This document shows positions 1 through 36,342 of a DNA stretch of 36,342 bases, piece after piece (position 1 is the stretch's first letter; every line of letters begins with the position of its first letter). Both the position numbers and the translations under genes were made by a program. The DNA is taken from the NCBI GenBank assembly GCA_003509895.1, contig DOMJ01000004.1, positions 1 to 36,342 on the forward strand. The letters are read 5' to 3'. Under the pieces are notes generated by a model that saw nothing but the letters and a program-made list of their open reading frames with translations, was not told the DNA's origin and did not search any database. This stretch comes from Candidatus Uhrbacteria bacterium (lineage in GTDB: Bacteria > Patescibacteriota > Patescibacteriia > UBA9934 > UBA11717).

Positions 1-1487
1 ACAAAAACAATCACATCTTCTATGCGGTCCTGTGGAATAGCTCCAAAAATATTTATAATTGCATCGCCGTGCGGATCAACATAACAAACACCTTGCCCGG
101 CAACAATGTCTGCCACCGCCATTGCAACAATTTCGGTGGTATTTCCGGAACCGGATTTACCAATAAAGTACATATGACGCTGTCTGTCTGATCCGGAAAT
201 GCGAATCGGCGTTTTGGCACCTCTGTAATTGTTATGGCCAAGCAAAATACCTTCTTTTGGCATATCTGCCGGTGCCGGTGCCGTGCGAGCACCCAACCAA
301 TCAATATTCGAAACAGGCGTCCCGGACAATGGCGGGTGCCAAAGGCTCGCAATTTCTTCTGTGTTTAATACAAGCCCCTCTGATTCCACATAATTACGGT
401 AAATAAAATCCTGCACGAGTCGAGAAACATTTCTTGGAACACGTATTTCAAAACTATTGCCGAATTGGTAAACATTGTATTGAGAAAAGCTGTTGAGAAT
501 GTTATTCAGCGACGCCTGTGCCGAAACAACGTTTTCCGCACTCACCAGAACGCGAATATTGATATCTAATCCCGCACGAGCGGCTTTGTCCTCAATCCCT
601 TTTAACATCTCACGTTCTCGCTCGCTCACCTGACGCTGCGGCTTTTGTGCACTCGCATTGTCTTGCTCACTTTTACCGGAAATGAGACCGCTAACGCCCA
701 TACCGGACCCACCTCTCTTAGCACTCTTCCCTTTTAAGGCCTGTTCGAGCGTTGAACCCTCCTGCATGAATTGCACAACCTTTAACCCTTTTTGACGCCA
801 AGTCCCTTTTGCCGACCGTGCAACAAACTGAATAGCAGCACCGTCTGTCTCCGGCACTTTTGCAAGCGCGTTGAGCAGCGCATACAATGGATCGGATTCA
901 AGCTGCTTGTAGGTTTTAATAGGAAAAAGATTTTCTCGTTTAAACGTCACATAGCTTCCCAAGACAACACCCGTTGGCGTAAACATATTGTAATCCTCCG
1001 ATTCATCCACCTGCGCATCCGGGAATTGCGCGTGGATTTGTTGCACCATAAGCTCTCTCATCCCGATCGGCGTGGCAACATAAAAATAAATCACTCCCCC
1101 CTTTACAACCATTTCAAAGGCAACGTGATCTGCTCTACCGTGTATCCACGCCTTGAATCCCTTTTGTGGTGTCAACCCACCGAGAGCGGAAAAGAACGTC
1201 TCCGCAACCGCAATATCTTCCTGTACCTGACGTAATTCCAGGGCCTCCTCTCGTTCGCTGGACACAAACCGAGGAATACGAATACGCAAAACACGCATAT
1301 GGAGATTCCCTCCCGCTTTACGATGAGATCGAAGATGAAACGACCGGAACACAAACAGTGCCGCCACTGTCACCGCTACCACAACCGCTCCAATCAACAC
1401 GGGAATTAAAAATTCCGTCACAGATGATGTTGTGGCGAGATTCGACACGTTTGATCCGGTCTGAATGTTGAATTGAAAGACAAACAT
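1..1487 (-). CDS. Membrane-anchored P-loop NTPase of the TraD/VirD4/HerA-like (type IV secretion/conjugation) kind; the C-terminus lies beyond the window start
   Basis: Absent from the ORF track because no stop falls inside the window. My translation of the minus strand from the ATG at 1487-1485 gives MFVFQFNIQTGSNV, then a TM segment LIPVLIGAVVVAVTVAALFVF, then ...GHNNYRGAKTPIRISGSDRQRHMYFIGKSGSGNTTEIVAMAVADIVAGQGVCYVDPHGDAI... It stays open to position 1. The P-loop-like GKSGSGNTT followed by YVDPHGD resembles coupling-protein/HerA-type ATPases; the family assignment is from memory. Confidence 0.5.
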   Translation of the reverse strand, partial: MFVFQFNIQTGSNVSNLATTSSVTEFLIPVLIGAVVVAVTVAALFVFRSFHLRSHRKAGGNLHMRVLRIRIPRFVSSEREEALELRQVQEDIAVAETFFSALGGLTPQKGFKAWIHGRADHVAFEMVVKGGVIYFYVATPIGMRELMVQQIHAQFPDAQVDESEDYNMFTPTGVVLGSYVTFKRENLFPIKTYKQLESDPLYALLNALAKVPETDGAAIQFVARSAKGTWRQKGLKVVQFMQEGSTLEQALKGKSAKRGGSGMGVSGLISGKSEQDNASAQKPQRQVSEREREMLKGIEDKAARAGLDINIRVLVSAENVVSAQASLNNILNSFSQYNVYQFGNSFEIRVPRNVSRLVQDFIYRNYVESEGLVLNTEEIASLWHPPLSGTPVSNIDWLGARTAPAPADMPKEGILLGHNNYRGAKTPIRISGSDRQRHMYFIGKSGSGNTTEIVAMAVADIVAGQGVCYVDPHGDAIINIFGAIPQDRIEDVIVF

Positions 1488-1978
1488 CAGGTACGCGGTA
1501 AAAAATGATCTGGCTCCGCAAGCGCAAGAATGTGATCTGTCTTAATTTTTGATTCTTGCTCCAGATAGTGCTTATTGAGCTTTGGCACCATCCTGAGCCA
1601 ATCGCGAATGAGCCGCAGCACTCGCGACGCAACAAGTTTCGCCTCTTGTTTCCAAAGCAAAATCGTTTGCGCTACCTCTTCCCCCTTGGCTCTAAACGCC
1701 GGTTTTACTTGCTGCGGAAGGTTTCCATAGATTTCGTTCAACCCCTCCGACAAAATAGATTCCACTTCCACCAATTGTGGATCCTTCTTCATCGCCGGCG
1801 TGGCAACGGGTACTATAACAACGGGTGTCGCAGGTTGAACGGCCTGCGAAGAAATTTTTTCAGACACTTCTTGCGTGACCTCTACACCCCTGCGTTCCGT
1901 TGTAAGCTCCGGAGACACGAACTGCTCTTGCACTAAAACAGGGAGCCTTTCTACTGGTTTTTTTACATCGCCTTCCAT
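1487..1978 (-). CDS. Hypothetical protein (163 aa), translationally coupled to the downstream ATPase gene
   Basis: ORF track. Its TGA stop overlaps the ATG of the next gene (TGATG at 1489-1485). No recognisable motif. Confidence 0.6.
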   Translation of the reverse strand: MEGDVKKPVERLPVLVQEQFVSPELTTERRGVEVTQEVSEKISSQAVQPATPVVIVPVATPAMKKDPQLVEVESILSEGLNEIYGNLPQQVKPAFRAKGEEVAQTILLWKQEAKLVASRVLRLIRDWLRMVPKLNKHYLEQESKIKTDHILALAEPDHFLPRT

Positions 1979-2094
1979 AGTTTTTCCATTATACCACGCT
2001 ACACATCTTCACAAGCGTTCTTGTTCTTGTCTATCCCCAGTCTACGCAGCACGGCGCACCTGTAAACGGGCGTTCCGTGTTATACTTTTGTTAC

Positions 2095-3003
2095 ATGACG
2101 AGGAGGTCGACAGCACAGCGTCTTAAACGCGGCACAACGGAATGGATAAACGTTGAGCAAGCGCGCACCGTAGACGTACAATCTCTTGTTCACCCATTTC
2201 ACTTGACAGACGAGGACGTTCGTCTTGTTTTGGATACAAGCCCTCGCTCCCGTTTATTTTTGCGTCAGGGGTACCTTATGGTGTTCCTTGTTCATCCCGT
2301 CTACAATGCCGTCCACGATGATGTCTTTATGCGAGAATTGGATGTCCTGCTCACGCCGCATCTGATTGGTACGGTTCATCACGGCTCATTTGATCATGTT
2401 TCCAATCTGTTTCAAGAGTTTAGGACAAAAAAAACATCTCCGCTTGGAGACCCGGCACTCATTTTTGCCGATATTTTATCTCTTCTCATTGGAGACGTGT
2501 ATAACATCCTGGAAGTGCTCGCCAAAAAAATTGACGAGATTGAAGATCGCGTGTTCCGTGATCGACGTGATCTCTTACAAGAAATCTTAAACATCCAAAC
2601 CAACCTCATTGACCTGCAAAAGTCGCTTGAGTCTCGAACAACGTTTATCGACCGACTCCTTGCCGCACTTCCAAAACGAGGCAGCCCACTGCGCATCACC
2701 GCTTTTGCGGAATTACACCGGCAAACAGCAGAATTGCAGGATAGTCTCACTACGGAATACCAAACCATCGTTACCCTACACCGTGCGCATGAAACGTACC
2801 TGAATTCGCGCACCAATCGGTTAATTTATATTTTGACGTCCGTGACGATCATCGCGATGCCCGCCACTCTTTTGGCCGGGATCTTTGGGATGAATACCAA
2901 GCATCCGTGGATTCTAGGCGCTGAAATGGATTTTTCTATTATCATCGGCATCATGGTTTTGAGCGGAATGTTCCTGTGGCTTTCCCTGCGCCGTAAAAAA
3001 TAA
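2095..3003 (+). CDS. corA: CorA-family Mg2+/Co2+ transporter
   Basis: C-terminal FGMN (GMN signature) lies between two hydrophobic helices (LTSVTIIAMPATLLAGIFGMN ... IIIGIMVLSGMFLWLSL). The track ORF starts at GTG 2077; I prefer ATG 2095 (MTRRSTAQR), just after a TGTTATACT extended -10. Confidence 0.85.
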   Translation: MTRRSTAQRLKRGTTEWINVEQARTVDVQSLVHPFHLTDEDVRLVLDTSPRSRLFLRQGYLMVFLVHPVYNAVHDDVFMRELDVLLTPHLIGTVHHGSFDHVSNLFQEFRTKKTSPLGDPALIFADILSLLIGDVYNILEVLAKKIDEIEDRVFRDRRDLLQEILNIQTNLIDLQKSLESRTTFIDRLLAALPKRGSPLRITAFAELHRQTAELQDSLTTEYQTIVTLHRAHETYLNSRTNRLIYILTSVTIIAMPATLLAGIFGMNTKHPWILGAEMDFSIIIGIMVLSGMFLWLSLRRKK

Positions 3004-3008
3004 GTTCT

Positions 3009-3036
3009 AAAAACGAGCCAAACGGCTCGTTTTCTT
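3009..3036. terminator. Bidirectional intrinsic terminator between convergent corA and cysS
   Basis: AAAACGAGCC-AAAC-GGCTCGTTTT hairpin flanked by an A-run and a T-run. Confidence 0.7.
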
Positions 3037-4413
3037 TTAGAGCTCGCTCAATTTTTGGCCGTCCGCTGTATCGTCCACATGGTAACCAAGCTCTGCAATT
3101 TGCGCTCGCAATGTATCTCCTTCCTCCCAGTCCATTGCCAGACGAGCTCTCGCACGCGCATCTACAAGCTTTTGTACCTCATCAGACACCACAAGTGGAC
3201 GGGCAATATAGTCAAGCAATCCGAGTCCCAAAACCGCATCCCATTTTTTAAGCGTCTGTGCTTTGGAGGAACCTGCCAGTGTAGAATCATTTACAAGCTC
3301 CCAAACCAACGCAATCGCTCGCGGCGTGTCTAAATCATTATTTACTGCCTCCAAAAATCTCACCTCATACTCTGCAGATCCCACAGACGGCATCTCCCAC
3401 TCTCGTACAATGCATCGCAGGCGCTTTAACGCACTCTGGGCCGCCGCAAGCGAATCCCAGGTAAAGTTCAGCTGCTGTCTGTAGTGGGCGGTAAGGATCA
3501 GGTAGCGGAAGACGACCGGATCAAACCCATGCTCTCTTAACTGCTCTGCCGTATAAACGTTTCCAAGAGACTTGCTCATCTTGCCTCCATCCACGAGCAG
3601 AAACTCATTATGCATCCACACGCGCGCCTCACTTGTCCCCTTGGAGCCCTGTGCCTGGGCCATCTCGTTTGGATGATGAATCATCTTGTGATCTACGCCG
3701 CCGGTGTGAATGTCGAACAAGTCCCCGAGTTCCTTCATGGACATCGCCGTACACTCAATATGCCATCCGGGAAATCCAACGCCCCAAGGTGAGTCCCACT
3801 CCATCTGCCGATGCTCCTCCTGAGAAGAAAACTTCCATAGCGCAAAATCCGCTGAATGCTTTTTCTCCCTGTTTTCCTCTATGCGTGCCTCCTTCTTATC
3901 CGGCTCTATGGATCCACGCAGCACACCGTAATTAAAAATGGTTGATGTATCAAAGTACACACCGTCGGAGATGGTATAGGTATGCCCCTTTTTTTCTAAT
4001 ATTTGAATAAGATCCACCTGCTCTTGAATGTGATCTGTTGCCTTTGGTAAAACATCCGGCCGGACAATATGGAATCTATCCATATCCAAATAGAACTCGT
4101 CCGTATGTGTCTGGGCGATCTCCCACGCCGTCATACCCTGCTCGCGCGACCCCTTTTCCATTTTATCTTCACCTTGATCCGCATCGTCCGTAAGGTGTCC
4201 AACGTCCGTAATGTTCATAACCCACTTGACCTCTAACCCATTAAACCGAAGTGTGCGTACAAGAAGGTCGGCAAAAAGAAACGCGCGAAAATTACCAATA
4301 GACGCCGTATTGTAAACCGTTGGACCACAGGTATATACACCCACGAGATCCCGATTGAGCGGTACAAAGAGGTCTTTCTTTTTTGAAAGTGAATTATAGA
4401 GCAGGATATCCAT
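3037..4413 (-). CDS. cysS: Cysteine--tRNA ligase
   Basis: 458 aa. Has YTCGPTVYN..IGNFR (HIGH region), NITDVGHLTDDADQGEDKM, WHIECTAM, HHPNE and KMSKSLGN, and is collinear with the CysRS layout as I remember it. Confidence 0.9.
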   Translation of the reverse strand: MDILLYNSLSKKKDLFVPLNRDLVGVYTCGPTVYNTASIGNFRAFLFADLLVRTLRFNGLEVKWVMNITDVGHLTDDADQGEDKMEKGSREQGMTAWEIAQTHTDEFYLDMDRFHIVRPDVLPKATDHIQEQVDLIQILEKKGHTYTISDGVYFDTSTIFNYGVLRGSIEPDKKEARIEENREKKHSADFALWKFSSQEEHRQMEWDSPWGVGFPGWHIECTAMSMKELGDLFDIHTGGVDHKMIHHPNEMAQAQGSKGTSEARVWMHNEFLLVDGGKMSKSLGNVYTAEQLREHGFDPVVFRYLILTAHYRQQLNFTWDSLAAAQSALKRLRCIVREWEMPSVGSAEYEVRFLEAVNNDLDTPRAIALVWELVNDSTLAGSSKAQTLKKWDAVLGLGLLDYIARPLVVSDEVQKLVDARARARLAMDWEEGDTLRAQIAELGYHVDDTADGQKLSEL

Positions 4414-4457
4414 AGTCAGAATAGTTTACCAGATTCACCCCAAACGCAAAACCGCCT

Positions 4458-4494
4458 AAAAAAGAACAGCCCCACCGAGACGTTCGGTGGGGCC
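4458..4494 (-). terminator. Intrinsic terminator ending RNA unit 2, 44 nt upstream of the cysS ATG
   Basis: On the minus strand: GCCCCACCGA-ACGTC-TCGGTGGGGC (10-bp stem) followed by TGTTCTTTTTT. Confidence 0.75.
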
Positions 4495-4726
4495 GGGAGG
4501 TGTGGCGCCACCGACAACCGGTGGAGCTGTTCACACGACAGCGAGGGATCTGGGGGGCGGGATCGTCCCTCTGTGCCATCGTGGCCCGTGTTTCCGTTTC
4601 GGGGTGGGAGGTCCCTGCAACGGCCGGGAGTCGAAGAATCGACTCTACCGTGGCCACGGGCGGCCACACGCCGACACGCAGACAAGAGGCATTGGCCGTG
4701 CCGCTGTCCGTCGGTGTCGTGTAAAG
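4458..4726 (-). ncRNA. GC-rich structured RNA unit 2 (about 270 nt). Candidate cis-regulatory leader/attenuator of cysS, or a stand-alone sRNA of unknown class
   Basis: It has its own promoter (4729-4757) and terminator. The 5' ACACGACA (4715-4722) pairs with TGTCGTGT (4533-4540), closing a multi-hairpin core; examples are GTGGCC/GGCCAC and GAGTCGA-TTCT-TCGACTC. No SD-preceded ORF is present. Confidence 0.5.
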
Positions 4727-4728
4727 CG

Positions 4729-4757
4729 AAAGTATCACAGACAAAAAAAGAGGTCAA
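4729..4757 (-). promoter_or_regulatory. Sigma70-type promoter of RNA unit 2
   Basis: Minus strand TTGACC-N17-TACTTT, embedded in TGTGATACT (an extended -10-like TG). Confidence 0.55.
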
Positions 4758-4761
4758 GCCC

Positions 4762-4935
4762 TAAAACAGCAACCCCACCGGAGTCTACGGTGGGAGAGGA
4801 GACCCACCGAACAACGATGGGGTTACTGGCATGTCCGTCCTGAAGCCCGGGGACATTACTACGCGCGGGCTCACGCCTATGTGCGGCGTGGACGTTGGCA
4901 CGGGGTATACCTCTAGGAGATAGACCGTGCGCACC
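4762..4935 (-). ncRNA. GC-rich structured RNA unit 1 (about 170 nt), unknown class
   Basis: Bounded by promoter 4941-4969 and the hairpin CCCACCG-TAGACTC-CGGTGGG followed by GTTGCTGTTTT (4762-4795). Internal hairpins include GCACGG/CCGTGC, CACGCC/GGCGTG and ATGTCC/GGACAT. Confidence 0.45.
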
Positions 4936-4940
4936 AAAAG

Positions 4941-4969
4941 AAACTATCACAAACAAAAATAGAGGTCAA
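4941..4969 (-). promoter_or_regulatory. Sigma70-type promoter of RNA unit 1
   Basis: Minus strand TTGACC-N17-TAGTTT (TGTGATAGT). About 40 nt are near-identical to the unit 2 promoter region. The -35 overlaps the terminator hairpin (ATAGAGG...CCTCTAT) of the upstream gene. Confidence 0.55.
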
Positions 4970-5003
4970 GCCCCTTGCCTCTATTTAAAGAAATAGAACC
5001 ATT

Positions 5004-5528
5004 CTAATCCCGTGTTGCTCCGATCAATAAAATTGGAGCTATGACCCAGGCGACCAATCCAAGAGGACTCGTAAACAGTGTTTGTGTCCCTACAGAAAAA
5101 CCATTTATGACTTCTGGCGTTAACTGAGGAAATAAGACCGCCGTTAATAGACCACACGTTGCCATAGATATAAGTACGGACCCGGCCATGGATCCACGCC
5201 CCTCATCCAATGCATCTCCAAGGCCATACCAGACCAACACAAAAAAGATCCCTATGAATCCCGCCAATACACCTACACTCCCCGGAATACTGGTTGGAAT
5301 ATGAAGAGTAGACTTAATCCAATCCGTTGCCGAACTCACTCGCACCAAAACCACGACACCATAACAGGCAATAACAAACGCAATAACACGTCCTCTCCCC
5401 CACAGTGCTACCATAAATCCAGCACCAATCAATAAGGTCGCCAATAACACATCCCAAGATGGATGCTCACCAAACACGGACGTTGCCCATGTAAGTACCG
5501 TTGTTGGAAACTGGGAAAGCAAATCCAT
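5004..5528 (-). CDS. Polytopic integral membrane protein (174 aa), function unknown
   Basis: ORF track. Four to five hydrophobic helices, for example LLATLLIGAGFMVALW and VGVLAGFIGIFFVLVWYGL. Confidence 0.7.
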   Translation of the reverse strand: MDLLSQFPTTVLTWATSVFGEHPSWDVLLATLLIGAGFMVALWGRGRVIAFVIACYGVVVLVRVSSATDWIKSTLHIPTSIPGSVGVLAGFIGIFFVLVWYGLGDALDEGRGSMAGSVLISMATCGLLTAVLFPQLTPEVINGFSVGTQTLFTSPLGLVAWVIAPILLIGATRD

Positions 5529-5570
5529 GAACCAATTCTATCAGACATTACGTGGATCTACGACGTGGAT

Positions 5571-5601
5571 AAAAATATCGCGTCGCTATAAAAAGCGACG
5601 C
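5571..5601 (-). terminator. Intrinsic terminator after the Hsp70-like gene
   Basis: Minus strand GCGTCGCT-TTTTAT-AGCGACGC followed by GATATTTTT. Confidence 0.6.
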
Positions 5602-5615
5602 TGATGCGTAGTTGC

Positions 5616-6860
5616 TTATCCGAGGACCAGACCTTCGACAACGCTCGTGAAGGCGTTTGCCTCGCGGAGGCGCTCTTGTCCGAACATCTCCTCGAAGACC
5701 CCTCGCACAAACGGAAGCTGTGAAGTGCCTCCGGTCAGAAAGACCTCGTCAATATCGTTGACACCCAGTCCGGCTCGATCCAAAGTCTGCTGAATGGTGT
5801 TCTGGTACTCGATCATCATGCGCTGGCTTGCCATTGCATAATCAACCAAGGTCACTCGCCGTCGAATGTCCAGATCACGAACGAAGAACTCTCTGAACTC
5901 GAAGGTCGTCTCGTCGGTAGCGGAAAGTGCTCGCTTACACGCCTCGATGGCCCATGCCATGGGATAGCCCAGATCCTCGAAGATGAGCTTACGAAGTCTC
6001 TGGACTTTGTACTTTTCATCCATGCGTGCCTCGGAACGGCCCAGAAACTCTGCAAGAGAGTGACTTCTGAGTCGATGAACGTCATAGAGCCTCAGGATAC
6101 TATGTAGAACCGACGGGTTCCACACATCTTCTCCCTTCTGGTCTAGCCGACGAATCATTGATCCACGACCGAACTCGTCCAGTAGAAACGCCTCCATGAA
6201 TCGCGCATCGAGGGCATCACCCGCCTTTGCGACTCCAGAGACAGCCAATACATCCTGCGAACGGTCGTACCCGCCTACGTAGGACGGACCAACTCGTAGG
6301 ATCGCGAAGTCGGCTGTACCACCCCCAAAGTCCCCGACCAGGATCATTCTGTTCTGCTCCAGACCGAGTTCGTACCGCATTGCAGCTGCTACCGGCTCTA
6401 ACCGAAAATCGTAGCTCGTGAGGCCGGCCATGTTCGCAGCTTTTTGAAGGCGAGCGAAGGCACTCTCCTCTTTACGGTTATCGGCATGAAAGCGCACAGG
6501 TCGACCGATGGTGACATGGTCGACCATGCGACCTGTCACCGCCTCAGTACTCTCAACGAGAAAGCGCATGTACATCGCCACTAGCTCGGTGAACTCGTAC
6601 TTCTGGCCGCCAACGGTAGTCCGGGGCACATCATGTGGGAGGAATGACTTCAGCGAGCGGAGGAATCGCCCTTCGAAGCCGTCTTCCATATACGTCCTAA
6701 GGGCTGCATTACCGTACGAGATCACCCCTCTGTCAACCGAGTGAATGACTGTACGTTGAGTGTCTTCCCCTTCTACCAACTGCACAATTTGCGGAAGCCC
6801 ATCGGCCTCCACAATCGCTACAGCCGAGTTCGTGGTACCAAAGTCAATTCCAATTCGCAT
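5616..6860 (-). CDS. Hsp70-family ATPase with the nucleotide-binding domain only (YegD-like; no substrate-binding domain)
   Basis: IGIDFGTTNSAVA, LVGDFGGGTADFAIL and VFLTGGTSQLPFV match the three Hsp70/actin-fold signatures. At 414 aa it is too short to hold a peptide-binding domain. AGGAGG SD is present. Confidence 0.8.
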   Translation of the reverse strand: MRIGIDFGTTNSAVAIVEADGLPQIVQLVEGEDTQRTVIHSVDRGVISYGNAALRTYMEDGFEGRFLRSLKSFLPHDVPRTTVGGQKYEFTELVAMYMRFLVESTEAVTGRMVDHVTIGRPVRFHADNRKEESAFARLQKAANMAGLTSYDFRLEPVAAAMRYELGLEQNRMILVGDFGGGTADFAILRVGPSYVGGYDRSQDVLAVSGVAKAGDALDARFMEAFLLDEFGRGSMIRRLDQKGEDVWNPSVLHSILRLYDVHRLRSHSLAEFLGRSEARMDEKYKVQRLRKLIFEDLGYPMAWAIEACKRALSATDETTFEFREFFVRDLDIRRRVTLVDYAMASQRMMIEYQNTIQQTLDRAGLGVNDIDEVFLTGGTSQLPFVRGVFEEMFGQERLREANAFTSVVEGLVLG

Positions 6861-6888
6861 TTTTTTCTTGCCTCCTGATCAGAATATA

Positions 6889-8235
6889 CTACGATATCTG
6901 CTTTTTTTCAAGGGATTGGCTATACTTAGCAAACATCTTCTTTAATACCGTTTGGGTCCCATATTTTGTCAATATTAACTTACGACATTGAGTACCTACG
7001 CGAACTGACATATCTGGGTCGGCATCAAAATCTGCGATACTTTGCGCAAAGCGACCTGGCAGCCTATAGATGGATGTACCTAGGTCGTAAGCAGAGAACT
7101 TTCCGCGACTATTGGTCAGCATTTCCTCTACCCCTCCGCGCTTGAATGCGACAATAGCTTTCCCTGATAGAGAGATCTCTGCAACCGATCCGGGAAAATT
7201 ATCGTTGAGAGATAAGATTGGAAAGATGTCGCCCGACGCAATAATCCGAGGAACATCGGTATGCCTCACGTAGCCAGTAAACCTTACTTTGTCTCTGTAT
7301 TTCCTCGGGATCATTTGAAGGAGCTCACTCGGCTTCAATTTTGTATTTGCCGTCAGACGACTGCCCTCCTCTCCATGATGACCGACAAAACAAACCCTAG
7401 CACGAGGCACTTGTGTGAACAACTTCGGCATAGCTCGGAACGCAAACTCGACACCCTTCCTCGACTCAACACTTCCCAGGATAACAATGTTCAGCGTCTC
7501 ATCGGTGAAGAAGCTCTCTTTCAACTTCCAATTAATGAAACGACGGCCCTGAGCAGTCGTGTAGCGCTCAGGATAATACTCGTACTCATCAATAGGGTTG
7601 GGGATCACAATAATTGACCGCAACTGGATGTCATGAACACCGAGTACGTCTCTAGCAACCATCCGCTTTACGTGTGCAGTGCAGGCTGAGATAATGTCAG
7701 CACCTCGAATTACTTCATATTCTTGCAGTAGTTGGTGGACGTTTTCCGGGGTCATCTCGAGATCATTTTGACGTACACAAGTGGCAAGCGGCGTGTGTAA
7801 CCTAGTGACTTTCAACACATCCTTTCGGTTCAACGTTTTGAACAATTTGGCACAATGGCCCTCCCATTCACCCGACTCAATCAGTGTTCTCCCCAATGAT
7901 GCCTTAAGAATGTCAAGAATCTTTTCTTCGATTCGAGACTGAAAGTTGATTGATTTAGAAATTCCTAGATCTGCATGTTTGATCGCTCGAAAAAATGGAT
8001 ATTTCTGAAGCGACAGATCTGGCGCGAGGTAATAGCGGTGCACCCCAAACTCGTCCAGTTCTTCAATATCTTTCTTCGTGGGCGACTTAGCCACCCAGTA
8101 AACATTCACTTCAGGGTAAAATCGCTTAATTGCACGTGTAAGAACCCCAATATAAGTCCCAATACCTCCCGAAACGATCTTTTTATCGTCCTCGCTACTG
8201 ACAAAGATAACCGTATCAAATCCTAATGTATTCAT
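6889..8235 (-). CDS. Glycosyltransferase, GT4 (group 1) family
   Basis: 448 aa. The C-terminal FPGSVAEISLSGKAIVAFKRGGVEEM resembles the GT1/GT4 E-x7-E sugar-donor motif region. Confidence 0.7.
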   Translation of the reverse strand: MNTLGFDTVIFVSSEDDKKIVSGGIGTYIGVLTRAIKRFYPEVNVYWVAKSPTKKDIEELDEFGVHRYYLAPDLSLQKYPFFRAIKHADLGISKSINFQSRIEEKILDILKASLGRTLIESGEWEGHCAKLFKTLNRKDVLKVTRLHTPLATCVRQNDLEMTPENVHQLLQEYEVIRGADIISACTAHVKRMVARDVLGVHDIQLRSIIVIPNPIDEYEYYPERYTTAQGRRFINWKLKESFFTDETLNIVILGSVESRKGVEFAFRAMPKLFTQVPRARVCFVGHHGEEGSRLTANTKLKPSELLQMIPRKYRDKVRFTGYVRHTDVPRIIASGDIFPILSLNDNFPGSVAEISLSGKAIVAFKRGGVEEMLTNSRGKFSAYDLGTSIYRLPGRFAQSIADFDADPDMSVRVGTQCRKLILTKYGTQTVLKKMFAKYSQSLEKKQIS

Positions 8236-8648
8236 GGGTCTAATAACGTTTTTATTGCAAATGGCGACAACTGGTTACCCGACAGTTCTGTTACCTCTAT
8301 CCACTTTGCCCCTAATGAATCTTCAAAATCCATTTCGGCCGTCTGATCCGTACCGTCAGTGACGACCTCGTAGATTAAACCTACTTGGTACATCGAGATA
8401 TTCCCGCGTTCGTCCGTAAAGTTAGTTACAACGCTTAGATTCTCTAGAAGCTTTGTGGAAGTTACGACCAGACCTGTTTCCTCCATTACTTCTCGAGATA
8501 CGGCGTCCATTGGGGACTCCCCGTGTTCTAACTTTCCTCCAGGCAGGTCAAGAAGCCCCGTATACGGTCCTCGTGCCTTTTTGATCAATAGCACTTGAGT
8601 ACCATTGCGAATAATGGCATATACGCCAAGGTGAAGTACATTTTGCAT
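8232..8648 (-). CDS. Nudix hydrolase
   Basis: Nudix box GGKLEHGESPMDAVSREVMEETGL (GX5EX7REUXEEXGU). Its stop overlaps the start of the GT4 gene by 4 nt. Confidence 0.85.
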   Translation of the reverse strand: MQNVLHLGVYAIIRNGTQVLLIKKARGPYTGLLDLPGGKLEHGESPMDAVSREVMEETGLVVTSTKLLENLSVVTNFTDERGNISMYQVGLIYEVVTDGTDQTAEMDFEDSLGAKWIEVTELSGNQLSPFAIKTLLDP

Positions 8649-8687
8649 AGTTAAAGAAATGGCTCCGAGACATGCGTCCGGAGCTAA

Positions 8688-9236
8688 TTAACGTAAACAT
8701 TCTAACACGGCTCGCTCGCACTTAACAACAAACTCGTGCTGACAAACGAACTCGTTTTGCAATATGAGATCACACTTACCGCGAAACTCAGAACGCCCGT
8801 AGAACCGGTCGTTGAGTTCACGATTTATCATCTCACGTTTTTCACGGTATTCGGCCGTCTCATTACGTAGTGCCAAGCCGAGATTCGGATCTCCAATCAG
8901 GAGAACCTTAACCGCTCCGGGGAGCAACAGGAACCGATCGAAGACGTACGGCGACCCGAGAAGAATCGGACACACATGCTCAACTTCGGATTCGTTCCGA
9001 TACCCGTAGTAGGCTAAACCGTCAGGACTACGCATATCCACCATGAGACCTTTGGCGGCAATCGCTAAGTACTCCTCAGGGTTCAGGAATTCCATCTCTT
9101 GATCATCGTCACTTGCGCGACGAGGTCGAGTAGTAAGCATCCTTGGTCTGGTGAATAATTTTGGGCTTCTCTGTTGTAGACCTCTTGCGAGCGTGGATTT
9201 TCCAATACCGCTCATTCCAAATAGGACAAGAAACAT
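8688..9236 (-). CDS. Small P-loop kinase-like protein (guanylate/nucleoside kinase-like)
   Basis: N-terminal Walker A GMSGIGKST; 182 aa; AAGGAGG SD. Confidence 0.55.
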   Translation of the reverse strand: MFLVLFGMSGIGKSTLARGLQQRSPKLFTRPRMLTTRPRRASDDDQEMEFLNPEEYLAIAAKGLMVDMRSPDGLAYYGYRNESEVEHVCPILLGSPYVFDRFLLLPGAVKVLLIGDPNLGLALRNETAEYREKREMINRELNDRFYGRSEFRGKCDLILQNEFVCQHEFVVKCERAVLECLR

Positions 9237-9268
9237 TCTTCACCTCCTTCTGGAGTTTCTTATCAGAT

Positions 9269-10171
9269 TTACAACCCAAGGTCAATTGATAAGCTGAATA
9301 ACTTATCCTTAAGACGAGGGTACGTCTGATTATACACGGACTCGGAGATGGCTATTGGATCAACCGCCTTTACAACGTATGTATAGTAATAGGTCTCGAG
9401 AAGCATGTAAATCAGCAGTTGTAGCGTACGCGATAGAACCCTATTAACATCCAGCTGACATGCCGCACACTTGCTGTATGCGGTGGTTAACAATTGACAC
9501 TTTTCCATGTTGAGTTTTCCACCACTGAAGCCGAAGAAGATGAGTGCACGAGATAATTCATCCAAAGGACGGTCGACTCTCAAGTGGTCGAGATCAAGTA
9601 TGTGCACCTCCCCCTCTTCATCAACGATAATGTTTGATTGAGATAGGTCGCCGTGCACTACGGTCATACCAGAATCCTCATCATCTATTTGTCTAAGCGA
9701 CTGCTCGAGTATGCCACGGACAATTCCGATCTCATCCATCTCGCTGCACTTTGCCAATAGATCATTGAAGTTATAGTCTTTTGGACCCTGTAACTTCAAA
9801 TTATCGGTATTGAGTGATTTAATTGCAACCATGACTTGAGCAAGTTTCTCAACCTCGTTTGCTGAATCAAGATCAAGATGTACGCCTTTTACGTACTCAA
9901 AAACGAGACCACATCCATCCAATAAGTCGATTGGCCCACAGCTGACTCTGGGGGTATTTATACCCTTGGCACGGAGACCCTTCGCGTTTGCGATTGCGCG
10001 ATGCATATTATGAATATTGCGTGTGGGGTAGTGTTTAAGTATGTAACCCTCCCCTGTGGAGAGCTCAATCAGGTAAACGGCGTTATCCACTCCGTGAGGA
10101 ATCTTATTGACACAAACTACCTCTCCGGAAAGATTCTGTTCTAACTTACGAAGTTCTGCGCTATGCAACAT
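9269..10171 (-). CDS. Aminoglycoside/choline-kinase-type phosphotransferase (APH family)
   Basis: VHGDLSQSNIIV (HxDxxxxN catalytic loop) followed by ILDLDHL. The track start is 10216; I prefer the internal M at 10171 (MLHSAELRK), which still overlaps the upstream gene. Confidence 0.7.
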   Translation of the reverse strand: MLHSAELRKLEQNLSGEVVCVNKIPHGVDNAVYLIELSTGEGYILKHYPTRNIHNMHRAIANAKGLRAKGINTPRVSCGPIDLLDGCGLVFEYVKGVHLDLDSANEVEKLAQVMVAIKSLNTDNLKLQGPKDYNFNDLLAKCSEMDEIGIVRGILEQSLRQIDDEDSGMTVVHGDLSQSNIIVDEEGEVHILDLDHLRVDRPLDELSRALIFFGFSGGKLNMEKCQLLTTAYSKCAACQLDVNRVLSRTLQLLIYMLLETYYYTYVVKAVDPIAISESVYNQTYPRLKDKLFSLSIDLGL

Positions 10172-10778
10172 ATCCCTTCTTTGCAACAACGGTAATAACA
10201 GAAGGGAAAGTTTCAATGTTTACCGTGTTCCAATACTTTGAGAATACACGCCATAGAGCCGCAACTGGTCGCAGTGTCAGGTTGAGGATAATTCCACGAT
10301 TCTTCAAGAAGTCCTCTGCCATCCATCCAAGGACATGGAATGCCGAGTGCGTATATTCTGAGGAAACTATTTGTAGACCGCTATCCTCTAGAAGGAACTT
10401 GAGGCCATCTTCTGTAAAACGATAGTAGTCGCACGGTACCTTGTGTACCGGTTGAAAAAATGGTACGCAGCATACGAGGGTTCCACCTGGCTTTAGCACT
10501 CGAGCCATCTCTTTCACCGCAACCCATGGGCGCTCTACGTGCTCTAGAACCGCAATATTGAGCACGGAGTCAAATTCCTCGTTGCCGATTGGAATGTTCT
10601 CGATACTTCCTACCAAACCGATATCTTCTCCAGGGAAGATATCGAGATTATGTACTTCAGACGCATTGGGTAGGGTCGGTCGACGTGTCCCACACCCTGC
10701 GTTTAGCACCTTACCGGTAAGCAGACCACGCTTGTCGCCAAGCTCATCATCGAGTGTTGGCCAAATCACCCATTTCAT
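10161..10778 (-). CDS. Class I SAM-dependent methyltransferase
   Basis: Motif I VLNAGCGTRR, then LKPGGTLVCCVPF; 205 aa. Confidence 0.75.
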   Translation of the reverse strand: MKWVIWPTLDDELGDKRGLLTGKVLNAGCGTRRPTLPNASEVHNLDIFPGEDIGLVGSIENIPIGNEEFDSVLNIAVLEHVERPWVAVKEMARVLKPGGTLVCCVPFFQPVHKVPCDYYRFTEDGLKFLLEDSGLQIVSSEYTHSAFHVLGWMAEDFLKNRGIILNLTLRPVAALWRVFSKYWNTVNIETFPSVITVVAKKGYVA

Positions 10779-11620
10779 AGTCCTTGAATGTACTCGTTAA
10801 GCCGGTCGCTAGGCTTCCAACCAAGCCGATCCAAGGCGTCGCTATGCTGCCGTAGGGTAACCGGATATTCGCCTGGACGAGACGGTAGGTTTACTGACTC
10901 CACACCAAAGTGATCTTGAAACATCTTATATACCTCATTTATTGAGTAGTTTTTTCCCGTACCAAGTTCCCAGGCATCTTCGTGTTCCTCGTCCGATACG
11001 GCTATACGATAGAGGCCGTCTATTATATCTTCTACATGGGTGAAGTCGCGTCGCTGTAACCCATCTCCTACAATCGAAATCTTCTCACCATCTCGTACTT
11101 GTCGGCGCCAAATTCCAATAACCGCCGCCCAGTCTCCGTCAAGGATTTCTCCCGGTCCATAAACGTTGTAAAAACGCGTGATCTCGGCCCTTACCTCAAA
11201 GATACTTTTATACATTTTACAAACTTCTTCGCCCAGATACTTGTACATCGCATAGGGTGACTGTGTCGGATCGTGCCAACGAGATGACGATCCGGCGTAT
11301 ATAACCCTCACGTTGTTATTTCTTGCCCATTCGCATACAGCCTCTGTTCCGCCAACATTAACACGAAATGCTTCAGTCGGATTCAGAAATGTTGGCTGGA
11401 TTCGACTGTGAGCTGCTAAATGGAACACGACGTCAAAATCGCCGCCAAGCTCGTGGATATTCTCTATGTCCTTATAGATATAGGAGGCTCCCGACAGCTC
11501 ATTCTCCTTCATGCCTGAAGACAGATCATCGAGCGAAGCAACAAAGTGGCCTTCAACTAAAAGTCGCTTGACTAAATTGTGACCAATAAAGCCGTTTCCA
11601 CCTGTAACCAAAATGTTCAT
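10775..11620 (-). CDS. NAD-dependent sugar epimerase/dehydratase (extended SDR)
   Basis: ILVTGGNGFIGHNLVKRL (Rossmann GxxGxxG) and YAMYK (YxxxK). First gene of the operon. Confidence 0.8.
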   Translation of the reverse strand: MNILVTGGNGFIGHNLVKRLLVEGHFVASLDDLSSGMKENELSGASYIYKDIENIHELGGDFDVVFHLAAHSRIQPTFLNPTEAFRVNVGGTEAVCEWARNNNVRVIYAGSSSRWHDPTQSPYAMYKYLGEEVCKMYKSIFEVRAEITRFYNVYGPGEILDGDWAAVIGIWRRQVRDGEKISIVGDGLQRRDFTHVEDIIDGLYRIAVSDEEHEDAWELGTGKNYSINEVYKMFQDHFGVESVNLPSRPGEYPVTLRQHSDALDRLGWKPSDRLNEYIQGL

Positions 11621-11641
11621 AGTTGTATCGTTTTATGACCA

Positions 11642-11670
11642 CTTATACGAGAAGGAGCTAATCTCGTCAA
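11642..11670 (-). promoter_or_regulatory. Promoter of the epimerase-to-Hsp70-like operon
   Basis: Minus strand TTGACG-N17-TATAAG, about 20 nt upstream of the epimerase ATG. Confidence 0.5.
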
Positions 11671-11847
11671 CTCCAAGAGTACCAATACACACTCTGTACT
11701 CAATGCACCATTCGACCCATAAATCACCAAAACGGATGTATTTAGCAAAACCAGCTTCGTCTCCAAAACCTTTTTTGTCTTCAATGTCGCCCCAGTCAAG
11801 ACTCATCGCTCGAGAACACGAGGCTTATGCCGCGGGGTTATGGCTTT

Positions 11848-11877
11848 GCAAAAAGAACAGGCGTTGGCCTGTTCTTA
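11848..11877 (-). terminator. Intrinsic terminator of the dnaK operon (after dnaJ)
   Basis: Minus strand GAACAGGC-CAAC-GCCTGTTC followed by TTTTTGC. The stem starts at the dnaJ stop codon. Confidence 0.7.
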
Positions 11878-12936
11878 TTCCTCACGCAGATCAAGGTCTT
11901 GCAAGAGTTGTTTTTGTTTCTTGTTCAATTTTGTTGGAGTGACTACAAAGATGGTCACAAGTTGGTTTCCTCGTCCACGACCCGTCTCAATGCCTTTACC
12001 CTTAATACTCAAAACGGCTCCCGACTGCGTACCAGCGGGGATCTTCATCTTGACTCTGCCATCAATCGTCTCTACCTCTACAGAATCACCGAGGGCCGCC
12101 TGCGTAAACCCAACGGATACCGTGGATCGTAAATCAAACTCATCTCGTTCAAAACGGTGATCTTCCCTTACAAAAACACGAATAAACAAATCTCCCGGCT
12201 CCCCTCCAAATGGTGCCGCCTCTCCCTTTCCACGTACGCGCACAGACTCTCCATCGCTCATACCCGGTGGAAGGGTTATTTTTATGGTGGATTGTTTTTT
12301 TACGGTTCCCTCCCCGCCACAGGTAGCACAGGCATGTTCCGCCTCTTCGCCTCTCCCCTGACACGTGTCACAGGCAACGGTTTGTGCGATTTGCCCAAAT
12401 GGTGTGTTGCGCGCAACACGTCTGACTCCTTGCCCGGCACAGCCTGTGCACTTTCTGGTCTTTCCATCCTTGGCACCTGTTCCACCGCATGTATCGCACG
12501 CATCCATTTTACGCAGTGTAACCTCCTTCTCTGCGCCTCTTACAACTTCCTCAAGTGTGAGTTGCATATCTACCTGAATGTCCTGCCCGTGTGTTTTACG
12601 TCTCCCTCTTCCACTTCCTCCAAACATCCCACCAAAAATATCTCCCAGATCTCCCAAATCGCCAAAGTCAAAATTGACGCCCTGTGCGCCAAATCCACCA
12701 AAGCCGGTGCCTCCTCCCCCACCACCTCCAAACGCCGCCTCACCAAATTGGTCGTATTGCTGCCGCTTGGTTTGATCTCCCAACACTTGGTACGCCGAGT
12801 TAATTTCTTTAAACTTCGCTTCATCACCACCTTCTTTGTCCGGATGGTACTTGTGCGCCAATTTGCGAAACGCCTTCTTTATTTCCTCCTGCGTTGCGCC
12901 CCTCCCAACACCTAAAATTTTGTATGGATCCGGCAT
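11875..12936 (-). CDS. dnaJ: Chaperone DnaJ (type I: J domain, G/F region, four CxxCxGxG zinc-finger repeats)
   Basis: DPYKILGV...HPDK J domain, then a [13 protein letters not shown] linker, then [24 protein letters not shown] and CATCGGEG. The track start is TTG 12957; I prefer ATG 12936. Confidence 0.9.
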
Positions 12937-13078
12937 GTAAACGGGAATTAGTATCAATGTTTTGTATTCTAGAGCCTGCCTGTCGTGTTCTTGCCACGTC
13001 TATCTACCAGCACAAGCATACCCTATAACGTAGAACTTCTTTCTATCGGGGCGCGTGGAATACAGTCCCGAGCGACCC

Positions 13079-14044
13079 TTACTCAATCTGAAACGTACCC
13101 GCACCGGAACGATTATACACATACGCCTGATCCCCAAGACCAAAGCGAATCTCATTCGGATGATCCAACAGAACGTCCCAAGGAATCCTCAACTCATCAA
13201 TCTGCCCCTTGGCAACCGTCGTTGAATCCGTAGCAGAAGACAATAGATAGTTTGGATCCTCTCCGTTTGTATCAATGGTTACCTCCAAATCCCCGCGTGT
13301 GATGGCGGTTGACCATCCGCTATCGTCGCTCGTGGATGTTGCGGATCCAATCAACACACGCTCCTTGGTTGTAAGGTCGATCGTGTATACACGCTCTGTT
13401 GCTTCACCCGCATCACCCATCACCATTGTTATAAGGAGCTTATCTCCCACCATCTGTGCATCACCAAAGGTCCCCATTTCATGACCGGGAATCACATTCT
13501 CCCCACGGATGGAAGAGAAAAATCCGAGCACGTCTACCTCATGAACGTTTTTTTGACGCATCACAACACACAGGCTCTGACCAAAGGCACCACAATAGTC
13601 TTGGTTTATGTCCGTATCTGGAACGGTCATAATCCGTATGGTGTCCAAAGCACCTAATCGGAGTCGTCCCGCCTCTACAAGCAGACCCGTCCTAAGTGCC
13701 TCGGAAAGCATGGACTGAATCTCTGCGGACGCATCTGCGGCGGATGGGTATCCCTCAAGCGCATATTGATCGTAGATGGATTTGATGGTTACGGCGTCCA
13801 CTTCATTGGAAATCGACTCCTCCAGAGACTCCACCTCTTCTGCGTCTACGTCGATCGCTTCATCTACGTCTTCTGCACGAGGCAACGTTGTGAGCACTCC
13901 TCCACCCACAATGGCGATCGACACAATGAAGAGTGCCATCCAAAACGCAAAAGAACTTTCTCGAGCATGAGCAGCCGGCACAGAGGAATCCGTGTAAGCT
14001 GCTTTTTTTGATGATCGTTTTGTGGTGCTCTTTTTTGCAGGCAT
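13079..14044 (-). CDS. Membrane-anchored hypothetical protein (321 aa) sitting between dnaK and dnaJ
   Basis: ORF track. Lys-rich N-terminus, one TM helix (FAFWMALFIVSIAIVGGGVLTTL), an acidic linker, then an extracytoplasmic domain with no motif I recognise. Confidence 0.6.
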   Translation of the reverse strand: MPAKKSTTKRSSKKAAYTDSSVPAAHARESSFAFWMALFIVSIAIVGGGVLTTLPRAEDVDEAIDVDAEEVESLEESISNEVDAVTIKSIYDQYALEGYPSAADASAEIQSMLSEALRTGLLVEAGRLRLGALDTIRIMTVPDTDINQDYCGAFGQSLCVVMRQKNVHEVDVLGFFSSIRGENVIPGHEMGTFGDAQMVGDKLLITMVMGDAGEATERVYTIDLTTKERVLIGSATSTSDDSGWSTAITRGDLEVTIDTNGEDPNYLLSSATDSTTVAKGQIDELRIPWDVLLDHPNEIRFGLGDQAYVYNRSGAGTFQIE

Positions 14045-14045
14045 A

Positions 14046-15947
14046 TTACTCCGCCGTTTTGTTATCCTTTACATCAACGTCTTCCACCTCCGCTTCTTTT
14101 ACGTCTTCCTTTGGTGCCTCTTTTGACTCATCTGCCTTTACCGTCTGTTCTGCCTGATACATCGCGGCTCCTACCTTTTGCGCGGCGTTTGTAAGCACAT
14201 CGGCCGCTTTTTTGATCGCTTCCATATCTTCTCCATCCTTTACCCCCTTGAGCACCTCCAATTTCTCCTCTACATCCTTTTTATCGGCCTCGTTTACCTT
14301 GTCTCCACCCTCCTTGAGCATCTTCTCTGTGGTGTAGATAAGCGTTTCTGCGAGGTTTTTGGTTTCTATCTCCTCACGCTTCTTTTTGTCTGACTCCGCG
14401 TTTGCTTCTGCGTCCTTCTTCATCTTCTCAATCCCTTCTGTACTCAAACCCGTTGAGGAGGTGATGGTGATTTTTTGCTCTGTGCCGGTTCCCTTATCTA
14501 CGGCTTTTACGTTGAGGATACCGTTTGCATCAATATCAAAGCTGACTTCTACTTGTGGAACGCCACGTGGGGCCGGTGGAATACCGGAGAGAATAAAGCG
14601 TCCAAGCGTTTTATTGTCTTGCGCCATCTCTCGCTCTCCCTGCAGCACGTGAATCTCTACGGAGTTTTGATTATCCGCCGCAGTAGAAAAGATTTGTGAC
14701 TTTGAGGCGGGGATCGTGGTGTTACGTTCAATCAATTTGGTAGACACACCTCCCAACGTTTCCAATCCAAGAGACAACGGCGTAACGTCCAGCAAAAGAA
14801 CATCCTTTACGTCTCCCTGCAACACACCGGCCTGTACGGCAGCACCCAAGGCGACCACCTCGTCCGGATTCACGCTCACGTTTGGCTTCTTGCCAAAAAA
14901 TTCTTCCACCGTTTTGAGAACGAGTGGCATACGCGTCATTCCGCCAACCATAATCACCTCATCTATGTCTGACGCCTTCATCCCGGCATCCTCCAAGGCT
15001 TTTTTGCAAGGCTCAAGTGTTTTGATTGTAAGGTCGTGCACCAACTCTTCCAATTTTGCGCGCGTCATGGTCATAACCAAGTGCTTTGGACCATCTACGC
15101 CCTGCGTAATAAACGGTTGATTGATCTCTGACTGTTGCGACGTGGACAATTCAATCTTCGCTTTTTCCGCCGCCTCCTTAATACGTTGTAGAGCAAGTGG
15201 ATCCGCACCAAGATCGATGCCTTCCGCGTTCTTAAACTCGGCAATAATCCACTTAATGATTACCTGATCAAAATCATCTCCACCAAGGTGTGTATCTCCG
15301 TTTGTTGACTTTACCTCCACGGTGTCGTCCGAAATGTCCAAAATAGACACGTCAAAGGTTCCACCACCCAAGTCATAGACCGCAATTTGCTGACCGACTT
15401 TTTTATCAAATCCATAAGCCAAAGCCGCCGCCGTAGGCTCGTTTATAATACGTCGAACCTTGAGTCCTGCAATCTCTCCGGCATCTTTTGTTGCCTGTCG
15501 TTGCGCATCGTCAAAATAGGCCGGCACGGTAATCACCGCCTCCTCAATCTTCTCACCAATCTTTGCCTCCGCATCCGCCTTCAGCTTACCCAAAATCATT
15601 GCAGAGATTTCCTGCGGCGTGTATTCCTTGTCACCCAATGCAACCTTGACTCCCTCGCCCGACTGCACCAACTTAAATGGAAACAGTGCCGCATCTCGCT
15701 TGACCTCCGGATCATCCCATCGGCGACCAATAAGACGTTTGAGAGAAAACAGTGTGTTGCCGGGGTTTGTAACCGCCTGTCGTTTTGCGGCCACTCCCAC
15801 CAGTCGCTCACCTGTTTTGGATTGTGCCACAATAGAGGGTGTTGTTCTGTGCCCTTCTGCGTTTTCTAAAATGAGCGGTTTCCCTCCTTCAATCACCGCG
15901 ATAGCAGAGTTTGTTGTTCCGAGGTCAATGCCGAGTATTTTTGCCAT
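14046..15947 (-). CDS. dnaK: Chaperone DnaK (Hsp70)
   Basis: 633 aa. [17 protein letters not shown] and VGGMTRMP signatures, a full substrate-binding domain and an acidic tail. Confidence 0.95.
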
Positions 15948-15970
15948 ATGATTTGATTTATTATTGTGAT

Positions 15971-16549
15971 CTATTGTGCATTCTTAACGGGAGCTTTTGC
16001 TACAACTACGCGAGCAGGGCGAATCAGCTTATCAAAGAGTTTAAAACCGCGCTGGAGCACCTGTAAAATCGTCCCTTCCGGTTGATCGCTTTCTCGTTCC
16101 TCCGCCGACTCTTGCTCATTTGGGTTGTAGATGCCCGTTGGCTCCAGTACGATGAGTCCCTGCTCGGTCAGCTTATCCAACAAGAGTTTTTGCACATGTT
16201 GCATGCCCAGAAGCCAGTTTTGCATCTCCTTTTGTGTTGCCTCGTCGCAGCGCTCCGTGTTTGGCGTCTGCCGCATGGCCGCATCAAAGTAATCAATGGT
16301 TGGAATCAGGTCCTGAATCAGTGCCGTATTGGCGTACCTGGCAAACTCCATTCGCTCCTGGGAAGAAGATCGTTTAAGGTTCTCATAATCCGCAAGCGCG
16401 CGTTGCCAGCCGGCTAAATACTCTGCGGCAAGCTGATCTGAGGTTTTTTGCACCGGCTCCGGTGTTCCCTCCTCTGCAATAGGTTCTGATCCGATTGTTG
16501 TCGGCTCATCTTGCTTGGTTGGTACCTGTTTTGCTGTGTTCTTCTTCAT
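15971..16549 (-). CDS. grpE: Nucleotide exchange factor GrpE
   Basis: 192 aa. [13 protein letters not shown]-type coiled-coil motif ([13 protein letters not shown]), and its position between hrcA and dnaK. Confidence 0.85.
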
Positions 16550-16552
16550 ACG

Positions 16553-17245
16553 TTAATGGGTAAGGAGTCTTCTTACTTCCCGCAATAAGGCGCGGTTATA
16601 ACCGTAGTTCATCCGTGTGGGGCCGATGATGCTCACCACTCCGTGCACGCCGGACGGATCATCAAAGGAAATAAACAAGGAGGACAGTTGCTCACCAAAC
16701 GGATTCTCATTTCCAATAAGGATGCAAACATCGTTAAATCGTTTGCGCATTAACTGAGCCATGGTTGCGTCCATTACATCCATTAGCTGACTAAATCGGC
16801 GCATCTGATCCGCACTTGCAAACTCGGGAAGTTCAAACAGTTTAGAAATACCTGTTGTATACGCATGCCGTGGACCGAGGGTAAAGACAACCGCGTTACC
16901 CGTGAGTGCCGCCAGTTGGACGCAGAGCTGCCGTAACCGCACCTCCATATTACGTACGCGCGACTGTTCTACAAGCTGCTTATACTCGCGCTCAAGCTGA
17001 CGTTTTTGCTCCAGGAACGTCTCTATGTAATAGCGATATCCTTTGTCTGTGGGAACACGTCCGGCCGACGTGTGGGGAGAGACCAGGTAGCCTTCTTCCT
17101 CCAGTTCAGCAAGATCATGACGAATCGTGGCACTGGACACACCAACGTCCGACCGCATCGCCAGTGAAGATGAACTTACCGGGTCTGCGGTTTGGATGTA
17201 GCTTTCTACAAGGAGTTTGAGTAGTTGTTCTTGTCGCTCGGTCAT
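16553..17245 (-). CDS. hrcA: Heat-inducible transcription repressor HrcA (short form)
   Basis: MTERQEQLLKLLVESYIQTADPVSSSSL...IRHDLAELEEEGYL winged-helix N-terminus. The track start is GTG 17260; I prefer ATG 17245. Confidence 0.8.
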   Translation of the reverse strand: MTERQEQLLKLLVESYIQTADPVSSSSLAMRSDVGVSSATIRHDLAELEEEGYLVSPHTSAGRVPTDKGYRYYIETFLEQKRQLEREYKQLVEQSRVRNMEVRLRQLCVQLAALTGNAVVFTLGPRHAYTTGISKLFELPEFASADQMRRFSQLMDVMDATMAQLMRKRFNDVCILIGNENPFGEQLSSLFISFDDPSGVHGVVSIIGPTRMNYGYNRALLREVRRLLTH

Positions 17246-17253
17246 GGTCTGTA

Positions 17254-17280
17254 TTAGCACTCACCATTCTACTCTGCTAG
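17254..17280 (-). promoter_or_regulatory. CIRCE-like HrcA operator (one perfect half, one degenerate half)
   Basis: Minus strand CTAGCAGAG-N9-GAGTGCTAA against the consensus TTAGCACTC-N9-GAGTGCTAA. It overlaps the -10 box and the transcription start of the hrcA promoter. Confidence 0.6.
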
Positions 17281-17294
17281 TTATTGTGTGTCAA
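17266..17294 (-). promoter_or_regulatory. Promoter of the hrcA-grpE-dnaK operon
   Basis: Minus strand TTGACA-N17-TAGAAT. Confidence 0.6.
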
Positions 17295-17362
17295 GAATCG
17301 TCTCCTTTTCTCTCAGCCGGAATACACAAATAAAAAAACCCTGTGCTGCAAGGGTCCTTCTC

Positions 17363-17698
17363 TTATCTGTGACGTTTGCGTATGGAGTGCCCTTTGCGTT
17401 TTGCTACTCGGTCATGATACCGAGCAAAGACAACCTCTCCCACAATACCAATACTTAAAAACATCAACGGGATGCTCAACAAGGCATAGATACTTGTTAT
17501 CAGCCGAGAAGGGTCTGAGGAAGGTGTCAGATCTCCGTAACCCACCGTCGTCACCGTAGAAACAGAAAAATAAAACGCTTGGATCCATGTCCAATCCTCC
17601 AGCCGATGAAAGATGATTGTTCCTCCTATCAACAATGACGCCAAGAGAACAAAAATCAGGCTGATGCGCTTAATAAGCTGATGCGTTATCGCATTCAT
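17363..17698 (-). CDS. Two-TM potassium channel (KcsA-like pore domain only)
   Basis: Selectivity filter TVTTVGYGD between two hydrophobic helices; 111 aa. Confidence 0.85.
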   Translation of the reverse strand: MNAITHQLIKRISLIFVLLASLLIGGTIIFHRLEDWTWIQAFYFSVSTVTTVGYGDLTPSSDPSRLITSIYALLSIPLMFLSIGIVGEVVFARYHDRVAKRKGHSIRKRHR

Positions 17699-17776
17699 AA
17701 AGCTATTGTATCAATAACGAGTTCTTTTCTCTCATTTTTGTGTGGATAACAACTATGATCAAACAGAGGTTTCCCC

Positions 17777-17805
17777 TTGACAAAACAGGTCTTTTGAGAT
17801 ATGTT
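17777..17805 (+). promoter_or_regulatory. Promoter of GC-rich cassette A
   Basis: TTGACA-N17-TATGTT. The context CTTGACAAAA also appears in the cassette B promoter. Confidence 0.55.
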
Positions 17806-17835
17806 CATTTTGTTGGAAAGGTTTATTGAGTCTGT

Positions 17836-17884
17836 GAGATAAGCGCTGTGTTTATCGATCATTGGTAAACAAGGCGCTTGTCTC
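17836..17884 (+). promoter_or_regulatory. Long leader hairpin ending exactly where the GC-rich block begins
   Basis: GAGATAAGCGC (17836-17846) pairs with GCGCTTGTCTC (17874-17884), including one G-U pair. An inner TTTATC/GGTAAA stem is also present. Confidence 0.4.
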
Positions 17885-17938
17885 ATGCACGAGATGGCCG
17901 TGACCGTCCGAAGACGGATCGATTCTAGGGAGACGGTG

Positions 17939-18808
17939 ATGAAGAATTTCACACCCCCGCAGTTGGACATGTTCCGGGAGGCCGCCGCATTGGAGGCCTC
18001 CGTACTCAACCTCAGCCGAGCCCAGTTCCAAGGAGTCCTGGGCCACAAGAGGCTTCGCGGCATGCTGCGAGACCTTCTGGTGGAGCTCGGACAGGAGCGC
18101 CCGCCCAACGCGGACGAGGCTCGCGTGCGTCTGTGGGACCATTTCCTGGGGGTCTCCGATACCCGCAAGGTCTTCGGGGACCTGATCTCGGACAACATGG
18201 TCCGAGAACTGGGCGACGTGCCTGATGCTCTGCTGGCTCGTGTCAAGGCGAGCCAAAGTTCGGGCGAGATGCCGCACCTCCGGCTCTTCCTGGATCCGGG
18301 GCTGTCTATCGACGTCATGGTCCAGGTGCGAGGCGTCAACTACCGGTCCACCTACGGCGACATGATGCTCGCCAGTACCAACCAGCCTTGCTGGCGGCTG
18401 ATGGATGTTCGCCGCTTGCACAACCAGAGTGCCCGGCGGATCCTGACCATGGAGCTGATGGGTCTTCTCTCCAAGGGCATCAGCCAGACGGGTGAGTTGA
18501 AGCAGCTCCAGCTCGTCCGCAAGGACACCGCTGGTCACACGGTCTATATGACCTCGCGACAGGAGGTTCAGGGCCACAAGGTGCAAATTATCGGGTCGGT
18601 TCGGCCGAGCCAGGAGATGACCATCACGGTCCCCCTGATCCGTCCGTCGAACCAGGAATGCCGGCACGCGACGCCGGAAGAGATCCGATCCGCCTACAAC
18701 AGGGAGATTGCGCTGGAAAGCGTTACGCTGCCTGACGGGAGGCGGTTCTTCTCCACCAGGATCGACGGAGTCGTTGTCCTGGTGAGCGAGATCACCTGGA
18801 TCAAGTAG
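17939..18808 (+). CDS. GC3-rich orphan protein A (289 aa from ATG 17939; the track ORF starts at 17885)
   Basis: The open frame has strong G/C third-position bias. GGGAGA SD sits 5 nt before ATG 17939 (MKNFTPPQLDMF...). No motif recognised. The long antisense ORFs here are the expected artefact of GC3 bias. Confidence 0.65.
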   Translation: MKNFTPPQLDMFREAAALEASVLNLSRAQFQGVLGHKRLRGMLRDLLVELGQERPPNADEARVRLWDHFLGVSDTRKVFGDLISDNMVRELGDVPDALLARVKASQSSGEMPHLRLFLDPGLSIDVMVQVRGVNYRSTYGDMMLASTNQPCWRLMDVRRLHNQSARRILTMELMGLLSKGISQTGELKQLQLVRKDTAGHTVYMTSRQEVQGHKVQIIGSVRPSQEMTITVPLIRPSNQECRHATPEEIRSAYNREIALESVTLPDGRRFFSTRIDGVVVLVSEITWIK

Positions 18809-18828
18809 CCCAGCGCCTAGCACCCACG

Positions 18829-18869
18829 AGGGGGGCGTCCGCAATCCTGCGGGCGTCCCCTCTCATTTT
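18829..18869 (+). terminator. Strong intrinsic terminator of cassette A
   Basis: GAGGGGGGCGTCCGCA-ATC-CTGCGGGCGTCCCCTC (about 15 bp with G-U pairs) followed by ATTTTAT. Confidence 0.75.
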
Positions 18870-18956
18870 ATCTATTCCCTATTGACGACTTCCGTTCTTT
18901 CTTATATCCTCTCGTTGCGTTTATTCTTCAAAAGACCCCATCCCGGCCTTGCCGGA

Positions 18957-18978
18957 GACAGCGGGTTCTCATCCCGTT
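18957..18978 (+). pseudogene. tRNA-Glu-like fragment: D-stem 3' strand plus a complete anticodon arm (CUC)
   Basis: GACAGCGGGTTCTCATCCCGTT compared with the intact gene's GACAGCAGGTTCTCATCCTGCA. The stem stays paired but is GC-richer. No T-arm follows. Confidence 0.6.
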
Positions 18979-19013
18979 TACGCTCGATCGTTGCTGAAGC
19001 GCAAAAATAGAAT

Positions 19014-19035
19014 GGCCCCATCGTCTAACGGTTAG
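19014..19035 (+). pseudogene. tRNA-Glu 5' fragment (acceptor 5' strand plus D-arm up to G22)
   Basis: GGCCCCATCGTCTAACGGTTAG is identical to 19200-19221. It then diverges into a GC hairpin, CCGGCGGAGCC-TGGTCC-GGCTTCGCCGG (19037-19064). Confidence 0.7.
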
Positions 19036-19199
19036 CCCGGCGGAGCCTGGTCCGGCTTCGCCGGAGACGTACATCTAATAAAATTCATGTATTATCTCTA
19101 CATAATAAAGAGTGATGTGTTTGATCGTATTTATATCGGTACAACAGCCCATATAGATACGCGTGTAACACAACACAAAATAAAGATTTTCTGTAATAC

Positions 19200-19274
19200 G
19201 GCCCCATCGTCTAACGGTTAGGACAGCAGGTTCTCATCCTGCAAATCCGGGTTCGATTCCCGGTGGGGTCACCA
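19200..19274 (+). tRNA. tRNA-Glu (anticodon CUC), CCA encoded
   Basis: I folded the cloverleaf by hand. Acceptor GGCCCCA/TGGGGTC, D-stem GTCT/GGAC, anticodon stem GCAGG/CCTGC with loop TTCTCAT, a 4-nt variable loop, T-arm CCGGG-TTCGATT-CCCGG, discriminator A, then CCA. Confidence 0.9.
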
Positions 19275-19409
19275 ACAAAAATGCATCAGCTTGCCTGGTG
19301 CTTTTTTGTTGGCACCTCCCGCGGAAATTGAATAAGAGGGATGGTAAGGGAGAACTTCTCCCTTACTTGGGGAGGGTAACAGCGAATCCGTTTTACGGAT
19401 GAGTGCCCT
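19263..19409 (+). repeat. 147-bp direct repeat, copy A (starts inside the tRNA-Glu 3' end)
   Basis: Hand alignment with 20613-20759 shows 142/147 identical positions. The five mismatches are at repeat positions 40, 60, 63, 64 and 72. Confidence 0.9.
19275..19312. terminator. Bidirectional terminator hairpin immediately after tRNA-Glu (part of the 147-bp repeat)
   Basis: ACAAAAA-TGCATCAG-CTTGC-CTGGTGC-TTTTTTGT. In copy B the extended stem is a perfect 18 bp and includes the CCA end. Confidence 0.65.
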
Positions 19410-19473
19410 AGGGGCGGAAGCTCCTAGGGAGAGTGGAGCCGCCCATAGTCACGGGCGTGCGAAGCGACGTGAG

Positions 19474-19491
19474 TTCCCGGTGGGGTCACCA
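19474..19491 (+). repeat. Exact 18-nt duplicate of the tRNA-Glu 3' end (TTCCCGGTGGGGTCACCA)
   Basis: Identical to 19257-19274. No T-arm or 5' acceptor partner lies upstream. Confidence 0.85.
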
Positions 19492-19493
19492 GA

Positions 19494-19527
19494 AACATCG
19501 TCTCAGAAATGAGGCGATGTTTTTTTG
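19494..19527 (+). terminator. Strong intrinsic terminator right after the duplicated tRNA 3' end
   Basis: AACATCGTCTCA-GAAA-TGAGGCGATGTT (12-bp stem, GNRA loop) followed by TTTTTTT. Confidence 0.8.
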
Positions 19528-19566
19528 TAATATTCCATATCCCTCCCTGATCCCTTTTACAAAGCT

Positions 19567-20361
19567 TTGAGGGGTGTATTCATTGGTGCTATACTTAGTT
19601 CACTGGTGGTAAGTATACATTGTTTATACTCTTCACTGGTTTTTTCATCAAGACTGTTGTGTATGGACGTTATGAAAATGACACCGAAGATTTATCGAGA
19701 TACCCCTTTCTTCTTTTGGAGCATGGTTGTGTACTTTTTGGTATTTCCGATCTTGTATCTTGTCATGGATATTTTCCTTGCCGTGTCCATTATTTTTCCT
19801 CTTGTTCTCATCGGATCGATAGGGAGCCTGATAAAAGATCGGTTGTTGGGCAAGGTTGGATCAATCTTACTTCTGCTTCCATTAGTCTTAGGGTTCATTC
19901 CAGAAGGTTCGAAAGAATTTCTCGAGGGCGTGTCGAGGTTGTATCCATATTTACTGATGCTGTTCTTTGTCGTTATTTCTGTCGTGGAATTTCATAAACA
20001 GTTCAAACAAAGAGTGCATGTAGAAGATAAACGTTTGACCGTTCTAAAGAGAGGTCTTGCTGTGAATGCATTTGTTGTATTTTTCGCAGGCTGGCAAGGA
20101 CTTGTTGACTATTCAAATGGTCAGACCCAGCCATTCCTATTGGCTATTGAAGAAAACGTGCCCTTCTTCAATAGCGTAAAACTTTTACATTTCATCCTTC
20201 CTGTATTTGCACTCATCTCACTTGTGGGATTCTGCGCTTCTCTTTTCATCTATCTCAAGCATAAAAGATACGGCAAGTACGTTCTTTGGTACGCGCTATC
20301 CTTATGCGTATCGTTGTTGCTGTTTAGCTTTTTGTTCATGCTAGGCATCGCAGGTGTTTAG
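19567..20361 (+). CDS. AT-rich polytopic membrane protein (264 aa; start uncertain)
   Basis: ORF track (TTG start; internal ATGs at MDVMKM). Six to seven hydrophobic helices. Its composition is clearly AT-richer than its surroundings. Confidence 0.55.
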   Translation: MRGVFIGAILSSLVVSIHCLYSSLVFSSRLLCMDVMKMTPKIYRDTPFFFWSMVVYFLVFPILYLVMDIFLAVSIIFPLVLIGSIGSLIKDRLLGKVGSILLLLPLVLGFIPEGSKEFLEGVSRLYPYLLMLFFVVISVVEFHKQFKQRVHVEDKRLTVLKRGLAVNAFVVFFAGWQGLVDYSNGQTQPFLLAIEENVPFFNSVKLLHFILPVFALISLVGFCASLFIYLKHKRYGKYVLWYALSLCVSLLLFSFLFMLGIAGV

Positions 20362-20612
20362 GATTTCTTGGGGCTGGTTAGAGAGAAGTTCTCAGATACT
20401 CACTCGGAACACATCCAGTATTTCACTTGGTGTTTTGTTTAGAGCAGTTATTACATTCTTATTCGAAGAAGTGTCTTTAAAATCTCCTAATAATACGGTA
20501 GTACATTGAATTAGATAACTCTTCCCGATCCGTCATACCCCCGCCACAACCAACTCTCGAAACTCCATCCACCCCCTCATCTCCTCCACCCATTGGTTCC
20601 AACGAAGTCCCC

Positions 20613-20759
20613 GTGGGGTCACCAACAAAAATGCATCAGCTTGCCTGGTGCATTTTTGTTGGCACCTCCCGTGGGGATTGAATCAGAGGGATGGTAAGGG
20701 AGAACTTCTCCCTTACTTGGGGAGGGTAACAGCGAATCCGTTTTACGGATGAGTGCCCT
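20613..20759 (+). repeat. 147-bp direct repeat, copy B (preceded by an imperfect tRNA 3' end, TCCCCGTGGGGTCACCA)
   Basis: See copy A. Confidence 0.9.
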
Positions 20760-20918
20760 CTACCCGATGTTGAATTTCTAAAAAGGAAAGAGTCCGTTGT
20801 GCAGGAACAAAGAATTAAGAACCAACTTAGTCAGGAAAAATATAAAGCCCGTGCTAAGAACGACGCGCTCCCAGTAGAGGGGACTTGTCGTCTCGCGCGG
20901 GGCGAGAGATGGGCGTTC

Positions 20919-21281
20919 TCAGATGCCAGAGATCTCCCGCACACGCGGGAGGAGTGGTAGAACGTCGTAGAGGAGCAGGCGGGAGTGGTGCCTGCCGGAG
21001 AGCTCTTGGAGGATCATCTCCTCGTGTCGAAGACACAGGAGCAACGTCACTCGAAGGTGCGTCAGATCACTTTCACCGTGTATTCCTATGATCTTCCTGC
21101 CGCGGTGGTGGTGAAGATGTGTCGGCGGGAACTCGCCGTTCTCAAGAAGCCTCGGTGTGAACGGGCTTCCGTTCTTGAGTGGTGCATCGCCGTCCAGACG
21201 CTGTGCGAGCGTCGCCCTATCGACGATTCCACCAAAACGATCAAGTTTCCACCACCAAACTCGGTTTTTCAAGTCGGGCAT
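20919..21281 (-). CDS. Small GC-rich orphan ORF (120 aa), possibly a truncated remnant
   Basis: GAGGAG SD 5 nt before ATG 21281 (MPDLKNRVWWWKLDRFGG...). GC-rich sequence continues for about 65 nt past the stop. No motif recognised. Confidence 0.4.
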   Translation of the reverse strand: MPDLKNRVWWWKLDRFGGIVDRATLAQRLDGDAPLKNGSPFTPRLLENGEFPPTHLHHHRGRKIIGIHGESDLTHLRVTLLLCLRHEEMILQELSGRHHSRLLLYDVLPLLPRVREISGI

Positions 21282-21532
21282 GATCACTCCTCAGATGTTT
21301 CGGCTGCCCCTGCCGTAGGGTGTCTTGCGACCCAAAAAGGTATCACAAAAGACGCCTTTTCGTCTAGGCGGCAGTGGCCTCGTATTTAACGACTCAACGA
21401 CAGGGTCACTAAATGCACATGAGTGAACACTCGTGTGTTTTGTTCTTCATTCTTCAATGTATCAAAATATCAACGGCAAAGGTCATAACCGTCCCTGCGG
21501 GTTTGTTGTCGTTGCCACTCGCCATCGCGTGG

Positions 21533-21570
21533 ATAAAAAGTTTAAGCCCCCAACCGGAAGGTGGAGGCTT
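21533..21570 (-). terminator. Terminator of the 171-aa GC3-rich ORF
   Basis: Minus strand AAGCCTCCACC-TTCC-GGTTGGGGGCTT followed by AAACTTTTTA. Confidence 0.55.
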
Positions 21571-21590
21571 GTCGTCGTTATTTGCCCTTG

Positions 21591-22106
21591 TTACTTGCAG
21601 ACCTGGCTCAAATCTGCCACAGAAGACAGAGCACCCTTGGCCTGCATGACTTTCAGGACGTCCCGATTGAGTCCCCCAAACTCCTCAGACACCCTGGTAA
21701 AGTGCCGGATCAGCTTCTCAAACTCCTTTTCAACCGCTAAATACCGGAACTCCGTGTACGGACGCTTGAGCTCCGCCTTGAAGGCGCTCAGCTCAAAGCG
21801 GTCGTATTCCCTATCGTCCAGGAAGATCTGGACCCCCATCACGGCAAGGATGAAGAGATTCTCATCCGCGTAACCTGTATCTCTGTTTGAGACCAACAGA
21901 GCCAGCGTTGCACGTGCCGTCTTCCAGAACTCTGCGTGCTTCTTGTAGAGCTGTTCCAGCTCCCAGGTCCTACACAGAATCTCCAGATCCATCGGTACTT
22001 GAGCAGACGGGGTCTTTTCGACCGCCCCCTCCGGCGTGGATAGCACCCTCGCCGGAAGCAGCACTCCAACCAACACCATCATCAATAAAAGCGACTTCCC
22101 TCGCAC
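21591..22106 (-). CDS. GC3-rich secreted orphan protein (171 aa from GTG 22106; the track ORF starts at 22193)
   Basis: A TTGACA-N17-TACTGT promoter lies inside the first 15 codons of the track ORF. AAGGAG SD sits 5 nt before GTG 22106. That start gives a classic signal peptide (RGK, then SLLLMMVLVGVLLPA). The rest uses CTG/GAG/AAG/TTC-type codons. Confidence 0.55.
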   Translation of the reverse strand: MRGKSLLLMMVLVGVLLPARVLSTPEGAVEKTPSAQVPMDLEILCRTWELEQLYKKHAEFWKTARATLALLVSNRDTGYADENLFILAVMGVQIFLDDREYDRFELSAFKAELKRPYTEFRYLAVEKEFEKLIRHFTRVSEEFGGLNRDVLKVMQAKGALSSVADLSQVCK

Positions 22107-22152
22107 GATGTCTCCTTGTAAACCTGTACCGATCACGAAAGCGAACAAAGCG

Positions 22153-22181
22153 ACAGTAAGGGAATGCCGTCGGTTTGTCAA
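22153..22181 (-). promoter_or_regulatory. Promoter of the 171-aa GC3-rich ORF, starting 16 nt after the CPA2 stop codon
   Basis: Minus strand TTGACA-N17-TACTGT. Confidence 0.5.
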
Positions 22182-22196
22182 TGGTTCTCTCACTTT

Positions 22197-23861
22197 TTAC
22201 GCGCCAAACTTTTTTGCCTCTGTGTGCCAAGAGCGCTTTGCCGTTTTCTTTTTTTTCAGCAGCTCGGAAAAAAACGCTCCTCCCATTACGCTCGGCACAA
22301 TCACAAACGTCGCTCCCCGTTTATACAATGAGTCCGCGTCTACGCTACTACGCGCCGTTACAATCACCACCGTTTTTGCCTTTTTTCTACCCACGAACCC
22401 TAAAATCTCCTCATTCACTTCCCTGTCCGGAATCGTAGAAACAATCAGCTTTGCCTTATGAGCTTGTACCGTATATAAAAGCTCTTCGTTAGAAACATCA
22501 CCATACGTTGCACGTACAGGAAAATCATTCAACCGTTCTATTTGATGTGGGTCGTAATCCACAACTAAAACGTCTTTGTGAACCCCCAGAAGAGATGACA
22601 AAATAGCCGCTCCCATATCTTGATACCCAAAAAGTAAAATCGCTGCGGCCCTTTCTCTTTTTCCATCACTTCCTTGCTGTTGTGGCGCCATCCATTCAAA
22701 GAGCCATCCAATTTTTTTGTAAATATGTTCACCATACAAAATAAGATAAGAGGAAATGGCAATCGTTACCATTCCAACAACGGTCGCCAGAGGTAATACG
22801 GTGGGATCAATCAACCCTGCAGCGATTCCACCCGCCAACACAATAAAAGAAAATTCGCTAATTTGTGCCACGGTCGCGCCCGTCATAAATCCCGCGCGAG
22901 GGTGATACCCTATAAAACGCAAAAGTGGCATCACAATCAACGGCTTCCCAATCAACACAAAAAGACTAAAGATAAGCGCCGGAAACCACACCGTTTGTAG
23001 TGAATCAAACGAAAGGTTTGTACCCAGCACAATAAAGAAGATAATGAGAAAGAAATCACGCAGTGGCTTGATTTTTAATTCAATTTCTCGATGGAAGCCT
23101 GTCCCCGCCAAAGAAATACCGGCCAGAAGCGCGCCAATCTCAATACCAAATCCCAGAAAAAAGAGAGCGCTTGTAACCACAAAGCACCAACCGATCGCCG
23201 TCAAAAAGAGCAGCTCCTGCAAACGGGCCGCATACCGAAACAGGCGAGGCAAAAGAAAGCGCGCCACAAACCACAATCCAATTAACACCACTCCCGCCTT
23301 GAGCAAGGAGGTAGAAATTAACTCGCCTAAACTACCGCCATCGCGTAGTGCCCCCAACACCAGCAGCAACCCCATTGCCAACAAATCCTGAACAATCAAA
23401 ATACCAACGCTCAATTTTCCGTGCAGTCGCTCAAGTTCCTCCTTATCTGCAAGCAACTTGACCACAACAATGGTACTGGAAAACGCAAAGGCGATCCCTA
23501 AAAAAAGACTTGTCGTCGCCGTAAATCCAAGCAGCGTTCCCACAGCAAAACCAAGACCCGCCGTAAGGAACGTTTGTCCCAGTCCAACCAAAATCGCCAC
23601 CGATCCAATCTCCTTCATGCGGCGCCAGTCCAAATTCATTCCAACAAGAAACAGTAGGAAGGCAATGCCCACCTCAGAAAAAGCAAGCATTGTTTCCGTC
23701 TGATGCACAAATCCCAAGACTCCGGGACCAATCATAAGCCCGGCCAACATATAAGCAATAATAAGCGGCTGCCTGATTCTAAAAGCCAATAAGGCCAAAC
23801 CACTGGCAATAATGATTACAAACGCAATCTGCAAAAAAATATTTTGAAGGAGAAACTCCAT
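22197..23861 (-). CDS. CPA2-family cation:proton antiporter with a C-terminal RCK/TrkA-N domain (Kef-type)
   Basis: 554 aa. About 12 TM helices, followed by a Rossmann-like ILLFGYQDMGAAI segment. Confidence 0.8.
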   Translation of the reverse strand: MEFLLQNIFLQIAFVIIIASGLALLAFRIRQPLIIAYMLAGLMIGPGVLGFVHQTETMLAFSEVGIAFLLFLVGMNLDWRRMKEIGSVAILVGLGQTFLTAGLGFAVGTLLGFTATTSLFLGIAFAFSSTIVVVKLLADKEELERLHGKLSVGILIVQDLLAMGLLLVLGALRDGGSLGELISTSLLKAGVVLIGLWFVARFLLPRLFRYAARLQELLFLTAIGWCFVVTSALFFLGFGIEIGALLAGISLAGTGFHREIELKIKPLRDFFLIIFFIVLGTNLSFDSLQTVWFPALIFSLFVLIGKPLIVMPLLRFIGYHPRAGFMTGATVAQISEFSFIVLAGGIAAGLIDPTVLPLATVVGMVTIAISSYLILYGEHIYKKIGWLFEWMAPQQQGSDGKRERAAAILLFGYQDMGAAILSSLLGVHKDVLVVDYDPHQIERLNDFPVRATYGDVSNEELLYTVQAHKAKLIVSTIPDREVNEEILGFVGRKKAKTVVIVTARSSVDADSLYKRGATFVIVPSVMGGAFFSELLKKKKTAKRSWHTEAKKFGA

Positions 23862-23862
23862 A

Positions 23863-25602
23863 CTAGGCGGCGAGGTGTTGTTGATCTCCCTTATTGCCCT
23901 CTTCCGACGATTGGCTCGGTTGACGTTTGCCCAGCAGGTCTTGCAGTTCTGTCCATTCGCTTTCTGTGAGCGGTCTCTCTACCAATTGCCTCTGGCGCGC
24001 CTCTTCAATAAGCATGTCTATTTCTTGCCTCTCCGCTCCCTCCAACTCAACAGGCTCTAAAAGCGGCGGCCCTCCAATCGTTGCAAGAACATCCTGTGCC
24101 AAGATACACACAATCTCCGCATCCTCACGCGTGCGAATTGCAGCACATTCTTTTTTTAACAAGGCTATTTGGTATCCTCGCTCGGCCTCCGCATCTCCAT
24201 TGTACAGGGCAAACTGTTTATCCACGGCGTCTACCAAGCGTTGAGCCTCCTGTTTTGTTTGCGTTTCTCCTTCCTCGGCCAATGCCAACACCTCTTTTTG
24301 ACGCACAAAATCATACTCCCTTTCCTCAAACAACTCGTCCAGGATATCCGAAAGCGTTTCCGATAGCACATGCATGTCCATTCCTAGTCCATCGGCGTAT
24401 TTTTGCCAGGCTGCAACACGTTCTCCCTTCTCTGCGTTTGCATGCGGCAAAACAATATCCCATGTCAATTCTGCCAGTCGCAATTCTGCAGGGCTCAACG
24501 GTTGCCCCGTTTGTTGCGTAATAAATGTTTGAATCGATTCGCGACTTGTTGCCGTTTTATAAAACGTTCCATGGATTTGCTCTTCTATTTGTACAAGTAG
24601 GGGCCGCTGTATTTTAATCCGATCAAGGGAAACAAGGCGCAACCACCGCGCTAAGCACATGCCAAGGGAATACAGGTCTTCCAACGACTTTTGTTGCATA
24701 CCGCCAGCATAGATCTCCGGCGCTGCATAGCGCGGGGTTCCACTAAAATCGTCTTTTCTTCTTGGCACATCTATGTGCTCCGCTAAACCAAAGTCCACCG
24801 CGCGCGCCAAATGCGGCAGTTCCTGATCCATGCGAATATTGTTGGGCTTAATGTCTCCATGAGACCAGCCGAGGCGATGTAGGCTCTGTATGTGCTGTAC
24901 CACCGATTCCATGGCAACCGCCCCTATTGCCCTCTCTGTGTGCGCCCTGTCTGCCGTGTTATAAAAATCAAATGCGTCTAATGATGCCTGCATATCTTCT
25001 CCCGGTAAAAACGCCAGCAGCATACCAAGCGCTCGCTCACCATGCGCATCTTCTACGCGTCGCAGGTCTTGTAGTGCGCCAATTTTTATAGAAGCCGCAA
25101 TCTCTTGTTCAAGATGTCTTTTTCTGTCTCCAATCTGCTCAATGTCAGTGCGTAACTCTGCTCCAGACGGCAGACTTGCCACTTCCTTATAATGTTTTTC
25201 TATTTCCTTTCGTGAGGGTTCGTAGAGATATTTCATGGCAGCCACACGCCCGCGTGGTCCGATCATGGCTCGCTCCCATCCGGCGCGAGGAGTCTGACGC
25301 ACCCGAAACACCTCTCCAAAAGCCCCTCTCCCAAGACGATCCTCAACATGCCAATCCTTACCAAATAATTGCACAAATTCTTCTTGTTGCTCGAGTGAAA
25401 ATAAACTCGCAGATTCTATCATCTGCACCGGAAACACCTCCAATGCGACTCCTTCATTCTCCGTAAGAGCATGCGGTAATTCTTTTTCCTCGGTGAGATC
25501 TATCTCCGCACTCTCCTCTGATAATTCCAATTCCCCCGCACGTGCGGCCTTACGCGCGGCGGTTTCTTCTGCCCAGCCTACATGATGTCCTCCAAAATCC
25601 AT
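23863..25602 (-). CDS. Ser/Thr protein kinase (Hanks type) with a long C-terminal extension
   Basis: GRGAFGEVFRV glycine loop, HGDIKPNNIR catalytic loop, VDFGLAE, and GTPRYAAPE. Confidence 0.85.
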   Translation of the reverse strand: MDFGGHHVGWAEETAARKAARAGELELSEESAEIDLTEEKELPHALTENEGVALEVFPVQMIESASLFSLEQQEEFVQLFGKDWHVEDRLGRGAFGEVFRVRQTPRAGWERAMIGPRGRVAAMKYLYEPSRKEIEKHYKEVASLPSGAELRTDIEQIGDRKRHLEQEIAASIKIGALQDLRRVEDAHGERALGMLLAFLPGEDMQASLDAFDFYNTADRAHTERAIGAVAMESVVQHIQSLHRLGWSHGDIKPNNIRMDQELPHLARAVDFGLAEHIDVPRRKDDFSGTPRYAAPEIYAGGMQQKSLEDLYSLGMCLARWLRLVSLDRIKIQRPLLVQIEEQIHGTFYKTATSRESIQTFITQQTGQPLSPAELRLAELTWDIVLPHANAEKGERVAAWQKYADGLGMDMHVLSETLSDILDELFEEREYDFVRQKEVLALAEEGETQTKQEAQRLVDAVDKQFALYNGDAEAERGYQIALLKKECAAIRTREDAEIVCILAQDVLATIGGPPLLEPVELEGAERQEIDMLIEEARQRQLVERPLTESEWTELQDLLGKRQPSQSSEEGNKGDQQHLAA

Positions 25603-25604
25603 AC

Positions 25605-26915
25605 TTATGTGCTAAGCCATTTTCCATATTGTCGCACAAGCACTTCCGGCGCCTTGAGCGGTTCCGCCATAAGCTCCTTTACAATCTTTTCCATGCGTGC
25701 ACCCTGTGATCCTTTTACCAACAAAACGTCGCCTCGCTTCATGCGCTCTTGCAAAAATCGTCCGGCATCAACCGAGTTGGCATAGGTATACACCTGCGTT
25801 TGCGCCATCCCATGTTCCAATGCGGAGCGCGCAGCATCTCGTGCGTGTTCACCAACCGTCACAAAAAGATCAATCGGCAGTGAGGCGACGTGCTTCCCTA
25901 CATCTGCGTGCGCCTGTTTAGAATATCGACCTAACTCGAGCATATCTCCAATTGCGGCAATCCGCTGAGAGATTGGATTAATCGGAACGCTGCAGAGTAC
26001 CTCTAAGGCTGCATGAACGGCTTCGGGCGATGCGTTATACGTGTCGTCTATAAGCAGGGCAGCGATAATGCCGGGTAACAACCGTAATCGACCCGGCATG
26101 GGCACATAGTTGGCAACATTTTTTGCAATGGTGTCCGGCGACAATCCAAGCTGTAACGCAACCGCCGCGCCCGCCAAAACGGACCGTACATGCGTATCTC
26201 CAATCACGTCCTTCATCACCACGGGCACGGAATCCCTTCCCATTTTTAATAAAAACGTAAGCCGAGATAGTGATTCACCTACAAGCGTCTCTCCATTTGG
26301 CCGCATGTCTACATGAATATCTTGCGCGGTGATATCTGCCAATCCAAGTCCGTAACTCACCACGGAACCTTTCGCGAGATGGCACATATCCGCCACGTTA
26401 CCATCATCGGCGTTTAAAATAGCAATCCCGTCTGCCGCAAGACCACGAATAAGTGATCCCTTTTCTTCCTTCACGTCCTCTAATGTGCCAAAAAATTCTG
26501 CGTGCGCCACTCCCACGGCCGTCACTACCGCTATGTAGGGCTTGGCAATCTGACACAGGTATTGAATATCTCCACGTGCGTCCGCGCCGTACTCAAGCAC
26601 CAAAATCTCCGGATAATTATGTGCGCCACCCAAAGAACAACGCCAGCCGCGCCAAAGCACGGCTAGCCATCCAAAAAACGAACGCCCCGGAGACCGTTCA
26701 CCCAAAATAGTCAGGGGAACGCCAATCTCATTGTTATAGTTTTCCCCTGTTGCTCGTACGCGACGCGTGGAACCAATCGCCGCCACAATAGCATGGCGCG
26801 TAGATGTTTTACCCACGGACCCGGTAATGGCAATAACTTTCGGCTTGTAAGCGCGAAGTGTTTTTTTAGCAAGGTGTGCAAGAACTCGTTGAAGAAGATG
26901 TTTCATACAGGACAA
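25605..26915 (-). CDS. murF: UDP-MurNAc-tripeptide--D-Ala-D-Ala ligase
   Basis: Mur-ligase P-loop ITGSVGKTSTR and the MurF-type IDDTYNASPEA motif. Located directly after ftsI. Confidence 0.8.
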   Translation of the reverse strand: MSCMKHLLQRVLAHLAKKTLRAYKPKVIAITGSVGKTSTRHAIVAAIGSTRRVRATGENYNNEIGVPLTILGERSPGRSFFGWLAVLWRGWRCSLGGAHNYPEILVLEYGADARGDIQYLCQIAKPYIAVVTAVGVAHAEFFGTLEDVKEEKGSLIRGLAADGIAILNADDGNVADMCHLAKGSVVSYGLGLADITAQDIHVDMRPNGETLVGESLSRLTFLLKMGRDSVPVVMKDVIGDTHVRSVLAGAAVALQLGLSPDTIAKNVANYVPMPGRLRLLPGIIAALLIDDTYNASPEAVHAALEVLCSVPINPISQRIAAIGDMLELGRYSKQAHADVGKHVASLPIDLFVTVGEHARDAARSALEHGMAQTQVYTYANSVDAGRFLQERMKRGDVLLVKGSQGARMEKIVKELMAEPLKAPEVLVRQYGKWLST

Positions 26916-26933
26916 AAACGCAGCTCTAAACGG

Positions 26934-28751
26934 CTATCGTTCTGGGGGAATTTGTTTATAGTGTAGCAGAAAATCCGCAATCTCCCCAAACAGAGGAGCG
27001 GCTGTTCCCGTGGCCCATTGGGAAGAACGCGGGTGATCAATACGCGTCAGCATCACAAACCGAGGATCGCGTGCCGGACCGTATCCCACAAATGTAGCAA
27101 TCGTCTCATCTGACTTGTAGCCCGTGCCACTGTCATTGGCCACCTGTGCCGTTCCTGTTTTTCCAGCGATATAGTATCCATCCACCTTCGCCGGACCCGC
27201 ATGCCCATTTTCTACCACGGAGACAAGCATTGCCGTTACAAGTTGGGCTGTTTTTGACGAGATCACTTGGCGCAATTGTTCTGGTTCTGTCGCCTCTACT
27301 GTTCCATCCGGATATCGAATCTCCTTTACAATGTAGGGTTGCATCATCGCTCCTCCGTTTGCAAGGGCCGTAAAAGCGCGTGCCATTTGTAGCGGAGTAA
27401 CCGTTAATCCTTGCCCGTAAGAGCTTGTTGCCGAGTAAATTTCTTGCCCTTTATCCACAGCGCTAATTTCTCCCTGTACCTCACTGTTGAGTGGGATACC
27501 GATCGCTTCACCAAATCCAAAGTCATGCACATACCGCGCAAACACATCCCCGCCCATTTTGCGCATCACAAAAATCATTCCGGTATTGAGCGACCTTTCC
27601 AGCACATTTGTCATTGTTTGGATACCGTTTGCCTTTAAGTCAGAATTGCGAATCGTAAAACGATCAATTTTTTCTTCACCTGTATCGTTGTAGGTCATAT
27701 TGGGCGTTACCACTCCCGAATCTAACCCCGCCGCCATAATCAATGGTTTAAAAACAGAACCCGGTTCATACGCAGAAAAAATCGTCTGATTATTATATGT
27801 TGCAACCGATTCAACCTCGCTGTAAGCGTTTGGATTATAGGTTGGCACTCCACACATGGCCCAAATAGCTCCCGTTTTTGCATCCAAAATAATCAGTGAT
27901 CCACTATCGGCATCAAATCGATCTACGTTCTCTTGCAGCTTTGTGCAGGCAACGTGCTGAATAGTGCGATCAAGCGTTAACACAAGATCGGCACCGTCCT
28001 GCGCACTTTGCAAGTTGCGTGCACCTATACTGATCCAGTTTCCTTTTGCATCCAATTCAGAAAACAAAAACCCAGGCTGACCCGCAAGCGTCTCATTAAA
28101 GTATCCTTCCAAGCCGTATTTCCCACTGGATGTTCCATCGGCATCTTCACTCACAAACCCGGTTATATGGGCCGTTGTTTCCTCTTCCGGGTAATAGCGA
28201 AATTGTTCACGGAGCAAATGAATTCCCGAAAGATTCGCCAAATGAATCTCATTGCCGACTTCCTCCGATACGCGGCGTTTAATCGGTTCGTATGGGTCGT
28301 CGGCTTTTTGAAGTTGTGCCAAAACGCGATCATATTCGGATGGGCTTTGTTCTGTTTTTCCCTCCTCGTTTATAGATTCAACAACCTCGTGAGACAATCC
28401 GAGGATATCGGAAAGCACCTGCGCCGTTCTGACAGGGTCGTCCACCTTGCGCGGCTCCGCCCAAACCAGGTTAAGATATTGATTTGTGGCAATGGCGACC
28501 TCTGTTCCATTTGCATCCTGCACAATAAGGGATCCACGTTGTGGGTAGAGATCTTTGTAGAGCTCCCGTTGACCACTCGCCAATGCCTCATACACTCCAT
28601 GTTTGAGCACCTGTAAGTACCCAAGACGGACAATTAAAATCGCCGCCGCCAAAAAAAATCCCGCCTGCAAAAGCCGAATACGGCGTGGATGTATAGCCGA
28701 CACGGAACGTTTGCCGTAATGCGTACGTGTTTTAGAGGTTTTTTGTGTCAT
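26934..28751 (-). CDS. ftsI: Class B penicillin-binding protein / peptidoglycan transpeptidase
   Basis: N-terminal TM anchor, SVFK (SxxK) and KTGTA motifs; 605 aa. Confidence 0.85.
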   Translation of the reverse strand: MTQKTSKTRTHYGKRSVSAIHPRRIRLLQAGFFLAAAILIVRLGYLQVLKHGVYEALASGQRELYKDLYPQRGSLIVQDANGTEVAIATNQYLNLVWAEPRKVDDPVRTAQVLSDILGLSHEVVESINEEGKTEQSPSEYDRVLAQLQKADDPYEPIKRRVSEEVGNEIHLANLSGIHLLREQFRYYPEEETTAHITGFVSEDADGTSSGKYGLEGYFNETLAGQPGFLFSELDAKGNWISIGARNLQSAQDGADLVLTLDRTIQHVACTKLQENVDRFDADSGSLIILDAKTGAIWAMCGVPTYNPNAYSEVESVATYNNQTIFSAYEPGSVFKPLIMAAGLDSGVVTPNMTYNDTGEEKIDRFTIRNSDLKANGIQTMTNVLERSLNTGMIFVMRKMGGDVFARYVHDFGFGEAIGIPLNSEVQGEISAVDKGQEIYSATSSYGQGLTVTPLQMARAFTALANGGAMMQPYIVKEIRYPDGTVEATEPEQLRQVISSKTAQLVTAMLVSVVENGHAGPAKVDGYYIAGKTGTAQVANDSGTGYKSDETIATFVGYGPARDPRFVMLTRIDHPRSSQWATGTAAPLFGEIADFLLHYKQIPPER

Positions 28752-28770
28752 TTGCCTTTAGTATACCACC

Positions 28771-28799
28771 TTGACAAAATCCGCATTTTCTGATAGGTT
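28771..28799 (+). promoter_or_regulatory. Promoter of GC-rich cassette B, 20 bp from the divergent ftsI start codon
   Basis: TTGACA-N17-TAGGTT in the context CTTGACAAAAT. Confidence 0.55.
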
Positions 28800-28912
28800 A
28801 GACCGTCACATTCCGTCTGAGGTTTGTGCAAAATTCACCAGAAGCAGGCCTGTTTAAGGCTATGCAACACATTTAATTTGATCTGCGCCTACGTGCGCGA
28901 GAGGAGGACGCG

Positions 28913-31060
28913 ATGAGCGTGAAGAAGATTGGTTGGATGGGCTTCCACTCGGGTCGTCCGCATTTGGACGACTTGTTGGCAGCCGTGGTTGGATTCCTGC
29001 TTGGCCTCTTTGAGGTCGAGTTCATGGATCCCGAGTGCTCGGTGAACCTGATCCTGGACGCGAGCGGCATCTCCAATGCCCTGGCGCGCCAGATGAGCGA
29101 GACGGGGCGGGACGCCAACGGTGTGCAACTGCACGCCGCGTGGATCGGTACCACCCCCAACGGTGGGCCCTCCCTCGTCTCCGAGGGCGACCAGTGGTGG
29201 TCGCCCTACGACGAGCACGGGAGTGGCAACCCCGCGGACTCGGCCACGGAGCTTATGCTCCATCTGGCCGGAGACGACAAGGCCATTGGCCGGCGGCTCC
29301 AGACCATCTTCCGGGGATGGGGCATCCGCGCCTCGGAGGCGCAGGTCGCGGAGTCGGTGGAAAAGCTCCACCACTTTGTGGCCTACACTACCATGAAGGA
29401 CAACTTTCCCGTCGCCATGCGCGGCGGAATCAGCTGGCTCCTCAAGCAGCTGAACCGGGTGTCCTGCTTCCAGATCGGAGAAGGTGGAAGGATCCGGGAG
29501 GAGTCCTACTCCTCCCAGGAGGTCCTCCGGGACCTCCGGTGGATCTACCGCCTGCTCGTCACCTACATGACGAGCAACCTGCAGATTGAGACCTCCGATC
29601 TGGCCGCCGTGGACCAGGAGATGGTTCACTGGTACCTCGGTCGCGAGGACGTGAACCAGGTATGGAAGCCGGACACCGCTCCGCGCACGATGGCGGAGCT
29701 GACGGTCATGGTCCGGGGGGAGGTGCGCCGAAAGGCGCTGGAGGCCAAAAAGGCCAACCGGGCGTTCAGCCCGCCCTCCACGCTGCTCCGCCGTTTGCGG
29801 AGCCTCACCACACTGGTGAGTGACCTGCGCAACCCAGCCGATTGGACATCGGTGGAGGCATGGATGCTCCACCAGTGGATCGGGGCCAGGAAGATCCACC
29901 TCGGGATGGACGTGGGCAACACCACGACCATCCAGGAGGTGATCGCCAACCTCGCCGCCCGCGCGGAAGCTCTCAAGGAGAGCGCGCGGGCGGACGCAGT
30001 CCGCCAGCAGGAGAAGCTGGAGGGCTGGATCCGACAGCTGCAGGAGATGCAGCTGCGCGTGGAGGACGAAAAGCAGACCCGCCAGCTGATGGCGGGAGAT
30101 GAACGGATGGACGAGCGGACCGCCGCCTCCCCCTACGGGGTGGTGGCGACCACCGTCCTGCTCCTGCGGCGTTCCCGCCGCAGGGACGGCCTGGCCTTCC
30201 CCGAGGGTCAGGCCGTGGCCCAGGAGTACCTCTTCATGGCGCTGGATGCGCTGTGGGGAAAGATGCTCCTTGCGGAGGCAGCCTCCCGTCAGATCCAGGA
30301 GGCACAGGAGGACCCCACCTGTACGCCGGCCATCGCGGCCGACTGGCAGGTGAAGGGAGTGGAGCAGCCGGGACTGCTCCACTCCGATGGCATCAACCCC
30401 GAGACCCCGGCGGAGGCCCGCCGGATCTTGGGCAAGGGCCAGGTGGGTGGTCGCCAGGTGAAGCGTTTCCCGCTGATCCTGGTCACCTGCGAGAAGCTGC
30501 CAGACGGGACTCCCTTTGGGAGCGCCTATCTAGGAGCTGACCAGCGGTACTTCGGTACCGACTGGACGGACGGATTCTTCCGTCACCTCGCGTCCTGGCT
30601 CCGAGTCATGGAACTCCGGCGCCAGGGCAACCCGTTGCCGGAGGACCTCGATACCCTCGAGGCGCCGGACAAGGTGCAAGACCACGTCTGGTTCCTGCAC
30701 CTCAACGGGGACGGAAAGGCCGTCCAGGTGATGGCAAAGAGCCTCCACCGCCGGGATTCACCCGGTACGGAGCTGGACGCCAAGCAGGAGATCCTGCCCG
30801 CCCAACTGGCGGTCTACACGGTCTTCTGTGCGTGGCGTGCTGTCGGAGTCTTTGGCAGCCAGCAAGGCCGCCTCAACCTCCGGGCGCGAGACAGCGCCCT
30901 GCGGGCGCTCCGCCACCGCCTCGCCTCCACCGCCGACATGGCCGCGGAGCTGCAGCTCATCCTGAGCGAGCTCCGCAGCCAGATCGTCATCCACCAGGCC
31001 GCCGTCCTCCCCCTACGGGAGTCGAAGGCGCCGGGTGAAGAGCTCGCCCCCACGAGCTAA
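28913..31060 (+). CDS. GC3-rich orphan protein B (715 aa), Trp/Arg-rich with a central coiled-coil-like segment
   Basis: GAGGAGG SD 6 nt before the ATG. 715 stop-free codons in sequence where I counted 40/60 and 44/60 G+C in two sample lines, with pronounced G/C at third positions. No catalytic motif recognised. Confidence 0.7.
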   Translation: MSVKKIGWMGFHSGRPHLDDLLAAVVGFLLGLFEVEFMDPECSVNLILDASGISNALARQMSETGRDANGVQLHAAWIGTTPNGGPSLVSEGDQWWSPYDEHGSGNPADSATELMLHLAGDDKAIGRRLQTIFRGWGIRASEAQVAESVEKLHHFVAYTTMKDNFPVAMRGGISWLLKQLNRVSCFQIGEGGRIREESYSSQEVLRDLRWIYRLLVTYMTSNLQIETSDLAAVDQEMVHWYLGREDVNQVWKPDTAPRTMAELTVMVRGEVRRKALEAKKANRAFSPPSTLLRRLRSLTTLVSDLRNPADWTSVEAWMLHQWIGARKIHLGMDVGNTTTIQEVIANLAARAEALKESARADAVRQQEKLEGWIRQLQEMQLRVEDEKQTRQLMAGDERMDERTAASPYGVVATTVLLLRRSRRRDGLAFPEGQAVAQEYLFMALDALWGKMLLAEAASRQIQEAQEDPTCTPAIAADWQVKGVEQPGLLHSDGINPETPAEARRILGKGQVGGRQVKRFPLILVTCEKLPDGTPFGSAYLGADQRYFGTDWTDGFFRHLASWLRVMELRRQGNPLPEDLDTLEAPDKVQDHVWFLHLNGDGKAVQVMAKSLHRRDSPGTELDAKQEILPAQLAVYTVFCAWRAVGVFGSQQGRLNLRARDSALRALRHRLASTADMAAELQLILSELRSQIVIHQAAVLPLRESKAPGEELAPTS

Positions 31061-31093
31061 CCCCCTCCTGCACATGGAGGGACGCGAAAAAAG

Positions 31094-31130
31094 AGGGGCT
31101 CCGCAATCTGCGTGAGCCCCTTTTCCTTTT
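31094..31130 (+). terminator. Terminator of cassette B, homologous to the cassette A terminator
   Basis: AGGGGCTC-CGCA-ATC-TGCG-T-GAGCCCCT followed by TTTCCTTTT. Confidence 0.75.
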
Positions 31131-31140
31131 ATCTCTTTTT

Positions 31141-31500
31141 CTATTGTGCCGCAGCGATCGCTGCAACAAGTTTTGCCCTGAGACCCGTGAACGCCGTAAC
31201 GGCTGCCTCATAATCTTCATCTCGAATCGCACGCGATCCCACATACCCTTCTTCCTCCCACGCGCTCAGCTGCGTAGCATCGACACCTGCAGTACTCGCA
31301 TCAATGAGCAATTGACCAACTTCGAGCATCAAATTCAACGACTCCGTTTTTGCAGCACTGTTCATAACAGGTACTGTGGCGCTTGGCACCTCTTGCGGAG
31401 GAGCCGCGATCGGTTCTGGCGTAATCGAATCAGATGGTTGAGAAAAACACCCGGCTCCTAAAAAAGAAACAGCCGCCAGAGATAAAATGAGTTTGTTCAT
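31141..31500 (-). CDS. Small lipoprotein
   Basis: Signal peptide with lipobox: MNKLILSLAAVSFLGAGC. Confidence 0.7.
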   Translation of the reverse strand: MNKLILSLAAVSFLGAGCFSQPSDSITPEPIAAPPQEVPSATVPVMNSAAKTESLNLMLEVGQLLIDASTAGVDATQLSAWEEEGYVGSRAIRDEDYEAAVTAFTGLRAKLVAAIAAAQ

Positions 31501-31727
31501 ATGTTTTGAATCACATCAATAAGTTTTTGTGTAAAAGGAAACAGTCGCAAAATCGCAAGCACGATGGCCACCACAACGGTTGCGCCAATCGCCGAACCAA
31601 CCCCACGAATCACACCCGCACCAAACTGCAAGCCCACAAACTTTCTACGATTTCCGGCAAAAGAAAACCCGTCTATCTTCTGTACCCGATCCAGATTTGC
31701 GTTGAGACGCTTAATCTCGTGTAACAT
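31497..31727 (-). CDS. Small membrane protein (76 aa from ATG 31727)
   Basis: AGGAGG SD precedes the internal ATG (MLHEIKRLN...). C-terminal TM segment GATVVVAIVLAILRLF. The track start is 31754. Confidence 0.55.
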   Translation of the reverse strand: MLHEIKRLNANLDRVQKIDGFSFAGNRRKFVGLQFGAGVIRGVGSAIGATVVVAIVLAILRLFPFTQKLIDVIQNI

Positions 31728-31767
31728 TGCCTTCCCTCCTATTTCTTTTTTCATACGAACAGTATAC

Positions 31768-31798
31768 CAAAAACCCCCGAGCTCGCGGGCATCGGGGG
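31768..31798 (-). terminator. Intrinsic terminator about 180 nt downstream of the 192-aa gene
   Basis: Minus strand CCCCCGATGC-CCGCGA-GCTCGGGGG followed by TTTTT. Confidence 0.7.
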
Positions 31799-31980
31799 TG
31801 TGGGTAGTTACAAGGCGGGCAGAGGTTCTGCGATTGGGTAGTCAAACCAGAAGGCAACGGAAATATCTGTGATTTGTTTGTTCCAGGTGCCTCCGTAGAG
31901 GCTTCGTTGAGAAGGAACCATCCACATTGAATCAACCCGAGGCCGCGGTACCCTTAATACGATTATCCACTGAAGAAAGG

Positions 31981-32559
31981 TTACTCGTCATAGGAATCTT
32001 TGAGCAGTTGTACATAGGCATCCTGCTCTGCGCGTGACGTGTAATAAGCAATAGATTCATCCAGTATGCTGAGTGTTTTGATAGATTGTTTTTCTCCTTT
32101 TGCCCACTTTGCAATCCACTCTCCCGCCTCTCTTTCATCTTCAACGATTGCGTCACACGGGACGGCAACAAACGGATGTTTCCAATCTGTATGGACCCGT
32201 CCGCCGATCTCCTTCTGCGATTTATAAAACTTCCCCCCAAGCGGAGCGATGCCTACGAGCGGTTTCTGGTAGTATTTCGCAATCAGCATTTCCTGCGAGC
32301 CGCCCACACTTATATCATCGGTGAGATTCACGATCACAACATCTGCCATCTGAATCAACGTGCAGTCTCGGCCAAAAATAAATTGTGCGTCCGTTTCCGG
32401 TAACAAAAATGTCTCTGATTCCTTGGTTGGATCTACATTGATGACTGGCACGTGTACATGACGCGAGAGTGCCAAACAAAACGCGTCACGCCAATCATGC
32501 GTGCCAAAGACCGATTCTTTTGAGACCTTGCCGGCAACATACACATAAATCTGTTTCAT
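31981..32559 (-). CDS. Nucleoside 2-deoxyribosyltransferase-like protein
   Basis: IYVYVAGKV...WRD...ADVVIVNLTDDISVGGSQEMLIAKYYQKPLVG fits the fold pattern as I remember it (N-terminal AG, then G-[ST]-x-x-E-[ILM]). It neighbours nrdJ. Confidence 0.45.
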   Translation of the reverse strand: MKQIYVYVAGKVSKESVFGTHDWRDAFCLALSRHVHVPVINVDPTKESETFLLPETDAQFIFGRDCTLIQMADVVIVNLTDDISVGGSQEMLIAKYYQKPLVGIAPLGGKFYKSQKEIGGRVHTDWKHPFVAVPCDAIVEDEREAGEWIAKWAKGEKQSIKTLSILDESIAYYTSRAEQDAYVQLLKDSYDE

Positions 32560-32604
32560 ACCTTTTAAGACAAGAAAGCGGAGGGTGTCCTCCGCTTCTG
32601 TTAT

Positions 32605-35600
32605 TTAACTACACCCACTTGTAGACCCGCAATTGAGACACTTATAACAGGCCGCATTGCGAACCATGATGGATCCACACGTGTCGCACGCCGGCGCATC
32701 CGCTTGATTATCAAATGTCTGTGTAAGCGAAGCGGCTTTGTACTCCGTTACTCCCGATCCGCCCTGAAACAAGCTTGTTTGACTTGTAGCCGACGCTCCT
32801 TCGCTCTTTTGAACGACAGGCGCACTCAAATGATCATCCATACCTTGCTGATCCACCTGAATACCGAGCTCAATTTGCTTATTGACGTCCAAAAACTTGT
32901 ACGCCATCCACCTAAAGATATAGTCCACCACCGACTTGGCAATACGAATGTGTTGATTATTGGTAAATCCGGACGGTTCAAATCGCATATGCGCGAACCG
33001 ATTCACCAGAGCCTCCAATGGCACGCCGTACTGCAGAGCAATAGACACGGCGGACGCAAGCGCGTTCATGAGTCCGGAAATAACCGACCCCTCCTTACTC
33101 ATAACAATAAACAATTCACCGGGTGTTCCATCGTCATACAAACCAACCGTGAGGTAACCTTTGTGTCCCGCAATGGAGAAACGATGTGTAATGGAACGGC
33201 GCTCATCGGGCATCCTGCGGCGACGTGGCGTAACAACCTCACGCGTAATAACCACTGGTTGTGGGACCTCTTGTACCGAAGCTGTCTCTCCTTGTGCCGA
33301 GTCTCCCTTAGCTCCGTCGTCTTTTTGTTTTAAAGATGTGGTGAGTGGCTGTTGACGCTTAGATCCGTCTCTGTAAATGGCAATCGCCTTTAACCCCATT
33401 TTCCACCCCTCTCGATACACCTCTTCCACGTCCTCAATGGTGGCCGATTCCGGCATATTGACGGTCTTGGAAATAGCCCCGGACAAAAATGGTTGCACCG
33501 CGGCCATCATACGCACGTGACCCATATAGTGAATCGTGCGCGTTCCTTGAGCCGCTTTAAACGCACAATCAAACACGGGCAAATGCTCCTCTTTAAATCC
33601 GGGTGCGCCCTCAATCGTATCTTTTTCCCTAATGTAATCAATAATAGAATCACGCTGTTCCGGGTTGTAATTGAGGAAGTCAAGCGCCTCCGGCACGGTT
33701 CCGTTTACCAGTTTTTCCATCCCTCCATCCACCATCCACTTGTATTTTACCAGGGCGATATCCGGCTCAACACCTGTTGTTGCACAATCCATAAGGAACG
33801 AGATCGTACCCGTTGGCGCCAACACACTTATTTGTGCATTACGGAATCCAAATTTGGTCCCGTGCTCCAGAGCCTTGTCCCAACTTGATCGCGCTGCTGC
33901 CAACACATCCGATGGCACGCCCGCCTCCGGAATTCTATACGCCGCCTCACGGTGCATCCGAATCACCCCAAGCATAGACTCTCTGTTTTGCTCGTACCCT
34001 GCAAACGCGCCAATCTTTTCTGCAATCTTGGCGCTTTGATAATACGTTTGCCCGGACATAATGGACGTTAATGCGGCAGACAGATTGCGCCCTTCATCTG
34101 AGTCATACGGAAGACCGCGACTCATAAGCAGTGCGCCGAGGTTTGCATACCCAATACCAAGCGGTCTGTAATCAAAACTGTTTTGTTCTATAGACGGTGT
34201 TGGGTAGTCCGAGTTTCCCACGGCAATTTCCATAGCCGTAATCATCACTTCCAAGGCGTGACTATATGCCTCCACGTTAAAACTCTTGTCCTCGCGTCTA
34301 AACAACATTAAGTTGAGGCTCGACAAGTTACAGGCCGTATCATCCAAAAACATATACTCGGAACACGGGTTGGATCCATTAATTTGATCCGTCACTTTAC
34401 ACGTGTGCCACGCGTTGATCGTATCGTGATATTGCACGCCCGGGTCGCCACACCACCACGCACTTTCGGACATTTTGCGCATCAGTTCTCGCGCTTTATA
34501 GGTTTGCGCCACGTTACCCGTGGTTCGCTCAATGGTGGAAAAATCTTGATCCGCCTCCACAGCCTGCATAAACTGATCCGTTACGCGCACGGAGTTGTTG
34601 GCGTTTTGGAAGAAAATAGAACCATACGCGTCACCCGTAAACGATCCGTCGTACCCGGCATCAATCAACGCCCACGCCTTCTTTTCCTCCTTTACTTTGC
34701 ACTCAATAAACTCTTCTATATCCGGGTGATCAATGTTCAAAATAACCATCTTTGCTGCACGTCGTGTTTTACCACCGGACCGCACAATCCCGGCAAAGGA
34801 ATCCCATCCCTTCATAAAACTCACCACGCCGGAGCTTTTTCCGTTTGATTTTGCCAGGTATTCGCACGACCCACGTAAATTAGACAAGTTGGATCCGGTA
34901 CCCGAGCCATACTTAAAGAGCATCGTCTCCGTGGTCGCAAGATTCATAATGGATCGCATGTCATCTTGTACCGAGTTGATAAAGCACGCGGAACACTGTG
35001 GATGTGGTGTGACTCCAACATTAAACCAGACAGGGCTGTTAAATGCCGCCTTCTGGTTAATCAAAATATGCGTAAGTTCTGCCTCAAATGTGTCTGCATC
35101 CTCTTCTGTCTGAAAATAGCCGTCATTGCGTCCCCAATTGGCCATGGTGGTTGCAACGCGTCCTATAAGCTGACGTGCGCTTGTCTCTCGTTCCGGTTCA
35201 CCGATTTTTCCCTTAAAGTATTTGGAGACAACAATATTGGTGGCCGTCTGAGACCAGGTGACCGGCACCTCTACATCTTTTTGTTCAAAAATAACATTCC
35301 CTTTTTCATCTTTAATGGCCGCAATGCGCGTCTCCCATTGAATTTGATCAAACGGATGTTCTCCTGCTTTTGTAAACAACCGATGAACCGTAATACCCTT
35401 ACCGTATTTTGGTTCCGAACGATGTGTGGGAATCAAATTCTGTTTCTTTCCCATGTACGCACGCGCCACAAACGCCAAGTTGTTGTCTATACATGTGAGC
35501 GAAACCATTTCTCGAATATCGCCCGTAGAGGGTACGAGGACACCGTCGTATACCTTGTTCAAACGCGTAATCACATGACCCGTCATGCGTTGTGCATAGC

Positions 35601-35787
35601 GCAATGCCTTGTCTTGTTTTAAACCGGCCGTTTTTACGGCAGCATCGATGGATTTGTACAACTTCTCTTGAGAAAACGGCTCTTCCTTTCCGTCCATTTT
35701 TTTAACCGTTTTAACAGACGTCATAAACGTCCAAACGGCGTCAGCAGAACCTACCACCGTTTGTTGCAACTTGTTGGGCAAAGACAT
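32605..35787 (-). CDS. nrdJ: Adenosylcobalamin-dependent (class II) ribonucleotide reductase with an N-terminal ATP-cone and a C-terminal Cys-rich tail
   Basis: 1060 aa. ATP-cone VKKMDGKEEPFSQEKLYKSI, the NPCSEY active-site region, and a CDTCGS...CYKCLNCGSTSGC zinc-ribbon tail. Confidence 0.9.
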   Translation of the reverse strand: MSLPNKLQQTVVGSADAVWTFMTSVKTVKKMDGKEEPFSQEKLYKSIDAAVKTAGLKQDKALRYAQRMTGHVITRLNKVYDGVLVPSTGDIREMVSLTCIDNNLAFVARAYMGKKQNLIPTHRSEPKYGKGITVHRLFTKAGEHPFDQIQWETRIAAIKDEKGNVIFEQKDVEVPVTWSQTATNIVVSKYFKGKIGEPERETSARQLIGRVATTMANWGRNDGYFQTEEDADTFEAELTHILINQKAAFNSPVWFNVGVTPHPQCSACFINSVQDDMRSIMNLATTETMLFKYGSGTGSNLSNLRGSCEYLAKSNGKSSGVVSFMKGWDSFAGIVRSGGKTRRAAKMVILNIDHPDIEEFIECKVKEEKKAWALIDAGYDGSFTGDAYGSIFFQNANNSVRVTDQFMQAVEADQDFSTIERTTGNVAQTYKARELMRKMSESAWWCGDPGVQYHDTINAWHTCKVTDQINGSNPCSEYMFLDDTACNLSSLNLMLFRREDKSFNVEAYSHALEVMITAMEIAVGNSDYPTPSIEQNSFDYRPLGIGYANLGALLMSRGLPYDSDEGRNLSAALTSIMSGQTYYQSAKIAEKIGAFAGYEQNRESMLGVIRMHREAAYRIPEAGVPSDVLAAARSSWDKALEHGTKFGFRNAQISVLAPTGTISFLMDCATTGVEPDIALVKYKWMVDGGMEKLVNGTVPEALDFLNYNPEQRDSIIDYIREKDTIEGAPGFKEEHLPVFDCAFKAAQGTRTIHYMGHVRMMAAVQPFLSGAISKTVNMPESATIEDVEEVYREGWKMGLKAIAIYRDGSKRQQPLTTSLKQKDDGAKGDSAQGETASVQEVPQPVVITREVVTPRRRRMPDERRSITHRFSIAGHKGYLTVGLYDDGTPGELFIVMSKEGSVISGLMNALASAVSIALQYGVPLEALVNRFAHMRFEPSGFTNNQHIRIAKSVVDYIFRWMAYKFLDVNKQIELGIQVDQQGMDDHLSAPVVQKSEGASATSQTSLFQGGSGVTEYKAASLTQTFDNQADAPACDTCGSIMVRNAACYKCLNCGSTSGCS

Positions 35788-35844
35788 AGTGTATCCTTTT
35801 TTTGTTTCTTAAACCTTTCTAACACATCGCCTCTACACGCGGGT

Positions 35845-35874
35845 AAAAACACGATCTCGTTTGCAGAGATCGTG
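35845..35874 (-). terminator. Terminator/attenuator hairpin within the nrdJ leader, about 57 nt upstream of the start codon
   Basis: Minus strand CACGATCTC-TGCAAAC-GAGATCGTG (perfect 9 bp) followed by TTTTTA. Confidence 0.55.
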
Positions 35875-36342
35875 GAACCAGCCAAGCCTCTCCTCTCACA
35901 GATAAAGGATTGATGGGGCTCATCGCGTGTAAAAAAACAAGGGGTCAGGAAAGAGCAAACCTGTACGCCTGTCATTTTGGAATCCGTGACAGTCCCACAT
36001 CTTGTGCTCCAAATGGAATTCTACCACAACATGCAGTGGTCTACAGCTGTCCATTGTGTCGCACAACACATGGTTTGGGGATAACCTTTTCCTCCTCCCA
36101 GGGCCGCTGCCAATCTTAGCATGTTTTGGTCGGAAGGTCTTCCGTCTTCCAGCCTGTCGTAACCCGAGAACACAGGTGTTTTGAAATTTTCCTTTCTTCC
36201 TTTTTGTTTCGGCAAAAAGGAAGCCCGAGGCGGAGCCTGGCCCGGCTACACCGGGAAAAACCATGTGTCCTACTCCCTGCAGGAAGACTCTCGTCAACTC
36301 TTCGCGTCGCTGCAGGGGTGTGCCAACGTTTACGATTTGTTC

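Follow-up and report, generated by a model that had tools for sequence, protein, structure and literature searches.

GC3-rich orphan genes in a Patescibacteria-like genome: a candidate clade-restricted, fast-evolving class with a maintained bias to G/C-ending codons

The atypical composition of horizontally acquired genes is said to be treated by the Lawrence-Ochman amelioration picture, and bacterial ORFans, in the account of Daubin and Ochman 2004, are reportedly taxonomically restricted, usually short, AT-rich and fast-evolving. GC-biased gene conversion has reportedly been described by Lassalle et al. 2015 in recombining bacterial genes. Codon choice can also define a regulon, as in the bldA/TTA system of Streptomyces and in modification-tunable transcripts. 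Here we compare with these systems four ORFs, A to D, from a window of 36,342 nt (the whole stretch of DNA that was analysed). The source bacterium is small and comes from groundwater; the sequence covered comprises ~46 kb of its genome and at most ~22 kb from each relative. The four ORFs are:

17939..18808, + strand: ORF A, 289 aa, GC3 0.82, a strain-level orphan
20919..21281, - strand: ORF B, 120 aa, GC3 0.65, coding status doubtful
21591..22106, - strand: ORF C, 171 aa, GC3 0.70, with the SD AAGGAG 5 nt before its GTG start
28913..31060, + strand: ORF D, 715 aa, GC3 0.86, of a clade-restricted novel family

All four stand out in composition, as the first-pass annotation had claimed: against the 25 other genes of the window, with a background GC3 of 0.483±0.041 (range 0.41-0.60), their z-scores are 8.2 (A), 4.2 (B), 5.4 (C) and 9.3 (D). 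They do not form a uniform set: all are GC3-enriched, with A and D extreme and B and C intermediate, both in GC3 and in codon-usage likelihood ratio. The 500-nt GC profile climbs from ~0.48 to 0.59-0.63 at 18001-19000 and reaches 0.65-0.69 at 29001-31000. In A and D taken together AAA, GAA and CAA are nearly missing, with counts of 11/56 for GAA/GAG, 1/32 for AAA/AAG, 7/49 for CAA/CAG and 5/22 for TTT/TTC, against 255/346, 226/222, 193/151 and 282/83 in native genes, where GAG makes up 58% of Glu codons. As C3 is close to G3 in the GC3-rich ORFs and their ENC (38-42) lies near the 41-44 predicted from GC3, this amounts to a plain effect of G/C versus A/T. The G/C excess ends at the ORF borders, and the UTRs are native-like (GC 0.42-0.54 in the non-coding parts of the cassettes). 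Amino-acid composition is shifted along with GC3, R/(R+K) standing at 0.71-0.76 in A, B and D and at 0.50 in C for a background of 0.54. The earlier remark that the ORFs carry no recognisable motif is borne out by searches of Pfam, NCBIfam, PHROGs and PADLOC, which 0/4 of them match.

ORF D appears to be an old resident, fixed divergently upstream of the ftsI-murE-kinase-CPA2 operon. Its slot, ftsI / D / DUF5665…RNR, is the same for every family member looked up and in 10/10 lineages, with this synteny in L001, L002, L006, L007, L012, L014 and L015, and with D adjoining ftsI in L016 and L017. The family is tiny (four relatives in 5.8 billion clusters and nine representatives among 1.84 billion proteins), and no member outside the clade was found in those clusters and representatives or among GTDB genomes, IMG/VR, plasmids and phages. 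Its proteins span 590-740 aa, and in D GC3 > GC1 > GC2, with a gap pattern that fits a single conserved reading frame. The product is predicted to be a cytoplasmic protein of a new family: 12 members gave no Pfam match at E ≤ 1, and full-length and N-terminal family profiles gave none to PDB sequences. An AlphaFold model of D has a pLDDT of 87.3 and a pTM of 0.86, and in Foldseek it returned nothing at E < 0.1; among the weak matches, all short of significance (E 0.16-0.7, TM-scores up to 0.22), are family II pyrophosphatases, yeast PPX1 and a viral protein named 'DHH family phosphohydrolase'; the E-values are 0.16 for 2qb6 (prob 0.44), 0.26 for 1k20 and 0.69 for a DHH-family protein from BFVD. 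The invariant residues are H12, H17, D19, E63, D100-E101-H102, D163, K178 and D400-E401, a His/Asp/Glu cluster that suggests a metal-dependent hydrolase.

The GC3 excess of D recurs across its range, at 0.74-0.92 against 0.39-0.72 in the flanks in 10/10 lineages, and D differs in GC3 from its neighbours in every genome sampled. Between the window and L001, where D has GC3 0.86-0.87 in both, identity at 4-fold sites is 0.39, about chance for that composition. As D is GC3-rich at the same locus clade-wide, the bias seems to be maintained and not to reflect a recent GC-rich import. Over the resident background D keeps a roughly constant log-odds offset (1.48±0.32 in 10 lineages), and its GC3 tracks that background (r = 0.65, or 0.81 without the non-independent L006; Spearman 0.37, the 10 lineages being related), the reverse of what amelioration following a single import would give. 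D and at least three other families retain the excess in syntenic orthologues whose identity is as low as 21-30%; the other syntenic GC3-rich families include a 70-85-aa gene beside an RNase-H-like gene (the window's genome, L001, L002 and L012), a 128-146-aa gene beside TrmB and a 249-267-aa gene beside an ion-channel gene (L002 and L021). A further 26 GC3-rich ORFs in related loci are nearly all singletons, 0/26 with a Pfam match. Fast evolution does not by itself give the bias, nor does allelic replacement, since GC3 is normal both in the Ser/Thr-kinase-like gene, which is hypervariable (23-30% identity where its neighbours stand at 70-94%), and in a fast-evolving 119-aa lipoprotein gene.

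Comparison with L006 delimits a cassette around D with the following parts:

28755..31177, + strand: D cassette, the exchanged tract, from promoter to terminator plus ~35 nt of the next gene
28771..28799, + strand: promoter-like site of D, TTGACA-17-TAGGTT
28901..28907, + strand: SD of D, GAGGAGG
~31093..31132, + strand: terminator-like hairpin of D with T-run, 100% identical in L006

Between the window and L006 this tract is ~94-100% identical and its flanks ~77%, with sharp edges at ~28755 and ~31177, and dS is 0.157 in D and 1.78 in both flanks. The contrast of ~94% with ~77% indicates what would be a recent cassette-wise exchange of D. The D/ftsI ratio of amino-acid divergence is 1.7-4.6 in 35/36 genome pairs and 0.48 for window-L006 alone (1/36), and dN/dS is 0.24-0.33 in D and 0.03-0.06 in the flanks. 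Such exchange is not constant, since in L001 and L002 D diverged together with its flanks; whole promoter-to-terminator units are replaced on occasion between diverged lineages. No GC enrichment is seen in the non-coding portions of the exchanged tract. For ORF A, which public gene callers start at 17885 (307 aa), the corresponding flanking sites are:

17777..17805, + strand: promoter-like site of A, TTGACA-17-TATGTT, 10/12 matches
18830..18861, + strand: terminator-like hairpin of A, 14-bp stem with T-run

The sole relative of A, P0006/L096, is 86.5% identical in nucleotides and 78% in amino acids (dN 0.129, dS 0.233), in a mosaic pattern with a more divergent centre, and the frame of A is intact across their 108 substitutions. 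From neighbouring sample accessions alone, L096 and L006 would be parts of the same genome. A probably moves horizontally as a unit, and neither A nor C has a donor-lineage or mobile-element homologue in 5.8 billion clusters and IMG/VR. The view that the ORFs are self-contained units between operons is upheld, with direct evidence of horizontal movement as units for at least D and probably A. The claim that each has its own promoter, SD and terminator stands in so far as the quoted sequences are present; promoter- and terminator-like sites in these regions are no commoner than in shuffled sequence and so are not independent evidence.

The surroundings of A, B and C are more disordered, with these elements:

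18957..18974, + strand: tRNA-Glu fragment, anticodon arm
19014..19056, + strand: tRNA-Glu fragment, 5' acceptor/D arm, identical to the gene over 19014-19036 (23 nt) and at 77% to 19056
19200..19274, + strand: tRNA-Glu(CUC), native gene, near the CPA2 gene in related loci
19258..19409, + strand: 152-nt direct repeat, copy 1, beginning inside the tRNA-Glu 3' end
19567..20361, + strand: multi-pass membrane ORF, 264 aa, AT-rich (GC 0.40), between the 152-nt repeats
20557..20655, - strand: native-gene remnant, 33 aa, 64% identical to the C-terminal part of L016 16473-16985
20608..20759, + strand: 152-nt direct repeat, copy 2, 96% identical to copy 1
20842..20906, - strand: ~62-nt hairpin-forming element directly 3' of ORF B
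22153..22181, - strand: promoter-like site of C, TTGACA-17-TACTGT, read from sequence

A, B and C are missing from the same site in every related locus and are thus far strain-specific, within a stretch around tRNA-Glu(CUC) that has been rearranged. The tRNA-Glu fragments may be traces left by integration or rearrangement at this gene; together with the 152-nt direct repeat they border parts of the A-C region and have no counterpart around D. No integrase or transposase was found in the window, and the 264-aa membrane ORF is without a family match in Pfam, PHROGs, PADLOC or NCBIfam. GC3-rich orphans adjoin tRNA-Glu(CUC) in the window, L002, L036, L037 and L021, and a copy of the ~62-nt element, 93-95% identical, lies 3' of another, unrelated GC3-rich ORF in L037, a distant locus. 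Whether B is a real gene is doubtful; its promoter-like sequence is TAGACG-18-TACCTT, it has no homologue among related loci, and one public annotation calls instead a 134-aa ORF at 20985-21389 (+). The N-terminus of C resembles a membrane anchor or signal peptide, and a search of 5.8 billion protein clusters with C recovered nothing but C; its promoter-like site is missing from the promoter scan because the second hexamer falls below the scan threshold. That the four ORFs make up one gene pool or system was contradicted by their distribution, D occurring without A, B or C in all relatives, A in one relative, and B and C in none detected. The first-pass annotation had proposed looking for co-occurrence of homologues, and had named assignment to unrelated, well-known families with no co-occurrence as evidence against a common pool; well-known families were not matched, co-occurrence was absent, and no mutual similarity was detected among the four.

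An artefact, whether an assembly chimera involving a high-GC organism or chance ORFs in non-coding GC-rich DNA, is hardly credible, and for A and D it is already refuted. It could draw on the long ORFs on both strands, e.g. 28889-30382 (-) and 17852-18844 (-), and on B, which has an opposite-strand alternative ORF and is without comparative support. Such antisense ORFs are, however, what this codon usage predicts, and their length is not conserved among orthologues. Chimerism, for which a check had been proposed, is excluded for the A junctions and the region to ftsI, as the same junctions occur in independent assemblies: L008 and L009 match the window at 99.96-99.97% over 7885-28808, L010 at 100% over 15510-19234 and L011 at 99.87% over 17793-19295, giving A-side junctions common to four assemblies, two of which reach from A to ftsI. 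The D junctions are present in two assemblies of the window's genome and in all relatives; the codon-position GC order, conserved frame, dN/dS of 0.24 and pLDDT-87 model of D, and the intact frame of A, argue likewise. Import from a high-GC donor (an episymbiont's host or a mobile element of that host), with native promoters added and donor composition kept, was the origin first proposed; we consider it improbable overall, and for D it is already contradicted. It would suit the atypical ORFs within cassettes whose non-coding parts are at native GC, the strain-specific A, B and C, which adjoin a tRNA gene in a stretch that also holds pieces of tRNA, direct repeats and the remnant of a gene, and a synonymous divergence of A and D between two lineages far below that of flanking genes. 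Yet homologues outside the clade are absent from every collection searched, the window is without integrase or transposase, and D, syntenic and GC3-rich in 10/10 lineages past synonymous saturation, never takes on its neighbours' composition in sampled genomes and varies up and down with the resident background, the excess persisting in D and at least three families to the identities given above.

We lean towards a reading in which the ORFs are not one acquired system and would belong to a clade-restricted, fast-evolving class whose G/C-ending codons are maintained. A-D would be domain-less, fast-evolving genes restricted to a small-genome CPR/Patescibacteria-like clade, with A, C and possibly B as strain-specific members in a variable region at tRNA-Glu(CUC), and their codon choice would be a maintained property, not a fading foreign trace. 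A gene-class-specific fixation bias to G/C may act atop the normal mutation bias of the genome, and its source could be GC-biased repair in frequent allelic exchange, probably through transformation and homologous recombination, or else selection acting on the composition of the ORF or mRNA, two sources that we hold to be about equally likely. Bacterial gene-conversion effects as reported are of a few percent, and we know of no bacterial process giving a gene-specific GC3 shift of 0.2-0.4; the non-coding tract parts, not being GC-rich, are easier to reconcile with selection on the ORF than with gene conversion across the region. Selection might even be the sole cause, keeping the ORFs GC-rich as a regulon of codon or mRNA composition, a tentative alternative that we rate as rather unlikely. 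Translation would then possibly rely on C34/G34 tRNAs, e.g. the co-located tRNA-Glu(CUC), and not on modified-U34 tRNAs, or GC-rich mRNA or DNA would possibly evade an RNase, toxin or restriction system that targets A/U. Confinement of the bias to the ORF, with native UTRs in the same transcript and exchanged tract, accords with such a regulon, as do its stability in given families over deep time, exchanged or not, its spread over many unrelated families, the orphans beside tRNA-Glu(CUC) in the loci listed above, and the near-absence of AAA, GAA and CAA from A and D. Against it, ENC is as expected, with no codon-specific preference beyond G/C, amino-acid composition is also shifted, tRNA-Glu(CUC) is not special to the class, given the share of GAG already seen in native genes, and the mechanism is conjectural. 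For the maintained, clade-restricted class that we favour, fast evolution and the apparent signal peptide in C and in some relatives' ORFs lead us to guess at host-interaction or surface roles.

Set beside known systems, D recalls DHH/MYG1-type metal-dependent phosphoesterases in its N-terminal H-x4-H-x-D-[DE] and later D-E-H-G, which we take to resemble the MYG1/DHH motifs, and in its weak Foldseek matches; it differs in having no sequence match to DHH, DHHA1 or UPF0160 profiles, in being twice as long and in its extra helical and alpha/beta domains. Genomic islands and acquired genes share with these ORFs atypical codon usage, evidence of exchange (A and D) and, for A, B and C, strain-specific content next to a tRNA gene, amid repeats and pieces of tRNA. 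A-D, however, are GC-richer than their genome, not AT-richer, and are without mobility genes or donor homologues, and D and other families keep their bias in syntenic orthologues past synonymous saturation, with no amelioration. Bacterial ORFans are alike in their narrow clade, lack of domains and faster protein evolution (dN/dS 0.24-0.55), but opposite in composition (GC3 0.65-0.86 in A-D vs 0.48), and D differs further in its length of 715 aa and its confident, ordered predicted fold. GC-biased gene conversion would resemble the plain G/C shift at codon third positions, with its carry-over into the other two, the roughly constant log-odds offset over background, and the recombination evidence in GC3-enriched D (window-L006) and A (mosaic against L096); a shift of +0.2 to +0.4 GC3 is, however, far over reported values, and the exchanged-tract UTRs and the hypervariable kinase-like gene are unenriched. 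With codon-defined regulons such as bldA/TTA the locus shares a minority of genes with distinct codon choice and a tRNA gene, and differs in that the shift here affects every codon family and is not limited to a single rare codon.

Measured against the G+C at third codon positions (GC3) of the 25 other genes of the window (0.483±0.041, maximum 0.60), the four orphan ORFs A to D are real compositional outliers, more strongly so than the first-pass annotation that singled them out had known, with z-scores of 4.2-9.3 and, for D, persistence across 10 lineages:

ORF A: 17939-18808, plus strand, GC3 0.82, z 8.2
ORF B: 20919-21281, minus strand, GC3 0.65, z 4.2
ORF C: 21591-22106, minus strand, GC3 0.70, z 5.4
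ORF D: 28913-31060, plus strand, GC3 0.86, z 9.3

The window as a whole is 50.1% G+C, and its 500-nt profile lies mostly near 0.44-0.55, with peaks at 18001-19000 (0.59-0.63) and 29001-31000 (0.65-0.69). As in real GC-rich genes, GC3 exceeds GC1 and GC1 exceeds GC2 in A and D; B and C are intermediate in both GC3 and codon-usage likelihood ratio. C and G each occupy ~0.42 of third positions, indicating a purely G/C-versus-A/T effect, and amino acids are shifted too, with R/(R+K) at 0.71-0.76 in A, B and D against a background of 0.54 (C, 0.50). The excess stops at the ORF edges, the untranslated regions of the cassettes having a GC of 0.42-0.54. None of the four has a match in Pfam, PHROGs, PADLOC or NCBIfam. 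All the expression signals previously quoted for them were found as sequence; such matches are no commoner here than in shuffled sequence, and a terminator module shared by A and D (TCCGCAATC…) shows no excess over chance.

Chimeric assembly, raised in the first-pass annotation as a check, is ruled out by identical junctions in independent assemblies. Seven contigs bear the exact ORF A protein, and four loci from separate assemblies were fetched (ENA groundwater ERZ909579, JGI 3300009031 and two Logan runs). Window positions 7885-28808 are 99.96-99.97% identical to loci L008 and L009, 15510-19234 are 100% identical to L010 and 17793-19295 are 99.87% identical to L011, whilst the junctions of D were seen again in two assemblies of the window's genome. 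A phage, plasmid or defence origin is rejected on the lack of PHROG and PADLOC matches and of relatives in IMG/VR (A, C and D) and in INPHARED and PLSDB (D), and a non-coding RNA or intron in the GC-rich stretches because an Rfam scan of the window returned only tRNA-Glu(CUC). No integrase or transposase was found in the window.

Gene content around the four ORFs is unremarkable: hrcA-grpE-dnaK-dnaJ, a K+ channel, a CPA2 antiporter, a Ser/Thr-kinase-like gene, a Mur ligase, ftsI, a DUF5665 gene and a class II ribonucleotide reductase. Between dnaK and dnaJ lies a 321-aa gene (13079-14044, minus strand) of normal GC3 without a Pfam match, with one predicted N-terminal membrane segment and a relative in locus L052. 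A truncated HSP70-like paralogue (5616-6860, minus strand; 414 aa, 28% identity to DnaK) reaches a GC3 of 0.60, the highest of any native gene. Two tandem GC-rich (~0.58) units (4465-4990, minus strand) separate cysS from the next gene. Each opens with a promoter-like GGGCTTGACCTCTwTTTTTGTyTGTGATAsTTTC, and its end is marked by a GC hairpin and T-run (4795-4773; 4495-4467). They lack codon periodicity and match no Rfam family at gathering score; both are candidates for new small RNAs. The Ser/Thr-kinase-like gene (23863-25602, minus strand), inside the ftsI-murE-CPA2 operon, is hypervariable: the window copy is 24-30% identical to those of the related loci L001 and L002 whereas neighbouring genes are 70-82% identical, and the L001 and L002 copies share 23% identity against 92-94% for their neighbours. 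Its GC3 is normal (0.46-0.50), and it looks like a gene replaced by very old alleles.

D has few relatives (four among 5.8 billion protein clusters; nine family members in total by exhaustive profile search of 1.84 billion representatives), with none in GTDB species genomes, IMG/VR, plasmids or phages, and they derive from groundwater and marine samples. In GTDB, the closest match for the window's ftsI (36% identity) comes from a 'Patescibacteria group' MAG, and the organism is most likely a CPR/Patescibacteria-like bacterium. Every D member with fetched context occupies the same slot: ftsI-murE-kinase-CPA2 runs divergently on one side, and downstream of D come a small lipoprotein-like gene, DUF5665, a CobA/BtuR-like gene and the reductase. 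The arrangement is kept in L001, L002/L003, L006, L007, L012/L013 (a Tara ocean sample), L014 (NCBI GCA_964636795.1) and L015; in L016 and L017 (a 976-kb contig) D adjoins ftsI, upstream of CPA2. At window 26934-28751 and upstream, the division/cell-wall cluster is cut down to ftsI-murE, then the kinase-like gene and the CPA2 antiporter; mraZ, rsmH and ftsL, present ahead of ftsI in the distant relative L004, are absent there, and D fills the position upstream of ftsI on the opposite strand.

GC3 of D and of its flanking genes; D is GC3-rich relative to its flanks in 10/10 lineages
Window: D 0.86, flanks 0.49
L006: D 0.88, flanks 0.47
L001: D 0.87, flanks 0.57
L002: D 0.82, flanks 0.55
L007: D 0.85, flanks 0.62
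L012: D 0.84, flanks 0.65
L014: D 0.92, flanks 0.72
L015: D 0.74, flanks 0.39
L016: D 0.82, flanks 0.53
L017: D 0.82, flanks 0.55

The log-odds offset of D over its flanks is roughly constant, at 1.48±0.32 over the 10 lineages, and the GC3 of D correlates with that of the background (r = 0.65, p = 0.04, 10 lineages; r = 0.81 when the non-independent L006 is omitted, Spearman weaker at 0.37). Between the window and L001, four-fold sites of D are 0.39 identical, which by our own calculation is about the chance value for D's composition, so that synonymous sites are saturated; both copies nevertheless have a GC3 of 0.86-0.87. This outcome is incompatible with a single import and subsequent amelioration, and a fixed external reservoir would not yield a GC3 that follows the resident background. 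For D, the high-GC donor envisaged by the first-pass annotation is contradicted.

D also evolves quickly. At the amino-acid level it has diverged 1.7-4.6 times as much as ftsI in 35/36 genome pairs, and its dN/dS is 0.24-0.33 against 0.03-0.06 for the flanks. The sole exception to faster divergence is the window with L006, where ftsI (85% identity) and the downstream 119-aa gene (77% identity) both have a dS of 1.78, whereas D is 93% identical with a dN of 0.037 and a dS of 0.157. Column by column, the alignment runs at ~77% until ~28755, at 94-100% to ~31177, and then at ~77% again, the high-identity tract spanning a promoter-like site, the 5'UTR, the coding sequence and the terminator. Codon bias does not account for the low dS, as the effective number of codons (ENC) is 38 against 41 expected from GC3 and the anomaly is visible in dN as well; no such deficit occurs between L001 and L002 (D dS 0.65, flanks 0.68-1.55). 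The simplest reading of the alignment is that the whole D cassette was recently replaced by homologous recombination between lineages that differ by ~23% in flanking DNA.

For D, AlphaFold gave a pLDDT of 87.3 and a pTM of 0.86 with a 12-member alignment, against a poor model (pLDDT 63) with 5 sequences. Foldseek against PDB and BFVD returned nothing below E = 0.1 for the model, the weak matches being biotin-protein ligases and three kinds of DHH-family enzyme, namely PPX1 (2qb6), family II pyrophosphatases and a viral protein labelled 'DHH family phosphohydrolase'. Residues H12, H17, D19, E63, D163, G172, K178, D400, E401, N495, R564 and D590 are invariant in the family, and D100, E101 and H102 nearly so. 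The N-terminal 'FHxGRPHxDD' and 'DEHG' motifs resemble those of MYG1/DHH enzymes; no profile search supported that link, an N-terminal profile against PDB came back empty, and the kinship is a lead only. A single borderline hydrophobic stretch (residues 20-39) is modelled as helix and strand, and no signal peptide was found. A conserved protein of unknown family, predicted to be well folded and placed beside ftsI where the division cluster is much reduced, is thus a concrete target for structural and biochemical work.

A, B and C sit in rearranged DNA that separates the channel gene from CPA2, at a locus where tRNA-Glu(CUC) is a conserved native gene and where the content of relatives differs, comprising TrmB and other GC3-rich orphans:

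19200-19274: intact tRNA-Glu(CUC)
18957-18974, 19014-19036, 19474-19491 and 20607-20624: tRNA-Glu fragments
19258-19409 and 20608-20759: 152-nt direct repeat, 96% identical, beginning in the tRNA 3' end
19567-20361: AT-rich (GC 0.40) membrane ORF inside the repeats, 264 aa, 6-7 membrane-spanning segments
20557-20655, minus strand: 33-aa native-gene remnant, sharing 64% identity with the C-terminal part of L016 ORF 16473-16985 (170 aa)

The repeats and tRNA fragments look like a small insertion or duplication at a tRNA gene, without an integrase, and the 33-aa remnant is a decayed native gene within the variable region. A has one relative, a 248-aa fragment (L096) whose sample accession is adjacent to that of L006. 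The two are 86.5% identical in DNA and 78% in protein (dN 0.129, dS 0.233), with no indels, substitutions spread near-evenly over codon positions and a more divergent centre (dS 0.5-0.7). If, as we infer, L096 belongs to an L006-type genome, the synonymous divergence of A would also lie far below that of core genes. C, with no relative among the protein clusters searched, has a good Shine-Dalgarno, a GTG start and an N-terminal hydrophobic segment resembling a signal peptide. B has no relative among the related loci, and its odd sequence and a rival opposite-strand ORF, preferred by one annotation, leave it doubtful as a gene. Directly 3' of B lies a ~62-nt hairpin-forming element (20842-20906). 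L037 has a 93-95% identical copy (4166-4225), likewise at the 3' side of a GC3-rich ORF, here an unrelated lipoprotein-like one; CPA2 identity between the two genomes is only ~49%. The element is absent from the other loci and from IMG/VR, and may be a cassette end or terminator module that the two have in common.

The proposal that the four ORFs form a single system did not survive. Searches with phmmer and jackhmmer detected no similarity among A, B, C and D or to orphans of related loci. Related genomes hold more domain-less GC3-rich genes, some syntenic across the clade. A 70-85-aa gene beside an RNase-H-like gene in L001, L002 and L012 (GC3 0.76-0.86) has an orthologue in the window's own genome (L097 8174-8407, 77 aa, GC3 0.79), ~1.6 kb past the right end of the window between RNase-H-like and methyltransferase genes, and is a second clade-wide syntenic GC3-rich family. 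A 128-146-aa GC3-rich gene adjoins TrmB, and a 249-267-aa gene at the channel/tRNA locus of L002 and L021 is 43% identical between them, against 54% for CPA2. Among 80 more distant loci, GC3-rich ORFs occur in about a dozen, mostly of moderate GC, and are nearly all singletons; low-GC (0.27-0.40) loci of that scan have none. Pfam matches were found for 0/26 further GC3-rich ORFs tested. The four ORFs thus sample a class that is set apart by composition and restricted taxonomy, rather than a co-occurring gene set.

Being purely G/C against A/T, extending into amino acids, ending at the ORF edges and stable over deep time, the excess is best read as the result of a fixation bias acting on these ORFs in particular rather than as a trace of their origin. 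Several candidate causes are rejected. An antisense overlapping gene is not conserved in length, frame openness being what codon usage predicts and orthologue lengths ranging from 167 to 728 codons; translational selection for particular codons is countered by an ENC matching the one predicted from GC3; relaxed constraint, with genes drifting towards a neutral equilibrium that is GC-rich, conflicts with the normal GC3 of the fast kinase-like and 119-aa genes and with intergenic DNA at 0.42-0.54 GC; and a strand or replication-orientation effect is inconsistent with GC3-rich genes on both strands relative to their neighbours.

Two drivers fit about equally. GC-biased repair during allelic exchange would explain an effect that is plainly G/C and spills over into amino acids, and it agrees with the exchanges documented here. 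Against it stand the size of the shift, the native GC of the untranslated regions, and the kinase-like gene, whose GC3 is normal even though its L001 and L002 copies share just 23% identity. Selection acting on ORF or mRNA composition agrees with the sharp ORF boundaries and family-specific stability, although its mechanism is only conjectural, reliance on C34/G34 tRNAs and escape from an A/U-directed nuclease being conjectured routes.

Of the earlier interpretation, self-contained, horizontally exchanged accessory cassettes are retained, without the high-GC donor and the single system. A broader proposition, tentative and on present evidence rather unlikely, is that a small-genome groundwater and marine clade keeps a distinct compartment of restricted genes with G/C-ending codons, passed between lineages at fixed slots as cassettes running from promoter to terminator. 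A force specific to this gene class would keep them GC-rich, and could be either a regulon based on codon or mRNA composition or biased gene conversion of unusual strength. A regulon of this kind might, for example, work without modified-U34 tRNAs or resist an A/U-directed nuclease. Under either force, bacterial genomes would be seen to partition their genes in a new way, and D would represent a new enzyme family tied to a division/cell-wall locus. No paper on GC-rich orphan genes in such organisms was found in an incomplete search of the literature. It is routine to take atypical composition as proving that a gene arrived recently from a foreign source, and AT-richness is the expectation for bacterial orphan genes; D stands 20-40 GC3 points above its neighbours in the same place across background GC3 of 0.39 to 0.72, over divergences large enough to erase the synonymous signal, and several unrelated orphan families behave like it. 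Were this pattern genome-wide, composition-based detection of horizontal gene transfer would misclassify a resident gene class here, and the clade would provide a natural system in which to separate biased gene conversion from synonymous-site selection in bacteria.

Follow-up and report, generated by a model that had tools for sequence, protein, structure and literature searches.

What is the GC-rich, stand-alone gene that lies beside a tRNA-Glu locus in a small genome of Candidatus Uhrbacteria, and where does it come from? We examined it in a 36,342-nt stretch of DNA (the window), which is contig C53 of genome G000, an assembly of 793 kb with 48% GC that is 91.7% complete. A preliminary description had seen in the gene, called cassette A, an orphan delivered to the tRNA by an integrative element. 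The reading that we favour, and consider fairly likely, is that cassette A is a genuine accessory gene transcribed on its own, a divergent offshoot of DGR target genes that has no variable region and makes a fixed protein, which was exchanged as a unit between sister lineages and whose leader is a conserved sense-strand RNA.

Locus and anatomy of the transcription unit

At this locus, the minus strand carries dnaJ, an unknown gene, dnaK, grpE, hrcA and a K+ channel gene, in this order; cassette A comes next, on the plus strand, ahead of the tRNA-Glu region and of a gene for a Na+/H+ exchanger. The placement of the cassette between the K+ channel gene and a scrambled tRNA-Glu, as first described, was borne out by the PF07885 match of the former and by a tRNA-Glu(CTC) with accompanying fragments (Table 1). 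Since the sequence recurs with the same flanks in independent ENA, JGI and Logan assemblies, including a Rifle-type groundwater metagenome and four more, the locus is not a chimera.

Positions 17777–18869 form, as predicted from their signals, one self-contained transcription unit. It opens with a sigma-70-type promoter and a leader of 127 nt that contains the 25-bp hairpin, continues with a Shine-Dalgarno (SD) sequence and a 289-codon ORF, and ends in a terminator. Here, the −35 box overlaps a −35-like TTGTCA that belongs to the divergent K+ channel gene; in a comparison with G002, a same-genus species that also carries the cassette, this box is kept and the promoter spacer has diverged. The promoter motif CTTGACAAAA is present in nine copies in the G000 genome, and five of the other eight lie, as judged by coordinates, just 5' of a GC3-rich ORF. 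Moreover, the loop motif of the terminator, CGCAATC(C)TGCG, has exactly two copies genome-wide, one in cassette A and one after cassette B (31102), and the cassette A terminator is 98% identical to that of G002. As for the start codon, ATG 17939, already proposed as probable, is supported by protein alignments that begin at a shared N-terminal motif (with the related family, from residue 3 onwards), while the upstream ATG 17885 falls in the conserved hairpin arm and is, in homologous leaders, either out of frame or then followed by a stop.

Table 1. Features of the cassette A unit and its nearest neighbours (positions in the window).
Feature	Position	Strand	Remarks
K+ channel gene	17363–17698	minus	PF07885; upstream neighbour of cassette A
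Sigma-70-type promoter, TTGACA-17 nt-TATGTT	17777..17805	+	consensus scan; TTGACA at 17777, TATGTT at 17805
Near-identical block between G000 and G002	17796..17978	+	1 mismatch, at 17812; spans the −10 box, the entire 5' leader and the first 13 codons
Leader hairpin 1	17833..17887	+	25 bp; conserved core UGAGAUAAGCGC / GCGCUUGUCUCA, variable apical stem
Leader hairpin 2, CCGUC-CGAA-GACGG	17904..17917	+	within conserved stretch GGCCGUGACCGUCCGAWGACGGAUC
Shine-Dalgarno, GGGAGA	17928..17933	+	5–6 nt ahead of ATG; read from sequence
Protein-coding gene	17939..18808	+	289 aa + stop; stop codon 18806–18808
Intrinsic terminator	18828..18869	+	stem 18830–18861, then T run; −31.9 kcal/mol, z −6.0
tRNA-Glu(CTC)	19200–19274		downstream of cassette A; additional tRNA-Glu fragments surround it

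A conserved leader RNA

A leader hairpin had been described as an 11-bp stem at 17836–17884, ending at the GC jump. The hairpin is indeed there, though its size had been underestimated, as the 11 bp are the perfect core of a 25-bp structure (15 + 10 bp, with one 1x1 internal loop and a 3-nt loop). Its folding energy of −34.0 kcal/mol (z = −6.2) was equalled by none of 200 shuffles. In comparison, the antisense strand of this region folds at merely −20.5 kcal/mol, and the covariance model gives 84.7 bits for the sense strand versus 25.7 bits for the antisense strand. Because of this asymmetry, together with the conserved G-U pairs, we assigned the structure to the sense-strand RNA.

When the covariance model of the hairpin (model R1) was searched over 151 genomes of the order, matches were obtained in G023 (43 bits), G093, G122, G087, G058 and G047, other families included, and a second covariance model (R2), run on 151 genomes drawn evenly from the class, added five more with the leader. 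The homologous leaders share the block pattern CAUGAGAUARGCGCUUUG...AGCGCUUGUCUCAUG-YYCGAGRY-GGCCGUGACCGUCCGAWGACGGAUC-SD-AUG. Here, the basal stem (the first block and AGCGCUUGUCUCAUG) and the promoter are common to these leaders, the apical stem is variable and YYCGAGRY serves as the linker.

We tested for covariation in a MAFFT alignment of 13 sense-strand copies. In helix 1, 93% of the cells are paired and both sides have changed in 15 of the 25 pairs, a count that is somewhat biased in that the sequences came from a structure-aware model; the covariation score of 0.488 compares with 0.11–0.15 for slid partners, and 0 of 500 shuffles came up to any one of these measures. The fold of hairpin 1 is thus supported by covariation at these 15 pairs. 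Covariation in hairpin 2 is weaker, with 68% of cells paired; its sequence is conserved in G023, G093, G087 and G265, and other small hairpins take its place elsewhere.

Within G000 the leader is single-copy, and an 18-nt match to it on contig C5 lies inside a coding gene and was set aside as chance. A repeated hairpin element, such as an integron attC site, a REP/MITE or the ends of IS200/IS605, was likewise rejected, given this single copy and the lack of sequence relationship between the leader and terminator hairpins. Rfam 15 gave no match in the leader (window, E <= 1) and none in five homologous loci (E <= 0.1). In the papers on DGRs that we searched, we found neither a described leader of DGR target genes nor a reported regulatory signal for CPR targets, and we likewise found no account of GC-rich cassettes in Uhrbacteria. 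On the strength of these comparisons, we regard the leader hairpin as part of the sense transcript and as an RNA element that is conserved and spread across the class; the motif appears to be undescribed. The near-identity of the leader between G000 and G002 at this locus involves two variants of the gene, for which selection is not separable from a recent conversion tract.

Association of the leader with DGR target genes

Most of the homologous leaders precede members of a ~260-aa CPR protein family that are DGR targets, as seen from VR/TR pairs with template-adenine mismatches and from Avd and a reverse transcriptase (RT) downstream. In G023, the 3' end of the 260-aa gene behind the leader (8946–9068) is repeated 520 nt downstream, with each mismatch being an A in the downstream copy, and the repeat is followed by a small reverse-oriented ORF and then by a PF00078 reverse transcriptase. 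Wu et al. 2018 (PMC5758913) describe this arrangement, target-TR-(avd)-RT, as B3, which is the standard layout in CPR. The same layout is found on contig C8 of G002 (leader 307–416, VR 1117–1236, TR 1652–1771, then RT), and G122 has a reverse transcriptase gene at ~2 kb downstream of its leader. The family itself comprises more than 250 clusters, with no Pfam domain among the clusters listed.

When family members were selected by protein alone, an RT or Avd was adjacent in three of four, and among the three with DNA available, two had the leader directly 5' of the ATG. The leader is also found 5' of genes that do not recognisably belong to the DGR-target family, namely in G047 (241 aa), G242 (397 aa) and G189/G058, and it precedes another gene in G292. 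Upstream of the cassette A gene, both the family promoter and the two-hairpin leader are present, this criterion being one that we defined here and not one from the literature.

We tentatively put forward a wider proposal, one that we think could be right but would not press, in which the leader is a new cis-acting RNA class that marks the variable-protein genes of CPR DGRs and is kept after retroelement loss, with the basal stem as the docking site of a factor and cassette A as a target recruited to a fixed function. If so, a dedicated factor would dock at the invariant UGAG...CUCA stem at the base, with its inner GC pairs; this factor might be a regulator that coordinates variable-protein expression or else a link between the target transcript and the DGR machinery, and cassette A in its fixed role would remain under leader control.

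Probable relatives of the cassette A protein

The product of cassette A (P0001, 289 aa) appears to be soluble, with no signal peptide or TM segment. As the preliminary description had it, there is no recognisable domain (no Pfam, NCBIfam, PHROG or PADLOC match), and no housekeeping family emerged at this locus. AlphaFold2 returned no usable model from the single sequence or from a two-sequence alignment (pLDDT 34 and 32), the ESM Atlas held no usable match to the whole protein or to residues 150–289, and profile searches of the PDB gave nothing below E 0.5. One apparent homologue, the 2040-aa repeat protein P0004 (E 2.5e-5), was discarded as a chance match, the G002 ortholog of cassette A having no similarity to it.

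However, the view of cassette A as an orphan without relatives was not borne out, since the leader RNA and, probably, the first ~155 residues tie it to the CPR DGR-target family. By BLASTP, residues 43–155 align with residues 38–159 of the DGR target on G002 contig C8 (E 1e-5, 25% identity); by phmmer, P0001 matches the family at E 1.1e-4 (135-sequence set); and by hhalign, residues 3–97 align with family positions 4–100 (E 8e-4, probability 24%). All three alignments are collinear, with an N-terminal motif in the matching place (NFTPPQ versus ITSPQ). At the same time, an HMM of 135 proteins (the DGR-target family plus other leader-associated proteins) scored P0001 no better than shuffled copies, and a six-frame search of G000 with the DGR-target family gave no match. 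The C-terminal halves of P0001 and the family yielded no alignment (hhalign probability 2.8%, only 23 columns), and residues ~160–289 have no detectable relative. We regard homology of the front half with DGR targets as probable, whereas the last 130 residues would be either replaced or diverged past recognition.

The failure of the family HMM is also what one would expect if the DGR similarity were a matter of chance, and a portable promoter-leader module had come to stand before a true orphan of foreign GC-rich origin. In keeping with such a capture, the leader-preceded genes of G047, G242, G189 and G292 are dissimilar to each other, other genera fill the same slot with different GC-rich genes, and G000 contains about 25 further GC3-rich ORFs that are mutually unrelated (of ten tested, two are cell-wall hydrolases, SLT and M23, and eight have no Pfam domain). 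Still, chance similarity sits poorly with collinear alignments obtained from the N-terminus by three independent methods, with the best match of P0001 being the DGR target of a sister genome, and with an identical block that runs seamlessly across the junction of leader and coding sequence; we consider such a capture improbable, albeit the most serious of the alternatives. With descent from the CPR/Patescibacteria DGR target family, our preferred reading, cassette A would have kept the promoter, the two-hairpin leader and approximately the first 155 residues, while the C-terminal third, which is the site of the rewritten tip in canonical members, is not recognisable.

Base composition and the tRNA-Glu locus

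GC content per 200 nt increases from 0.385 (17700–17899) to 0.615–0.65 (17900–18299), and the maximum-likelihood change point is at 17873 (GC 0.41 to the left, 0.63 to the right). This agrees with the compositional boundary first placed at about 17885, although, with a support interval of 17863–17956, the step is less than razor sharp. Nor is the GC step the edge of the cassette, because the unit conserved between species starts at 17796, within the promoter spacer and ~80–90 nt upstream.

The cassette A ORF has 62% GC and a GC3 of 0.82. For loci of the DGR-target family, we obtained GC3 values of 0.86, 0.88, 0.86, 0.90, 0.77, 0.85, 0.85 and 0.75–0.78, with an overall locus GC of 0.42–0.59, and in every case measured the members are GC3-rich in comparison with their own genomes. 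For this reason, we take the GC-rich block of cassette A as an inherited family trait and not as evidence of a fresh insertion from a distant donor, and one GC-rich "orphan" of small genomes would be explained without foreign insertion. Candidate origins for the GC3 richness of the family are a spread from GC-richer lineages or GC-biased gene conversion (Lassalle et al., PMC4450053) at frequently recombining loci.

The tRNA-Glu locus was rightly recognised as a hot spot, in that the tRNA 3' end is found in three copies (19257, 19474 and 20607) and a 152-nt direct repeat brackets 1.35 kb; 5' tRNA fragments are located at 18957–19056. These rearrangements would suit cassette A being the cargo of an integrative element that landed at tRNA-Glu from a distant GC-rich donor, as would the situation in G001, a much more distant congener (HrcA 58% identical), where hrcA lies directly beside tRNA-Glu with no cassette. 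Nonetheless, the position of the cassette is 5' of the tRNA, flanking repeats were not found, and a Pfam scan of six neighbouring ORFs revealed no integrase family. In the sister species G002, moreover, the cassette occupies the same slot beside an intact, unscrambled tRNA-Glu, so that an empty site was not seen in the closest relative. No relative of cassette A was found in the viral contigs and genome contigs scanned, and both the leader and the front half are native to CPR. Taken with these observations, delivery by an integrative element seems to us quite unlikely.

Distribution and recent exchange with G002

In collections of 5.8 and 1.84 billion proteins, we found, P0004 aside, one further variant of P0001, which is 79% identical and comes from G002. 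Metagenome contigs, where the preliminary description had advised looking for homologues and their neighbours, gave only the G002 contig, with the same slot (K+ channel, cassette, tRNA-Glu), and no match came from the 59 remaining relatives in the search, of which 56 are high-quality genomes. In G003, from another genus, the slot after the K+ channel gene holds a different GC3-rich gene, for a membrane protein, with its own promoter and terminator, and in G002 hrcA and the K+ channel gene are separated by an additional GC-rich unit, absent in G000. From these comparisons of G001, G003 and G002, it follows that the intergenic slots here gain and lose single-gene units.

Between G000 and G002, the dS of cassette A is 0.25, as against 1.56, 1.79, 2.5, 1.64 or saturation in eight flanking genes. 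Among 224 ortholog pairs on the 315-kb G002 contig, its synonymous-codon difference of 0.109 was the seventh lowest (median 0.506, 5th percentile 0.174), and close to it in the ranking are cassette B (0.105) and another gene whose GC3 is > 0.8 (0.122), the third of this kind. Selection on GC3 as the cause of the low dS was ruled out, since all 28 synonymous differences in cassette A are GC<->AT changes. A low dS is also no established rule for GC3-rich genes: of the genes with GC3 > 0.8, three have an ortholog on the G002 contig and all three are low (0.16–0.23), two with GC3 near 0.72 are saturated, several normal-GC genes are low as well, and a group test was not significant (p 0.16).

Sequence identity along the unit is a mosaic. 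The stretch 17796–17978 has a single mismatch, the centre (18190–18400) is 58–78% identical, and the last 90 nt with the terminator are 98% identical; identity is 86% over the whole ORF and 66–78% outside the unit (upstream DNA 68–78%). The middle of the gene (aa ~100–150) is far more diverged than its ends, with a dN of 0.35. Given a dS far below that of the flanking genes and a near-identical leader, the unit was shared recently. By these measures, an exchange or conversion between the two lineages, well after they split, took in the unit from the −10 box to the terminator, probably in pieces, and the exchange may have gone in either direction or drawn on a third donor. As such, unit-wise exchange between species can here be quantified, with a dS of 0.25 from the −10 box to the terminator versus a saturated backbone.

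Present-day DGR status

The repeat search, for which the VR/TR pairs of G023 and G002 were recovered as positive controls, revealed no repeat of any part of cassette A in G000, and neither of the two template repeats of G002 matches the cassette beyond 20 nt of leader. There is no PF00078 match in G000, an assembly that, being 91.7% complete, may have missed an RT or TR, while G002 has two RTs and two complete DGRs on contigs other than that of the cassette. A C-terminal variable region in a lectin-type tip was not recognisable in cassette A. Because G000 holds neither a PF00078 match nor a repeat of the cassette, and no G002 TR matches it, we take cassette A, so far as these searches extend, not to be an evident DGR target at present. 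Its product is most likely a fixed, non-diversified soluble protein, as no recognisable tip, template repeat or RT was found in the 91.7%-complete assembly.

Conversely, cassette A could be an active but remote DGR target, with an unrecognised VR and with the RT and TR absent from the incomplete assembly. DGR loci are frequently assembled poorly, the sister genome has its two complete DGRs, and the diverged middle of the gene could be taken for a rewritten segment. Yet this middle does not correspond to the C-terminal VR of the family, dS is raised there too and the changes are not limited to codon positions 1–2; together with the failure of the G002 template repeats to match and the lack of a cassette repeat or PF00078 match in G000, this makes active diversification very unlikely.

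Coding status

Cassette A, in our preferred reading a gene for a fixed protein, is a real protein-coding gene. GC at codon positions 1/2/3 is 0.64/0.41/0.82, and the G002 ortholog differs by 118 substitutions (13.6%), with no indel and no stop over 870 nt and a dN/dS of 0.49; 49 of the substitutions fall at position 3, versus 34 and 35 at the others. The opposite strand contains a 330-codon open frame, which is a shadow of the real frame because the GC peak would fall on its codon position 1. That the unit specifies a non-coding RNA and the ORF is a by-product of GC richness, for which this opposite frame and the mild enrichment of substitutions at position 3 might speak, is scarcely credible beside the strong three-base GC periodicity, the absence of indels, an SD at the right spacing, an N-terminus that matches a protein family and the dN/dS value.

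Comparison with known systems

What appears to be new in cassette A is a probable DGR-target gene derivative without the variable tip, plus an apparently undescribed leader RNA motif. The former illustrates a possible fate after retroelement loss, in which a gene retains its front half and its regulation but has its variable tip replaced. As for the latter, CPR DGR targets are abundant, and a covarying leader RNA offers a search motif, a probe for a ligand or binding protein, and a transcriptome marker.

The CPR DGR targets correspond to what Roux et al. 2021 (PMC8144416) call 'DGR clade 2', a clade whose targets are reported to have neither a signal peptide nor a TM segment; cassette A has neither. 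Other likenesses to CPR DGR targets are a homologous promoter and two-hairpin leader, a collinear, if weakly similar, stretch of ~155 residues with the N-terminal motif, GC3 richness, and a stand-alone unit that runs from promoter to terminator. In contrast, cassette A has no recognisable C-terminal VR (the family ends in ...LGVSxxRKF), neither a template repeat nor an Avd or RT in its vicinity, is ~30 residues longer and is unrelated to the family in its last 130 residues. Orphan DGR targets provide a closer parallel in their setting; family member P0109, for instance, has no RT and lies between HAD hydrolase and scpA genes, much as cassette A stands alone among housekeeping genes with no retroelement. 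However, such orphans keep a canonical lectin-type tip and are readily found by sequence, whereas cassette A is beyond HMM detection.

Cassette A also resembles phage morons, being one gene of deviant composition that has a promoter and a terminator to itself and is gained or lost as a unit. Unlike these, it is not in a prophage, no relative was found in viral contigs, and it has a fixed chromosomal slot in which it is inherited or exchanged. Lastly, the leader matches no Rfam 15 family and in this differs from known 5' UTR stem-loops, but its build is reminiscent of cis-acting examples such as mRNA-stabilising 5' hairpins and ribosomal-protein leaders, in that the region near the 5' end forms a long, stable hairpin, a smaller one lies between it and the SD, and a sequence-conserved basal stem stands below an apical stem that is free to vary. 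We infer that the leader may act in cis on mRNA stability or translation, probably via a sequence-specific factor at the invariant basal stem.

Signals common to the two cassettes

The GC-rich cassettes A and B of the window are closed by homologous terminator modules, whose loop motif CGCAATC(C)TGCG is found at only two places in the 793-kb genome (G000), these being the terminators of A and B. Downstream of both terminator motifs there is, moreover, a TTTTATCTnTT...CTATTG sequence. At the upstream side, the extended -35 motif CTTGACAAAA has nine copies in the genome and, judged by coordinates, a GC3-rich ORF lies directly 3' of six of them, cassettes A and B included.

As for the left edge of cassette A, two independent short Logan assemblies of its gene (L005 and L006) both start exactly at window 17793, which is 3 nt before the block of the cassette that is identical between species. 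This common start may mean that the left junction differs in some copies, or that the population contains a variant.

Neighboring slots and interspecies exchange

In the sister species (G002), hrcA is separated from the K+ channel gene by an extra GC-rich single-gene unit that is absent from G000. This unit encodes a membrane protein of ~236 aa, preceded by a TTGACA-17-TAAGTT promoter and an SD site and followed by a terminator. In a genome of another genus (G003), it is a different GC3-rich membrane-protein gene (GC3 0.79) that comes next after the K+ channel gene. Upstream of hrcA in the window, we noticed a CIRCE-like inverted repeat, TTAGCACTC-N9-CTCTGCTAG, which fits an HrcA-regulated dnaK operon, as expected.

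Very low synonymous divergence between G000 and G002 is also seen in several genes whose GC content is normal (dS of 0.06-0.3, as against a saturated backbone), and recent exchange between these two species is therefore wider than the GC-rich cassettes.

The tRNA-Glu locus

The tRNA-Glu locus (window 18937-20759) is scrambled, with a direct repeat enclosing an AT-rich 1.35 kb, and looks like the leftovers of serial integrations. The ORF within the AT-rich segment matched no Pfam family, integrases included.

Coordinates of features in the window, its genome, and related genomes
Feature	Location	Details
Terminator, cassette A	window 18828-18890
Terminator, cassette B	window 31089-31146
CTTGACAAAA copies	C8:3005, C33:3969, C45:13631, C45:43708, C53:17776, C53:28770	three others
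CIRCE-like repeat	window 17245-17300
Degenerate tRNA-like copy	window 18957-18974	anticodon arm
tRNA 5' fragment	window 19014-19036
True tRNA-Glu	window 19200-19274
tRNA 3' end	window 19257, 19474, 20607	three copies
Direct repeat	window 19258-19409, 20608-20759	152 nt, 96% identical
ORF between repeats	window 19567-20361	264 aa
G002 extra unit	L009 6930-7772 (G002:C7 about 209930-210772)	minus strand
G003 membrane-protein gene	L032 3040-3760 (G003:C11)	own promoter and terminator
Low-dS normal-GC orthologs, G000 vs G002	C35:16618-20411, C7:5229-6379, C9:489-2000, C5:5302-6753
P0109 gene	L089 3001-3783

A stranded target of a diversity-generating retroelement

P0109, which belongs to the DGR-target family (CPR proteins of ~260 aa) as a canonical member, is encoded alone between HAD-hydrolase and scpA genes. 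With no RT within 3 kb, and no match at this locus to the covarying 5' hairpin leader of cassette A, P0109 is another stranded DGR target.

Follow-up and report, generated by a model that had tools for sequence, protein, structure and literature searches.

Closest Described Systems

The closest known system to the protein described here is MYG1 (UPF0160, PF03690), which belongs to the DHH branch together with RecJ, NrnA, PPX1 and family II pyrophosphatase. At the level of the locus, replacement-type flexible loci are comparable, in which hypervariable genes lie at fixed positions, e.g., O-antigen/capsule loci and restriction-specificity genes; flexible genes are usually AT-rich. For genes with a locally raised G + C content, the classic eukaryotic case of GC-biased gene conversion (gBGC) is mouse Fxy at the pseudoautosomal boundary, and the process was reportedly described in bacteria by Lassalle et al. 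in 2015.

The window analyzed here is a stretch of 36,342 nucleotides from Candidatus Uhrbacteria (Patescibacteria), in which an open reading frame (ORF) for a 715-aa protein lies next to ftsI. Like the genes of replacement-type loci, the ORF is found at a fixed position between conserved core genes, its allelic types are divergent and incongruent with the core phylogeny, and a gene-sized recombination tract is present. It differs in being a single cytoplasmic protein gene instead of a surface-polysaccharide or restriction-modification cluster, in that all of its alleles are homologous, and in being GC-rich. The ORF holds the position immediately upstream of ftsI, where mraZ, rsmH and ftsL are missing in this clade, but it is divergent from ftsI, not co-oriented, and has no sequence similarity to MraZ (PF02381), RsmH or FtsL. 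With gBGC it shares a locally very high GC3, a shift of the amino acids to GC-rich codons, accelerated protein change and the coincidence of GC3 enrichment with evidence for recombination, whereas the effect is much larger and more sharply gene-bounded than is known from bacteria, the UTRs not being enriched.

Taken jointly, the locus is read as an ancient single-gene unit, fast-evolving, allele-exchanged and GC3-rich, with a putative phosphoesterase role and under GC-directed pressure; the probability of this joint reading is estimated at about 50%.

Gene Structure and Transcription Signals

At the locus, one uninterrupted frame of 715 codons was found together with the following signals:

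28913-31060, plus strand: CDS of the 715-aa protein (ORF list, substitution pattern, homologues, AlphaFold2 model)
28901-28907, plus strand: Shine-Dalgarno sequence GAGGAGG, 5 nt upstream of the ATG (sequence)
28771-28799, plus strand: promoter of the ORF with TTGACA (28771-28776), a spacer of 17 nt and the extended -10 TG-n-TAGGTT (28791-28799) (sequence)
28760-28768, minus strand: conserved AGTATACCA box, candidate extended -10 for ftsI (sequence and alignment of loci)
31091-31130, plus strand: intrinsic terminator consisting of a GC-rich hairpin (31091-31124) and a downstream UUUUCCUUUU tail (RNA fold)

Frame and Shine-Dalgarno sequence agree with the first-pass annotation of the window, which had also placed the promoter 20 bp from the ftsI start codon and postulated that the ftsI control region is either shared or displaced. 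Indeed, 19 nt separate the promoter from the ftsI start codon (28749-28751, minus strand), and the ORF and ftsI have a compact divergent control region in common. Across eight aligned orthologous loci, the TTGACA is invariant and the -10 fits TAnnTT in 8/8. A consensus scanner overlooked this promoter because its -10 matches TATAAT at 3/6 positions. The AGTATACCA box, which reads TGGTATACT on the minus strand, is located 8 nt upstream of the ftsI ATG. Beside the TTGACA it is largely kept in the orthologous loci, with TA, CA and C invariant (8/8), and TGGTATACT is a putative extended -10 promoter element for ftsI.

The terminator hairpin has a folding energy of -36.6 kcal/mol (z = -4.8; 0/200 shuffles equally stable), and the relatives L037 and L005 have the same sequence over this segment. 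Due to an A-run upstream of it, the terminator may also serve the convergent 119-aa gene. With a promoter, Shine-Dalgarno sequence and terminator of its own, the ORF forms a transcription unit by itself, flanked by ftsI, the 119-aa lipoprotein-like gene and a DUF5665 gene.

Conservation of the Locus

The order of the slot is RNR-(CobA)-DUF5665 (←), the ORF (→) and ftsI-murF (←). An ortholog was found in the same slot at every locus with an FtsI of at least 59% identity and upstream sequence (L001-L005, L030-L039, L040-L043, L065 and L068), even where the protein identity is 21-30%. The search covered about 1.84 billion proteins, each representing a cluster from a total of about 15 billion. All 11 representative homologues (clusters) with contigs read are situated at this locus (11/11), and no homologue outside the ftsI locus could be found in this set. 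An alignment-based homologue search returned only the same four proteins; a member of the homologue clusters, PIR47998.1, is annotated as "hypothetical protein [Candidatus Uhrbacteria bacterium]".

The ORF is absent only in outgroups with an FtsI identity at or below 50%. Their arrangements vary, being either the classical mraZ-rsmH-ftsL-ftsI or DUF4178 plus a 397-aa gene, and in more distant Patescibacteria mraZ-rsmH-ftsL lies directly upstream of ftsI. A tblastn search with MraZ, RsmH and FtsL of L006 and L007 gave matches in outgroup loci only. Across the clade, the partnership of ftsI, murF and a Ser/Thr kinase beside the ORF is invariant.

Around the promoter-to-terminator unit, no bracketing repeat pair, direct or inverted, and no adjoining recombinase, integrase or transposase gene were found, and the sole tRNA is 9.6 kb distant. 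The first-pass annotation had regarded the gene as an inserted cassette in the place where mraZ, rsmH and ftsL usually precede ftsI. The place is correctly described, as outgroups carry these genes there; the insertion is not, since same-slot orthologs are present wherever FtsI is at least 59% identical and the relatives carry the gene as an ancestral member of the locus. The unit already adjoined the ftsI promoter back-to-back in the common ancestor of this Uhrbacteria sub-clade and has remained there, and the ORF is kept at this exact spot by the whole sub-clade and is not a recent insertion. A second gene of the window, ORF A, whose homologues the first-pass annotation had suggested as genomic partners, was rejected as a partner: L037, the closest relative, is the only one with a homologue of ORF A, which neither shows a sequence relationship to the 715-aa ORF nor is co-localised with it.

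Coding Potential

Substitutions in the ORF are biased to the third codon position, with 35/21/75 differences by codon position, and dN/dS is 0.23-0.49 compared to 0.03-0.06 for ftsI. The protein is under relaxed but real purifying selection. The family alignment of 12 sequences (A2) contains 16 invariant and 23 nearly invariant columns. For the window protein, a soluble form without signal peptide or transmembrane segment was predicted. The ORF is a genuine protein gene; its product, 600-740 aa long, is folded and soluble and falls into none of the described families.

A long frame is also open on the opposite strand:

28889-30382, minus strand: 497-aa antisense ORF in the codon-aligned frame, a by-product and not a gene (coordinates, codon table)

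Stop-free antisense runs among the orthologs range from 167 to 728 codons (430-728 in most). The frame is open because the sense codons TTA, CTA and TCA are avoided, and as its openness varies among orthologs, this ORF was rejected as a gene and regarded as a by-product of codon bias. An Rfam scan for an RNA element in the ORF gave no match. A chimeric contig, considered in the first-pass annotation, was rejected as well: independent assemblies from NCBI, JGI, ENA and Logan show the same junctions.

Predicted Structure and Relation to MYG1

The AlphaFold2 model calculated from 12 sequences reached a pLDDT of 87 and a pTM of 0.85. An earlier AlphaFold model from five sequences was of low quality (pLDDT 63), and searching with it by Foldseek was meaningless. 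The modelled architecture comprises an N-terminal alpha/beta domain (about residues 1-200), a helical middle (about 200-470) and a C-terminal alpha/beta domain (about 480-695). The stretch 340-466, noticed before as heptad-like, is modelled as long helices.

Pfam gave no match for the window protein at E ≤ 1 or for the 12 family members at E ≤ 10; PF03690, which true MYG1 proteins carry, and DHH were without a match in these 12 even at E = 10. Scans of the same proteins against NCBIfam, PHROGs and PADLOC were likewise negative, 0 families of the PADLOC-DB 2.0 defence-protein models were matched at E ≤ 1, and a sequence profile search of the PDB returned only noise (Exportin-4 at E = 0.012). 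With no confident match to a known family in Pfam, NCBIfam, PHROGs, PADLOC or the PDB, the initial description as an orphan holds in the form of a near-orphan.

Foldseek with the 12-sequence model against the PDB and BFVD, a check proposed beforehand, yielded nothing significant (best E = 0.15, TM 0.12-0.31). Among the non-significant matches, DHH proteins are top or near-top: PPX1 (2qb6; E 0.15, probability 0.47, TM 0.12/0.20) at rank 1 and family II pyrophosphatase (1k23) at rank 15 in the PDB, and a viral DHH phosphohydrolase at rank 9 in BFVD. MYG1 structures (24ah and others, contained in the PDB sequence copy) were not among the 50 Foldseek matches listed. Biotin-protein ligase was rejected as a structural match, a TM of about 0.3 being too weak.

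Three conserved motifs were located in the N-terminal domain:

28946-28972, plus strand: codons H12-x4-H17-x-D19-D20 (FHSGRPHLDD), candidate metal-binding motif I (alignments A2 and A3, hhalign)
29210-29218, plus strand: codons D100-E101-H102 (YDEHG), nearly invariant in the family, putative equivalent of the DHH motif (A2)
29396-29404, plus strand: codons K162-D163-N164, D163 invariant, aligned with D-N-G of MYG1 (A2, hhalign)

All 12 family members have H12, H17 and D19, followed by D or E at position 20, so that the N-terminal H-x-G-x-x-H-x-D-E signature of MYG1 is present in the family. The alignment by hhalign pairs this motif with the invariant H52, G54, H57, D59 and E60 of MYG1 (THNGTFHCDE), whereas D100-E101-H102 is in register with YDHHQ of MYG1 only in a relaxed run. 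The order of the motifs is collinear with MYG1 (FHsGrPHlDD/THNGTFHCDE, GG...YDEHG/GGEYDP..YDHHQ, SAT/SSAG, KDN/DNG). For the comparison of family (A2) and MYG1 (A3) profiles, hhalign gave a probability of 1.3-3.2% and an E of 0.014-0.042; the score of 24.2 compares to 15.1 ± 2.7 for column shuffles, and 1/150 shuffles scored as high. A similarity of the C-terminal half to MYG1 is not supported, as 4/60 shuffles were as good.

The family resembles MYG1 in the H-x-G-x-x-H-x-D-[DE]-x-L-A motif after the first beta-strand, in the putative GG...YD[EH]H, S-A-[TG] and D-N motifs of the same order and similar spacing, and in a bilobal model of two alpha/beta domains joined by a linker. It differs in being twice as long, with a helical insert of about 270 residues, in having no HMM-level match and a profile-profile probability of 1-3%, in the C-terminal domain, which is not alignable, and in its confinement to one Uhrbacteria sub-clade. 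In addition, Gly79 stands in place of the Asp of MYG1 motif II (VDVGG), and DHH becomes DEH.

The ORF may encode a divergent metal-dependent phosphoesterase, as judged from these sequence motifs. The earlier statement that the protein has no nucleotide-binding, nuclease or other motif was too strong, given an invariant His/Asp/Glu set resembling the MYG1/DHH motifs. The protein would be a metal-dependent phosphoesterase or nuclease of two lobes, with a distant likeness to the MYG1/DHH enzymes and a predicted metal site in the N-terminal alpha/beta domain formed by H12, H17, D19, E63, D100-E101-H102 and D163. The invariant E63 might compensate for the missing motif II Asp, and access of the substrate would be shaped by the enlarged helical insert together with the C-terminal alpha/beta domain. 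The family, whose predicted fold is confident and without significant structural neighbours and which has a putative metal site, is a tractable enzyme target, possibly with a new phosphoesterase or nuclease activity encoded beside the cell-division genes in a lineage of uncultured episymbionts.

Sequence Divergence and Allele Exchange

The ORF protein shows 21-50% identity where FtsI shows 55-78%, e.g., 24% compared to 78% between L002 and L034 and 48% compared to 74% between the window and L001. It evolves 5-10 times faster than its neighbours and exists as deeply divergent allelic types, which do not track the core-gene phylogeny.

In comparison to L037 and L005, an exchanged tract was delimited:

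28771-31146, no strand: exchanged allele tract, about 94% nucleotide identity to L037 and L005 (sliding identity, boundary alignments)

The flanks of this tract have identities of about 77% (left) and 65-82% (right) to the same relatives. Between the window and L037, the amino-acid identity is 93% for the ORF and 85% for FtsI, and dS is about 0.157 for the ORF and 1.64 for ftsI. The nucleotide identity, about 0.77 outside and about 0.94 inside roughly 28771-31146, points to a recent allele exchange: the unit was recently passed between two lineages as an exact promoter-to-terminator tract. The earlier view of a cassette is supported in the sense that this module was exchanged separately. In total, one clear recombination event is documented. 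The ends of the tract coincide with the ends of the gene, which is unexpected under plain homologous recombination.

Base Composition and Codon Usage

The G + C content of the ORF is 66%, compared to about 49% in the flanks. As the first-pass annotation had noted, this is the largest compositional anomaly of the window, with values of 0.65-0.69 across 29001-31000 and 0.45-0.52 in the flanks. The excess is almost wholly due to third positions (GC1/2/3 of.68/.45/.86, ftsI.58/.42/.45), and C- or G-ending codons are favoured for every amino acid. It is limited to the CDS, the 5′UTR and 3′UTR having 0.50 and 0.54, respectively. The high G + C content is accompanied by a GARP-over-FYMINK amino-acid signature: Arg, Ala and Trp are raised and Ile, Lys, Phe, Tyr and Asn lowered. 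The richness in Trp and Arg described before is confirmed by 2.7% Trp (1.0% in host genes) and 8.3% Arg (5.9%).

In all orthologs, GC3 is.74-.92 compared to.34-.73 in neighbouring genes, an offset of 0.19-0.41. The GC3/GARP signature persists in every ortholog whatever the host G + C content, and because the same offset is kept throughout, the host-unlike composition is not a sign of recency. Translational selection for high expression was rejected as the cause of the high GC3, since DnaK, GrpE, DnaJ and RNR have ordinary GC3 and do not share the bias.

Evaluation of Alternative Explanations

If the ORF were a foreign cassette that had entered only recently from a high-GC donor and displaced mraZ/rsmH/ftsL upstream of ftsI, this would account for a GC3 of 0.86 next to flanks of 0.45-0.52, for the unit's own promoter and terminator, for the mraZ-rsmH-ftsL-ftsI order of outgroup Patescibacteria and for a history separate from that of the flanks. 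However, all clade members found have the gene at the same site, even those with a protein identity of 21-30%, the promoter is conserved and interlocked with the ftsI control region, att-like repeats, integrase and transposase are missing, the roughly 1.84 billion representative proteins hold no homologue outside the locus, and the GC3 bias is undecayed despite deep divergence. This explanation is largely refuted and very improbable. The case illustrates that a marked compositional island does not by itself prove a recent horizontal acquisition, the anomaly of the ORF being ancient, heritable and gene-bounded. The chance is smaller still, close to negligible, that the ORF is no functional gene and merely a chance frame in GC-rich DNA, or that the locus instead yields a structured RNA or the protein of the 497-aa antisense ORF. 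Long ORFs do arise in several frames of GC-rich DNA, and the codon-aligned antisense frame is open over 430-728 codons in most orthologs, but that frame is open since TTA, CTA and TCA are rare, and its openness varies among orthologs. The substitutions fit the plus frame (35/21/75 by codon position; dN/dS < 0.5), for which start, Shine-Dalgarno sequence, promoter and terminator are kept and whose alignment yields conserved residues and a confident fold, and Rfam gave no match.

With respect to function, the ORF could be an arms-race gene, e.g., a single-protein anti-phage/anti-plasmid nuclease or an episymbiont host-interaction factor under diversifying selection, advantageous alleles of which pass between lineages. 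Deeply divergent allelic types incongruent with the core tree, a dN/dS raised to 0.23-0.49 from the 0.03-0.06 of ftsI, the recent gene-sized allele transfer and the possible hydrolase-like motif set are consistent with this. It is nevertheless considered unlikely, as dN/dS is below 1 overall, no PADLOC-DB 2.0 family is matched at E ≤ 1, a partner gene is missing, and the gene is strictly present at a fixed core position, in contrast to the patchy distribution usual in defence genes; a surface role is unlikely because the soluble protein has no signal peptide or transmembrane segment. Quite improbable, and more so than an arms-race function, is a lineage-specific accessory of cell division or the cell wall, co-regulated with ftsI, murF and the kinase via the divergent promoter and replacing the lost mraZ/rsmH/ftsL neighbourhood. 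The back-to-back promoters kept across the clade, the invariant company of these three genes and the long helical segments speak for it, but the whole region of about 20 kb is collinear, so that the adjacency of ORF and ftsI carries little specific information. Furthermore, a divergence down to 21-50% identity is unlike structural division proteins, and both a similarity to MraZ, RsmH or FtsL and a membrane anchor are missing.

Genes With a GC3-Rich Signature

Under the joint reading of an ancient, GC3-rich single-gene unit, the GC3 signature and the fast protein change would come from a DNA-level GC-directed pressure at frequently recombining loci, as in gBGC. Alternatively, selection of an unspecified kind on the coding sequence would be the cause. 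The GC excess ends at the CDS boundaries, which gene conversion alone would not respect. To our knowledge, the effect on GC3 (+0.2 to +0.4) far exceeds that described in the literature on bacterial gBGC, and we know of no bacterial report of an enrichment as sharply gene-bounded. A literature search for such GC3-rich, fast-evolving genes in CPR/Uhrbacteria returned nothing relevant.

It is conceivable, although doubtful, that Uhrbacteria-type CPR genomes hold a distinct gene class, of which this ORF would be the largest: genes subject to a gene-bounded GC-directed process, with a GC3 of 0.75-0.9 in genomes of 45-55% G + C, fast protein divergence and alleles circulating as promoter-to-terminator units. 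Candidate processes would be recombination hot spots with strong gBGC, a targeted mutagenic or repair mechanism, and selection on mRNA composition. If true, bacteria would have their own equivalent of gBGC hot-spot genes like mouse Fxy, and lineage-specific proteins could arise by a route not known before. The ORF joins four unusual traits in a gene at a core position, i.e., GC3 enrichment, 5-10 times faster divergence, incongruence and an exact gene-sized transfer. Two questions thereby become testable, namely which forces keep up codon-usage classes within reduced CPR genomes and whether gBGC can act so strongly in bacteria.

Several unrelated, fast-evolving genes without Pfam match in the same genomes carry the GC3-rich signature, which is therefore a property of a gene class of this lineage and not a sign of recent foreign origin. 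These genes are also located at fixed positions, and their identity between L001 and L002 is 62-71%, compared to 92-94% for their neighbours.

Gene structure and coding potential of ORF715

The GC-rich gene adjoining ftsI (ORF715) is a single frame of 715 codons, as described in the first-pass annotation, and all of the expression signals proposed there for it were found. Features of the region are:

28771-28776, plus strand: -35 box TTGACA of the ORF715 promoter, with TG-n-TAGGTT after a spacer of 17 nt
28901-28907, plus strand: Shine-Dalgarno sequence GAGGAGG, with the ATG beginning 5 nt on
28913-31060, plus strand: ORF715 CDS
31091-31130, plus strand: terminator, a strong hairpin with U-tract (-36.6 kcal/mol, z = -4.8)
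31141-31500, minus strand: convergent 119-aa gene, whose start (MNKLILSLAAVSFLGAGC) is a lipoprotein-type signal with lipobox

Because it has its own promoter, Shine-Dalgarno sequence and terminator, the unit is monocistronic and self-contained. ORF715 encodes a real protein. Compared with the closest relative, differences at codon positions 1, 2 and 3 amount to 35, 21 and 75, and dN/dS was 0.23-0.49 in three comparisons (Nei-Gojobori). The alignment of 12 homologues has 16 invariant columns and another 23 that are nearly so; His, Asp, Glu and Trp account for many of these. AlphaFold2 on these sequences gave a model (pLDDT 87, pTM 0.85) with an N-terminal alpha/beta region (~1-200), a long helical middle (~200-470), into which the heptad-like stretch noticed earlier falls, and a C-terminal alpha/beta region (~480-695). 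No hydrophobic segment indicative of a membrane anchor was detected in the protein, and no Rfam family matches the region. A 497-aa antisense ORF (28889-30382) was rejected as a gene and is regarded as a by-product of sense codon usage: it is the codon-aligned frame, in which stops would equal sense TTA, CTA and TCA, codons almost never used in ORF715, and the orthologs differ in how far their antisense frame stays free of stops (167 to 728 codons).

The ORF715 promoter lies 19 nt from the start codon of ftsI on the opposite strand, and the promoter sharing postulated for the two genes holds. The core AGTATACCACC-TTGACA-N17-TAGGTT is largely kept in all aligned orthologous loci. The minus strand of the conserved box AGTATACCA reads TGGTATACT, 8 nt ahead of the ftsI ATG, and is a plausible candidate for an extended -10 of ftsI; beside the conserved ORF715 promoter core, this would make the two promoters interlocked. 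The distance of this putative -10 box from the ATG suggests that the ftsI mRNA may be leaderless or have a very short leader. The back-to-back promoter pair lies within 28749-28800 of the window. In the related loci L001 and L002, ~160 bp extra are located between the ftsI start and the conserved box.

Conservation and history of the locus

Four ORF715 homologues came from a word-indexed search over 5.8 billion proteins, and nine (20-52% identity) from scanning 1.84 billion cluster representatives exhaustively with HMMER. Every homologue with a readable contig occupies the same slot, in which TrmB, Na/H exchanger, Ser/Thr kinase, murF and ftsI are followed by the divergent ORF and then, on the strand of ftsI, by a small gene, DUF5665, (CobA) and class II ribonucleotide reductase (RNR). 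The convergent 119-aa gene is present in most orthologous loci and missing from two (L032 and L033); it is poorly conserved (38% identity to L001, 76% to L005). In an FtsI-seeded metagenome scan, which yielded 48 loci, a family member was found divergently upstream of ftsI in all six loci with an FtsI at least 59% identical to that of the window and in none with an FtsI at most 50% identical. Outgroups have the classical mraZ-rsmH-ftsL-ftsI order or other co-directional genes ahead of ftsI (DUF4178 with a 397-aa gene, or CobA with a 143-aa gene). Neither flanking repeats of the unit nor a nearby recombinase was found. The inserted foreign cassette of the first-pass annotation is thus refuted for any recent time scale by orthologs in the same slot throughout the clade, and a chimeric contig is excluded by identical junctions in independent NCBI, JGI, ENA and Logan assemblies. 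A cluster member, PIR47998.1, is titled "hypothetical protein [Candidatus Uhrbacteria bacterium]", which names the lineage and leaves the protein unannotated. ORF715 is a clade-restricted, unannotated protein family.

Within this slot, the ORF715 protein diverges far faster than its neighbours and out of step with them.

Protein identity of FtsI and of ORF715 between pairs of loci
L001 and L002: FtsI 94%, ORF715 71%
L002 and L034: FtsI 78%, ORF715 24%
Window and L001: FtsI 74%, ORF715 48%
Window and L032: FtsI 60%, ORF715 31%
Window and L037/L005: FtsI 85%, ORF715 93%

This is one locus with deeply divergent allelic types. The last pair is reversed, dS being 0.157 for the ORF against 1.64 for ftsI, and sliding nucleotide identity is ~0.77 in murF and ftsI, ~0.94 from ~28771 to ~31146 and 0.65-0.8 thereafter, the breaks being located at the -35 box and just beyond the terminator. 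A uniformly slow synonymous rate cannot explain this result, because the ORF pS between L001 and L002 is 0.44, near the saturation expected under such skewed codon usage. The simplest reading is that the allele was recently replaced laterally as an exact promoter-to-terminator unit. The term cassette therefore applies to this modular exchange, but not to a recent insertion of foreign DNA.

Origin of the high G + C content

As noted from the sequence at first sight, ORF715 is the largest compositional anomaly in the 36 kb, with a GC of 0.65-0.69 over 29001-31000 versus 0.45-0.52 on either side. The coding sequence alone bears the excess (5'UTR 0.50, first 120 nt of the CDS 0.55, CDS body 0.63-0.80, 3'UTR 0.54), and nearly all of it resides in third codon positions.

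GC at codon positions 1/2/3
ORF715:.68/.45/.86
ftsI:.58/.42/.45
murF:.62/.43/.49
Ribonucleotide reductase:.52/.42/.52

The GC3 excess is heritable: every ortholog has a GC3 of 0.74-0.92, exceeding ftsI, murF, RNR and DUF5665 of the same contig by 0.19-0.41, at a host GC3 from 0.34 to 0.73. C- or G-ending codons are preferred for every amino acid. Arg, Ala and Trp are raised and Ile, Lys, Phe, Tyr and Asn lowered, which is the direction expected of directional GC pressure.

ORF715 looks like one of a lineage-wide class of GC3-rich orphan genes. In related 22-kb loci, all Pfam-domain genes have host-like GC3, whereas several genes without Pfam match reach 0.71-0.90; every Pfam-annotated gene in the genomes bearing such orphans has a GC3 of 0.4-0.65. 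The following examples were recorded:

Related loci, beside TrmB: gene of 126-146 aa
Related loci, after an RNase H-like gene: genes of 266-278 aa and 70-85 aa
L001 1706-2146, 18213-19013 and 19168-19425; L002 900-1649; L034 18123-19928; L048 95-1780: GC3-rich genes without Pfam match
L080 2243-3094 and L076 2160-3149: examples in outgroup loci
Window 17885-18808, plus strand: ORF A, 307 aa, no Pfam match, GC3 0.81

These orphans are separate families unrelated to ORF715, soluble and Arg-rich. In the clade of the window (L001, L002, L030, L034) they hold fixed positions and evolve fast, with 62-71% identity between L001 and L002 versus 92-94% for their neighbours. For ORF A, codon-position GC identifies the plus frame as the gene, not the overlapping 330-aa minus ORF. 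Compared with its homologue in L037 (330-1253), the closest relative, it shows elevated mosaic nucleotide identity (0.87-0.97, falling to 0.72 in a patch, 18201-18400) and a dN/dS of 0.49. ORF A had been considered as a partner of ORF715 and was rejected, since its homologue occurs solely in L037 and it is unrelated to ORF715 in sequence.

The data suggest that a lasting GC-directed force acts on a group of genes that recombine and evolve fast. Selection for high expression was rejected as the cause because chaperone and RNR genes lack the bias. GC-biased gene conversion is the known mechanism tying recombination to GC3 and, where strong, also drives amino-acid change; Lassalle and colleagues are said to have treated it in bacteria in 2015. 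It could maintain the GC3 of ORF715-type genes, but in its simple version it is at odds with the very large effect and with an enrichment that ends at the CDS boundaries. Alternatively, GC3 may be maintained by selection on mRNA or codon composition, or by a shared allele pool in which GC-richer Uhrbacteria dominate. The interest of ORF715 lies chiefly in this compositional and evolutionary phenomenon.

Candidate function of ORF715

A confident match to a known family was sought by AlphaFold, Foldseek and library searches and was not found: ORF715 has no match in Pfam, PADLOC, NCBIfam, PHROGs or by PDB sequence search, and Foldseek of the confident model gave nothing significant in PDB or BFVD. 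The best clue is the invariant N-terminal signature FHSGRPHLDD, which comes after the first beta-strand and resembles THNGTFHCDE of MYG1 (UPF0160). The 12-sequence alignment was compared profile to profile with an alignment of genuine MYG1 proteins, all carrying PF03690. Hhalign paired motif I, and relaxed settings brought GG...YDEHG/GGEYDP..YDHHQ, SAT/SSAG and KDN/DNG into register (counted as four further motifs). The comparison reached a probability of just 1-3% and a score above 149 of 150 column-shuffled controls. The C-terminal half gave no MYG1 signal. In the Foldseek lists, the DHH-family proteins PPX1, family II pyrophosphatase and a viral DHH phosphohydrolase were top or high, but at E 0.15-0.9. 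The most likely biochemical reading, at roughly one chance in three, is that ORF715 may be a divergent metal-dependent phosphoesterase (MYG1/DHH-like); the protein is not filed as a member of that family. As modelled, the family combines a confidently predicted fold without significant structural match and a candidate metal site.

Other features of the window

4440-4990, minus strand: GC-rich stretch (~0.6) between cysS and a 174-aa gene
19200-19274: tRNA-Glu(CTC)

The first of these looks non-coding because GC1/2/3 is flat. It contains two tandem units, each opening with a near-identical promoter-like box, GGGCTTGACCTCT(a/t)TTTTTGT(t/c)TGTGATA(g/c)TTTC, followed by a structured GC-rich RNA and a final hairpin with T-run. 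The fold z-score is -7.3, and no Rfam family was matched at threshold; the two units are candidates for small RNAs not yet described.

In the 3' end of the tRNA starts a 152-nt direct repeat (19258-19409 and 20608-20759, 96% identical). The copies enclose a 1.35-kb low-GC (0.39-0.40) insert with a 264-aa multi-pass membrane ORF (19567-20361), and L037 has one repeat copy and no insert. The 19200-20759 region has the appearance of a small element that integrated at the tRNA and lacks an integrase.

Furthermore, a 414-aa truncated Hsp70-like paralogue (5616-6860, minus strand) is located upstream of a glycosyltransferase gene, and a 321-aa gene without Pfam match (13079-14044, minus strand) sits between dnaK and dnaJ of the hrcA-grpE-dnaK-dnaJ operon.
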